Shown here: one piece after another, positions 1 through 64,000 of the stretch
Numbering within the stretch: position 1 is the first letter of the stretch
Layout: each line of letters starts with the position of its first letter
Assembly (NCBI RefSeq): GCF_006345805.1
Contig: NC_043011.1
Location: 13,466,464-13,530,463, forward strand
Direction: 5' to 3'
Length of the DNA: 64,000 bases
Source: Octopus sinensis
Taxonomy: Eukaryota
Translations under genes and position numbers: made by a program
The notes under the pieces: generated by a model
Database searches by the model: none
Seen by the model: only the letters and a program-made list of their open reading frames with translations
What the model was told of the DNA's origin: nothing

Positions 1-1109
1 CTGCTGTCATTATTGACTGTTTGGCTATTCAAATACTCAAACAAAAAACAAAAACCATCTTGATATGTGAAGGACACAGATTGTTAAAACAGATCAACAC
101 AGTCCATCTTACCTATATGTTAAATGATCTATAAACACTATCTCTCACACTTAGTTCAAACACAACAGCACATATACACACATAAATAACTGTAGCATTA
201 ATAACTTCTTTAGTCTGATACAATGCACCAGGGTGTGTACTACTAGGGTTAATTGTCATAATCATTTTAAGTCCACCTTCCATGCTGGTATGAAGGCTTG
301 TCATGGTCTGAATCCTTTCTCATTTGTACTCAGGCATTCATGCACGATAATATTACACACCCACTGGAGCATGCTAACTTTATTTTTTGGCTCACCATTC
401 ATTACCTATTTTTTTTTACACACTGTTAGAAGTGCTAAGTCAAAACACAATTCTTTGTGGTTAATCAACAGTAAAATATGGAATTTATTAAAACCATCAC
501 TAACATCTACTTTTTAGTTTGACTTCAGACGTTTTAAAACACAGAATTTTTAGAAAAGATTTGGAATCAAGATCACCTTATAATTTTGTTTCATTTTGAC
601 TAAACATAAAGACTCTACATTTTAATGCTTTTGTTATCATATTTCTATTAAAACACTCTTTGTTCAATTTATGTTGAAAATAATAAAGAATTTAGTAAAA
701 TAAAATGTTATCATTAAGTTAGTGTTTGGAACATAAATAAACATTAAATTTTGATGGAAGGTTTTAAAGCAAAATGTTTGTGTTATAGAACTCAAGAGTG
801 GTGGCCTTGGGCAGGTTGACATCAAAAGGGTTAAGAGAGAATTGATCAATGTGATGTTTTTACTTTTCTTAAGAGCAATAGTTGTATGGATAAAGTGAAG
901 TGTGAAAAGTTTACCTCTTACTTTTTGCCATGTACATGTAATCGCTGCAGTATTAATAGCTGTAAGCTAATCAGACACACAGCAAAAGAAGGAAAGATAA
1001 AGTGACTGAATGGTTCTGTCAACAACACAACTGCACTACCAGAGTAGACAGTTAAAATTCTTGCAAAGATTTTGAGGATATTTGCAACTACTGTTTGATA
1101 TAAATCTCT

Positions 1110-1342
1110 TATTTCTTTATTGTCCACAAGGGGCTAAACATAGAGGGAACAAACAAGGACAGACAAAGGGATTAAGTCGAATACATCGACCCCAGTGCAC
1201 AACTGGTACTTAATTTATTGACCCCGTAAGGATGAAAGGCAAAGTCGACCTCGGCGGAATTTGAACTCAGAACATAATGGCAGACGAAATACCGCTAAGC
1301 ATTTCGCCCGGCATGCTAACGTTTCTGCCAGCTCACCGCCTT
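1110..1342 (-). mobile_element. tRNA-derived SINE, family B (octopus OR-like)
   Basis: Reverse complement of aaggcggtgagctggcagaaacg...gagttcaaattccgccgaggtcgac...aaagaaat. Further copies at about 6130-6532, 10900-11060, 18830-19070, 22150-22395, 24545-24670 and 57945-58176. Confidence 0.85.
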
Positions 1343-1467
1343 GATATATATCTCTTAGTATAGCCAAGAAGAAAGAGAAATTTGCCAAGTAGATTGTTCC
1401 TCTGGTGCTTATATTAGAGAAGGAATTAATGGAATACATGAGAGTTTTAGGTTGAGGGTTTTCTTTA

Positions 1468-1754
1468 CCAGTGCCGCCTTGACTGGCTTCCATGCCGGTG
1501 GCATGTAAAAAGCACCAACCGATCGTGGCCGTTGCCAGCCTCACCTGGCACCTGTGCCGGTGGCACGTAAAAAGCACCCACTACACTCATGGAGTGGTTG
1601 ACATTAGGAAGGGCATCCAGCTGTAGAAACACTGCCAGATCAGACTGGAGCCTGGTGCAGCCTCCTGGCTTCCCAGATCTCAGTCGAACCGTCCAACCCA
1701 TGCTAGCATGGAAAATGGACGTTAAACGATGATGATGATGATGATGACGATGAT
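1468..1754 (+). mobile_element. RTE LINE 3'-tail element ending in (GAT)n
   Basis: ggagtggttg..aggaagggcatccagctgtag..ccatgctagcatggaaa..gttaaacgatgatgat. Further copies at 10263-10683 (-), 13010-13250, 19545-19695, 12655-12820 and 21200-21430. Confidence 0.85.
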
Positions 1755-1854
1755 GTTAGCTGCATTTAGAGTTTTCAAAGGAGTAGATTAGTAGTACAAT
1801 AAATTACTATCTTTTAAGCTATAAAATTATTGCAGTATAACCTTGTAGCCTTAC

Positions 1855-2007
1855 CTGCACTAAAGTTTTGATGCTTTGTATTACATATTTTCCTTTAGCA
1901 GTTTCAGATGACAACATAACACAATCAATGCCATCTAAGACAGAATTAGCGACATCTCCTGCTTCAGCACGGGTAGGTCGAGGATGTATGGTCATACTCT
2001 CCAGCAT
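1855..2007 (-). CDS. PKM: PK-like exon 8 ([51 protein letters not shown])
   Basis: Acceptor tttaacctacAG, donor GTAAGG, 153 nt. Confidence 0.96.
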
Positions 2008-4134
2008 CTGTAGGTTAAAGAAAATCAACATTTATTACAGAATCACACAATAGCTATTCATTAACTGTTATCTTCAAGTGTTAGGCAGAAGAATTGACAG
2101 TAGCATTGTAGACAAAGTCGAATAGACAGTAGTGTTGTAGGGATCTTTTCGGTTTGAACAGCAGTTTTTTCTAGCGGTGTCTTATGAAATTGTCACCCAT
2201 AATTATGACCCTAAAATTGATCTATTGCATTTCAATCTGCTTTAGGGTTAGGGTTGGTTAGGGTTAGGGTTAGGGGTGGCGGGAAGGGTATCTTTTTTCT
2301 TCACAAATGTAAATAAACCCAATCTGTTTCTTAAACGAGGGACATATTCATACGGCACAGAATATTGTTTACCTCAATGGACGTCAGTGATTGGTTGAAA
2401 TTGCAGAAATTGAAGAAAAAAACAACAACAAATATCTTACTAACTATAGAATTTTCTCAATAAAGCCAAGAAAAAAAGATGTTTTATAAACACATTCTAC
2501 CAGTATACGAAGTTTAAAAGTGTTTAGTTACGTGGAAATTATGTTAAAAACTGCCGTTCAAACCGTAAAGATCCGTGTTGTAGACAAAGCCATGAAGGAT
2601 ATGAAGATGGGGAAAGTCCCCCAGCCCCTCAGGAATAACCACTGAGATGCTTAAGATGTCTGGCAGTGTGGGTTATAATCTAGTTACCTGTATAGTTAAT
2701 CAGGTGGTACACAAATGAGTCATACCCAATAACTGCGGTAACAGCACCATAGTCAACTGCTACAAAGGTAAAGATGATACTTTAGATAGAACTAATTACA
2801 GAGGTAACAAATTGTTGGATCAGGTGATGAAAGTCATGGAGAGGGTCATAGCCCAACTAATTAGGGAGAGAGTTAGTCTAGATGAGCTGCAGTTTGGTTC
2901 TGTGCCAGGGAGAAGCACCATTGATGCTGTATTTCTTGTAAGGAAGCTGCAGGAAAGTACTTAGCCAAAAATAAATCTCTGTACTTGACTTTTGTTAACA
3001 TGGAGAAAGCCTTTGACAGGGTCTCCTGATCTCTTATCTGATGGTCAATGCAGAAACTAGGGATAGATGAGAGGTTTGTGAGAGCTGTACAAGTCATGTA
3101 CAGAGATGCAGTCAGTAAGATGAGGCAATAGCGATGAATTCAGGGTATAAGTAGGAGTTCATCAAGAATCAGTCCTCAGCCCCCTGTTGTTCATCATGGT
3201 CCTCCAGGCAATAACAGAAGAATTTAAGAAGGGTTGCACCTGGGAGTTCCTTTATGCTGATGACCTTGTTCTTAGAGCTGAATCACTACGAGAACTAAAG
3301 AAGTAATTTCAGGTGTGGAAGCAAGATCTAGAATCAAAGGGTCTTAGAGTTAACCTAGCAAAAACCAAAGTCTTAGTAAGTAGGAAAGCAGACAAATCAC
3401 AAATCCCTTTATTTAGATGGATGGCCCTACCTGATCTATAGGAAAGGCATAGGTAGAAATTCCATAAGATATACCCAGTGCAAGCTATGGACACATAAGA
3501 GGTGCAGCAATATCAGAGGAAGGTTAACTGGGAAAATAGTTTTTGTGTGTGGAAGGTGCACAGGTACAATAAACACTAAAAATGTATAGAAAATAGACCC
3601 CATCAAATGTCAGGTGGGTAACCTAGAGGTAGTTGATAGCTTCTGTTATCTAGGTGACCAAGTCAGTAGTGGGGGGGGGATGCTTTGAGAGTGTAGCTGA
3701 GAGAATAAGAATAGGCTGGGCAAAGTTCAGAGAGCTCCTGCCTCTGTTGGCAACAAAGGGCCTCTGCAAAGGCAGACTGTATGATACCTGCATGTGAACA
3801 GCTATGCTACATGGCAGTGAAACATGAGCTGTGACTACCGAGGACATGCATTGGCTTGAAAGAAATGAAGTTAGCATGCTTCGCAGGATGTGCAATGTCA
3901 GTGTGTGTGTGTGACAGAGTGTCTTGAGGAAAATGTGGGCATCAGATGTGACATGCAAGAGAGATGACTGCTCTGATATGTGTATGGATGAGGACAGCTG
4001 TGTAAAGAAGTGCCAAACTCTAACTGTGGAGGGAACCTGTGGTAGAGGAAGACCCAGGAAGACATGGGAAGAGGTGGTGAAGCATTGCTTCACAGAGGCA
4101 ATGACAGATCAAAACTTATATATAATATATATAT

Positions 4135-4197
<63 letters not shown>

Positions 4198-7100
4198 TAT
4201 TATATATTATATAAATATATATATTATATATACATATACATTATATACTATTGAAAAGGTTACAAGAAGCAACAAAAACTTCAGAAAAAATAAGTAAATG
4301 AGTGGAAAGTGAACCAGTGAGTGTGTTAAATAATAAGGCACTAAAAGAGAACGACTCTCCCCAGTCACAATAAAATATGCTTCAACACACAAACTCACAT
4401 AAAGAATCTTGCAAACTAAATAAAGATACATATATATTTGGAGCTGTTCTTCAAATTCAAGATGGCTGGACATCATTGGGAAAGATCCCCAGAGGCTGAA
4501 CATCACCTTGGAGGATGCAGAAGGGCTGCCACACTACCACCAGCAATAGAGACGAGTGGTGAATCTAGTTGGCTATACACATAATGACATCTTTGGGATC
4601 ACTAATCTGGGATGACCCAATTTCCATGAAGCAAGTGCATGAAAGAAGCAAGCAAGTATAGAAGTTTTAGTAGCACAAAGCTTGATTGCTGCTGTCATAA
4701 GTATGCATGGATAGTGGTATAAATACATAATTATAAAATATTATCAGAAATATATTATCATACAGTGAAATGATTGAAGTAAATTCATAGATCTACAGAC
4801 CTGGCTTGCACATGTAACAGATTTTCCGGCAATGTTAGCAAGACCAGTGATCATTTTCTGAGCTTTGAACAACTTTTCAGGTTTTATGCTAATGCCAAGA
4901 TTGCCTCGAGATATAATGATTCCATCTGATACAGAGATGATATCATTGATACTGGAAAACAGAAGGAAAAAAATTAGAACTTTAGTTTAACAAAAAATAA
5001 AATTGAAAAATGCTGTTAAAAGCTATAATCAACAGTGATAAAGTGTACTGACTTATAGATGAGATTTCAATTTTGACATGAATAAAATAATAGAAAGAAA
5101 AGAACAAATGTCACAGATATAAAAATGAACATAGTATTCTAGAGATCTACCAGTGATACATTCATGCATACATGTTTGCATATGGGCATGTGGTGAAGAA
5201 GTTTGCTTTAGAACCTTGTGTCACCAACACCCACCTACCCATTATACACTTCCCAACACACACACATACCCCACTATACTTCTATATTCACATATCTTTA
5301 TACCAACGTATATGTGAGTGTGTGTGCTTATATACATATATGTGACTGCGTGTGTATCATTCGCGATTTTTTTTCCTCCGTCTTCCCTTTCTTGGATCTT
5401 TCCTTTTCCTATGTTTCTGACTAAGAGCTCCACTTGAAACGTTAAACCCTCTTTCTTTCTTCCCTTTCCTGTGCGTCCAATAACACTATACTTGTTCCAC
5501 GTCCTCACATTGTTGTGTTTTCTCTTTGTGTTTTTGTGTTTGGATTAGCTATATATATAATAGATCAGGATTCAAGTGAATCAGGCACTTAAATGGTAAG
5601 GCACTGTGTTGGGTCAAAAACAGAGGAATACATATATGCAGGTACTTAAGTACAGGCAGAAAGATATTCAGGTTATGTATACAATTAACTGACTGAGTAT
5701 ATCAATAGCCCTGAGGCTAATCAAGAAACGCACATTGTAATAAATATATGGTCCATAATATGCTTCAGATCATAGTGGATTCATACTAGTTTTTGTAAGA
5801 ACTCAATTGTAACTCACAACTTGGAATAATGATCGTCAAGTTGGTCACTTTTCTGAATGATAGTATCTGGGTTACATATAAAAGCTGTATCTGAGTTGGT
5901 GAGTCCATAGCTAGTCTGTTGTCCTTGTAAGCAGGTTTGCTATTCATCAGTTGTCCTGCTGTCTCTCACTGTTTGGTCAAATACAGGCCATATCTGACCT
6001 GCAGTCCGTTACTTTTATGTCTGCAGTGAAATGGTCAGTAAGATGACCTACTATTCTGGACTACATCTAGTTGCCTCTTTCAGTCTGGGCTGCATGCTTA
6101 ACAACCACTGCAATCAATGCCAATTATCTATTTCTTTATTGCCCAAAGGAGGCTAAACATAGAGAGGACAAACAAGGACAGACAAAGCGATTAATTTGAT
6201 TACATCGGCCCCAGTGCCTAACTGGTACTTATTTAATTGACCCTGAAGGGATGAAAGGCAAAGTCGACCTCGGTGGAATTTGAACTCAGAACGTAACGGC
6301 AGCCGAAATACCTATTTCTTTACTACCCACAAGGGACTAAACACAGAGAGGACAAACAAGGACAGACAAACGGATTAAGTCGATTACATTGACCCCAGTG
6401 CGTAACTAGTACTTAATTTATCGACCCTGTAAGGATGAAAGGCAAAGTCGACCTCGGCGGAATTTGAACTCAGAACGTAATGGCAGCCGAAATACCGCTA
6501 GGCATTCCGACCAGCGTGCTAACGTTTCTGCCATGCCTTCTCTACTAATTCCATGCACATCCAGAATAGTTTACTTGACTGGTACCTTAATTCATTTACA
6601 AGAACAGACTGTGATCATCAAACACAAATCTAACAGTAAATACTCTCCTCTACTAAACATAGCTATCTCATGTTAAACCACACAATATATATGTTAGAGA
6701 AATTATTAAACACTTTACTAGCATAATCTGTTGTGTCTGGGGAGAGTCATTCTCTTTTAGTGCCTTATTATTTAACACACTCACTGGTAAAATTTCCACT
6801 TACTTTTTTATTTTTTATTTTCTAAAATTTTCATTGCGTGTTGCAATAAATAGTCAAGACTATTGAAAAGGTTGCAACACGCAACGAAAATTTTAGAAAA
6901 TAAAAAATAAGAAATAAGTGGAAATTTTACCGGTGAGTGTGTTAAATAATAAGGCACTAAAAGAGAATGACTCTCCCCGGACACAACAGAATATGCTTCA
7001 ACACACGAACTCATATAAAGAATCTTGCAAACCAAATCCAAAAACTAAATTACTAGCATAAGTTTGCTCAAAATTTTCCCCCCAAAATGCAACACACCCA

Positions 7101-10100
7101 GTTCAGTCATCTTTGGTCCAAAATATGTCTGTCATAAACTATAATGAATTTTAAACTTAACAAAAACAACAAATATCCAAGTTAATGAGAGAATGTCTAT
7201 ACAGTTGCTCAGTCTGGTAGAAATAACAGCCAAAAACCCTTCATATTACACTCAACCCTCTTAAATATCACAGTTATTGTAGTCATACATAGCTTCAAAA
7301 GCCATGTTGGCTGCAGTTGGAATACCTTTGATGGATCTTTTCGGTTTGAACGGCAGTTTTTTCTAGTGGTGTCATATGAAATTGTCACCCATAATTATGA
7401 CCCTAGTATAATTATTGCATTGTCACCCATAATTATGACCCTAGTCTAATTATTGCATTTCAATCTGTTTTAGGGTTATGGTTGGGGGGAAGGGTATCTT
7501 TTTTCTTCACAAATGTAAATAAACCTAATCTGTTTCTTAAACGAGGGACATATTCATACGGCACAGAATGTTTTTTTACCTCAATGGACGTCAGTGATTG
7601 GTTGAAATTGCAGAAATTGAAGAAAAAAACAACAACAAATATCTTACTAACTATAGAATTTTCTCAATAAAGCCAAGAGAAAAAGATGTTTTATAAACAC
7701 ATTCTACCAGTATACGAAGTTTAAAATTTTTTAGTTGTCTAGAAATTATGTTAAAAACTACCGTTCAAACCGAAAAGATCCCCTTGATCACATTTGCTCC
7801 TTCAGTAATTCTTTCATTTGGACTTTATGTTAAAAGAGATCACAATCCACCCTTATTCTAGCTTATCATACCCCTACCTATGTATTTCTATTTATTACTA
7901 ACAACCTCTGTTTACAAATAACAACAATCACAATAGACCCCTTTCATCAGTTCTGGAAAAAAAAAAGGGAGACCACATACTTCTTTACTCCTTTGTAGTT
8001 TTCAATTTTTGATATAATCTTTATAGATTTTCCTCTCTCTCTAAGAAAATCTCGTGCTAATTCGACAACTTTTCGATCACTAACGAGCGACATAAACACC
8101 ATGTCTACCTGGAAAGCAAAAGACAAAAACAAACATATTACAATCAACATGTGCATCCTAACATAAGATTAGTGGGTTCTGAGAAAAATTCTGGAATTGT
8201 AAGAGTAAGGTGGTCTATAAAATTTAACAAAATTTATAAAAAAATAAAATGTTATGGATCATTTTCAAAATAATAAGTTACTATATATAATTTTTTTTTA
8301 AATGAAGAAATACTTTTCCGAGCGAGGTTGTCCATAAAATAAGGGTTCAGTGAGTTTTAGAAAATTGTATAAGGGTTGGTTCCATGGCAAAATACATTTG
8401 ATAACCATTGATTTAGGACATCAGTAAGAATGTTTTGTCAAGTTGTTTTACAGAAATCAAAGCCTGGCATACTATGAAAAGTGAAATAATTTTCATTGTG
8501 AATTACAACAGGGACAATATGTTTCCTTCTTAGTGTAAACATGTGCAGGACACTATGTCATATAGTAAGTTTACACTATATATATATCATGACTTGTGAA
8601 CAAGTTGTTATTCATAGGTTTCACTGAGACAGCGGCAGGTATTTAGAAGGAAAATTTGACACTTGCTGACGATACACCGAAGAGGCCAGGGAACAGAAGA
8701 AAGAAGACACGCACCCAACACCAGAGCTGAAGACACCTCCAAAAGGTGGGGCCCCGCCACATCAAAACGGTAGAGAAGTAGGGGCCGAAACCGGACGTGG
8801 TTCCTCCTGATGATGTCTTGAGCTAACTGGCTCCTATAAAGGAGCTGTTGTGGTAACAGACCACGAAACACGGTTGTAATTTATATAGTGAACTTTATTT
8901 AACAGTACTGGTTTCTAGCCAATGTTTACATTTTTCACTGATATATATTGAAACAGAAAAAAACATACACTACTGCATAACATAAAAATACATAGGTGCA
9001 CAATACACACACAATGGATTTCTGCAGTCTCCTTCTACCAAAGGGGTTTTGGTAGAAAACACTTAGCCAAGGTGTTGTGTTATGGAAATGAACTGGGGTT
9101 AATGTGGTTGTGAGGCTTTATTGCTGGGGACATAAAGCTTTCTCTGAACAAACAGATGGCATAGAAGTAAGTATGTAAATATACTGGACATTACTATCTT
9201 GAGTCTCAGGAGTCACAGTGCTGGTTACTGGAGCAATTTGAAATGAAGCGTTTTATGCAAGAATATAACACACCACTCAGTCTGGGAAATGAAACAGTGA
9301 TCTTGCAGTCATGAGTGCAACACCCTAACCACTAGGCCATGAGCCTTCACGTAAACAAATAAACATAAAGATCTGAAAACCATGTGATTGGGAAGCAAAC
9401 TTTTGACCAGACAATCAAGCATTGGAAATCTTTACAATTTTCTTTCAGTTTTCTACGTTTTGGTACATACAAGTAAGAATGATTCACTGAGCTCTAATAA
9501 TGCCAAATTATATCCAGGGTGGTCACCTCTCCACTGCATGTCACAGGACAATTTTTTAATTGGATTACGTTGTATCCCTTACATTTCTGTTTTGACTGGA
9601 ATAACTTTTCTTTCTTATTTAATTAATTAAAAATTATTTTAGCTCATTAACATTATGGTATGTATTCTTTTTCAAGACACAATCAGATTTATTTAATATC
9701 CAAAAATATAGATAAAAATACAAAAAGAGGAACAAGGAAAGGAAAAGAAAGAAAAATGAAAGAAAAAAGAAAAGTGAAAGGGAAAAAACACATCAATTTA
9801 ACACCGCGTGTCTTAAGTGGTTGCACACGACAAGGTTCAATGGAACCTACTGAAGCAAGCCAACACACTCATGACATTACCACAGGCGATGGAGAGGCTA
9901 AGGCATTGGAACAGCCAAACACCCTCACAGGCATCACCTGACACCTTGGTAAGGCGAGCTGCCAACAATGACAAGAATTTCACCATTAGTAGCTCAGTTC
10001 CCCCTAATGTCTCAAACGCCACCAGCTGGAAGAAATGGTTCACTGACAGGTACCAATACTTAAGGATTTTGTTCAATTCAGCTATGGAAACAGTGACCCT

Positions 10101-12077
10101 CCCATTTAGCACAGCATCTAGAAGAGTCACAGACTGTGGTGTCCCAGATGAGGCTCCTACTTCTTACCCAGGGACAAAAGATAAGACTATCTGGTCTCTT
10201 CCCATCACTTCTGGATAATCCAGCTGGCTCCAGGGCTTGCTTAATAATTAAGTTTAGTTCGGTGTCATCATCATCATCATTTAACGTCCGCTTTCCATGC
10301 TAGCATGGGTTGGATGATTTGACTGAAGTCTGGCGAACCAGACTCCAATCTGATCTGGCAGAGTTTCTACAGCTGGATGCCCTTCCTAACGCCAACAACT
10401 CCAAGAATGTAGTGGGTGCTTTTACATGCCACCGGCACGAGGGCCAGTTTGGTGGTACTGGCAATGGCCATGCCCAAATGGTGCTTTTTACGTGCCACCT
10501 GCACAGGAGCCAGTCCAGCGGCACTGGCGACGACCTCGCTCGAATATTTCACATGCCACCGGCACAAGTGCTAGTAAGGTGACGCAGTAACGATCACGCT
10601 CGAATGGTGTGTTTTATGTGCCATCGGTACAAAGGCCAGCTCGTTGCTCTGGCAACGATCTCACTCGTAAGGTCGTTCTGAGCAAAATGACCAGCATTTA
10701 GGTGGCAAGACAGACCATGAAGAAGTGTGGAGTGGAGAGACCTACAACAGTGACACCTCAGTGCCCCACAGACGTCAGCTCCCACTCTGAGTGATGGAGA
10801 TGTGAGCTCATCTTGACTGAGTAGACCACCAATGTTGGCCACAGGCCAGAAGAATGGGAAACAAATAATCCCTTCCATTATAGGCAGAAGGCCTAAAATT
10901 CTGGGAGAGGGAGCTAATTGATACTCAACTGGTACTTATTTTATTGGTCCCAAAAGGAAGAAAGGTAAAGTCAACCGTGGCAGAATTTGAACTCAGAATG
11001 CAAAGACATGAAATGCTGCTAAGCATTTTGCCCAGTATGGTAATGATTCTGCCAGCTCCCCACCTAACAACAACAACAACAATAATAAAATAATCATCAA
11101 GAACAACAACAATATCTAATATAGGCATATGGCCTGAGATTTAGTGGAGGAAGGTAGTTGATCCTATCAACACTAATACTTGACTGGTATTTTCTTTTAT
11201 TAAGGCGGCGAGCTGGCAGAAACGTTAGCATGCCGGGCGAAATGCTTAGCGGTATTTCGTCTGCCGTTACGTTCTGTGTTCAAATTCCGCCGAGGTTGAC
11301 TTTGCCTTTCATCCTTTCGGGGTCGATAAATTAAGTACCAGTTACGCACTGGGGTCGATGTAATCGACTTATCCGTTTGTCTGTCCTTTCTGTGTTTAGC
11401 CCCTTGTGGGTAGTAAAGAAATAGAAATAGGTATTTCGTCTGCTGCTACGTTCTGAGTTCAAATTCCACTGAGGTCGACTTTGCCTTTCATTCTTTTGGG
11501 GTCGATAAAGTTACGCACTGGGGTCGATGTAATCGACTTAATCCGTTTGTCTGTCCTTGTTTGCCCTCTCTGTGTTTAGCCCCTTGTGGGTAGTAAAGAA
11601 ATAGAAATAGGTATTTCGTCTGCTGCTACGTTCTGAGTTCAAATTCCACTGAGGTCGACTTTGCCTTTCATTCTTTTGGGGTCGATAAAGTTACGCACTG
11701 GGGTCGATGTAATCGACTTAATCCGTTTGTCTGTCCTTGTTTGCCCTCTCTGTGTTTAGCCCCTTGTGGGTAGTAAAGAAATAAGTATTTTCTTTTATCA
11801 ATCCGGAAAGATGAAAGGCAAAATTAACAAAATAAAAGGCAATAATAATAGTTTGTGGCAGAAACTGTAACAGCAACAGGAATCAACCTCCCACAAAACT
11901 ACTCCCCCCCCCCTCCAACTCAGTTGACAGATCTTGTTTTGTAAGTTATTTGGTGACCTCTGCTGTTGTTGTGAGCCCACAAACACCTTGTAATCAGAAT
12001 ACACCGGAATGACCATGTTGTAATCTTGGAGTCACAATCAAGGCATGATGGGAATCCACATGAGTAATAATAATAAT

Positions 12078-12108
<31 letters not shown>

Positions 12109-12469
12109 TAGGAATGATAGCGAAAGGGGCTGATTGCTACCTAACGCAGATACCAGGAAACCCCAAAATGGCAGAAATTCAAAAGATAGTGCTCATGGGA
12201 ACTGCCCATATCCTACGCAAAATACTCTCTATGTAATCCCAAGGTTTAAAACAAATTTCTAATTTATTTATTAGACATTCACTAGTACAACACCAACCCC
12301 CACCCCAAATATATGGCACACTAGGCATAACAACAACATGAACTTCCAACCTGTTGTCTCTTGAGGTCTCTGGGTGAGACTTGGAGTCAACTTGTACAGA
12401 CATAAAGCAAAAGTCAAACATAGAATAATAATAATAATAATAACAATAATAATAATAATAATAATAATA

Positions 12470-12500
<31 letters not shown>

Positions 12501-15500
12501 GTGTATATTTCTAAGACAGTGACAATGTACAGGCAACTGCCTGGTTGGATTCTGAGATCAATCAGAACATTGAAAAATAAGACCATATTGATCTTATGAA
12601 TCAATATGGTTTTTTTGTCTAGGAAAAGTACTACAAAAAAAGACAGCCAGTACACTCTGTAAAGTGGTTGGCATTAGGAACAGCATCCAGCCATAATAAC
12701 CATTCCAAAGCAGACACTTGAGCTTGGTACAGTCCTCTGGCTTGCCAGCTCATGTCAAACAATCTGATCTGTGACAGCATGGAAAACAGATATTAAATGA
12801 TGATGATGATGATGATGATGTGTGTCTGCCTGTCTGCCTGTCTTTGTGTTTGCCCTCCACCACAGCATGACAACCAGTGTTAGTTTGTTTACATCTCTGT
12901 GGGATGTGTTGGTGGTTTGGCAAAAAGTGTACCACGCTTAAAAACAAGTACTGAGTTCGATATCCTTCTAGGATAGGTTGCAGACGGAAACAGGTAAAAG
13001 ATAAAACATAAAAAGCACCATCCGATCGTGACCGTTTGCAAGCGTCGCCTGGCACCTGTGCAGGTGGCACGTAAAAAGCACCCACTACACTCACGCAGTG
13101 GTTGGCATTAGGAAGGGCATCCAGCTGTAGAAACACTGCCAGATCAGACCGGGCCTGGCGCAGCCTTCTGGCTTCCCAGACCCCAGTTGAACCGTCCAAC
13201 CCATGCTAGCATGGAAAGCGGACGTTAAACGATGATGATGATGATGATGATACAAGATTAAAATGGTTTGCACCTTTTCGTCCAAAGCAAACTGCAGGTC
13301 GTTTTTATCATTGTCACTCAGTTCATACATGTCTGGCATCCCTTTCATGTGGCACGTCTGCCTGTTACCAAGAAGGCCCTCTTCAATAACTTCACAGATT
13401 AAGGTGGACTTCTGAAGCTGCAGTTCTGTTGGAAGAAAGAAAGCTTATGTAATGTTTTGGATTATCCCGTTTTACTAGGTTTTGATTACTATTTATATGA
13501 ATTTATACACAACTTTGAAAGTATTTATTATGAATACTGTACAGTAAGTGTATTGTAGTAAATATAGAGAAGATACAGTAAGTGTACTCTAGTGAAAATA
13601 GAGAAGGTACAGTAAGTGTACTCTAGTGAAAATAGAGAAGGTACAGTAAGTGTACTCTAGTGAAAATAGAGAAGATACAGTAAGTGTACTCTAGTGAAAA
13701 TAGAGAAGGTACAGTAAGTGTACTCTAGTGAAAATAGAGAAGATACAGTAAGTGTACTCTAGTGAAAATAGAGGAGGTACAGTAAGTGTATTCTAGTGGA
13801 AATAGAGGAGGTACAGTAAGTGTACTCTAGTGAAAATAGAGATGTACAGTAAGTGTACTCTAGTGGAAATAGAGGAGGTACAGTAAGTGTACTCTAGTGA
13901 AAATAGAGGAGGTTCAGTAAGTGTATTCTAGGGGAAATAGAAGAGGTACAGTAAGTGTATTCTAGTGAAAATAGAGGATGTACAGTAAGTGTACTCTAGT
14001 GGAAATAGAGGAGGTACAGTAAGTGTACTCTAGTGAAAATAGAGGAGGTACAGTAAGTGTACTCTAGTGAAAATAGAGGAGGTACAGTAAGTGTACTCTA
14101 GTGAAAATAGAGGAGGTACAGTAAGTGTACTCTAGTGAAAATAGAGGAGGTACAGTAAGTGTACTCTAGTGAAAATAGAGGTGGTAGAATAAGTGTATTG
14201 TAATGAACTTAGAGGAGGTACAGTAAGTGTACTCTAGTGAACACAGAAGAGGTATAAAAATTTTAAAAATTAAAAAATTGATGATTATAAAAATATAAGC
14301 ACAAACGTGGCTGTGTGGTAAGAAGTGTGTAGTAAGGTGGTGAGCTGGCAATCATTATATATCTATTATATAAAATCTGTTCTGGCTGTTTGTCTGTGTG
14401 TCTTCTAGGATCTTGGGCATCCCCCATCCGATTGTGCTCAAATTTGATATGTAGACACCGACGGTATCAGGGTGTGTATAAGTCTTGAAAAAATTACAAA
14501 AATAGATTCCAGGTGAGAATGCGATCGATAAAGCCGTGGGAACGTACATTTGTACATGCATCCGTCGATCCAATTACTGACCCAGAGCAAGTCATGGTGT
14601 ACCTGACTGAGTTTCTTAATTCACAAGAACCATTGGGTTTGCCACCCCATAAACTTTGCCTCAAGGTTGGAAGTCCCATTATTCTCCTCCGAAACTTGGA
14701 ATCCCCACGACTTTGTAATAACACTCGGTTGGTTCTCACTCAACTTTTGGATGACGTTCTCGAGGCAAAAGTTATCACAGGTCAAGGAGCAGGGGATGTT
14801 GTTTTTATTTCCTGCATGCCATTGATTCCGTCGGGCTGTGTTTACCCGATGAAACACATTCAATTCCCTATTCACATGAGCTTCGCGATGACTATCAACA
14901 AAGCACAGGGGTAGTCATTGAAAGTCGTGGGGTTGGACTTCAGCACTCCCTGCTTTTCGCACTGACAACTATTATATAAAATCTGTTCTGGCTGTTCGAG
15001 GGTTGACTGTTCAACAAACTTTTTCTACTACGCTGCAGATGGAATAACAAGGAATGTGGTTTACAAGGCTGCGCTCCACTAGTTTTTCCATGCCCTTGAA
15101 CATCCTGTAAAGTAAGTTAGCTTAAAATTAGTTACTTAGGTTGTTGCTTTTCATCAAAAATCACCCCAAGTTGATTTCCTACATGTTTTATTGGATAAAC
15201 TTATTATTGTCCCAGGTACGTTCTCATAAATTCATCATGCTTTTCCATCTAGATTTACCTCTAGCTAACCCATTTGCAGGCATCATTTTTGTTCTGCTTT
15301 TCTTCTGTCAACCTGTACATAATTGCACCTTCCATTTTTTGTTGTTTTTGTACTGCTTAAAGGCATGTTTCTTTCCTGCCAAGCTTACTGTTTAAACCAT
15401 GTTTGTGTTCTCCCAGTCAACAGCCTTATCATTACTGGTACTTTAAACTCTTTGGCTGCATATTTGTGCGAATAAAATCGTTTTTCTTTGGAATAGAAAA

Positions 15501-15670
15501 AAAGTCTATCTTTATTTCTTCTTTTGCTGGTGTCTCAAATTTAGGTTAAATCAGTGTTTCTCAAAGGGGAGACCTATGGGACAGTGGACAAGTTGTTTTG
15601 AGAAAATTTGGTTTAAATGTTTGACAACTCAGCACCGTCCATTGGACGGGGCGGGGGGGCGTTTTGCTCG

Positions 15671-15704
<34 letters not shown>

Positions 15705-17199
15705 CATATATCTATGTGTATCTTTGTGTATGTGTTTGTAAATCCACCCTCCTTTCATCACTTGACCACTAGTGTTGGTGTATTTACATCCCCATAACTT
15801 AGTGGTTCATCAAAGAGGCCGATAGAATAAGTACAACCCACCCACCCACCCACCCACCCACTGTACCCCACCATAAAACCATAATATACATTAAAAGAAA
15901 ACACAAACCTTTATCTACAACCATAAGTGAAAGAGGTCCATCCTCAATGACAATGATACTGTCAACCTTAGCATAGTCAATAAGTTTCTGCTGATCTATA
16001 TACAGGAAGCTATCATCCATATTGTTGATGTTTTCTGAGTCATAGCTGATTCGTACGACTGATCGATGTTTAAAGAATATTTCTCTTCCAAGTTCCTGAA
16101 TTTAAAAGAAATCAGTAGAACTAATGAATTATTTACAATTTTCTTCAGTTTCTGAAATATGTGAATGGTTACATATTTTCTGTAATCAGAACATAAATAA
16201 AATAAGTAGCCTAGGCTAGTCAATATTTTTATTGTTATCTATTTTCCAGTTTTATATCTATACCATATCTTCCTATTTATTTTACACAACCTTGCACATT
16301 CTTTGTGTTATTACTTAAACAAATGAAAACATAGGTATTGGGTAAATCACTAAGAAACACATTTAATCCCTCTTATGCCTCACTTTTCTCTCAATGCAGT
16401 TGTGCTTTATTGGTCATGCACACTGATGTTGCAAATCCAATGGAGCATACTACCTTCATTCCTCTTCAGTCTATGCATGTCCTCTATATTCACAGCCCGT
16501 GACTAATATAGCAACGTAATATATATATATGGATCTTTTCCTTTTGAATGGCAGTTTTCAACAAAATTTGTAGTTAACTAAACACTTTTAAACTTCGTAT
16601 ACTGGTAGAATGTGTCAAAATAAAACATTTTTTTCTCTTGGCTTTCTTGAGAAAATTGTAATTTGTAAGTTTAACGTAGTTTAATTTTTCGAATTTTAAC
16701 CAATCAATGGCCTCTATTGAGCTAAAATCATTTGCTGCGTCTAAAACTGAGACAACATCCTGTCACTAACCCTAACCCTTTCATTTTTTTTTCTTAATTG
16801 TTAAATTAAAATTATTTTCCATTGCTTTCATTTTAGCCTTTTGTTTTTCTTTTCTTAATTGTTATCCTTAAATTAATTAATATAAGTGGCTATATTTATA
16901 TTGAAGTGATTTTACTACTACTACTACTACTATTTTTACAATAATCATTTCTTAAATATAGCAACGAAACACATGTCGTTATTCTACCAAATATATACGA
17001 TTTATTTATTATTTTGCACATTACTTAATCATCTGTATCTTTTTTATCTTATATTTAATATTTCTATTATATGTAATTTTCTAGATGGTGTAATTTAATT
17101 TTTCATTTTAAATTGATAAAAGGTGGGTTTTCTAATTTATATATATATATATATGCGTGTGTGTGTGTATTCACATATATATATGTATATGTATACATT

Positions 17200-17249
<50 letters not shown>

Positions 17250-20200
17250 CACACATATATCCATATACATATATATAAATATACAGATTAGAAAATTACT
17301 ATTTTTAAATCTCACAACATGAGATACTCAGCAACAGCACTTTGTAGTAAAGATTGTGTGCCAACACAACATGGCAGTCCCGGCCTAGGAGCAATGTTGC
17401 CGCAATTCAGCCCCAGGAGACATCATCTCCAGCCGGCTGTACGACACAATCTTTGTCCTTATATTTTCGAACAAGGGAAGCTAGCACCCCCACTCAGCTC
17501 AAAACAATATCTGTGTATCGCGATTTCTGGGTTATTTTCGTTCATCAGCATAGAATATTTGTTCAGCTAGAGGTGGCGCTGCCTAATTTGCATTCGAAAA
17601 TATAAGGACACAGATCGCGTCATACACTTTCGGAAACATTTTTTCACGCTCAGGGTTGCTGAAGCGTGGAATAAACTGCCTGCATCAGTTGTTGACTGCC
17701 ATGACACTGCATCCTTTAAGGCCCTCATGCTTCCCGAAATCTGTCGAAACTACACCTGATTATATATACACTTTAGATGAGTTGTAGTGCACCTGAGCAC
17801 TGTACACAATTATTGTTATTATTATTAAACTCACTGGCTCAATTGTTCTACATTCACAGAAAGGGGATTCCACATTATTGTCCCATTTCACATGGATTTG
17901 GCGAGTGTTTCCTAATCTATTTTCCCCAGGCTCCACTATAACTTTCCAGAAAAATATAGGCTCCCACCAGTGGCTGGAAAAATGTATAGGTGTAGTATGT
18001 TTGCTGTGCAAAAAAGATTTTCACAATTCTATGTCCCACTAAAAAATTTTGGATCTCAATCTTCCCAGGCCCCACATCGGGAATCACTGGATTAGGCCAA
18101 ATCCAACACAAATTTGATTCAGATATTTCCGTTGTTCCAAACCCTTTGACAATCTCACCATGACTGCTGTTAGAAATATACTGTGAATTGGGTTAACATT
18201 ACTTTGGCAACGGGTAGTGTCAGAGCTATGTCGTCGGGAACTTTGGTTTCCTGGTAGGGCCACCCAAGGCGGATTGGTCTGACACCGAGTGGTATTAGGG
18301 CCACAACCTGGTGAAAATCCTCGGAGTGTCTGTTTCGGCAACCGGTGGCTCCTCAGTCGTTCTGTGCCTGCGTCTGCAGACAATCTGCAGCAAACAGGAT
18401 GTCTCTACATGCAGTTGTTGGGAACCGCTTGTGAAATCCACATATTCCCACGAAACTTCTTCCATGAATTCTCAATGCTCCGAGGGTGATAGAAGAAGCC
18501 GACTCAACCCACCCAGGGTGAATGTTGCCACAAGTACAAGTACATAGAGTAAGTAACATTACTTTCAGCCTTTCATTCTTTTAGAATGGTAAGAGTTGTA
18601 CTGGCATCACTATTTTGTGTAGTGATTGTTATTCATTTATAGCAATGAAACAAATCTAATAAAATTCTGAGAATTGTAGATTATCATGTTGTCTTTGAGT
18701 GAAGATTTGGTCAGCAAAATTGAATTATAAATAATATTTTCTCGATAATGCTTTCACAATGAAAGAGAATTTAACCAATGAGGGAGCAACTATGCTGTCA
18801 CTTAATCTACTAGAAATAACAGCTGAATTAAGGCGGTGAGATGGCAGAAACGTTAGCACGCTGGACGAAATACTTAGGGGTATTTTGTTCATCGCTACGA
18901 TCTGAGTTCAAATTCCGCCGAGGTCGACTTTACCTTTCATCCTTTCGGGGTCGATAAATTAAGTACCAGTTACGCACTGGGGTAGATGTAATCAACTTAA
19001 TCCGTCTGTCCGTCCTTGTTTGTCCCCTCTATGTTTAGCCCCTTGTGGGCAATGAAAAAAAAAAAAGAAATAACAGCTGAATCCCCATCAGATCACATTT
19101 CACTATTTTAGAAACCTGGGAAAAAGATGGAAAGTCCCAAATGGAAAATGTTTTTGATCATAGATTTGCCTATGTTGACTTAGGGGTGAACCAATAACAA
19201 TAGCTGGCGCATACTCTCTCTCTCTTTCTCTCTCTCATACTCTCACACACATGCATAAAAACATGAGTAAAATCCTTTATGCATTATTTAGTGATTTATA
19301 TCTGAATACGTACAATGAGTAAATTATTACATTCAGTAGAGTGTAGCAAATCCCAAACAAACTTACCGGTTTAAGCTTGCCGAGTCTGACCTCTGGCCCA
19401 GCAATGTCAATGGCAATACCGACTGGGGAATGATTCGTTAGCAACTCGTTAGAAACTTGGCGGATATTCGTTATAAATCTGCTGTGATACTATAACAAAA
19501 AGTTTTAAATATTTAATTAATATTTAATTATATATCGGAGTGGTTGGCGTTAGGAAGGGCATCCAGCTGTAGAAACATTGCCAGATAAGACCGGAGCCTG
19601 GTGCAGCCTTCTGGCTTCCCAGATCCTCGGTCGAACCGTCCAACACATGCTAGCATGGAGAACGGACGTTAAACGATGATGATGATAATGATGACATCAG
19701 AAAAATTTGGTAGTTATCAACAATACATAATTATCATTTACATGCCTTCAACTGCAGTATAAAGTCTGCCATAAAATATCAGCTTTTTATTTGCAGTTGT
19801 TGTTGTTGTCACAAACTATTGCACTATAATAGTTTAAACTAAATACTTACCATACAAACTTCATGTTTATTATTTTTGCTCTAATCTAAATACTAGCAGC
19901 CATACCCAGCCTTAACTGGCTTTATTAATCCCTAAAAAGAATATAATCTCATGAAAAAGTGCCACACCCTAGCAGTTGAGGGAACCTGTGGAAGAGGCAG
20001 ACCAAGGAAAACCTGGGACGAGGTGGTGAAGCACGACCTTCGAACTTTAGGTCTCACCGAGGAAATGACTAGTGACTGAGACCTTTGGAAGTATGCTGTG
20101 CATGAGAAGACCCAGCAGGACAAGTGAGACCATAACCTGTGGCCTCTACATGGGATGTAGCCAGTCCACTTATGCATACTTTTCCTTCTTGGGACACAAA

Positions 20201-23200
20201 ACTCTACTTGTGAAGACCTGTTGAAGCAAGTGAAATCGAAATCGAAATCGATCAACATCAATGGAAATTGCAGTTGTGATACCAGTGCCAGTGGTACGTA
20301 AGAGAACCATCTGAATGTGGCTATTGCCAGCGCCGCCCCGGCATGCCTCGTGCCGGTGGCATGTAAAAAGCACCATCTGATCGTGGCCGTTGCCAGCCTT
20401 GCCTGGCCCCTGTGCCAGTGGCACATAAAAAGCACCATCCGATCATGGCCCGTTGCCAGCCTCGTCTAGCACCTGTGCCGGTGGCACGTAAAAAGCACCC
20501 ACTACACTCACGGAGTGGTTGGCGTTAGGAAGGGCATCCAGCTGTAGAAACACTGCCAGATCAGACTGGGCCTGGTGCAGCCTTCTGGCTTCCCAGACCC
20601 CAGTTTGAACCGTCCAACCCATGCTAGCATGGAAAGCGGACACTAAACGATAACGATGATGAATTCACTAAATTTTTGATAAACTGCTTTAATCCTTTAA
20701 CATTCACATTACTCCGTCAAATGTAATGCTTATTTATTAACATTGTTTTGAATCAATCATGCATTATTTTGTAGCGTGGAGATTTTCATGAGGAAACTGT
20801 TCATTTTTAGAACAAATAAAAGATGCTGATAAACTTCAGCTGACCCAAGAATGGTGATTCACTCAGAACTGCTGCATTCAAGCTATCCAGAAGATGGATC
20901 TAGTTCAGTTTTATAAAAATGCACCCCGGAAATACAGAAGCTAAAAGAAAATTTAACCCATATAATTTTCCTTATTTTCTTGGAAAATATACTTTTTTTT
21001 CAAAATACAGGACTAATATACATAATAACTATAAATAAATTATTTTTGTAATTAGTAACTTTTTCCAATATTTATTGCAGTGCTTGGTCCTATACAGTAT
21101 TCTGAGTTTTTTTTCTTCTGTCTGGAACTAAAAAGAACAAACTTTAGAAAAAGTCACATAGTCTATGAACCTTCTCATTGCAAAAAAAGTACTCCGCATA
21201 AAAATCCAGCAATGTGCTGGTGCCATATAAAAGCATCCATGCTGGCGCTGTGTACAAGCACTCAGTAGGCTCTGTAAAGTGGTTGGCGTTAGGAAGAGCA
21301 TCCAGCTGTGGAAGCCATGCCAAAACAAACACGGAGCCGGGGCAACTCTTCAGTTGGCCAACTTCTGTCAAACCATCCAATCGATGCCAACATGGAAAAC
21401 AGACATTAAATGATGATGATGATGATGATGTGGGTACAAAAACTGTGGCTTACAACTTGAATCATATACACATTCAGATTGTTTGTTCCTTCTCGAGCCA
21501 TGCCTGGCTCATAAGGGCCGGTTTCCCGGTTTCCTTGGCATATAGATTCCCCACCTGGACGGGATGCTGGTCATCACAGGTGAGCTGCAAGATGCAGGAG
21601 GAAAGAGTGAAAGAAAGTTGTGGCGAAAGAGTCAGCAGAAGTTTGCCATTACCTTCTGCCGGAGCTACGTGGAGCTTAGGTGTTTTGCTCATACACACAC
21701 ATCACCAGGTCTGAGATTCAAACCCACGATCCCTCAACCGCGAGCCCACTGCTCTAACCACTAGGCCATATGCCTCCACATAGATTAAAATTAAAGAGTA
21801 CTAGCTGGTCATGTTTTTCTTCACCTAATTCTGAGACTGTACCTTATCAAGTTGAAGCACTTTTTTCTAAATATATGAAATGTCTGGCTACCATCTTCAT
21901 AGACCACAGTTGAGAAGAAACTTAATAATCTGCTACATTTATAAATATAATGGTATTCAGAGACAACAAAGAAATTTCACTTGATCTAGAAGAAATAGCA
22001 GTCAAATACTCTCAAGTCTCACCCTGCCATCTTGGGACAAGATCACACTGGACAATGTAGTCCTAGATACACGAAAACACAGAATGTTCATAGCTGGAAT
22101 ATCAACATAGATCTGCTCAATTAGGGCTGATTCAAGGTTAAATAACATTTACATAATACCTATTTCTTTATTGCCCACAAGGGGCTAAACACAGAGAGGA
22201 CAAACAAGGACAGACAAAGGAATTAAGTCGATTATATCGACCCCAGTGCATAACTGGTACTTAATTTATCGACCCCAAAAGGTTGAAAGGCAAAGTCGAC
22301 CTCGGCGGGATTTGAACTCAGAACATAACGGCAGACGAAATACGGTTATGCATTTCACCCAGTGTGCTAACGTTTCTGCCAGCTCACCCGCCTTGTAACA
22401 TTTACATAATAACATTTCTTCATTTAAATGCAGTAATTTACATTCAAATCATTTTTTATTTATGCAAATGCTAGAAAAAAGAAATGCCCATACAAGAATT
22501 AATTGGAAATTGAGAAATTTGTATTTTTACTGGAAATATATTAAATCTAGACATACACCTTCATATCACACACACAAAATATATAAATAAATAAATAAAT
22601 AGGCGCAGGAGTGGCTGTGTGGTAAGTAGCTTGCTTAACAACCACATGGTTCCGGGTTCAGTCCCACTGCATGGCACATTGGGCAAGTGTCTTCTACTAT
22701 AGCCTCAGGCTGACCAAAGCCTTGTGAGTGGATTTGGTAGACGGAAACTGAAAGAAGCCCGTCGTATATATGTATATATATGCGTGTATGTGTTTGTGTG
22801 TCTGTGTTTGTACCCCCAACATCGCCCGATAACCGATGCTGGTGTGTTTACGTCCCCGTAACTTAGCAGTTCAGAAAAAGAGACCGATAGAATAAGTACT
22901 AGGCTTACAAAGAATAAGTCCTGGGGGTCAATTTCCTCGACTAAAGGCGGTGCTCCAGCATGGCCGCAGTCAAATGACTGAAACAAGTAAAAAGAGAGGG
23001 TAAATAAATAAATAAAACCTTCAGCATAAACTACTGATGTAGGCCTTGAAGCATGTCTTGCAGTAAGTCTCACAACTCTTGGTCTCAAGACATATTTACA
23101 AAGTATATAATCATCACCATCATCATCATGCTCAACATCTGACATTCACTTTTCTATACTTGCACAGATCAGACAATTTATTGAGGGAGCTTTTTTTATA

Positions 23201-26011
23201 GTTTGATCCCCTTCTGGTTATCAATCCTCACCTATTTCCAAGCAAGACAATATTTCTCAATGGCCAGACGTCTTTGTAGAAAATTGGAAACAGATGACAT
23301 TCCTTGTATGACATTGAGGGCCATTTTTAATGATCACCAGATGTCAAGACAAGGAGACACAAACATGCACGTACCCACACACACATATCCCCACCCACAT
23401 ACATGGGATTCTTTCAGTTTTATTCAATTAAATCTGATTACAAGTCTTTGGTTGCCCTGGGTGCTGTACAGTAGAGCTGTGGAGGCACATGGCCTAGTGG
23501 TTAGAGCAGCGGACTCGTGGTCGAGGGATCGCGGGTTCGAATCTCAGACCAGGCGATGTGTGTGTTTATGAGCAAAACACCTAAGCTCCACGCGGCTCCG
23601 ACAGAAGGTAATGGCGAAACTTCTGCTGTCTCTTTCGCCACAACTTTCTCTCACTCTTTCCTCCTGCATCTTGCAGCTCACCTGCAATGGACCGGTGTTC
23701 CGTCCAGGTGGGGAACCTATATGTCAAGGAAACCAGGAAACCGGCCCTTATGAGCCAGGCATGGCTCAAGAAGGAACAAACAACAGTAGAGCTGGACCCA
23801 GAACCTTGGGGTTGAGAAGCAAACTTGTTAACCACACACCCATGCCTCAATAATATAAATGTATAACTTACAGAATAGCGATCACCATAGGCCATAACCA
23901 AACGGAATATGTTTACTCCAGCTTTTATCATATCCTTAAGTACTTCAATGTCATCACAAGCAGGACCTGTTTAGGCAAAAAGAATTGTTGATGAGGGTAG
24001 CCTTACATGGATTAACCTTTTCTCACATTAAATGACTTACTTCACATGTTTTTCTTGTTTTTAAATTTTAATTAATCAAAGGAAGAAGGGCAGCTCTTAT
24101 GAACCCTAATGCTTACCCAGTCTGGTGAAATCTATGGGGTTCACTTCAAACTTCTGTAAATTGCGGGTAGGGGAAGGAACTGAGAGGACTTAATTGTTTT
24201 TTGTCCTCTGGGGATTGTTAATTGTTGGGAGAAGTATTTGGGATTTAGGAGTGTGACACCATTCCACTCATGACCATCTTGTCTTTTCTTTAGCACAGTT
24301 TATATAAGACACTTCCTAAAGCCAACCAGTTACAAAGTGTACTGGGTGCTTTTTACATGACATAAACAATGGGCTTCTGCACAGTATCCATGTACCATAG
24401 ATTGCTACAGATTGCCTCCTTGTAAGTCAACTCAAAGCTATTTATGGCTGAATCAAGTTATGCAAGGTGCTGCACAGAGACATGAAATCCAGAATCACAT
24501 GGTTGTGAAACAAACTTCATAACCACACAGCCATGCTTGCACTCTACGTTCTAAGTTCAAATTCCACCGAGGTCAATAAATTAAGTACCAGTTACGCACT
24601 GGGGTCAATAAAATCGCCTGTCCTTGTTTGTCCCTTCTATGTTTAGCCCCTTGTGGGTAATAAAGAAACACATTTTAACCAGACTGTCTGAGCCGACTAG
24701 AGTGGAAGTAAGATTTCTTGACTAGATTTGATATGTGAGTTCAGCATATGTAATGTGTTTTTGAACTTATATATTGTTCAGGCAAAGAAAGGATTAAGAT
24801 AAAAAAAAACTGTTTTCTTCGTAATTTTTTTGTTTTTGTTTTTAATTTTTAAGTCTAGATGAGTGAGTAGAGACCATGACCATTGCAGGCCCACCAAGGT
24901 TGGTGTGGTTGATACTATTAATGTCCTCTTTAAACTATTATAGGTCAACACTTGCAAAAAACACATGAGTAAGGAGGAGATTCCAGAGGGATGATGTTCT
25001 AAGGATGAAGGATTGAGCAGTGTGATTAATGAGAGGCTGGAGAGGAGTTGGACAACATCAAGTGTGCTGAGAGGATGAGGAGGGATGAGTGAGTCAGGGG
25101 TATCTGAGAGGTTGATGTATGAGACCAGCCAGCTATGAGGAGTGAAGGTCATTATAAAAAAGTTTTAGAAAAGACAGACAGAAGAGACTGCATGCCAGTG
25201 GGCCAGAGGCTGGAGTGAGTCTTTTAGTGATGGAGTGCCAATCAATTGAGTAGCCTTTCTCTGGATGTGATCCAGGATGTCAGTGTGTGTGTGAGTGTGT
25301 GTGTGTGTGTGTAGCAGCATTGTCCAGATATGTGAATAGTACTCCATTATTGCTTCCACCGGAACCTTGTAGTGTGTTGGCAACTGTTGGAGGCTTAAAT
25401 ATCAGCTGACTCCAAAAGAAAGGATTAGTCTTTATGAAGTGGTCCTAGCCATACTAACGATGCACTTTCATTCAGAGAGACAGTATATGACAGTTAAGTG
25501 ATAGTAACGTTAACATTTGGACAACTGTGAGGGATCATGTTTAGAGGGGCTATGAAGCAGTGGTGTTTTCTTAATATAAGTAGTGCTTGAGGTTTTCAAC
25601 TGTCATTGTCCCACTAGAGAAACCAATGTAGGTTTGGTGCATGGCATCCGGGTTACATGTGGATAGTGCAAGGTTGGGGAAAGTTAAAGAGAAATGATGG
25701 ATTATGTCATTTGCATAAGAGGATGTTGTTGGATGTGGTGTCAAGCAGGTCATTAATGTACAGAAGGAAGAAAGTTGGGGACAAGTCCAAATCATGGGGA
25801 ACACAAGTGTTGATTGACATTGGGCCAGAAAGAGCTCTGTCGGTGCATGCTGAAATGGTGTGATCTGACAGGAAGCTACTGAGTCGGGAGATGAGAAAAA
25901 CAAGGAGCCCCTAGGTTAGAAGTTTAGATGGGAGTATCTGTATGCCAACACAGTCAAAGGCTTTGCAACATCATTTTCACTGAACTTCTCTGGTGAATAA
26001 CTGGTTCACTG

Positions 26012-26064
<53 letters not shown>

Positions 26065-27214
26065 ATGTCATTATTAATGGCTGCATCCATTAGCTTGGTG
26101 AAGTTAGAAGAGCAATGGGGCGATAGTTGGCTGGGTAGGACACTGAAGTTTGCTTCTAAATGTCAAGGTATAATCCAGTAGAGAATAAGAGATTAAAGAG
26201 TTTGTGAAAACAGTAGCAAGTGGTATTGCTAATTGTGACATCGTTGTTCAGAAGAGGAAGAAAAGAGATGTTCACAAAGTTGGTGAAGGTCCTTTTGGAA
26301 TTGGGGCTAAAAGGAGCTACAACAGTCTGAGAGGCTATTAATCCCTTAACCCTTTCATTACTGTATTTATTTTAAGATGCTCTGTGTTTCTTTCAATTAA
26401 GTTTAGATATAACAAAGACTTTAGTAAAATAACTTAGTTATCATTCAGCTAGTGTTAGGAACATAAATTGTAACTAAGGTTTGGTGGTATATTTTGATGC
26501 AAAACTTATGAAAGCAAGACATTTATACTACAGAGCCAGAGCCAGTTTCAGCTGGGTTGGTAACGAAAGGGTTAAACAAGGAACATATGTTTTACAAAAT
26601 GAGATTTAAAAGCTCAAGAACATGAAATATTATTCTAAAATTTCACTGTAAATATTTCAACTGTGATTATATTATACAATGATGATGATGATGATGATGA
26701 TGATTAATTGTAGATGCATATTGACAGGATTGAATGTAGGCATGGTTGGATTACAGAAAAGCATACGGCATGGTACCACACGGTTGGAAGACTTGGGAAA
26801 GTGAACATCAGATGTGGTATATTTAAAGGTGATAGCTTATCTCCATTACTATTTGTATTGACCATGATACCATTCAGTTTGATATTACGAGAAGTTAAAA
26901 TATAGCTTATGATTTGGGAAAAGGATATGGTCAGATAAATCATCTCCTTTTTCATGGATGATATAAAAGATTTATGTGAAAAATGAGAAGCAGCTTGAAA
27001 GCCTTACACATACTCTTTTACTTGTTTCAGTCATTTGACTGTGGCCATGCTGGAGCACCGCCTTTAGTCGAGCAAATCGGCCCCAGGTCTTGTTCTTTGT
27101 AAGCCCAGTACTTATTCTATCGGTCTCTTTTGCCGAACTGCTAAGTGACAGGGACTTAAACACACCAGCATTGGTTGTCAAGCAATGCTAAGGGGGACAA
27201 ACACAGACACACAA

Positions 27215-27300
<86 letters not shown>

Positions 27301-30067
27301 TCATCATCATCATCATCATTTAACGTCCGCTTTCCATGCTAGCATGGGTTGGACGGTTCAACTGGGGTCTGGGGAGCCCGAAAGCTGCACCAGTCCAGTC
27401 AGATCTGGCAGTGTTTCTACAGCTGGATGCCCTTCCTAACGCCAACCACTCCGAGAGTGTAGTGGGTGATTTTATGTGCCACCGACACAGGTGCCAGACG
27501 AGGCTGGCAAACGGCCACGCTCGGATGGTGTTTTTATGTGCCACCGACACAGGTGCCAGACGAGGCTGGCAGACAGCCACGCTCGGATGGTGTTTTTTAT
27601 GTGCCACCGACACAGGTGCCAGACGAGGCTGGCAGACGGCCACGCTCGGATGGTGTTTTTATGTGCCACCGACACAGGTGCCAGACGAGGCTGGCAGACG
27701 GCCACGCTCGGATGGTGTTTTTATGTGCCACCGACACAGGTGCCAGATGAGGCTGGCAAACGGCCACGATCGGATGGTGCTTGTTACGTGCCCACAGCAC
27801 GGAGGCCAGTCGATGCGGTACTGGCTACGGCCACGTTCGGATGGTTTTCTTATGTGCCACGTGCCACCGGCACTGGTACCACAAAGATACAAATTCCATT
27901 GATGTTCATCTATTTTGATTTGTTTTGATTTGATTTTGATTTTCACTTGCCTCAACAGGTCTTCACAAGTGTCACAAGAAGGAAGGTATGCACAGGTGGA
28001 CTGACTACGTCCCAGGTAGAGGCCATGGGTTATGGCCTGACTAGTCTTGCCGGGTCTTCGGATGGTGTTTTTATGTGCCACCGACACAGGTGCTAGATGA
28101 GGCTGGCGAACGGCCACGATCGGATGGTGTTTGTCATGTGCCCACCGCACTGACTACGGCACTGATGGATTTCTTGTGTGCCACAGGCACTGGTACCACA
28201 AGATACAAATTCCATTGATGTTCATCTATTTTGTCTATTTTGATTTTGATTTTGATTTTGATTTTCACTTGCCTCAACCGGTCTTCACAAGTGTCACAAG
28301 AAGGAAGGTATGCACAGGTGGACTGACTAGTCTTGCCGGGTCTTCGGAAGGTGTTTTTATGTGCCACCGACACAGGCGCCAGATGAGGCTGGCGAACGGC
28401 CATGATCGGATGGTGTTTGTTACGTGCCCACAGCACGGAGGCCGGTTGATGCGGAACTGGCTACGGCCACGTTCGGATGGTTCTCATGTGTGCCACCGGC
28501 ACTGGTACCACAAAGTTGTGGCCACCGGCACTGGTACCACAAAGATACAGATTCCATTGATGTTCATCTATTTTGATTTGTTTTGATTTGATTTTCACTT
28601 GCCTCAACAGGTCTTCACAAGTGTCACAAGAAGGAAGGTATGCACAGGTGGACTGACTACGTCCCAGGTAGGGGCCATGGGTTATGGCCTGACTAGTCTT
28701 GCCGGGTCTTCGGATGGTGTTTTTATGTGCCACCGACACAGGTGCTAGATGAGGCTGGCGAACGGCCACGATCGGATGGTGTTTGTCATGTGCCCACAGA
28801 ACGGAGGCCAGTCGATGCGGTACTGGCTACGGCCACTTTCGGAGATGGTTTTCTCTTGTGTGCCACCGGCACTGGTACCACACAAGATACAGATCCATTG
28901 ATGTTCATCTATTTTGATTTGTTTTGATTTGATTTTGATTTTGATTTTCACTTGCCTCAACAGGCCTTTGATTTTCACTTGCCTCAACAGGCCTTCACAA
29001 GTATCACAAGGAGGAAGGTATGCACAGGTGGACTGACTACGTCCCAGGTAGGGGCCATGGTTTATGGCCTGACTAGTCTTGCCGGGTCTTCGGAAGGTGT
29101 TTTTATGTGCCACGACACAGGTGCTAGATGAGGCTGGCGAACGGCCACGACCGGATGGTGTTGTTATGTGCCCACAGCACGATGGCCAGTGATGCGGTAC
29201 TGACTACGGCCACGTTCGGATGGATTCTTGTGTGCCACCGGCACTGGTACCACAAGGGTACTGACTACGGCCAAGCGGTACTGACTACGGCCACGTTCGG
29301 ATGGATTCTTGTGTGCCACTGGCACTGGTACCACAAGGATACAAATTCCATTGATGTCATCTATTTTGATTTGTTTTGATTTTGATTTTGATTTTGATTT
29401 TCACTTGCCTCAGCAGGTCTTCACAAGTCGGAAGGTATGTACAGGTGGACTGACTACGTCCCAGGTAGGGGCCACGGGTTGTGACCTGACTAGTCTTGCC
29501 GGGTCTTCGGATGGTGTTTTTATGTGCCACCATGTTCCCACAGCACGGAGGCCAGTCGATGCGGTACTGGCTACGGCCACGTTCGGATGGTTTTCTTGTG
29601 TGCCACAGGCACTGGTACCACAAAGATACAAATTCCATTGATGTTCATCTATTTTGATTGATTTTGATTTTCACTTGCCTCAGCAGGTCTTCACAAGTGT
29701 CACAAGAAGGAAGGTATGCACAGGTGGATCGACTACGTCCCAGGTAGGGGCCACGGGATATGGCCTGACTAGTCCTGCCGGGTCCTCTCATGCACAGCAC
29801 ACTTCCATAGGACTCGGTCTTCAGTCATTTCCTTGGTGAGACCTAAAGTTCGAAGGTCGTGCTTCACCACCTCGTCCCAGGTTTTCCTGGGTCTACCTCT
29901 TCCACAGGTTCCCTCAACTGCTAGGGTGTAGCACTTTTGCACACAACTATCTTCAGCCATTCTCGTCACATGACCATACCAGCGCAGCCGTCTCTCTTGC
30001 ACACCACAACTGACACTTCTTAGGTTCAACTTTTCTCTCAAAGTACTTACACTCTGACGATTATGAA

Positions 30068-30104
<37 letters not shown>

Positions 30105-32576
30105 TACGACAGGCTTCTTTCAGTTTCCGTCTACCAAATCCACTCACAAGGCATTGGTCAGCCTGGGGCTATATCAGAAGACACTTGCCCAAGATGCCAC
30201 GCAGTGGGACTGAACCCGGAACCATGTGGTTGGTTAGCAAGCTACTTACCACGTTCACATTTTCTACATCAAATGATGTAGGTGTAGAATTTGGGATTGA
30301 AAAGTATACTATATTGGTAATGAAAGAAGGAAGATTTGAAAAGATCCAGGAAATTGAAATGCCAAATGGATAAACAATAAAAAAACAGTTGAGAAAGGAC
30401 AGTGTGATAAGTATTTGGGAATACAGCAGGCAGATGAAATAAAACATGAAGAAATGAAATGAACTACACATAGGAAAGTGAAGAAATATTACAGTCAAAC
30501 AGTGACATACAGGAACTTAACAGAAAAAACTAGAAAGCTGTTGGCAATGTATGGAGCCCACCATCCAAAAGGTGATATTTATCAGCTGTACTTGAAGAGA
30601 GACCAGAGTGAAAGAGGCTTAACGGCTGAGGAAGAGTGTGTACAGACAGAAAGAAAATGCCTACTAGAATATCTAGAGAACACAAAGAAATTACTAAAGG
30701 CAGTGGATAAAGAACAGGTGATCAGTTTGGAATGAGAGAAAAGGATAAAAATGAAATTCAAGAGAGCAGACTGAAGAGAAACCTTTGCATGGTCAGTTTT
30801 GGAAAGCCATTGAGGATGTATGTGGAACAACCTGGGCTTGGTTTAAAAATGAGCAGTTAAAAAAAGAAACATAGGGCCTTATAATAACAGTTCAAGATCA
30901 AGTGTTGAAATCAAACAACTCAAGAAAATACGTGTATGGGTAGAAGGTGTCAGCAAAATGTGAAAGTTTGGGTTGAAGGTGTCAGCAAAAGGTGAAAGTT
31001 TGGGTTGAAGGTGTTAGCAAAATGTGAAAGTTTGGGTCAAAGGTGTCAGCAAAATGTGGAAGCTTTGTCAGAAACTGGGATTTAAAACTGGAAGTGCTTG
31101 GTGTGATCATTAGGTTGAAAGAGTGTTTGAGTTGGAGAATGCAAGAATTTATAGAATTTTCCCATTCAAACAGATAAGAAGCTAGAAAATAATAAACCAG
31201 ACATAAGTGTAATAGACAAGGAAAAGCGAATTGCTTACTAATTGATCCATCATGTCCATTCAATTCCAGGATTGTAACGAAAGAGGAAGAAAAATGAAAA
31301 AAAAATACAATCCCATAAAATTTGAAATTGTGAGAATTTGGAGTATGATGGAAACTGTAAAGATTGAGCCTGTAATAATTGGTAATAATTAGGGAACTGT
31401 GAATAATGCTACAGACAAATGGTTGAAGGAGAGTGGAACAGAATGTCCTGTAGAGCTTCTACGGAAAGTTTGCCTCTTAGGGACAGGGAAGATTATCAGA
31501 AGGGTTTTGAGCCCTTGAAAGATTATTGAAAGCTTGTGGATGTCTAAGGTGACTTGCTACCCACATAAATTCTACGAGGAATAATAATAACAAAGCTGAC
31601 TCAAAATTAGCAACAACAACAACAGCAAGAAGAAGAAGAAGAAGAAGAAGAAGAAGAAGAAGAAGAAGAAGAAGAAGAAGAAGAAGAAGAAGAAGAAGAA
31701 GAAGAAGAAGAAGAAGAAGAAGAAGAAGAAGAAGAAGAAGAAGAAGAAGAAGAAGAAGAAGAAGAAGAAGAAGAAGAAATCCAGCAACAACAACAACAAC
31801 AACAACAAGCATCTACAGCATCCCAAAAAGTGATTTCCAGAAATGTTTCCACTAGTGGCAGGAACACTGGCAGAAGTGTGTAGACTCCCAAAGCAAATTC
31901 TTTGAAGGAGACTAAATCAAAGTGGTGAGTTTTTTTAATTTTACTTGTTTTTTGGTCAAAGGTCGGATACTTTTTGACTACAACACATATATGGCAGATT
32001 TCTTGTACAGTTTCCATCTACCAAATATCACACACAAAACATCAATTAACCAGAGTCTGTTGTACATGACCCTTACCCAACATTATCAATTCTTGAATTT
32101 AAAAACTATCTGTGATAATAACTAGAGCACATTTACTTTCGTTTGTTTTCACTATTTTGATTGATAATATGGTGATTTTGGTACTAAATTGACATTGCTT
32201 CCTTTACAATGCAAATGTTTTTGGGAAAAGAATTCCAAGTGCTTCTCTAGAAATCTGAAACTTTCTAAGAAATCTTTTATTTTAAATCATAATCTATTTG
32301 TTAATTCTTATGTTAAATCATCCAAATTAGATAGTTAATTGTAAAAGGTGAAGTGATTTATTATTTTTGTCGAAAATTCTTGCTACAAAAAAGAAGGAAC
32401 ATGGTTTTCAAAAACAAAATAAATGGAAAATTGTACTCACCTACAGTAGCTATGATGCTGGTCATATGCGGCATCTTTACCTGAGGTGTATCAATATCCA
32501 AGGAACAAAGGTGTTCCAAGAAGGAATATTCCTTCTCTTCCGAAAACCCCTTTGACTGTGTTATAGCATCAACCAT
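1855..32576 (-). CDS. PKM: Pyruvate kinase-like gene, 8 coding exons, 3'-partial (375 aa in window), divergent active site
   Basis: Exons 32576-32441, 23966-23872, 19489-19367, 16095-15909, 13425-13274, 8108-7981, 4951-4801 and 2007-1855 join in frame (1125 nt). All introns are GT-AG. PK motifs seen: [58 protein letters not shown]. Confidence 0.95.
2141..2574. mobile_element. MITE with GGATCTTTTCGGTTTGAAC TIRs, internal TTAGGG-like repeats and a 9-bp TSD
   Basis: TIRs at both ends; TSD gtgttgtag at 2132-2140 and 2575-2583. Confidence 0.85.
2585..4112 (+). pseudogene. Degenerate 5'-truncated RTE LINE (RT domain to C-terminus)
   Basis: Frameshifted motifs [45 protein letters not shown] and [16 protein letters not shown]. 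Confidence 0.85.
4801..4951 (-). CDS. PKM: PK-like exon 7 ([51 protein letters not shown])
   Basis: Acceptor ttctgttttccAG, donor GTCTGT, 151 nt; aligns to [26 protein letters not shown]. Confidence 0.95.
5345..5560 (+). mobile_element. Short Penelope-type element with a decayed minimal hammerhead, ending at a (TA)n tract
   Basis: gtttCTGACTAagagctccacttGAAACGTTaaac at 5413-5447; a reverse-orientation partial copy of its tail lies at about 45350-45450. Confidence 0.55.
6130..6532 (-). mobile_element. Family B SINE with tandem-duplicated 3' unit
   Basis: Two consecutive copies of the ~180-bp body (6130-6310 and 6311-6490) followed by the head. Confidence 0.8.
6728..7040. repeat. Foldback element: ~118-bp inverted arms (6728-6989) plus a unique tail
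   Basis: ctgttgtgtctggggagagtc...ttgcaa / ttgcaacacg...gactctccccggacacaacag. Family members at about 4245-4425 and 35555-35790. Confidence 0.85.
7333..7781. mobile_element. GGATCTTTTC-TIR MITE, copy 2
   Basis: Same TIRs and body as 2141-2574; imperfect TSD cctttgat/ccttgat; short internal tandem duplication at about 7381-7460. Confidence 0.85.
7981..8108 (-). CDS. PKM: PK-like exon 6 ([42 protein letters not shown])
   Basis: Acceptor tttgctttccAG, donor GTATGT, 128 nt; KIISKIEN motif. Confidence 0.95.
8666..8878 (+). ncRNA. Cluster of hammerhead-ribozyme-like cores (probable Penelope-associated relic)
   Basis: CTGACGA at 8666, CTGAAGA at 8727 with CGAAAC at 8786, CTGATGA at 8807 with CGAAAC at 8864, and stem-II pairings. 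Stem I is poorly supported. Confidence 0.4.
9790..10880 (-). pseudogene. CRE-clade non-LTR retrotransposon 3' fragment (Zn knuckle + RLE), split by an RTE-tail insertion at 10263-10683
   Basis: [15 protein letters not shown]...[13 protein letters not shown] | [26 protein letters not shown]...WD...[11 protein letters not shown]...[13 protein letters not shown]. Confidence 0.8.
11201..11784 (+). mobile_element. Family B SINE, head plus three 3' units, 14-bp TSD
   Basis: TSD gtattttcttttat at 11187-11200 and 11785-11798; 11401-11580 is identical to 11581-11760. Confidence 0.9.
12110..12424 (+). pseudogene. R4/Dong-type LINE 3' end embedded in (AAT)n
   Basis: [41 protein letters not shown] plus 3'UTR, with (AAT)n arrays on both sides. 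Confidence 0.75.
13274..13425 (-). CDS. PKM: PK-like exon 5 ([51 protein letters not shown])
   Basis: Acceptor tctttcttccaacAG is the only one of the nearby AGs that keeps the frame; donor GTGCAA; 152 nt. Confidence 0.85.
13539..14240. repeat. 34-bp minisatellite, about 20 copies (gtacagtaagtgtactctagtgaaaatagaggag)
   Basis: Directly visible tandem array; 34-nt period confirmed at 14048/14082. Confidence 0.95.
14362..15670 (+). mobile_element. Helitron (5'-TC, 3' hairpin + CTCG, A/T target) carrying a degenerate PIF1 helicase C-terminal fragment at about 14561-15082
   Basis: [41 protein letters not shown]...[14 protein letters not shown]; hairpin ccgtcca-t-tggacgg. Same termini as 58190-58623. 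Confidence 0.85.
15909..16095 (-). CDS. PKM: PK-like exon 4, B/lid domain ([19 protein letters not shown]...[16 protein letters not shown])
   Basis: Acceptor tttaaattcAG, donor GTTTGT, 187 nt; aligns to KIYVDDGLISLQVKQK. Confidence 0.9.
17590..17826 (+). pseudogene. CR1-type LINE 3' end with (ATT)n tail
   Basis: [24 protein letters not shown]...SFKALM motif followed by 3'UTR and attattatta. Confidence 0.75.
19367..19489 (-). CDS. PKM: PK-like exon 3 ([41 protein letters not shown])
   Basis: Acceptor ttttgttatAG, donor GTAAGT, 123 nt, phase 0/0; aligns to PVAVALDTKGPEIRTG. Confidence 0.93.
19953..20661 (+). mobile_element. 5'-truncated RTE LINE (ORF C-terminus plus ~530-bp 3'UTR)
   Basis: [34 protein letters not shown], stop at about 20125, tail ending gatgatgaa. 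Confidence 0.85.
21479..21780 (-). mobile_element. tRNA-derived SINE, family C
   Basis: Reverse complement of tgtggaggcatatggcctagtggttagagcagtggg...gggtttgaatctc...gaaggaacaaac. Confidence 0.85.
22602..22995 (+). mobile_element. tRNA-derived SINE, family A, full length
   Basis: ggcgcaggagtggctgtgtggtaag...gggttcagtcccactg...gactgaaacaagtaaaaagag. Confidence 0.85.
23480..23782 (+). mobile_element. tRNA-derived SINE, family C, 12-bp TSD
   Basis: TSD acagtagagctg at 23468-23479 and 23783-23794; A/B-box-like head. Confidence 0.9.
23872..23966 (-). CDS. PKM: PK-like exon 2 ([32 protein letters not shown])
   Basis: Acceptor cctaaacAG, donor GTAAGT, 95 nt; aligns to [28 protein letters not shown]. 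Confidence 0.93.
24815..26340 (-). pseudogene. Degenerate APE-type LINE (Jockey/I/L2-like group), RT to poly-A tail
   Basis: Fragments [33 protein letters not shown]; A-rich tail near 24820-24850; (AG)n insert at about 26012-26060. Confidence 0.65.
26350..26571. mobile_element. piggyBac-like MITE (TTAA-CCC...GGG-TTAA)
   Basis: ttaa|ccctttc ... gaaaggg|ttaa; a related one-ended relic ends near 830. Confidence 0.7.
27011..30252 (-). mobile_element. Family A SINE split in its (TA)n middle by an RTE insertion
   Basis: 3' half at 27011-27230 and 5' half at 30100-30252, both flanked by (TA)n. Confidence 0.8.
27298..30062 (-). mobile_element. 5'-truncated RTE LINE with a 3'UTR expanded by higher-order tandem duplication
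   Basis: ORF end [12 protein letters not shown]...[17 protein letters not shown] stops at 29769; six copies of the cacttgcctc(a/g)..ggtcttcacaag block; (CAT)n tail at 27298-27320. Confidence 0.9.
31627..31779. repeat. (GAA)n microsatellite, about 50 units
   Basis: Directly visible. Confidence 0.98.
32441..32576 (-). CDS. PKM: PK-like coding exon 1 ([46 protein letters not shown])
   Basis: ATG at 32576; phase-1 donor G|GTGAGT. An acceptor-like ttttatttttccAG at 32627-32640 implies an upstream non-coding exon. Confidence 0.9.
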
Positions 32577-32787
32577 CTTTACTGATCAGAGTTGGAAGAG
32601 ACAAAGCATAAAATCTAAAGAGTCAGCTGGAAAAATAAAAGGGGAAATTGATATTGAGTTTTAAATTAGTATAACAGAATGAGATTAATGTGAAAGGGAA
32701 CAGATATTTAAAGTAGTAATAGTAATGATTTCTTTTATTGGCCACAAGGGCCCAAGACATGGAGGGCAATAACAAAGGATCAGATAC

Positions 32788-33232
32788 GGATCTTTTCGGT
32801 TTGAACGGCAGTTTTTTCTAGCGGTGTCATATGAAATTGTCACCCATAATTATGACCCTAGTATCGATCTATTGCATTTCAATCTGTTTTAGGGTTAGGG
32901 TTAGGGTTAGTTAGGGTTGGGGTTAGGGGTGGGGGGAAGGGTATCTTTTTTTCTTCACAAATGTAAATAAACCCAATCTGTTTCTTAAACGGGGGACATA
33001 TTCATATGGCACAGAATGTTTTTTTACCTCAATAGATGTCATTGATTGGTTGAAATTGTAGAAATTGAAAAAAAGAAACAACAACAAATATCTTACAAAC
33101 TATAGAATTTTCTCAATAAAGCCAAGAGAAAAAGATGTTTTATAAACACATTCTACCAGTATACGAAGTTTAACATTTTTTAGTTACCTAGAAATTATTT
33201 TTAAAAAACTGCCGGTCAAACCGAAAAGATCC
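32788..33232. mobile_element. GGATCTTTTC-TIR MITE, copy 3
   Basis: Same family; TSD tcagatac/tgagatac (7 of 8). Confidence 0.85.
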
Positions 33233-33344
33233 TGAGATACAATACACAAAACAGGTGGGAGTTTACATCAATCAAAGGGAGACATTGAAACATTAAAGGA
33301 TATAATAAAGAATATATAAATAGAAGTTAGAGAAATAAATAAAT

Positions 33345-33720
33345 AATTAATTAACAAAATCCCCAATAGTGAGGCATTCTACTTTAGGTAATTCGGGGTA
33401 AACTCCATGCAAAATCTCAGATTACTCTGCCATCTTCCAGTTTCTTTTCTCCTGCTTAGAAAAGCATACTCAGAGTAAATCCATTCAGTCTCTGTCTTGC
33501 CACTCTCATCCACCTTTTGATAAACATACTAGGAAGCAGCGCCTCTCTCTCTACCCACACCTTCCTCTTCAAATGATATTTAAAGGAATTGATGAGAGCT
33601 TGGCCAGGTAAGTAAGTGCCTAGGTGTGTGTCAGTTTGTCCACTGAAACACGAATAAGTTTATTCAGATACTAGGTCACTGAAAGAATATAGATTTTTGC
33701 ATGTTTGGTGTGAGATGAGA
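33345..33720 (-). pseudogene. Tx1/L1-like LINE 3' relic
   Basis: GQALINSFKYHLKRKVWVEREALLPSMFIKRWMRVAR. Confidence 0.55.
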
Positions 33721-34055
33721 AGGTATTAAATCACGACAGTTGGTAGTCCAATATATTAACTTGACAATAGATATATTTTATTTATAGACATTGTACTCCA
33801 AAAGGTCACCGATAAACACACCCGCGCGCGCGCACAGAAGGATATTTCAGGACAAAACAAAATACACAAACAAAGACATTATTAAACAGAAAAATAAAAC
33901 AGATTTCGAAGAAAAATCACAGGCACATTAAAGGTACATCAAGATACATAGGGTTCAACAAAGCCACCCTAAAACCCCAACGAAAGCTTTCTTTGACCAT
34001 GGAAGTGAAATGTCAAGGTTAGGTGCCCCGCCCACAACCACCGTATACCCAAATT

Positions 34056-34692
34056 CCGTCCATCTGTCCATCCATCCGTCCGTCCGTCCGTCCGTCCGTC
34101 CATCCATCCATCCGTCCGTCCATCCGTCCGTCCGTCCGTCCGTCCATCCATCCATCCATCCGTTCGTCCGTCCGTCCGTCCGTCCATCCATCCATCCATC
34201 CATCCGTCCGTCCGTCCGTCCGTCCATCCATCCATCCATCCGTCCGTCCGTCCGTCCGTCCGTCCGTCCGTCCATCCATCCATCCATCCGTCCGTCCGTC
34301 CGTCCGTCCGTCCATCCATCCATCCATCCATCCGTCCGTCCGTCCGTCCGTCCATCCATCCATCCATCCGTCCGTCCGTCCGTCCGTCCGTCCGTCCGTC
34401 CATCCATCCATCCACCGTCCGTCCGTCCGTCCGTCCGTCCGTCCATCCATCCATCCACCCGTCCGTCCGTCCGTCCATCCATCCATCCATCCATCCACCC
34501 GTCCGTCCGTCCGTCCGTCCGTCCATCCATCCATCCATCCACCCGTCCGTCCGTCCGTCCGTCCATCATCCATCCATCCACCCGTCCGTCCGTCCGTCCT
34601 CCGTCCGTCCATCCATCCATCCATCCATCCGTCCGTCCGTCCATCCATCCATCCGTCCATCCATCCATCCATCCATCCATCCATCCATCCAT
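34056..34692. repeat. Compound (CCAT)n/(CCGT)n tetranucleotide satellite
   Basis: Directly visible; explains the long MDGW/PSVR ORFs. Confidence 0.97.
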
Positions 34693-34720
34693 AAAACAAG
34701 GTATAAATGATGGTCGTTAC

Positions 34721-34954
34721 ATATTACTTTATTATAGTAAATTTGACTTACAGTTGTTTGCAGTAGCCATTATAGGTTCGTTATTGATGGGTTTACTTAA
34801 TTGACCCTTTGATCGGTTGAGAAAAATGGAACGACCTGAAGGATCAATTTTTTCTCAACTGATCAGTGGACCGATTGAGTAAACCAATCAATATCGAACC
34901 TTTAATGATTACTGGAAACACCTGTAAGTTAAATTTACTACAATAAAGTAATAT
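34721..34954. repeat. Imperfect foldback (~105-bp arms), MITE-like
   Basis: atattactttattatagtaaatttgacttacag... versus ...ctgtaagttaaatttactacaataaagtaatat; single-arm relative at about 59110-59175. Confidence 0.75.
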
Positions 34955-35504
34955 ATATATATCACTGTGTAAAAAAAAACAACAAAAAACCAAAAACAAA
35001 AAAACAAAAACAACAGTATAACTGGAACACAACCATGGATTTACAATATAGATCCTACCACCTGAATACTCGGAGTTCTTTACTATCTAAACAGTACCGT
35101 TAGCCTGGTGTACTAAGTATTTTGTCCGGATTGATAATCCACCCCACACTCTCTCTCTCTCATACATTCATACACACACACACACACATACACATATTTA
35201 TAAATTAAATATACACACACATACGAACACTTTCCTATAAGAACAGAGAGATATGCGGAAATGCTTTTTTGTCTACAGAAACAATATTTTCCTACGCCAA
35301 CACATTTACCTGTACCAACAGGGAGGTGAACGTACATCCGTGTGTATAAATATGTATTATTTTTATAACTTGCATTGCTTTGGTTTAAAAAAAAAAATAA
35401 AACACACACACACATATACACATGCTTACACACACACACACACACATACATAAACATCCGATTACACACACACACATATTTATGTATACACACACACACA
35501 CACA

Positions 35505-35554
<50 letters not shown>

Positions 35555-35792
35555 CTGTTGTGTTTGGGGAGAGTTATTTTCTTTTTGTGCCTTATAATAT
35601 AACACACTCACCGGTAAAATTTCCATTTTTTTCTTATTTTTCCTAAAATTTTCGTTGCATCTTGCAACCTTTTCATTAGTTTTGTAACATTATAAGGCGC
35701 AAAAAGAAAATGACTCTCTCCAGACACAACAGAATATGCTTCAACACACGACCTCATATAAAGAATCTTGCAAACCAAATCCAAAAACGAAT

Positions 35793-35842
<50 letters not shown>

Positions 35843-36730
35843 ACGAATTGCATAGATACAATGTATTGATGTTAATAGTTAAAGTTATTGCTAACATTTC
35901 ATTTTATTTTATTGCTTTGTATTCCACAGGCCTGCAATAAACAGAGAAGATAAATGTTCTCAACTTTAAAACACGTTATCTGAAAACCAATTAGGATATT
36001 TTCATAGAGAGATAAAAATAAGGAACAACACTACTTTAAACGAGTGCTAATTAGAAAGAATTAAAAAACACTTTAAAACTTTTAATTATGAAATGCAGAA
36101 GCCATGATTAATCGAGAACACCTCTTGCCAATCCTGCTGATTTAACTAATAAACTCCTATATAAACTCTATGTCAAGGTCAAACTTGAAGGTTGAATATC
36201 AAGATGTTTTGATGTAAGACTTTGTACCGTTTAACTAAGATGGCTGAGGAATAAATACATGTTTCACCAGGATAATATTTAAGAATGAATTCCCTGGTTC
36301 TTAACATGTCATTGCACTGCTGTGCAAAGTTTAATGGCTGCAACGATTTCTCACGAATGCATTTCACTGCAACGTCAACATTTGAGTTAATTTTACACAA
36401 TACACGAACACCGCTGACACTTGTTAAGAAATGTAAAAAAAACAGAAAGTCGTAATAACCATGTTCTATCTACTTAAAAACAGGAGAAATTGTGAAATAT
36501 GTGTCATTACAAGAAATCACAGATACATGTAATCTGCAGGAGAATGTGTTTGTGTGTGATGTTATACTTGTAGTTTAAATATTTATAGCTTAATTTTACT
36601 AGTGAAAAGCTGTGAGCTCCCTGTTGAGACTAGGTGGCACGTTCGATTCTCGTCTGCGAACACGTCATTTTTCGCTCATTAACAAATTCAAACTATTTAT
36701 CTACATTTTACACACACACAAACACACACG

Positions 36731-36848
<118 letters not shown>

Positions 36849-38606
36849 AGCGAGTTCGAACCAAAGAGGAGGCTTCTAGATAGATAGTCACCCGATGAGC
36901 TCGTCTTCTACCAGGACGGACACATTGAATAATGTAGCTCTAGATATATTAAAGGCCTGAAATAATACTGGATGGTCACGATCGGAACACTTTTGATCAT
37001 AGCTCATCTCGACAAGAAATAGACCGAGGTGGGGGGGTGTGTGTGATCTGATCTACAACAGTCATGAGTTATTGTTGCTTAAGTTTGGTTTTTATTAAAC
37101 TCTACATAAGTGTGTGTGTACGTGACAGTGAGTGATTATAAGTATGTATGTAGGTGTGTATGTATGTATGTATGTATGTATGTATGTAGTGTGTGTTGGG
37201 GTGTGTGTAGACCACGAAACACAAATTGTGAGTTAAGAGAAGTAGTGAAGAAAGTTGTCATATTTTATGAAAACGAAAATCGTAACATGTATACATGTTA
37301 CATGTATACAACACCAATCAAAATGTAAAGTGTGGATACATCGACGTGTGGATGTGTACAAAACATCCACATGTAAGTAGCACGGATATATACATGTATA
37401 CTTACACGGTTTTTAAGTGTTAAAAACACGTGGGAAAACAACACGTAGTCACATTATTATTAGTACCCCGATCTGTTTGTGTAAGCACCCGACTCAACAT
37501 TTTCCCTACCTAGCGTTAAAGCGACTGACTGTTAAAAACAAAAAAGCCGAAAAAAAAAATCTATATATATATATCAGTTATTTCGGGTCGCACCAGCTTT
37601 TATTTCGTAAATTACTGGGAAGATTTCAAACACAATAAAACTTATAAAAGAACTAAAGTTATCACAGATTGCTATAGAAAATCAGTGTACCTACCTTCCT
37701 AAGATGACAACTTCAAATACTGAACGTTTAACGTTATAGAAAACTGCTATATATTCATAAAAAGACAATCTGGGCTATGTGGAGGGTAGTAGTGTGCATG
37801 GGTTGGGCGAAAGTGGAAATAAAAGAGAGAAAAAGAAACTTAGTCGAAAGGGAGGGAACGGGAGAGAAAGAGAAAGGAAAAGCAAAGATGTGAATGCAAA
37901 ACGTAAAAAAGGAAGTCATTTGATAACTAATAACTGAATAAATATCAACAAAAACGAGCAAATATTAATAATTAAACCAACCATAAGAAGTAAACGACTG
38001 TAACGATGTTGTACAAATTTAGTTCAACAAATTTCTCTATGTTCATATTTCAAGGTCTCTAGCTCTACAAATGTATTCTAAATTTTCTTATCAAGAGTCT
38101 CGTTTATAAACGACTCTTGAGATAAGACACTATTTATTTTTCCATCTTATATTCAGCAAGCTTGCGAGGTCAACAATACAAATCTGTATATTTATTTTGA
38201 AAATAAATGTTAGCGATACTAAAATGCAACGAACATGATAAGGAGTAACCCAGAACTTTCGAAGGTCTGTAAAGTGCAACTCGCTAAGATACTAGTCACT
38301 CGCCACACGGTCGTTGCTCGCTTGGAATACCCCCAAGTCGACGTTTAGAGGGGAAAATTATAGGTAGAAGGGAATTTCAGTTGGTTAACAGTCTGGGAAA
38401 GAAGGAATGGGTATAGTGGTTAGTATGGGATTTGAAAGGGGACAACGATTGAGGAGAGACGGTTTAGGTGGAACTGGTTCGGAACTAGGTAGCTCTGAGG
38501 GACAGTGGCAGGCCCGGACTTAGGTTAGTTTAGGTTGCTGTAGCATATATTAGAAAAAGTCTCTAATTTAAAAAAAAATATTTGATCGAACAGTATTCGA
38601 TAAAGA

Positions 38607-38969
38607 ACTAGCACTGTGACCCGGCAACGCCAGGTCATAGGGCTAGTGCATGCATATACAGCTGCATGCGTGCGCACATACATGCGAGTACTGTCCAAAT
38701 CTCCGACCAATCACATACAGCTAGCTGGCATTCAATTGGCGTATCAAGTTCCGGGCATTTTGATTGGGTTTTGGATAGAAAATTCACAAAAAAGTCACTT
38801 CTATTGATTTTTTAATGGCTTTGCGGGGTGACTGGGGAAATGTAAAGATGTGCACGACCACCCTTGGACGGTTTTGAATGACCATAGAAAGTGTGAGCCC
38901 TCTAACTAAAAAATTGTGGATTTGTATAAAGGACACACACACAGACATTTTGCCGTTTATATATAGAGA
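38607..38969 (-). mobile_element. Non-autonomous Helitron
   Basis: On the minus strand: 5' TCtctatatataaac and 3' hairpin gacctggcgttgccgggtc followed by gtgCTAGt. Confidence 0.65.
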
Positions 38970-39834
38970 TTATTTTGATAGATCCAGCAATCTATTTGGA
39001 GGGTCAATATATATATATATATAAGCATTTATGTATTTGCCTTCTGGGTGCTTCACCAGCAGTATATTGGATAACTGATATCCCATAGTGGGTTACACTC
39101 ATAACCCCTACCTCACTTTGTACTTTTAAGTATATATATATATATATATATAGAACCGCTGACACCAGAGTAGGGGTTATGGAAATGATTAGAAGTTTCC
39201 ACTAAGGGTCTTATATTTACCTGCTAGCTAATATGTTTGAGACATTTAGATGATTAAATCAACCCTGGAAAATGATGGCTTGGATGCAATAAATTATATG
39301 GCGAATTTGATTTGCAGATCTTGATTTTATAATGCTGCGGTCATTATGATGCGCAAATTACTTGCACTATAGTATAGTTTAACAGCAAAAGGTTAAAGCA
39401 GAAATTCAACAAAATGAAATATTTATTGTTTAAAAATTCAAATTTAATTTAATGAGACTGGCTAGCATTTGAGAGTCTGTTAGTAATAATCTAATTCAAT
39501 CTACCGATCCTATTTATGAGAAAAAATAATAATTAAACTCAATTTATTGTATGATGACTTTAATATTTCGAGAGACAGAAACAGAACGACAAATGTATTT
39601 ATTTGCATCTAATAAAAAATTTAATAAGTTTGTCCATCTGCCATTGGCATTTATTTTGAACATTGGAACTTGTTTAAATTAAAGTGTATTGGATGTTGAC
39701 AATATTGGAAATAACCAGTTATTCATAAAAGTTGAAGGCAAATTGGTTCTATAGAAATAAAGCATTTAGAACTTGGTGTGGAACCTGTAATTTTACTACT
39801 AGCTTGACCTGACACTGAGCAGAAACTATTGTAG

Positions 39835-40470
39835 TAGCAGTAGAAGAGGCCGTGTGAATAGACAGCAGAATAGATTAGAGAGTTTGGAGACTATAGGGAT
39901 ATCTTTGGATTGCAATGTTTGGCCGTAATGGGACACTGATAGCCTTGGTGGTTTGAAGTGACTGAAGGTATTTTTACACCTGGTGTATGTGTATCTAATG
40001 CAGTGAACCTGGAAGTGTGAAAGGGGATAGAAATTGAGGGAATTTGCCAAGTGCATGTTGTTTGGTGTTGGCTCTAAAAGAGGTTAGCAATGTTTGAGGC
40101 TTTCCCTATTAGGGTTCTACTCACAGAAATATTGCTGATATGAAGTGGAGGGAAAGACGATTCTGCTAAATTTGGTGGAGTTTTGAGCAAAAGATCAAAA
40201 GTATCAGTCGTAATTTTGAAGATGAGATAGCTTCACACGATGCGACGAAGTCATCTTTCGCAGATCGGATAATAGCTTTGCAGATGTTACATTGCTAGTT
40301 CTAAGGTAGGTGAGTTTCACCAGAAGTTGCCGGCCTTGCTTTTTGCCCATACAATTTCAGCACAACAATGAGTGAACCTCCTGGGGATCATTGGGATTTT
40401 TATTGTGTGTGAGTTATGAAGGGACATGTCTAGAAGAATAGTTTCAGCTACTCTCCAACCTGTTTTTTCC
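39835..40470 (-). pseudogene. Internally deleted APE-type LINE relic, similar in type to 24815-26340
   Basis: Degenerate post-endonuclease linker joined to a 3'-end-like segment; read by eye. Confidence 0.4.
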
Positions 40471-40729
40471 AGCTCACCGCCTTAATAACATTAACATATT
40501 GGTAAGGTGTTTACGGTATTACAGCTTACTGAGCGAATAAGGAAAACCTGCAAAGAGATAAGAAGAGATACAAAGAGATACTAAATATGCTCGGGGTAGA
40601 TACAATACCACATGAGTGAAAAGTATCTTTAAGGCCTCAATTAACTCTATTACCGCAACAGGTATTATAGATTATAGATAATATCTTTCATTATTAATTG
40701 AATTACTTTAAGGAGGTTCTGTCTCTTAA

Positions 40730-40794
<65 letters not shown>

Positions 40795-40797
40795 CTA

Positions 40798-40869
<72 letters not shown>

Positions 40870-41019
40870 CGTACGTATGTATGTATGTATGTATGTATGT
40901 ATGTATGTATGTATGTATGTATGTATGTATGTATGTATGTATGTATGTATGTATGTATATATGAATATGCATAATGCATACGTATATGTACATAATTACA
41001 TCTATACGTATATATATAT

Positions 41020-41688
41020 GTGCATATATGGGCACAGGACGTCACGAAACGTGTACAGCAAAAAGTACGAAATACGAGTACATGGAATGTGAACTATTTT
41101 TTCGAACAACGAAAGACACAAATGGAAAACAAGACAAACAACATAAAGAATGACCCTTCATCAGTTGTTGGCTGTTTTTCTACTCTCGTATTTCGAGCAT
41201 TTAACAACAATATACACTTTCGATAACATCAATATACGCTCCCGCAAAGCAAATTAAATAAAATTTGGGGTTTTGCGGAGGGTCAAAATTGGTAACACAA
41301 ACAGGACAGTGAAAACAAACAGGAAGGTCTGCTAGCCTAAAAGAGGTTGTGGTGGCGAACGCGTAAATCAAACTTGGACAGGAGACAGACAAGAACAAGT
41401 CTTCCTTGTTCCAACTACAACGGAGAGAAAGAAAGAAACACAAGTTAGGAGAAGAAAAATGACCGATGGTCACGTGGGAGCCACGTGATCAAGGGAGGAG
41501 TGAAGAAGAGAGAGAGAGTGACAGAGTAATAGGATAGAATAGTGGGAGAAGAGGAGGTAAAAGAATACGAGAGAGAAAGAGAGAAAAACGAAAGAGTAAA
41601 AGGATCGTATAGGGTGCGCATCAGAGTTAAGATAAAACTTACTTGGAAGAGGATGCGTGGCGTTCAATGATATAATGATATAAGTAGC

Positions 41689-41778
<90 letters not shown>

Positions 41779-41942
41779 TATGCATATATACATACGTATA
41801 TGTACATACGTATACGTATATGTACATACTTACATGTATATACATACTTACATGTATATATGCACATGTGGGCACAGGACGTTACGAAACGTGTGCAACA
41901 AAAATCCGAAGTACGGGTATATGGAATATGAACTATGTGCGT

Positions 41943-41945
<3 letters not shown>
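41020..41945 (-). mobile_element. Penelope-like non-autonomous repeat with partial terminal duplication
   Basis: 41025-41100 is directly repeated at 41865-41940; homologous blocks at about 43535-43660 (+) and 58745-59070 (-); associated with (TA)n. Confidence 0.4.
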
Positions 41946-41975
<30 letters not shown>

Positions 41976-42041
41976 GGTGTGTGTGTGTGTGTGCGTGTAT
42001 GATATATATATGTATGCATGTATGTATATGTTATGTTGTTG

Positions 42042-42143
<102 letters not shown>

Positions 42144-42153
42144 ATGTATGTAT

Positions 42154-43236
42154 ACTAGTTGGTGTAGCGGTAATTCCTGGAGTAAGATGTTCTATTGAAA
42201 CGCCTTATTACTCCGATATAAGAAAGCAATTTTGTTATAACTGCCACAAAAGGTGTATTTTCCTTCATGAAAAAGTACAAAAAAACTCTCAGCTGGAGGA
42301 GGGAGAGATTGTCGGAGGTTGGCGAGAGGCAAAGACATTATTCAGCTTAGTGAAGGCATCTGGGAAATGTATAATTGCTGTCATTCACAGAAAAACTATT
42401 GTTTTACCGTGAGAAAAGTGCTGGTGAAGTGTTAAGCGAAATTTGGCAATCGAGGATTGAATCCACGCCGTGCTTGCATGAAGCCACTACAAATATGTTT
42501 TGGAATAAAGAATTTATCTACTGCCATGGAAAAAGTGTAACTGTAAAAATGCAGAATTATCGGAGTAATGGGCATTCAAAAAAGTATGTGTGTATAGAAA
42601 TGTATGAATGAAGTCTTTAATGTTTAATATTCAAATCAAGGAAGTGCAATAATAATGTTTAGCAGTTCAAAAGTGTGAGTAGTGAAAAGCAGAATTAGGT
42701 CAGCTGATCGTGAGAATCAAATATTGATCGCTTCGCTAAAATCTGCAGGTGGTATGGGTTATTTCCCTTGCGTTGTTTAAACAAAATATTAGTAAAATGT
42801 AGTAGATAGAAGGATTCATTTATCGATTTTTTTCAACAATCTAAGTATGTCACAAGGTTTCCAGACATGAGTTCTACTCCTGTGTCAAATAAAGTATAAA
42901 AGTGATATTGTCTGCAAAAATTAGAAATTGGACACACAAAAAAATCAATATTCAAAGTAATCGAACATAAACAATGAAATGGGTTATTTCCCTTGAGTGT
43001 TTAAAAAAACATTGTACTGATGTAATAGGTTATTTCCCTTGGATGTTTTTTAAAAAATTAGTTATATGAGGTAGATATAAAGTTCCCCTCCATGGGCCAT
43101 ATTATCAATTTTTCAGCAATCTAAGTATGTCACGAGGTTTCCAGACATGAGTTCTACTCACATGTCAAGTTTCATCAAAATCAATAAAACGATGTAGGAG
43201 GAGTTAGCTAACAACGCCACAAACACACACTGATTT
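42154..43236 (-). mobile_element. Helitron-like element with internal duplications
   Basis: On the minus strand: 5' aTCtaatacatgtg and 3' ...caccaaCTAGt; block caatctaagtatgtcac.aggtttccagacatgagttctactc is repeated at about 42837 and 43117. Confidence 0.5.
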
Positions 43237-43252
43237 TCCACACATGTATTAG

Positions 43253-43283
<31 letters not shown>

Positions 43284-43770
43284 TGTATGTATGTATGTAT
43301 GTATGTATGTATGTATGTATGTATGTATGTATGTATGTATCTATCTACCTAAATATATATATATATTATATATATACGTATTTAGCAGTGGTATGAAAGG
43401 CTGTGGTTTGTGGTATCCATAGCAGATCCTTAGGGAATACTTACTGAAGTACAGCATCTAGTACAGCATTTAAATAGGACGAGACACATCCCTAACACAC
43501 ACACACGTATGTATGTATGTATGTATTATGTAGATGAAACAGGGTCAACTGGAGAAGGGGAATATTCTTTATGTTGTATGTCTCGTTTCTGTTTTTGCTT
43601 TTATATTTTCGTTTCTCCTTGTGTTCAACGTTTTTTTTATGTCCTGTACCCATATATGCATGTATATATACATATATATGCAGGTATGTACATATATGAA
43701 TGTATATATGAATATATTTATATATTATTTATATTATTATATGATCGAACGCCACACATCCTTTTCCAAG

Positions 43771-43863
<93 letters not shown>

Positions 43864-43873
43864 TGTGTGTGTG

Positions 43874-44543
43874 TGTAGCGAATCTTGCATGCATGAAGTG
43901 GATTCGAGCCACCATAGCCAAATTTGAATTAACACTGCTACAGAACTTTTCCCACGGTGGAAAAATGGTTTTTCTCTGACAGCAGTTTTACATCTTCCAG
44001 ATGCCTTTAGCCAGGCCGAAATAATGTCTTCACTACTTGACCCTTTCTAACCTCTTCTACTTCACCAAAAGCTAGAATAGATAACAAGACCACTAACTAA
44101 ATCTATTGTTCTCAATGATATATCTATCCTTCTGGATAGTTATATAAACCAGCACATCCCAAGCAAAAATGAGTTAGTTACCAACCGGTGACGACTCAAC
44201 GAGGTCTGGCTGACCAACCCTGGTCAGAGGGTGAAAGCAACTGTGTGACAACATCCTATAATTCTCTCTAGCTCTAATTCTGTTCTCTTACAACATCATT
44301 CTATCTGTTTCAGAAATTACTACTAAACAATGAAGAGAACCCAAACACAAACATTCTACCGCCCGTCGAGGCAAGGTGTCTTGTAACGCAACGGCAAATA
44401 AAACACTTGCTTAAAACTTTATGCATCGCCTGTCTTTCTCATCTTACAACTTGCCGTTTAAATAACAAACTTTTTATCGTCACACCAGCTGACTATCAAC
44501 ATTTCAATCATTATCATATTGTTACAAATCAATACGATCGTAC

Positions 44544-44544
<1 letters not shown>
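43874..44544 (+). mobile_element. Possible solo LTR (TGTA...TACA)
   Basis: Starts tgtagcg like the 52389 solo LTR, AATAAA near 44396, ends taca. No clear TSD because the flanks are (TG)n and (TA)n. Confidence 0.35.
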
Positions 44545-44598
<54 letters not shown>

Positions 44599-44632
44599 TA
44601 TATATATTATATATATATTATATATATATATA

Positions 44633-45148
44633 TATAAACAACTTATAAACAAGGGCAAAAGAAAATTATTTCTATGCCAATATGCTGATAACAGACTTTT
44701 AAATCGTCAATTTCCACATATTATTATATACCCACTACAGAAATACGTTGTGCTGAAATCGAGGAAAGCTAGCCAACAGAGTTTTTTTAAAAAGTTCGTT
44801 ATTTCTATATTGAATCAATTTCGGAATTAATCTCATAGATTTTTTCCTCGTCAGTAGAAAATACGAATAGAAATAAATGAAATACTTACATGCGCCCATT
44901 TCGTTTATTTCTTATCGTATTTTCAACTGAAGAGGAAAAAATCTATGAGATTAATTCCGAAATTGATTCAATATAGAAATAACGAACTTTTAAAAAAAAA
45001 ATTCTGTTGACTAGCTTCCCGATTTCACTACAACGTATTTCTGTAGTGGGTATATAATAATATGTGGAAATTGACGATTTAAAAGTCTGTTATCAGCATA
45101 TTGGCATAGAAATAATTTTCTTTCGCCCTTGTTTATAAGTTGTTTATA
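44633..45148. repeat. 516-bp near-perfect palindrome (foldback element) next to (TA)n
   Basis: Arms of about 250 bp, tataaacaacttataaacaaggg... / ...cccttgtttataagttgtttata; 14-nt loop acttacatgcgccc. Confidence 0.93.
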
Positions 45149-45291
45149 ATTTTAATCTTTAAAGGTATTTCAATATGCTGCCAATTTTTTGAGGGAATTG
45201 TTTTCTGTAAAAAAATTCATCCTATAGTAGTAGTAGTAGTGTAGTAGTAGTAGTTAGTAGTAGTAGTATAGTAGTAGTAGTAGTAGTAGTA

Positions 45292-45355
<64 letters not shown>

Positions 45356-45588
45356 ATCCAAACAAGAAGAAAACACAAAAAACACAACAACGCGAGGACG
45401 TGGAACAAATATAGTATTATTGAACGCTCAGGAAAGAAGGAAAGAAGGAGGTATATATATATATATGTATATATAGATAGATAGATGTATATGTGTATAT
45501 ATATGTGTGTGTGTATTATCTTTTACTTGTTTGAGTCATTAGATGGTGGCCATGCTGGAGCACCACATTGAAGAATACGTATGTATGC

Positions 45589-45637
<49 letters not shown>

Positions 45638-45719
45638 ACAGGCTTTAAGTTTCTGTGAGACTAAATGTATGAGTAGTAATCTAATCTGCTCCGAACTAAA
45701 GTTAGCATAACTACCGGTT

Positions 45720-46600
45720 ATCTTGTCATGAAGATTCATAGGATCCTTCCTCGAAGATATCTTCATTCAGAGGTCAGTTTTGTGGTGTGGCCAATAAACT
45801 ATGAATCATCTGACATGATTACTCCTCAGTCCCTTATGCCATTAGCGCTCTGAATCATTGTGTTATCTGGTGTCAAATATTCTGATTTGGATGTATTCCC
45901 TCCGTAACGAAGAACCTGAAATTTTGATGTATGTATTAAATTTCATATTATTTTTATCTGCCCAATGATAAATGAGGAATATCTCATTTTGGAGTGTGAT
46001 GGTATCTTCTGGGATTTGGATAGCTCTTGATATTTTTGCTTCATTTGTGTACCTTGTGACGCAATAAATGATTGGGTAATGATAAATAATAATGGTCCTA
46101 GAACCGTTCCTTGAAGTATACCACTTATTATAGGTGCCTTAGAAGCGAGAAAACCATTTACAATAACAGATTGACTTCTACTGTATAGGAAGTCAGAGAG
46201 CTATTCTTCGGACATCTGAGACAAGGAAAATTAAAGTTCTTCGTTAAAAGTACATTGGCCTGTGGGCTGGCATCACTTAGGGTTTGACTTATGAGCAACA
46301 AAACATCTCTGAAGTGATCTCTGTGATTTGCTGCTTCAGGAGGACGGTAGGTAATGCCTATTATCAAATTGAGGTCGATCACATGCAGCATTAGTATATC
46401 ACACGCTGTCGGAGAGGACATTTGTTGCCAGGTCTTCTCGGATAAAGAGCGCTGCTTCTTTTTGAAAGTCTGGACAAACACTGCCACTGTAAGAAATGTT
46501 TCGACTGTGGCTTTGGTGGTGGTTTGGAGTCATGCTTTTAATTGTGCGTCGAGAAGCTGAATGAAGGGACAGTCACATTTCAGATATAACTTTTTGTATT
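45720..46600 (-). pseudogene. CR1-type LINE relic (APE and RT pieces, internally deleted)
   Basis: IGITYRPP...VLLTKNFNFP; VLGPLLFII...KISRAIQ.PED..TLQN...WADKNNMKFN. Confidence 0.7.
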
Positions 46601-46669
46601 AGGAATAGCAAAAGGTTTCAGGATTCCGGGTTACATGTGCGGAAGTTATTAAGTGTGATTTGGCATTTA

Positions 46670-47269
46670 AGGCGGCGAGCTGGCAGAAACGTTAGCATGC
46701 CGGGCGAAATGCTTAGCGGTATTTCGCCTGCCGCTACGTTCTGAGTTCAAATTCCGCCGAGGTCGACTTTGCCTTTCATCCTTTCGGGGTCAATTAAATA
46801 AGTACCAGTGACGCACTGGGGTCGATATAATCGACTTAGTCCGTTTGTCAGTCCTTGTTTGTCCTCTCTGTGTTTAGCCCCTTGTGGGTAGTAAAGAAAT
46901 AGGTATTTCGTCTGCCGCTACGTTCTGAGTTCAAATTCCGCCGAGGTCGACTTTGCCTTTCATCCTTTCGAGGTCGATAAATTAAGTACCAGTTACGCAC
47001 TGGGGTCGATGTAATCGACTTAGTCCGTTTGTCTGTCCTTGTTTGTCCCCTCTGTGTTTAGCCCCTTGTGGGTAATAAAGAAATAGGTATTTTGTCTGCC
47101 GCTACGTTCTGAGTTCAAATTCCGCCGAGGTCGACTTTGCCTTTCATCCTTTCGGGGTCGATAAATTAAGTACCAGTTACGCACTGGGGTCGATATAATC
47201 GACTTAGTCCGTTTGTCTGTCCTTGTTTGTCCTCTCTGTGTTTAGCCCCTTGTGGGTAGTACAGAAATA
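46670..47269 (+). mobile_element. Family B SINE trimer with an 8-bp TSD
   Basis: TSD ggcattta at 46662-46669 and 47270-47277; units restart at about 46902 and 47085. Confidence 0.88.
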
Positions 47270-47563
47270 GGCATTTAGTGGTGGTGGTGTTATAAGATGT
47301 GTGTTTTGATGTTGGTTGGTATTGCTTGTACAAATTGTGCATCCTGTCCCTGATAAATCAGTGAAGTTGCAGTCACTGCGTATGTATAGTCTCTCGCGTT
47401 GAGAATAGCGGCATATTTGGGGTTTTCACGTTTTCGTAGTTTTACTTTATTTACAGTTGGCAGATTTATCATGGAGCTGGAGGTATACATTCAGATTAAG
47501 GCGAACAGTGGAGTGAGGAAAGGAGTGATTCTTCACTAATTGTAGTAGTAGTAGTAGTAGTAA

Positions 47564-47611
<48 letters not shown>

Positions 47612-47636
47612 CAGCAGCAGCAGCAGCAGCAGTAGC

Positions 47637-47668
<32 letters not shown>

Positions 47669-48419
47669 AATAAGACGGCAATAGTGATGATGGATCTTAT
47701 GTGTTATTCTGAGGAGAATTTGAGTAACCTCACTGAAGGGAGATGCTAGGGACTGTGTTGTTTGATCCGGTCATCAATTGTGTTAGTATTGAGGAGTGGC
47801 TGTGGCCATTGTTGTTGTTTAGTTGTGGTAAGGGTCGTAGTAGTAGAGCATGATGGAAATGATGATGATGGGTCAGTCGTGGTATTCGGAGGAAATAAGG
47901 AATGTGGATAGCCGGTCTGTGAAGGGTTCTTGATTGTGGAGTTTAATAGGTCATCGATTGTGCTAGTATTGAGGAGTGACTACGGCTGTTGGTGTAATAT
48001 ATATATGTTCTTTTTTTTAAATTTTAATGATGACGATGCTTTAATTCAGTAATATACCTTTCTCGGGATATTTTGGTTTTCTTTTTCTTTTAGTTCTTTG
48101 TTCTTGTTTTGAGAACAAACAGAAAATTCAAGCAACATTTTACAGACCAATTTTTTTAAACATAATTTCCCAAGACCGAGAAAGGTAAGAGGGTGCAGTT
48201 TTTTATTTTGCATCCCCCACCAAAACAAAAAAAATCAGTGGTTGCAAATCCCCCCCCCGTACCTCCAGTTCCCGGACCCATGTTCGCACTATTTGTATAT
48301 AGTCACAGTCCGACGATTCAGCTCGTCTTCGGCCCTGTGCGAACAATTTCGGAAGAGGGCGTTTGAAACCAATGTGTGCGCGCGCGCTTGTTAGATTGGA
48401 AACGAAAGCCTTATCACAT

Positions 48420-48809
48420 ACTAGCAGTATCGCCCGGCGTTGCTCGGGTTTGTTTCGACCCTTTAGAATTGGAATTTTTGGAAAGTAAAAATTTTGCATT
48501 ATGTAGCTTGTTATTCTCTTTAAGTGAACATTTTTCTGGTTGAAATACATCGAAAAATAGCGACACAGCAGTCAAAAACCCGTAAAAAATAGGAATTTTC
48601 ATAGAAATAAAGCACCTTTTTGATGTAAATAATTTTTGGTGTTAACATGGTCCAATTTGAATTTTATCTTCTACGGAATGAAGAGTAAGCCTTCTTCTAT
48701 CATACTCTCAATTTTGGTCGATTTGCGCCGCAGGGTCTCGGGGGAGATAGTGTTAGTTGAAGGCTACCAAACCTGCCACACACAGACAACTTCAGCTTTA
48801 TATACATGA
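48420..48809 (-). mobile_element. Non-autonomous Helitron
   Basis: On the minus strand: 3' hairpin cccgagcaacgccggg followed by actgCTAGt; 5' TCatgtatataaagctgaagttg. Confidence 0.65.
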
Positions 48810-48912
48810 CCACTTATTGTAAAATAAGCCTAATATGTTTCTTTTCTCCCTTTACTTTGCAGATTACTTTATGCCATAGATGTTAACTTCGTATTGATTT
48901 TACTCTTTTAAA

Positions 48913-49870
48913 ATGAGTTTAGATAAAACCCATATCAGACATTGCGTGTTGTGTGGATTAGAAAACGGGCTCTTCAGCAATGGAAGCGGCAAGAAATATT
49001 TCACTCTGTCTGTGGAAACGAAGCTTAAAGAGTCCGGACTTGACTGGGTTCGCTCAAAAAACTTTTCTCTCACAAATTCCCCTCGATCTACATGACCAAG
49101 TTCTATCAATAATGAGCTTCTGAATACTACAGATGAGGAAAATCCGAAACGAATTACTCGAGAAATAGCAAAACTGTTTAATTTAGGTCACACTGCGATC
49201 CTAACACACATTCATAAACTATGGAGGTTGTCTTAACTAGTTCAGTCGGTCGCTCGTCATTTGACTGCTTCACAGCTTTAATCTATGAATAGCTTTCTAC
49301 TTTTCACAGAAGAATAGATTTGCTACCGAACCTTCCCTGTGTAGAATTTTCGCAAGTAAGAAAAAGTGAGTTTTCTATTAACATGTTCAACGAAAACAAT
49401 AATGGCTAGCACCAAATGAAAAAGGAGAATCCGCCCTCAAACCAGGACTACAACCGAAAAAAAATGGTATTCTCTGTGTTTGGTTGAGGATGTCGTCTAT
49501 CATAAACTGTTAAACAAAAACGAAGCAGTTAATGCGATGTATTGTTAAATGGATGTATTACACAAAAACTCGCAGAAAATGCGCCCATACAATAATGTAG
49601 GACCATATGTTGCCTAAGTCATTCAGGAAAATATTGTATTAAATTTAGAAATTTTGCTTCATCCTCCTTACTCTCTTCACCTTACTTCCCTGATATCATC
49701 TTTTCAAATAATTGCAATATTATTTGGAGGGATGATAGTTTATTAATTGTGGTATTGAGGACTTTTTTGCTTCGAAACCTGAAGAATTTTACACTTGAAG
49801 GGTCAACAAATAACCAAATAGCTGGGATTAGGTTATCAATAATAAGGATAAATACTATCTTGGTTAAATA
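48913..49870 (+). pseudogene. Old, heavily degenerate mariner transposase
   Basis: MSLDKTHIRHCVL, NFSLTNSPRS, EENPKR.TREIAKLF, LLHPPYS and IEDFFASKPEEFY, with many stops and frameshifts. Confidence 0.75.
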
Positions 49871-50044
49871 TATAAATTAAGACCAATGAAGCATTTGTTT
49901 TTTTAACCCATCTTGATATGATACTCTGTGTGTGAGTGTGCGCGCGCTCGTTTGTGTGTACAATAATCTCTCGACTAGCGCGGGTGTTACGTTCCAAAAC
50001 ACTTCGCGAGAGGTGAAAATCCGCGAAATAGAAACGGTACTGTA

Positions 50045-51338
50045 CGAGGGGCGTTCAATAAGTAATGCCCCTGACCCACTTTCCATTGCAGTAGAGCAAC
50101 GAAACTTGGCACAGTTATTAGTCTTTTTCTACATAGGAACCACCCAGAGTTACGCATTTCTCCCATCGTTTGATGCGGCTCTGGAGACCGTTTTTGTAGA
50201 AGAACCCAGCTTGGTCCTCCAACCTCAACGTGTCTTCAGAAATCAAGGCTGCATCATCTGGGAAACGCTTTCCTTTCAAAAACAACTTCATGATTGGGAA
50301 GAGGTGAAAATCAGAGGGTGCAAGGTCAGGAGAGTAGGGGGGATGGGGGAGGAATTCATAGCCACACACCTGTGTTTCTGATCTGGCGACACGCGAGTTG
50401 TGGACCGGAGCGTTGTCCTGCAAGAGGAGGATGCTTTGCTGATCTTGCCCCGCCTCTTGATTTTGATAACTTCTCTTAATTTCCTCAAAAGTGAAGCATA
50501 ATAGGCTCCTGCAATTGTGGTACCCTTTGCCAGGAAATCTGTCATCACTACTCCGTCCTGGCCCCAGAAGACTGTGAGCATGACCTTGCCAGCGGAGGGC
50601 TGCACCCTTGCCTTCTTTGGAGGGGGTGAGTCACGGTGCTTCCACTGCATTGACTGGGCTTTGGTCTCTGGATCATCGTGATGGACCCAGGTTTTATCCT
50701 GTGTAATCAGTCTTTTGAAAAATTTTGACTCATCTTCTTGGCACATCTCCAAATTCCCCCTCGAGCAATCGACGCGTTCTTGCTTCTGGAAAGGCGTGAG
50801 CAACCTGGGAATCCATCTGGCAGACACCTTTTGCATATGCAAATGGTCATGAATGATAGTTTCCACAGACCCGGTACTAATCTTGACCTCATGGGCTATT
50901 TGGCAAATAATTATGCGTCGATCTTCCAAAATGGCAGCCTCAAATTGACGGACAGATGCCTCATCAATGGCAGAGGTGGGACGACCAGATCTGGGAGCTG
51001 TTTCCACAAAGTTCCGACCATGTTTGAATTCACGATGCCAGCGTTTTACAAGGTCATATGATGGGGCATCATCACCATAAGTTACTTTCATTTCATCAAA
51101 AGTCTCCCGTGGTGTGCGTCCTTTCAAATACAAAAACCGGATCACTGCTCGACACTCAACAGGCTCCATTTCACACTTGACTCGGTTCAAACACCTGTAA
51201 ATCAGAAACCACAATTAATACAGAGCTGTAATTTGCCACTTAATCTATAGAGATATAAATAATTGCACATGCAAAATTGATCAGCTAGATCAAACAACTG
51301 CAAGTGGGTCAGAGGCATTACTTATTGAACGTCCCTCG
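50045..51338 (-). mobile_element. Full-length mariner (1294 bp) with ~37-bp TIRs and TA TSD
   Basis: TA|cgaggggcgttcaataagtaatgcc ... ggcattacttattgaacgtccctcg|TA. Confidence 0.95.
50118..51172 (-). pseudogene. DD34D mariner transposase with one frameshift near 50435
   Basis: MEPVECRAVIRFLYLKG...RSGRP...WIPRLL...ITQDKTW...QDNAP(34 aa)SPDLAPSD; two overlapping ORFs, 51214-50288 and 50423-50118. Confidence 0.93.
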
Positions 51339-51344
51339 TACTAT

Positions 51345-51720
51345 ACTCTTTTACTCTTTTACTTGTTTCAGTCATTTGACTGCGGCCATGCTGGAGCACC
51401 GCCTTTAGTCGAGCAAATTGACCGCAGGACTTATTCTTTGTAAGCCTAGTACTTATTCTATCGGTCTCTTAACCCGAACCGCTAAGTTACGTGGACGTAA
51501 ACACACCGGCATCGGTTGTCAAGCGATGTAGGGGAAACAAACACAGACACACAAACACACACACATATATACATATACATATATACGACAGGCTTCTTTG
51601 AGTTTCCGTCGACTCGAGGCTAGAGTAAAAGACACTTACCCAAGGTACCACGTAGTGGGACTGAACCCGGAACCATGTAGTTGGTAAGCAAGCTACTTAC
51701 CACACAGCCACTCCTGCGCC
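51345..51720 (-). mobile_element. Family A SINE immediately outside the mariner right TSD
   Basis: Reverse complement of ggcgcaggagtggctgtgtgg...aagtaaaagagtaaaagag. Confidence 0.85.
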
Positions 51721-52216
51721 TTATAAATATATATTTATATATATATGAGGTTTTGCTATATATATATTTTTATTACTTTTATAATTTGTATATGTTTATT
51801 TTATTATAAATGCAAAACACCACCGCACACTCGCCTCCCGAGTTTCCTTTTCCATACAAAATGTACAATTCTTTGTTTACTCATCTACGGTACACTACGT
51901 ATTTTCTTTTAATATATCTTATATATATTGTTATACAGTGCAGTACTGTACTGTATTTTTCTTTATTAATTTATTAATTTTTAGGTTTGAAAATGCTTTT
52001 TTAACACAGAAATAATTAAAATCGAAAATATATATATATATAAATACCTATCGGCCGCAGAATCCCGCGATATACTGAGGACTACGCGATATAAATTTAC
52101 ATATATTAACCAGAAAAATTCACGATGCACTGAGGACACGATAGGCGAACCGCGATATGGCGAGTAATTACTGTACGTATATACGTATGTTTGTATGTCG
52201 AGAGATAGATAGATAA

Positions 52217-52285
<69 letters not shown>

Positions 52286-52334
52286 AAGAAAGATAATTAT
52301 ATATATACATACATATATATATATGTGTGTGTGT

Positions 52335-52376
<42 letters not shown>

Positions 52377-52388
52377 GATAGATAGATA

Positions 52389-53365
52389 TGTAGCGGACGC
52401 TTACTGAAATTCTCTCTCTCTCCCTCTCTCTGATATATATATATAACATAAATACGGACGTAGCAGATAACAGTTAACCTTCGGCCGCTTGGACCCTGTT
52501 GTGTCCACTACTCTGATTAGTTGGTATTGGCGCAATTTGTCTCTTGCTCTATTACGCGCCATTGTGCAACTCAACCAATCGCAACCTTCTGATAAGGCCC
52601 CGTGACACAGTTTTTCTAAAGCTCTGTTTGAGCTTATAAATTGCTATAAAACAGTGATTCATCGAGTCGAGCGTCTTTGGTTCTAGACCTTCTAAGGTCT
52701 AACCACTGACCACAGAGCACACAGCCAGTTCCAGCGACTACACCAGCAACAACATGGAGAAACATCAACACTTCATCCAGCAGCATATAGGACCTCCATC
52801 GCCTTCATCTCAACGACGCCAACAACATCTCTACGTACACAGCAACATTTGCTCAGGTTTTACTCCACGCTGTTTGTGAATACTTCACCATGGTTAACAG
52901 CAAGCTCAACCTGCGAGATCTTCCTGTATCAAGTAACTGGCACAGCATAGTAGCCACAACTTCTTGTTACGGCACTTCAACTATTGTGTACCTTACTACG
53001 ACCTAGTATTTATCTTCATTGTGTCTGAACTGCTAACATCCTGTTATAGACTCTTTCTATGCTCTATATTTTATCTCACACGCATACACCCTTGTCTGTA
53101 CACACATACGTACTACGTATGCATGACGGCCTGTCTATTGTCATTATTAATATTATTATATATGTACTTATGTCGCACACACAGACACACACTCTGCTAA
53201 CACCTAAATAAAACCTTTCTCTTAACAGTCTATGGTTGTGTCGTCCTTCTTTTCCTTCTGGCCCCCATACTCATTCATCCATTTTTGCTTTTATTATAAG
53301 CGACCGTGCGATGTATTAAAGGGGTCATTCATTCGTCACCTTTCCTTTCGCACGGTCGTTCTACA
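52389..53365 (+). mobile_element. Solo LTR, 977 bp, TGTAG...CTACA, 4-bp TSD GATA
   Basis: TSD gata at 52385-52388 and 53366-53369; TATA-like ctataaaa near 52645; AATAAA near 53207. Confidence 0.8.
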
Positions 53366-54008
53366 GATATATAGATAGGTAGATTCTGTTATTCTTTTAT
53401 TCTTTTTCTTGTTTCAGTCATTTCACTGCAGTCATGCTGGAGCATCGCCTTTAATCGAACATATCGACTCCAGGACTTCTTCTTTGTAAGCCTAGAACTT
53501 ATTGTATCAGTTCTTGAGCCGAGCCACTAAGTTACGGGGATATAAACACACCAGCATCGGTTGTCAAGTGATGACAGAGTGACAAACACAGGCAAACAAA
53601 CACACACACACAAACAGACACACACAAATATATACATATACATATATGTATATATACGACAGGCTTTTTTCAGTTTCCGTCAACCAAATCCACTCCGAGG
53701 CTATTTATAGAAGACACTCGCCAAAGGTGCGACGTGTTGTTGTTATATATATATAATGTATTGAGTATTAAAGGAAGTAGCGAGTACTTAGTATGAAAGA
53801 TTAAGAAAATGAGAGAGACTGAAAAAGCGTGTTAACGATACGAGATACTTTATTAGACTGCCGTTGTTGTACAAGGTATTTGTTGTGGCGGGAAACTTAC
53901 TGAATGTCCTTGTATCAAGGGAGACAATGGGCAACGTTGATTGTTCATGTTTGTTGTGATGATTACATAAACATCTTCCCTTTTCTTTTATTTTTTTTTT
54001 AATTATCA

Positions 54009-55260
54009 TCATCTGTATCTACAGGGAATAATTATTCGTCGTCCACTTTTTGTGGTTTTATTATTTTGTAGTGTTGAATTCTGTAGTTGTGCTGTTTTTG
54101 TTTTTTCATGCGTGTTTGTTGACTTTGGAAATATATTTTCATAATCTAATTCTTCTGTTATGCGAACGTGTTCGTTTGTTTTAAGAATATGTCGTCTATT
54201 TCGTTTGACTGTATTACCTTCCTCTGTTATTACTAAGTATGAACGAGGTTGCTCTAGTTTTTTAATTATTTTGCCCCTTCTAAACCAATTGTTGTTAAAC
54301 TTAATTCTAACCGTGTCGTGTGGTTTTAACTCTGGGAGTTCTGTTGTAATGTTTGATTTCTTCTTTTCGTGAGGCCTGATACCAATTTTGTCGTGTAGTA
54401 AGTTTGGGAGATTTGTTCGCAATGTTCTATTCATTATTTGATTTGCAGGGGATGGTGCACCCTTTTGTAATTTAGTCGTGCGTAATGCCAAGAGCGCTAA
54501 CTGAGGTTCTTCGCCACTCTTGAATGCCTTTTTTGCAAATTTTTTGAATTCAGCCGAATTGAATTCTGGACCGTTGTCACTTACAACTGTTTGCGGAATT
54601 CCGAATTTAACAAAAGTTTCTTTTAATTTTTTGATTACGGTTTTTGACTGGCAATCATTTATTTCGTGTAGATCAAAAAATCTTGTTGTATAGTCAATAA
54701 TTGTGACATACGAATTTCCAGACAGGTGAAATACGTCTGTACCCACTTTGGTCCATGGTGTAGTAGGTATTTCATGATTTATTAGTGGTTCGGCTGCTTG
54801 TTGGTTTTTGTAGTCAATGCAGTATAAACATGTGTTAATCATGTCTTTGATTTGAGCGTTAATGCCAGGCCAGTATATACATTCCTTCGCTCTCTCTATG
54901 CATTTTTCGATACCCATGTGTCCGGTATGTATTTCCTGTAGAGCTTCTCTACGTAATGACTTAGGTACAATTATTCTTGAACCTTTTAGAACGAGACCAT
55001 TGACGATTGATATTTCATCACGAACGGAGACGAATGGTTTGATGTTTATTGGTATTTTGTCTTTTGGGGGCCATTCTGTTCTTGTATATGTGATAAGTGT
55101 CTGTAGTGACGGGTCGTCTGCAGTGGCTTCTTTATACTCGTTTAATTTAGTGTCGGTTATGGGGTAATTTTTTATTACTGCATGTATGTGCGATTTCATA
55201 TCTTCGTCTGATACTTCTGGAGTATTTTGCTCAAGGTATGCACGTGATAGGGTATCTGCA
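54009..55260 (-). pseudogene. Gypsy integrase (HHCC and partial DDE core, internal deletion)
   Basis: VVADTLSRAY; HTGHMG...CLYC; DVFH; IPQTVVSDNGPEFNS; the segment carrying the catalytic E is missing (FAKK|AFKSG). Confidence 0.88.
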
Positions 55261-55309
55261 ACAACTGATTCTTCACATTTTTCTATTATGTCGTTTGTGT
55301 TCGACGAAT

Positions 55310-56566
55310 TTATTTTTGAGCTGTCTTTGCATCTATAACTGCGTGCGAGTTTGTTTTTGCAACAATGAATTTTATTTGTTTTGATAATTCTTTGTATTTA
55401 ATGACTGCTGTGCATTTTCCTAGCACTTTTATAGCTGTGTTATTGTAAGCTGATAATCGAGTTGAGGTTTTTTGCAGTTGTGGTTTTGGAATTATATTTT
55501 TATATTCTCTGAATGGCAGTACGGTTACGTCTGCTCCAGTATCAATTTTGAATGTTACATTCGAGTTGTTCACTTTTAGTTTGACCGTCCAAATGTCTTT
55601 TGGAGTCTTGAACTTTTCGATTTTGTGCACGCGGGAATTATTTGCAGTGATCATTTCGAGTGCATGTGTATCGTCATCTGATTCATCGTCGGTATGTATC
55701 TCTACTTTATGTACAAATTTTCTTGATTTGCACATTTTTGCATAGTGTCCTTGTTTCTTGCATTTTTCACATGTCTTGTGAAATGCTGGGCATTTATTTC
55801 TTTTGTGATTATAACCACAATAGTGACAGTTAGTGACGTAGTGTTGACTTGTCGCTTGAAACTTCGCGAGCTTTCTGTCACTTCCGCCTTGTTCGTTTTG
55901 ATGTCTGGATTGCATATGGCGAGTTATTTGAGTTTTGGCGCCTTTTCTATCGTGTTGACTATATACCCTCGAGATTTCGTTATCTCTTGTTTCGGATGTG
56001 GCATTTAGCATCCTTGATTAGAGTCGTGTTTGCTCTGCACTCTGACCTGCTTGAATTGTTTTTTGTAAGTCTAAATTTGGTTCTCTCAATAATCTTTCTC
56101 TTAATCTCATGTCTCTGATTCCACATATCAGAATATCTTTGGTGAGACTGTCTGTGAGGTTGCCGAATTCGCACTGTTGTGCCTTTTGGCGCAACTCTAC
56201 CACGTACTCATCGAATTTTTGATGTTCCGCTTGTCCACATGTGAAGAATTTGTGTCTCAGGAAAGTTATGTTTTTCCTGGGTTCACAATATGCATCGAAT
56301 TTTTCGATTACTGTTTGAAGGTTCATTTCTTCGTCGGGTGAATCGAAATCCAGTGTGGAATGGATATCTCGGCCTTTGGAACCGATGCAAGTTAAAAGCA
56401 TTGAAGTTTTTACTTTGTCTGGCTTTATGTCACTTTCTGTTGCTATCAAAAAGAGATTGAATTCTTTTTTCCACTTTTTCCATGCTGCGGCTAGATTTTC
56501 CTGATTAAAGTCTAGGTCTTTTGGATGCGGTAAATTTTCCATTTCGTCTTTGAAGTATGATTTCAA
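55310..56566 (-). pseudogene. Gypsy gag (capsid, CCHC knuckle) plus aspartic protease, with one in-frame TAA at 56018-56020
   Basis: WKKWKKEF...LLTCIG; CHYCG..H..NKC and CEKCKKQGHYAKMC; FKIDTGADVT. Confidence 0.88.
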
Positions 56567-57744
56567 CTTCTTTTTTCTTTTGGTTTCTGTATTTTGGGTT
56601 CTTTTAGTATTCTGACACCATGTTGTTGTTATATATATATAATGTATTGAGTATTAAAGGAAGTAGTGAGTACTTAGTATGAAAGATTAAGAAAATGAGA
56701 GAGACTGAAACAACGTGTTAACGATACGAGATACTTTATTAGACTGCCGTTGTTGTACAAGGTATTTGTTGTGGCGGGAAACTTACTGAATGTCCTTGTA
56801 TCAAGGGAGACAATGGGCAACGTTGATTGTTCATGTTTGTTTTGATGATTACATAACACCACGCAGTGGGACTGAACCCGGAACTATGTGGTTGGGATGC
56901 AAGCTTCTTTTTGAATATTTTTAATATTGTCTTTTCTATTTCATTGTCACTGTGTTTTTGATATCTTCATTGTTTAATCTATTATATATAAAAAAAAATT
57001 ATCACCAAAAAATGAGATTTTCAATGTTTTAGAAATAACACAATATAACGAATCGGTTATACAAGTCGAAAGGACTTGAAAACAAGAGTTGTATCTCATA
57101 CTTCCTAACCACCTCACCGTTCGTGAAACTTTCGAGCAATTTATAGCTAAAAGCTTAGTTAATGACCTCCCGAGGTCTGGCACGATCTTCTGTTATCGTT
57201 AATTTTCAACAGACGCCACATAATTCAGGATAACAGGCTTCAAAGACGCTCTTTGTCTCTTTCTCCTACAGCTCTATTCTGATGTGTCTAAAAATCTAGT
57301 GACATGTATTTATGCTGAAAGGCCCTCAGGTTGAATTCAATTAATTTCTAGCAGCTAATCTGATATTCAGTCTACGTAGTATGGAATTTTCCAACAGTTC
57401 TGGATTTACAAGGTACATGAAGCTCACAATCAAACAAGCACCAAATTGCAGCACATGAAAAGGAATGCCACATCTGCAACAAAAAATGCAACTCGTTTCT
57501 TGGTTTTAAAAGCCATTGTAGGTCCCATGGGCACTGAAAATAAAAAACAAAACACAGAAAGATAATTTGTCAATGATGGCCATACTCATTTAACAAGTTG
57601 ACAACCATTATGTATGTATGTATGTATGTATGTATGTATGTATGTATGTATGTATGTATGTATGTATGTATGTATGTATGTGTGTATGTATATGCTGGTG
57701 TGTACATATATATATATATATATATAATATAAACAATACATACA

Positions 57745-57884
57745 TTATTGTTTTTTCTGTGTCCCTTTCTGTAGAAGAGCGTAGGCTCGAAACGTAAAAG
57801 ATTTTTTCTATTCCTGAGCGTTATACTAATACATCTGTTTTGTACACCACCTGTCTTCGTCTTCTGTTTTTTATCGTAAACTCT

Positions 57885-57888
<4 letters not shown>
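57745..57888 (+). mobile_element. Short Penelope-type element in (TA)n carrying a minimal hammerhead-like motif at 57765-57800
   Basis: cttt CTGTAGA a gagc gtag gctc GAA ACGT A aaag; shares ttcctg.gcgt downstream with the 5345-5560 element. Confidence 0.6.
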
Positions 57889-57939
<51 letters not shown>

Positions 57940-58189
57940 TATCTGTTTCTTTATTACCCACAAGGGGCTAAACATAGAGGGGACAAACAAGGACTGACAA
58001 ACGGATTAAGTCGAGTACATCGACGCCAGTGCGCAACTGGTACTTAATTTATTGACCCCGAAAGGATGAAAGGCAAAGTCGAACTCGGCGGAATTTGAAC
58101 TCAGAACGTAACGACAGACGAAATACGGCTACGCCTTTCGCCCGGCGTGCTAACGTTTCTGCCAGCTCGCCACCTTATATATATGCATA

Positions 58190-58743
<554 letters not shown>

Positions 58744-59387
58744 GCATGTATGAGTACATGACATCACCAACATTAAACAACAGGAAATACGAAAACAAAT
58801 TAGTCCAATACGCAAACAACGAGAGAAACAAATGGAAAACAGGTCAAGTAACACAAAGAACGACCTCTCATCAGTTGTCGGCTGTCTATCTACTCCTCCT
58901 TTCGAGCATTTAACGACAATATGAGTCTTCGAAGACAGTTGCTCCCATAAATTCTAAAATAAAATTTGGGATTTATGGAGGGTCAAAATTAGGAACAAAA
59001 CAGGACAGTGGAGACATACAAGGAAACCGAACGTACACAAACATGGAAGGTCGTTAGACTAGAACAAGGGTTTATATATATATATACAAGACAAGGCATA
59101 AATAAGGATAATGGTCATTGCATATTTCTTTATTGTAGTAAATTTGACTTATAGTTGTTTGTAGTAGCCATTATGTCCGTGATTGCGGTTCTGTGGGTTT
59201 TATTATGAAGACAGCATCAAAAGAAGAAATACAAGGGACTGAGATCAAGGTTTCTCTGTGAACAAGAGATCGGTTCATCAGTATTCCGCCAACGTCTCGA
59301 AAATTTGCGCTGCAAATGGAGACGCTACCATCTTGCTAGTTGAGACACACCATCTTGCAGTAAGATAGAAACTCGTAAATATGCACG

Positions 59388-59422
<35 letters not shown>

Positions 59423-60896
59423 CATCTAATGACATTATGTAATAGGTAAAATTCAAAGAAAAACGATTTTATTCACTACAACGCGTGAATAAAATCGCAA
59501 CAGCTGATGTACTTGCGCGTACAAACACACGTTCCCACGGCTTTATCACCTGGAATCGATTTTTGTAATTTTTTCAGTGCTCAGATTGTTTTACCAGTAA
59601 ATCTCTGGCTTGAACTACAAATTTTAAAGGCGGTGCTGAAGCTGTTTATCAAAAAGGTGGCTACAAGTGGTTCATCATTGTTATTGACTACTCCCCTCCC
59701 CCCAAATTTCAGGCCTTGTGCCTTTAGTGGAAAGGATTATTAAACCTGTGATTGTTTTGATATTAAGATTGAAAAAAATCGAGCTTCTTTGTAAAAAAAA
59801 ATTTGGACCTGGGTTTGTACCCCTTAGCAAAGTTCATTTCCGGGTCACTGAGTGTGAAAACTATTCGATCCAAGTGCGTGGTGTCGATAAGCCATAATAA
59901 TGGTAAAATATCGGTATCCACCACTCCTTGGTTCGATCCGAGGCGAGTTGTCTCGCCTGGTCTATGACTTTCAGGTGTTTTATCACACAGCATTTATAAG
60001 GAGTTTTCTTAAACGTTATCCCGCAGAAAATTCAGCGAATAAACAAAACACATATACTGTGTTTTCTACGATGTTATTTATAGCTTCCATATAATTTCAT
60101 TGCCAACGCTTAAAGCTAATTAGAGGAGGTGTGGACACATGCTTAACGTTAAAATGGTGGTAAATAGCGACATTTTTTAAAGCATTATAGAAGCATTCCT
60201 AAAAAATAGAACTTTATTAATCAATTCTGATGAAGAGGGGGCAATTAATTTCTGTAAATTGATGTCTGCAGGAAAATGTGGTGGTCGTGGCATTCCAGAA
60301 ATCCAGGCGAAAATAATAATATTAAGTTGAGATCTGGTGAGAGAGAAGGATGACGGGAGAAGAAAAATGAACTGGTTTGGGTGGAGGCTGGTGTGCAGCT
60401 TACAAAAAAACCAAAAAGAAATAAAAGACTGTAGTAGGGGTAGAAGCAGAAAGAGGAACATTATATCCACGAGTCAGTGGTTATTATGCGTTAATGAAGA
60501 AACAATTTGACGACTTCCTTTGGATGCGGTGTTGGATTTGATGCGAAGCAGCAAAGCCATCCCAGCTGTGTGAAAAATACTCTCGTGTTGGCCAACTTGA
60601 GCTTGGTGGAAAGTTAGCTACTAATTCGAGGAGACGTATTTTCTGGCCTGAATGAGAGGCCTAGTTTTCGAGAGCATGTAGAACACGAATATGAAAACAA
60701 AAATTTGCGCAAACGAACGGAGGATGAGTGGAGAGAGGACTTTCGGAAAATTCATACGATCCGATTTTTCCCTTCATGACTTTCAGGAAAACATTTCCCC
60801 CACAGCATTTCCCCCCACAAGGTTTGTACAAGCTGACGGTCGTGGAAATTTCCTTGCATTTGTCACGCCCTCTTGACGCCCCCTAGTACATGGCGC

Positions 60897-61527
60897 CGCG
60901 GGCGCGAATTTTTTTCCCACGAGAGTTCCGGACTCAGTAATGAACTCATTTGAAAATCCACCTATTGTGTATGCCACCCTGTGAGTACAGCATAGCAAGT
61001 CTCACATAAATACCACATTCCCGCCCCATCCCCATCTTCATAGACCAATTGAGCACGATCATAGACCAATGGAGCTAACATTAGGTACCTATGCTCAGAC
61101 TGAGATTAGTGATACTGCATGTACCCATTGATATATATAAGAAAGGTACAATACGACACAACGCCATATTGATTACGATTTTTCCAGATCAACACCAACA
61201 TTTTAGGAATGTACAAAACCAGTCAAAAAATTAGGAAACTACACTCATTTACATTTTCTAGTAAATTAGGCAAATTGGTAACACTTAGGCATCGTCGGTG
61301 AGCAGCTCACCATTCACTTTATACACTAAATTTCACACCTGTCACCCCTATTAACCCGTTTAGAACAGTTGGATTTTGCTATAACGCACGTTTTCCAATG
61401 AACTCAACCAGAGTATTTTCGTGACTAGGTGGACACTAGTTTGATAGTTGAGCTCTGATTGGCTGTATGTAAATGAGATCATAGCTGGGTCCGGAACTCT
61501 CGTGGGAAAAAAATTTCGCGCCCCGGG
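60897..61527. mobile_element. Non-coding element bounded by ~55-bp GC-rich inverted repeats
   Basis: gggcgcgaattttttt-cccacgagagttccggactcag..ctcattt / aaatgag..ctgggtccggaactctcgtgggaaaaaaatttcgcgccc. Confidence 0.6.
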
Positions 61528-62269
61528 CGACTGCCCGAGTTGCCGGTACTTTGAACCGGTTCAGTCAGTTATAGACATTGTTAACATGCAGATAAAGTTA
61601 TTGTCGTCGCTAGTTATTCAAAATTTTCATGGGCTGGTAGTGAAGGCCTTGGCTGAACAGGTTTTGGTGGCGCTGTTAGTGGTGGTGGTGGTGGTGGTGG
61701 TGGTGGTGTGGTGGTGGTGGTGGGGAAGGTGGTGGAGTATTGCTGGTGGTGGTGATGAACATATTGTTGCTGTTAAACCTCAAGTCAATCCTCATGCACC
61801 TAAGATGAAAGACATTTTATTCAGCTACTGAAATACACCAGCGTATCTCACGTCATCGTCTTTCATTTTCGGTGAAGTTATTTATCTCGTTCAACTGCTA
61901 ATGGTGTTGTTGGGTTGGTGAGAGTAGTGGCTGTTTTGGTTATGGTGTTGATGCTAGTTGCTTTGATCATGTATACAGTGGTGGTGGTGGTGGTGAACGT
62001 TGATTTACATATACATGCATACATTGTATAATGCATTGTATAATGTATGCATGTCATTATTCAGTTTATTTCAAGTTTCTTGCCAATAGAGAAAAAACCG
62101 GTTTCTAACCCAGATCCAAGGCTCCTTCATTGGAATTTCAACATCAACAAAAGGGTATTTTTTTGTTTGTTTGTTTGTATGTATGTATGTATGTACGTAC
62201 GTATGTATGCATGTATGTATGTTTGTATGTATGTATGTATGTATGTACAGATTTGTATGCTTTATGTAT

Positions 62270-62916
62270 GTATTCTCATGCATGTAGTTGCATATCTAGA
62301 CATGCTCATATATATTTAAACGATAAACTTCTGGAAAGTTTTACAGATTTTTAGTTCCAGTGATGGATTGGATCTGCAGACTTCGAATTAGTTTTCTCCT
62401 CTCTGGTTTTGAGAAGCCTAATTTCTCAAGATTGGTACTTAAACAGTGTGTTACATACCCCAGGGCCCTAGTAATTACAGGTATAAACCTTAACTTGTAA
62501 TCTGGATAGAGTAACTACAGATTTCTCAATAGTTCAGCACAGGCGTTCTCCTTTTCCCTGATCTTCAGCTTTATGTTAACATCCACTGGGCAGCTAATTT
62601 CCACAACAGTGCACAGTTTCTCTTCTGTATCCCAAATCTTTATATCAGGTTTGGTGTGCTTACATTTTATTGAAGTCTTTACTGGTACATTCCACCAGTA
62701 TTCCTTTTCATTATGAGTCGCTATGGCTTCTACCATATTGTGGGTTCTCATTTCTTTGTCCTCGGGATTATCCTTCCGACGAATTTCATTATAGAGTGTC
62801 CTAGTTACAACGTCATGTCTCATCGGTAGATAAAACCGTGATGACATTTTCGGACAACTGTTTATGATGTGGGTGAGATCTTCGGTGTGAACTCCACTGT
62901 CTGCATCGGTTGTCAC
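62270..62916 (-). pseudogene. R4/Dong-type LINE 3' fragment (RLE domain plus 3'UTR) ending in (ATAC)n
   Basis: RHDVVTRTLY...WWNVPVKT..KCKHTKPDIKIWD...VVEISCPVDVN...EKEN...ELLRNL*LLYPDYKLRFIPVI. Confidence 0.85.
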
Positions 62917-63000
62917 ACTTTACAGCTTTACCTGCATCTCTATCCCTTTTGTGCATTAGGTATATGCGTGTGTGTGTATGTGTGTGTCTATGTATGTGTG

Positions 63001-63084
<84 letters not shown>

Positions 63085-63105
63085 TATATATATAGTGTAT
63101 ATATA

Positions 63106-63230
<125 letters not shown>

Positions 63231-63674
63231 ATGTGTGTATATATATATAGATATATATTATCCGAATTTTATAGTATTAAGTGTCCATCACAGTTGGTCT
63301 TACTAATCAGTTTTGCGCAAAAAATACAATGGAGTGTTAGGCAACAAGCCAATTATATAAATACGCTCATCAGAGGTAGCCGACATGGAAGGGAATATGG
63401 TGGCTACTCTCTACTGGTGGAGGTGGATTAGCACAACCGGTCGGCGTCTGCTGTAAAAAGGTGGTGAAATGAAAAAGTTCCAAAGCATTCTGCTAAGTTA
63501 GGTATGTTGTGGAGACGGTGAAATTCATCTTGAAGTGGGGAAAGTTTGTATTAATAATGTGGTTTCTCTGCGGGACGGGGTGTGTGGTGTGTGTAGCGGT
63601 GTTATATATATAAAGTTTTCGGGGGGTGTCATATATATTAAATTTTCTAAGGGTGTAGATATATATATATATAT

Positions 63675-64000
63675 TGTTACGCCGCCGCTCATTCAACTCA
63701 GGACCCTAAGACCCCAGGCCTTCCGGGTCGATAACGGGCCCTAAGCCGCGACGACGCTCAGTGCTCAGTCAAACGGAAGTCCACCACAGAAAGCGGAGTA
63801 AAAGCGGCGAACGCAAGTCAGTAACCGAGACAACAACAACAAAGGTGAGAGACAGTGGAGTACTTTAACAATTTATAACTTCACAAAATCAATCAAAACA
63901 TTTCAAAACAAAAGCATTTAACTACAAGGTTAACAAACATTTAACAGATCGTACACAGAGTTTAAATAAAGAACAATCAATGGCATTTAGCAAAATACAA
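63675..64000. mobile_element. Possible LTR-like element start, truncated by the window edge
   Basis: Abrupt TGTTAC start after (TA)n followed by GC-richer non-repetitive sequence; the other end is not visible. Confidence 0.25.

What the first reader, a model, noticed from the sequence alone, without database searches (positions are those of the whole stretch)
1855..32576. Intact, intron-conserved pyruvate kinase paralogue with a systematically degenerate active site (candidate pseudo-enzyme)
Seen: 8 exons splice into an uninterrupted 375-aa frame with canonical splice sites despite TE-riddled introns. Numbered against human PKM from memory, the protein keeps R73, D113, E118, R120, S243, K270, E272, R294, G295, S362 and E364. 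It changes N75V, S77A, H78Y, T114I, K115A, K207Q, N210H, F244L, A293S, D296N, T328S and G363S. Established: E272/D296 bind the catalytic divalent cation, N75/S77/D113/T114 bind K+, H78/R120/K207 contact the nucleotide, and T328 takes part in enolpyruvate protonation. Inference: the gene is under selection for fold but probably not for normal PK catalysis. It may be a scaffold, a regulatory heterotetramer subunit or a tissue-specific structural protein, comparable to the divergent testis-biased Pyk paralogues of Drosophila.
Basis: partly seen in the sequence, partly recalled or inferred. Interest (0 to 1): 0.82.

Follow-up and report, generated by a model that had tools for sequence, protein, structure and literature searches.

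The report
Conserved degenerate pyruvate kinase paralogue in octopus
The window holds the first eight exons of an Octopus sinensis gene that is an old, well-conserved copy of pyruvate kinase with about half of its key active-site residues replaced; it sits next to a normal pyruvate kinase gene, so it is probably a non-catalytic or re-purposed "pseudo-enzyme", a known kind of thing not yet described for molluscs.

Summary
Eight minus-strand exons (1855-32576), all AG...GT, splice into a 375-codon open frame. All 23 residue calls are right: 12 of 25 catalytic or ligand sites differ, and canonical PKs from fish to fungi almost never vary at those sites.

The 375 aa are only the N-terminal 70% of a 536-aa protein, O. 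sinensis XP_029645964, annotated "pyruvate kinase PKM". Exons 9-11 lie beyond window position 1.

- A fully canonical PK gene (0/25 changes in Argonauta) lies tail-to-tail just downstream in Argonauta and O. sinensis, with identical intron phases.
- dN/dS is 0.25 between two Octopus species and ≤0.1 at greater depth.

Spliced full-length mRNA occurs in at least 24, probably about 87, Sepia esculenta RNA-seq assemblies; two checked runs are hatchling larvae, so expression is not testis-only.

The 12 replacements are identical in all five cephalopod orthologues. Gastropods carry related copies with different knock-outs (R73C, E272Q), so the lineage probably predates the cephalopod-gastropod split.

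Most likely this is a folded PK-like protein without normal PK catalysis and with a conserved, remodelled cleft. Its function is only inferred. It is a new member of a known kind, like the Drosophila Pyk-like pseudoenzymes.

The parts
32441..32576 (-). Coding exon 1 (ATG at 32576; residues 1-45, phase-1 end); N-terminal segment '[17 protein letters not shown]...IIATVG'
   Evidence: identical to P0001
23872..23966 (-). Coding exon 2. Holds R67 (human R73) at 23904-23902, V69 (N75V) at 23898-23896, A71 (S77A) at 23892-23890 and Y72 (H78Y) at 23889-23887. Two of the three side-chain ligands of the K+ site are lost, as is a nucleotide contact.
19367..19489 (-). Coding exon 3. Motif '[10 protein letters not shown]': D105 (D113), I106 (T114I), A107 (K115A), E110 (E118 kept), R112 (R120 kept).
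15909..16095 (-). Coding exon 4 (B-domain, first part); 187 nt, the same length and phase as in the canonical paralogue
13274..13425 (-). Coding exon 5 (B-domain end). '[11 protein letters not shown]': Q203 (K207Q) at 13360-13358 and H206 (N210H) at 13351-13349. Has a 3-4 residue insertion relative to canonical PK.
7981..8108 (-). Coding exon 6. S238/L239 (S243, F244L), K265 (catalytic K270 kept) at 8009-8007, E267 (Mg ligand E272 kept) at 8003-8001. The donor is AA|GTATGT (phase 2).
4801..4951 (-). Coding exon 7. 'SRGNLG': S288 (A293S), R289, G290, N291 (Mg ligand D296N) at 4902-4900. S323 (T328S) at 4806-4804.
1855..2007 (-). Coding exon 8. 'MLESM...PRPTRAE...MLSSETAKG': S357, S358 (G363S), E359. 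Ends at CAG|GTAAGG, so the gene continues.
1..1854 (-). First 1.85 kb of intron 8. Exons 9-11 (C-terminal domain, residues 376-536) lie 0.7-5.5 kb beyond window position 1. The 3' end of the canonical PK gene lies about 12 kb beyond it.
   Evidence: window 1-42576 is the exact reverse complement of L015 1-42576

Best explanation
The window carries exons 1-8 of the Octopus sinensis gene for XP_029645964, which public records call 'pyruvate kinase PKM'.

It is an old DNA-level duplicate of the canonical pyruvate kinase gene. In cephalopods the canonical gene still lies tail-to-tail beside it.

The protein keeps the full PK fold (A, B and C domains) and the phosphate-handling residues R73, D113, E118, R120, K270 and E272. 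It has lost two of the three side-chain ligands of the K+ site (N75V, S77A), one of the two Mg2+ ligands (D296N) and nucleotide contacts (H78Y, K207Q).

My best reading is that it no longer catalyses PEP + ADP -> pyruvate + ATP at a useful rate. I think it is kept for a non-catalytic or re-purposed role that still uses the remodelled cleft, either by binding a phospho- or carboxy-metabolite or by acting as a regulatory partner of canonical PK.

Shown: the gene structure, paralogy, conservation, selection, transcription and predicted fold. Inferred: the loss of catalysis and everything about the role.
For: Gene model and residues.

Identity: 100% to O. sinensis XP_029645964. The window is an exact match to chromosome CM016873.1.

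A canonical paralogue exists:
- Argonauta P0361 has 0/25 sites changed and lies 1.9 kb downstream on the opposite strand.
- O. sinensis has a 582-aa PK gene 6.5 kb downstream on the opposite strand, with the same distinctive distal last exon.
- Sepia esculenta expresses both a canonical PK (P0341) and the divergent one (P0003).

DNA-level duplication: all 10 introns of the divergent gene have the same phases (1,0,0,1,0,2,0,0,2,1) as the canonical Argonauta gene, and six exon lengths are identical.

Selection:
- O. sinensis vs O. bimaculoides gives dN 0.034, dS 0.135, dN/dS 0.25 (Fisher p = 1e-9).
- Deeper pairs give ≤0.11, with dS saturated.
- Intact 533-538-aa ORFs are present in Octopus (3 species), Argonauta, Sepia and a second decapodiform.

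Constraint on the new cleft: all 25 sites, including the 12 replaced ones, are invariant in five cephalopods. Only 56% of all aligned columns are invariant. Hypergeometric p is 3e-7 for the 25 and 9e-4 for the 12.

Early loss of catalysis: gastropod members of the same clade carry different lethal-looking changes. Haliotis has R73C, E118A/G, R120H and D296N. Lottia and Patella have E272Q and E118G.

The clade has 94% NJ bootstrap support and shares derived states such as F76M, T114I, D177E, G232A, V233L and C317A.

Fold: AF2 pLDDT 88.6, pTM 0.88; Foldseek TM about 0.9 to PKM2.

Residue roles (K+ ligands N75, S77, D113 and the T114 carbonyl; Mg2+ ligands E272 and D296; K270 at the transferring phosphate; T328 as proton donor) are established knowledge from rabbit and human PK crystal structures, quoted from my own memory. 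PMC11973853 confirms only that N75, H78, D113, T114, R120 and T328 are active-site residues.
Against: - There are no enzymatic data.
- Several core catalytic residues survive (K270, E272, R73, R120). T328S is conservative, and Asn at 296 can still ligate Mg2+, so residual or altered catalysis is possible.
- The strict conservation of the replacement residues fits a changed enzyme as well as it fits a ligand-binding pseudoenzyme.
- No evidence bears on partners or oligomeric state.
- Expression in Octopus itself was not shown. The 90% cluster of the octopus protein has only genome-annotation members.
- The grouping of mollusc copies (and flatworm ones) in the NJ tree could be inflated by long-branch attraction.
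Confidence: 0.6

Rival explanations
1. It is still an enzyme, but with changed chemistry or cofactor needs. Candidates are a K+-independent reaction that needs only the divalent metal and the enolate site, such as oxaloacetate decarboxylation or enolpyruvate ketonisation, or phosphotransfer with another donor or acceptor.
For: K270, E272, R73, R120, D113, E118, S243, R294, G295, S362 and E364 are kept, and T328S is conservative. The 12 replacement residues are invariant over the whole cephalopod radiation, as expected for a working site. PK is known (own knowledge) to decarboxylate oxaloacetate without K+ or nucleotide.
Against: N75 and S77 are kept even in the bacterial K+-independent type (the 'DLQKR' signatures), so their loss is outside the known functional range. 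Gastropod clade members destroy other essentials (R73C, E272Q, R120H), which argues that catalysis was already dispensable in the common ancestor. D296N weakens metal binding.
Confidence: 0.22
2. It is a testis- or sperm-specific structural or regulatory PK-like protein, like the Drosophila Pyk-like genes.
For: Drosophila has six PK genes. Pyk and Pykl1 are adjacent, and most non-canonical paralogues of carbohydrate enzymes are predicted inactive and testis-restricted (PMC11836677). The octopus pair is likewise adjacent.
Against: The Sepia esculenta orthologue is assembled full length from whole newly hatched larvae (SRR19578109, SRR25114245). The index lists it in 87 blocks of the collection; 24 contigs were read and all carried it. 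That is not a testis-only pattern. Tissue data for Octopus were not available.
Confidence: 0.1
3. It is an ordinary, catalytically normal PK isozyme, and the substitutions are tolerated.
For: Public annotation calls it 'pyruvate kinase PKM'. The fold is intact.
Against: 92 of 120 hits have none of the 25 sites changed, and the other canonical PKs from animals, fungi and protists have at most two changed or missing sites, apart from one hit (P0070) with four. The canonical mollusc PKs have none changed. This protein has 12, including ligands of both metals. It also changes 62 of 185 columns that are ≥90% conserved in canonical PKs, against 0-16 for canonical sequences.
Confidence: 0.04
4. It is a young pseudogene that happens to keep an open frame.
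For: None beyond the degenerate site.
Against: Intact ORFs and conserved introns are present in lineages separated since the octopod-decapodiform split. dN/dS is 0.25 or lower, and spliced mRNAs exist.
Confidence: 0.01

Closest known systems
Canonical animal pyruvate kinase (human PKM/PKLR; the cephalopod canonical PK P0361/P0341)
   Same: Same domain architecture (PF00224 + PF02887) and same predicted fold (TM about 0.9). Same intron positions and phases as the neighbouring canonical gene. Keeps K270, E272, R73, R120, D113, E118 and the PRPTRAE and MLSxET motifs.
   Different: 39.5% identity to the canonical PK of Argonauta, while that canonical PK is 61.5% identical to human PKM. 12 of 25 catalytic or ligand sites are replaced. 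The K+ site and one Mg2+ ligand are lost. Non-synonymous rate is about 3.5-fold higher (dN 0.253 vs 0.072 for Argonauta-Sepia). R489 of the FBP pocket is replaced by Gly or Ser.
Drosophila Pyk-like (Pykl) pseudoenzyme paralogues (PMC11836677)
   Same: Paralogues of the glycolytic PK that coexist with a canonical gene. They are predicted inactive through loss of active-site residues. One lies directly adjacent to the canonical gene, consistent with tandem duplication.
   Different: Orthology to the fly genes was not tested, and no fly Pyk-like sequence was in my trees. I assume an independent origin because the octopus copy falls in a mollusc-specific clade. The fly genes are testis-restricted, whereas the cuttlefish orthologue is expressed in whole hatchlings. 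The mollusc lineage appears much older (shared by cephalopods and gastropods).
Gastropod 'PKM-like' degenerate PKs (Haliotis, Lottia, Patella, Gigantopelta, Pomacea)
   Same: They group with the cephalopod copy (94% NJ bootstrap). They share derived states F76M, S77A/V, L112I, T114I/L, K115x, D177E, K207x, N210H, G232A, V233L, F244L/W and C317A.
   Different: Only about 41-45% identical. They knock out other residues (R73C, E118A/G, R120H in Haliotis; E272Q in patellogastropods) but keep N75. No canonical PK lies within 10 kb in Lottia or Gigantopelta.
K+-independent pyruvate kinases (bacterial/archaeal type, Lys at rabbit position 117)
   Same: Hydrophobic residue at 114 and loss of Lys115, as in the 'D-L-Q-K-R' type.
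   Different: The defining E118K replacement (rabbit position 117) is absent, as Glu is kept. N75 and S77, which that type retains, are lost here.

Membership tests
Pyruvate kinase family (Pfam PF00224 barrel + PF02887 C-terminal domain) | Significant match to the PK barrel domain model | tested here: met
   PF00224 at 2.8e-92, 309.7 bits against a cut-off of 30; covers 3-328 of 328 profile positions
Pyruvate kinase family (Pfam PF00224 barrel + PF02887 C-terminal domain) | PK C-terminal (alpha/beta) domain present | tested here: met
   Not in the window. The full-length product P0001 (100% identical over the 375 aa) carries PF02887. Exons 9-11 were located in L015.
Pyruvate kinase family (Pfam PF00224 barrel + PF02887 C-terminal domain) | PK three-dimensional fold | tested here: met
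   AF2 mean pLDDT 88.6, pTM 0.88. Best Foldseek hits are PKM2 chains with TM 0.88-0.94 and rmsd about 2 Å. This is a predicted structure, not a solved one.
Catalytically competent pyruvate kinase (EC 2.7.1.40) | Monovalent-cation site: N75, S77, D113, T114 (or the Lys replacing E118, rabbit 117, in the K+-independent type) | tested here: not met
   N75V, S77A and T114I; E118 is kept, so there is no internal Lys substitute
Catalytically competent pyruvate kinase (EC 2.7.1.40) | Divalent-cation ligands E272 and D296 | tested here: not met
   E272 is kept. D296 is Asn in all five cephalopod orthologues.
Catalytically competent pyruvate kinase (EC 2.7.1.40) | Phosphoryl-transfer and PEP residues R73, R120, K270 and T328 | tested here: inconclusive
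   R73, R120 and K270 are kept. T328 is Ser, a conservative change whose effect is unknown.
Catalytically competent pyruvate kinase (EC 2.7.1.40) | Nucleotide contacts H78 and K207 | tested here: not met
   H78Y and K207Q
Catalytically competent pyruvate kinase (EC 2.7.1.40) | Measured PK activity | not testable with these tools
   Needs recombinant protein and an LDH-coupled assay
Pseudoenzyme paralogue of a metabolic enzyme (as Drosophila Pykl) | A canonical, intact paralogue coexists in the same genome | tested here: met
   Argonauta P0361 (0/25 changes) is adjacent. O. sinensis has an adjacent 582-aa PK gene. Sepia esculenta has both P0341 and P0003. The O. sinensis neighbour's own active-site exons were not read.
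Pseudoenzyme paralogue of a metabolic enzyme (as Drosophila Pykl) | Retained under purifying selection and expressed (not a pseudogene) | tested here: met
   dN/dS 0.25 (p = 1e-9) and ≤0.11 for deeper pairs. Spliced full-length mRNA was found on all 24 Sepia RNA-seq contigs read; the index lists the protein in 87 blocks.
Pseudoenzyme paralogue of a metabolic enzyme (as Drosophila Pykl) | Testis-restricted expression (typical of the fly genes, not defining for pseudoenzymes) | tested here: inconclusive
   Present in whole hatchling-larva RNA-seq of Sepia esculenta, which argues against strict testis restriction. No tissue panel could be examined.
Mollusc degenerate-PK clade (cephalopod + gastropod 'PKM-like') | Shared derived residues at columns ≥90% conserved in canonical PKs (F76M, T114I/L, D177E, G232A, V233L, C317A, N210H), and monophyly | tested here: met
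   Column table. NJ bootstrap 94% for the clade. Long-branch attraction is not excluded, and no ML tree was possible with the tools on hand.

The most novel reading that the evidence does not exclude
Molluscs, and possibly spiralians as a whole given that the flatworm degenerate PKs group with them, have kept a PK-derived non-catalytic protein since about the Cambrian. Its remodelled cleft would work as a metabolite sensor, or the protein would act as a regulatory subunit of canonical PK. In cephalopods it has remained physically linked to the canonical gene. That would be a previously unrecognised, ancient layer of glycolytic control in a major animal phylum.
Probability: 0.25. Interest if true: 0.7.

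Novelty: new member of a known kind. Interest (0 to 1): 0.55.

Why it matters
- Public databases label this gene and its mollusc relatives as ordinary 'pyruvate kinase PKM(-like)'. Transcriptomic, proteomic and metabolic studies of cephalopods and gastropods can therefore count a probably inactive protein as glycolytic capacity.
- Recognising a conserved PK-like pseudoenzyme clade gives a clean natural experiment on what a PK fold does once catalysis is lost. Different lineages carry different knock-outs, and cephalopods have a frozen, conserved alternative cleft.
- It extends the pattern seen in Drosophila (pseudoenzyme paralogues of glycolytic enzymes) to another phylum, without the testis-only expression.
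- It is not a new kind of system, and the function is still unknown.

Tried and rejected
- First homologue search: it returned no canonical mollusc PK at all, so on its own it could not settle whether this is the only PK gene.
- 96-aa fragment of the Argonauta neighbour's last exons as query: it returned only short fragments and wasted one capped search.
- Chimeric query (octopus protein with the neighbour's C-terminal exons grafted on): this did recover the canonical Argonauta PK and many canonical mollusc PKs.
- Synteny in gastropods: there is no PK neighbour within 10 kb in Gigantopelta or Lottia, and the Haliotis protein was not on record. Ancient adjacency could therefore not be shown outside cephalopods.
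- K+-independent PK: considered and rejected because Glu118 is kept.
- Retrogene origin: rejected because all introns are shared with the canonical gene.
- Literature searches for a description of this gene, its accessions or mollusc PK pseudoenzymes found nothing.
- SRA accessions could be tied to species and tissue for only a few runs. The species of P0004 (SRR24189493), P0067 (SRR34486202/204) and P0156 remain unknown.
- Deep-pair dN/dS values are only bounds, because dS is saturated.
- I did not obtain the O. sinensis canonical protein sequence itself, only its last exon, its position and its Pfam content.

Full report
**1. What is in the window**

A tblastn of human PKM against the window gave eight collinear minus-strand matches and nothing else PK-like. 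Its numbering to residue 376 was checked against PDB PKM chains.

Reading the boundaries by eye and assembling them gives these exons: 32576-32441, 23966-23872, 19489-19367, 16095-15909, 13425-13274, 8108-7981, 4951-4801 and 2007-1855.
- Each intron starts with GT and ends with AG.
- The sum is 1125 nt, which translates to 375 codons with no stop.
- The exon 6/7 junction looked at first like a frameshift. It resolves with the donor AA|GTATGT in phase 2.
- The coordinates and the length are exactly those of the finding.

The product hits Pfam PF00224 at 2.8e-92 and PKM structures at about 1e-88.

The last exon ends at a donor site, so the 375 aa are a truncated view.
- The window is an exact reverse-complement match to Octopus sinensis chromosome CM016873.1 over the 42,576 bases where the window and the fetched locus L015 overlap.
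- The full gene has 11 coding exons and encodes 536 aa, accession XP_029645964 / XP_036365390, named 'pyruvate kinase PKM'.
- Exons 9-11, which encode the C-terminal domain, lie beyond window position 1.

**2. The residue pattern is real and exceptional**

I aligned the 120 best database hits and read 25 catalytic or ligand columns.
- 92 of the 120 hits match human PKM at all 25 sites.
- The other canonical PKs (fish, nematodes, flatworms, an insect, a sponge, fungi and protists) have at most two changed or missing sites, apart from one hit (P0070) with four.
- It keeps R73, D113, E118, R120, S243, K270, E272, R294, G295, S362 and E364.
- Codon positions are given.

More widely, it changes 62 of 185 columns that are ≥90% conserved in canonical PKs. 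Canonical sequences change 0-16 of them.

The residue roles are established knowledge from PK crystal structures, quoted from my own memory:
- K+ is bound by N75, S77, D113 and the T114 carbonyl.
- Mg2+ is bound by E272 and D296.
- K270 sits at the transferring phosphate.
- T328 is the proton donor.
- H78, R120 and K207 contact the nucleotide.

The one paper I read only confirms that N75, H78, D113, T114, R120 and T328 are active-site residues (PMC11973853).

**3. It is a paralogue, and the canonical gene is next door**

The first search returned no canonical mollusc PK, so I looked at the flanks.
- In Argonauta hians a second PK gene lies 1.9 kb downstream on the opposite strand.
- In O. sinensis a 582-aa PK gene lies 6.5 kb downstream on the opposite strand, about 12 kb outside the window.

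A chimeric query recovered the Argonauta neighbour (P0361, 569 aa), two further cephalopod canonical PKs (P0341, P0342) and many canonical mollusc PKs. All of them have 0/25 sites changed.

The O. sinensis neighbour shares the distinctive distal last exon of P0361. I did not read its active-site exons.

P0341 comes from Sepia esculenta RNA-seq (SRR20545806, PMC9538352), as does the divergent P0003 (SRR19578109, PMC10141105; SRR25114245, PMC10442824). One species therefore expresses both genes.

The divergent and canonical Argonauta genes share all ten intron phases (1,0,0,1,0,2,0,0,2,1). Six exon lengths are identical: 187, 128, 151, 153, 167 and 119 nt. This points to a DNA-level duplication, not a retrocopy.

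The refutation criterion 'this is the only PK gene' therefore fails.

**4. It is conserved and expressed**

Orthologues:

| Species | Protein | Identity over the 375 aa in the window |
|---|---|---|
| O. vulgaris | P0121 | same ≥90% cluster (not measured over this span) |
| O. bimaculoides | P0122 | same ≥90% cluster (92.5% over the full length) |
| Argonauta hians | P0002 | 79% |
| Sepia esculenta | P0003 | 67% |
| A second decapodiform | P0004 | 67% |
| Acanthosepion pharaonis | P0016 (fragment) | 55% |

Nei-Gojobori estimates on CDSs that I rebuilt from the genomic loci and transcripts:
- O. sinensis vs O. bimaculoides: dN 0.034, dS 0.135, dN/dS 0.25. That is 41.5 non-synonymous changes in 1257 sites against 43.5 synonymous changes in 351 sites (Fisher p = 1e-9).
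- Deeper pairs give 0.05-0.11, with dS saturated.
- For Argonauta vs Sepia, the divergent gene has dN 0.253 (66.7% identity) and the canonical gene has dN 0.072 (89% identity).
- The copy therefore evolves about 3.5 times faster than the canonical gene but is clearly constrained.

The cuttlefish mRNA appears as an uninterrupted 1602-nt ORF on 2.5-3.6-kb contigs. The index lists the protein in 87 blocks of the collection; the 24 contigs read all carried it. The runs include whole newly hatched larvae.

The refutation criterion 'dN/dS near 1 with no expression' also fails.

**5. The cleft is frozen in its new state in cephalopods and knocked out differently in gastropods**

All 25 sites are invariant across five cephalopod orthologues, while only 56% of aligned columns are invariant. 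The hypergeometric p is 3e-7 for all 25 sites and 9e-4 for the 12 replaced ones.

The best non-cephalopod relatives are gastropod 'PKM-like' proteins, with 7-12 of the 25 sites changed (the lowest count is from the partial Pomacea sequence):
- Haliotis: R73C, S77A, T114I, E118A/G, R120H, D296N, T328S.
- Lottia and Patella: S77V, T114I, E118G, E272Q, T328A.
- Gigantopelta, Pomacea and two unnamed transcripts also belong here.

They form one clade with the cephalopod copy in NJ trees, with 94% bootstrap. Canonical cephalopod PKs meanwhile sit with canonical mollusc PKs. The two groups share derived states at otherwise conserved columns: F76M, L112I, T114I, D177E, G232A, V233L and C317A.

My inference is that the duplication predates the cephalopod-gastropod split, which I date to the Cambrian from my own knowledge. 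PK catalysis was probably already dispensable in the ancestor, because each lineage has destroyed different essential residues. The protein was nevertheless kept.

Long-branch attraction remains a caveat, and no ML tree was possible with the tools on hand.

**6. Fold**

AlphaFold2 with a 48-sequence alignment gives mean pLDDT 88.6 and pTM 0.88. All three domains are ordered. Foldseek places the model on PKM2 chains with TM 0.88-0.94 and rmsd about 2 Å.

**7. How it most likely works**

Shown: an intact, selected, transcribed PK-fold protein that coexists with a canonical PK.

Inferred, at about 0.6: normal phosphotransfer is lost because the K+ site, one Mg2+ ligand and the nucleotide contacts are gone. 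The protein would then be kept for a role that still depends on the remodelled cleft or on PK-PK contacts. R342 and K305, which I recall to be A-A' interface residues, are retained (alignment).

Rivals:
- An enzyme with altered chemistry (0.22).
- A testis- or sperm-specific role (0.10).
- A normal isozyme (0.04).
- A pseudogene (0.01).

**8. Comparison and novelty**

The closest known analogues are the Drosophila Pyk-like pseudoenzymes. One of them is adjacent to the canonical Pyk gene, and most such fly paralogues are testis-specific (PMC11836677).

The octopus gene is a PK family member by domain and fold. It fails the tests for a competent PK at the cation and nucleotide sites. It is not the K+-independent type, because Glu118 is kept.

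I found no paper describing this gene or a mollusc PK pseudoenzyme. Databases call it plain PKM.

I therefore file it as a new member of a known kind. It is of moderate interest, mainly for annotation hygiene and as an old, well-conserved example of a glycolytic pseudoenzyme.

Noticed in passing
outside the window: L014 36047-35898 and 31001-30819 (Argonauta); L015 54801-54661 (O. sinensis): The canonical cephalopod PK gene has two alternative last coding exons. One is canonical ('...VTGWKSGSGFTNTLRIINAP'). The other is a divergent distal one ('...DKRIYRGIGAGLELN...GSVQHTNEGND...'), which is used in the annotated 569- and 582-aa products. The swap replaces the FBP-loop part of the C domain. 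It is an isoform switch reminiscent of PKM1/M2, but at a different exon.
   Followed up: partly
P0169, P0179, P0221, P0254 (Paragonimus, Cichlidogyrus, Spirometra, Echinococcus): Parasitic flatworms have their own clade of degenerate PK-like proteins, with 12-14 of 25 sites changed. Three of them were in the NJ tree and group with the mollusc degenerate clade at 100% bootstrap. This is either a spiralian-wide old paralogue or long-branch attraction.
   Followed up: partly
(top 150 representatives of 50%-identity clusters): About a quarter of the nearest PK-family cluster representatives carry seven or more changes at the 25 sites. Degenerate PK paralogues therefore seem common across eukaryotes. 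Separately, the bacterial K+-independent signature 'DLQKR' is easy to recognise.
   Followed up: no
window 50288-51214 (-): Mariner/Mos1-type transposase remnant (HTH_48 + Transposase_1), upstream of the PK-like gene.
   Followed up: partly
window 54009-56566 (-): LTR-retroelement ORFs: a gag-like ORF, zinc knuckle + aspartyl protease, and integrase. No reverse-transcriptase ORF lies between them, so the element looks incomplete. It was not reconstructed.
   Followed up: partly
window 14513-14914 (+), intron 4: Pif1-type helicase 2B-domain fragment, probably a Helitron remnant.
   Followed up: partly
window 13539-14254; 27465-27860; 31627-31778; 34055-34692; 6128-6496, 11251-11783, 46718-47276: Repeats: a 34-bp x21 satellite; a 62/125-bp array inside a wider GC-rich repeated block of about 27.3-29.7 kb (extent judged from repeated ORF translations); (AAG)50; (TCCG)n x160; and three tandem arrays of a ~180-184-bp unit that I take to be SINE-like (unverified). 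The ORF list also shows a recurring peptide-like motif ('[13 protein letters not shown]...') from an element scattered through the introns.
   Followed up: no
P0121, P0123-P0125 (O. vulgaris): The O. vulgaris annotation lists four isoforms of the orthologue (431, 480, 536 and 545 aa). This suggests alternative splicing or transcript evidence in that species.
   Followed up: no
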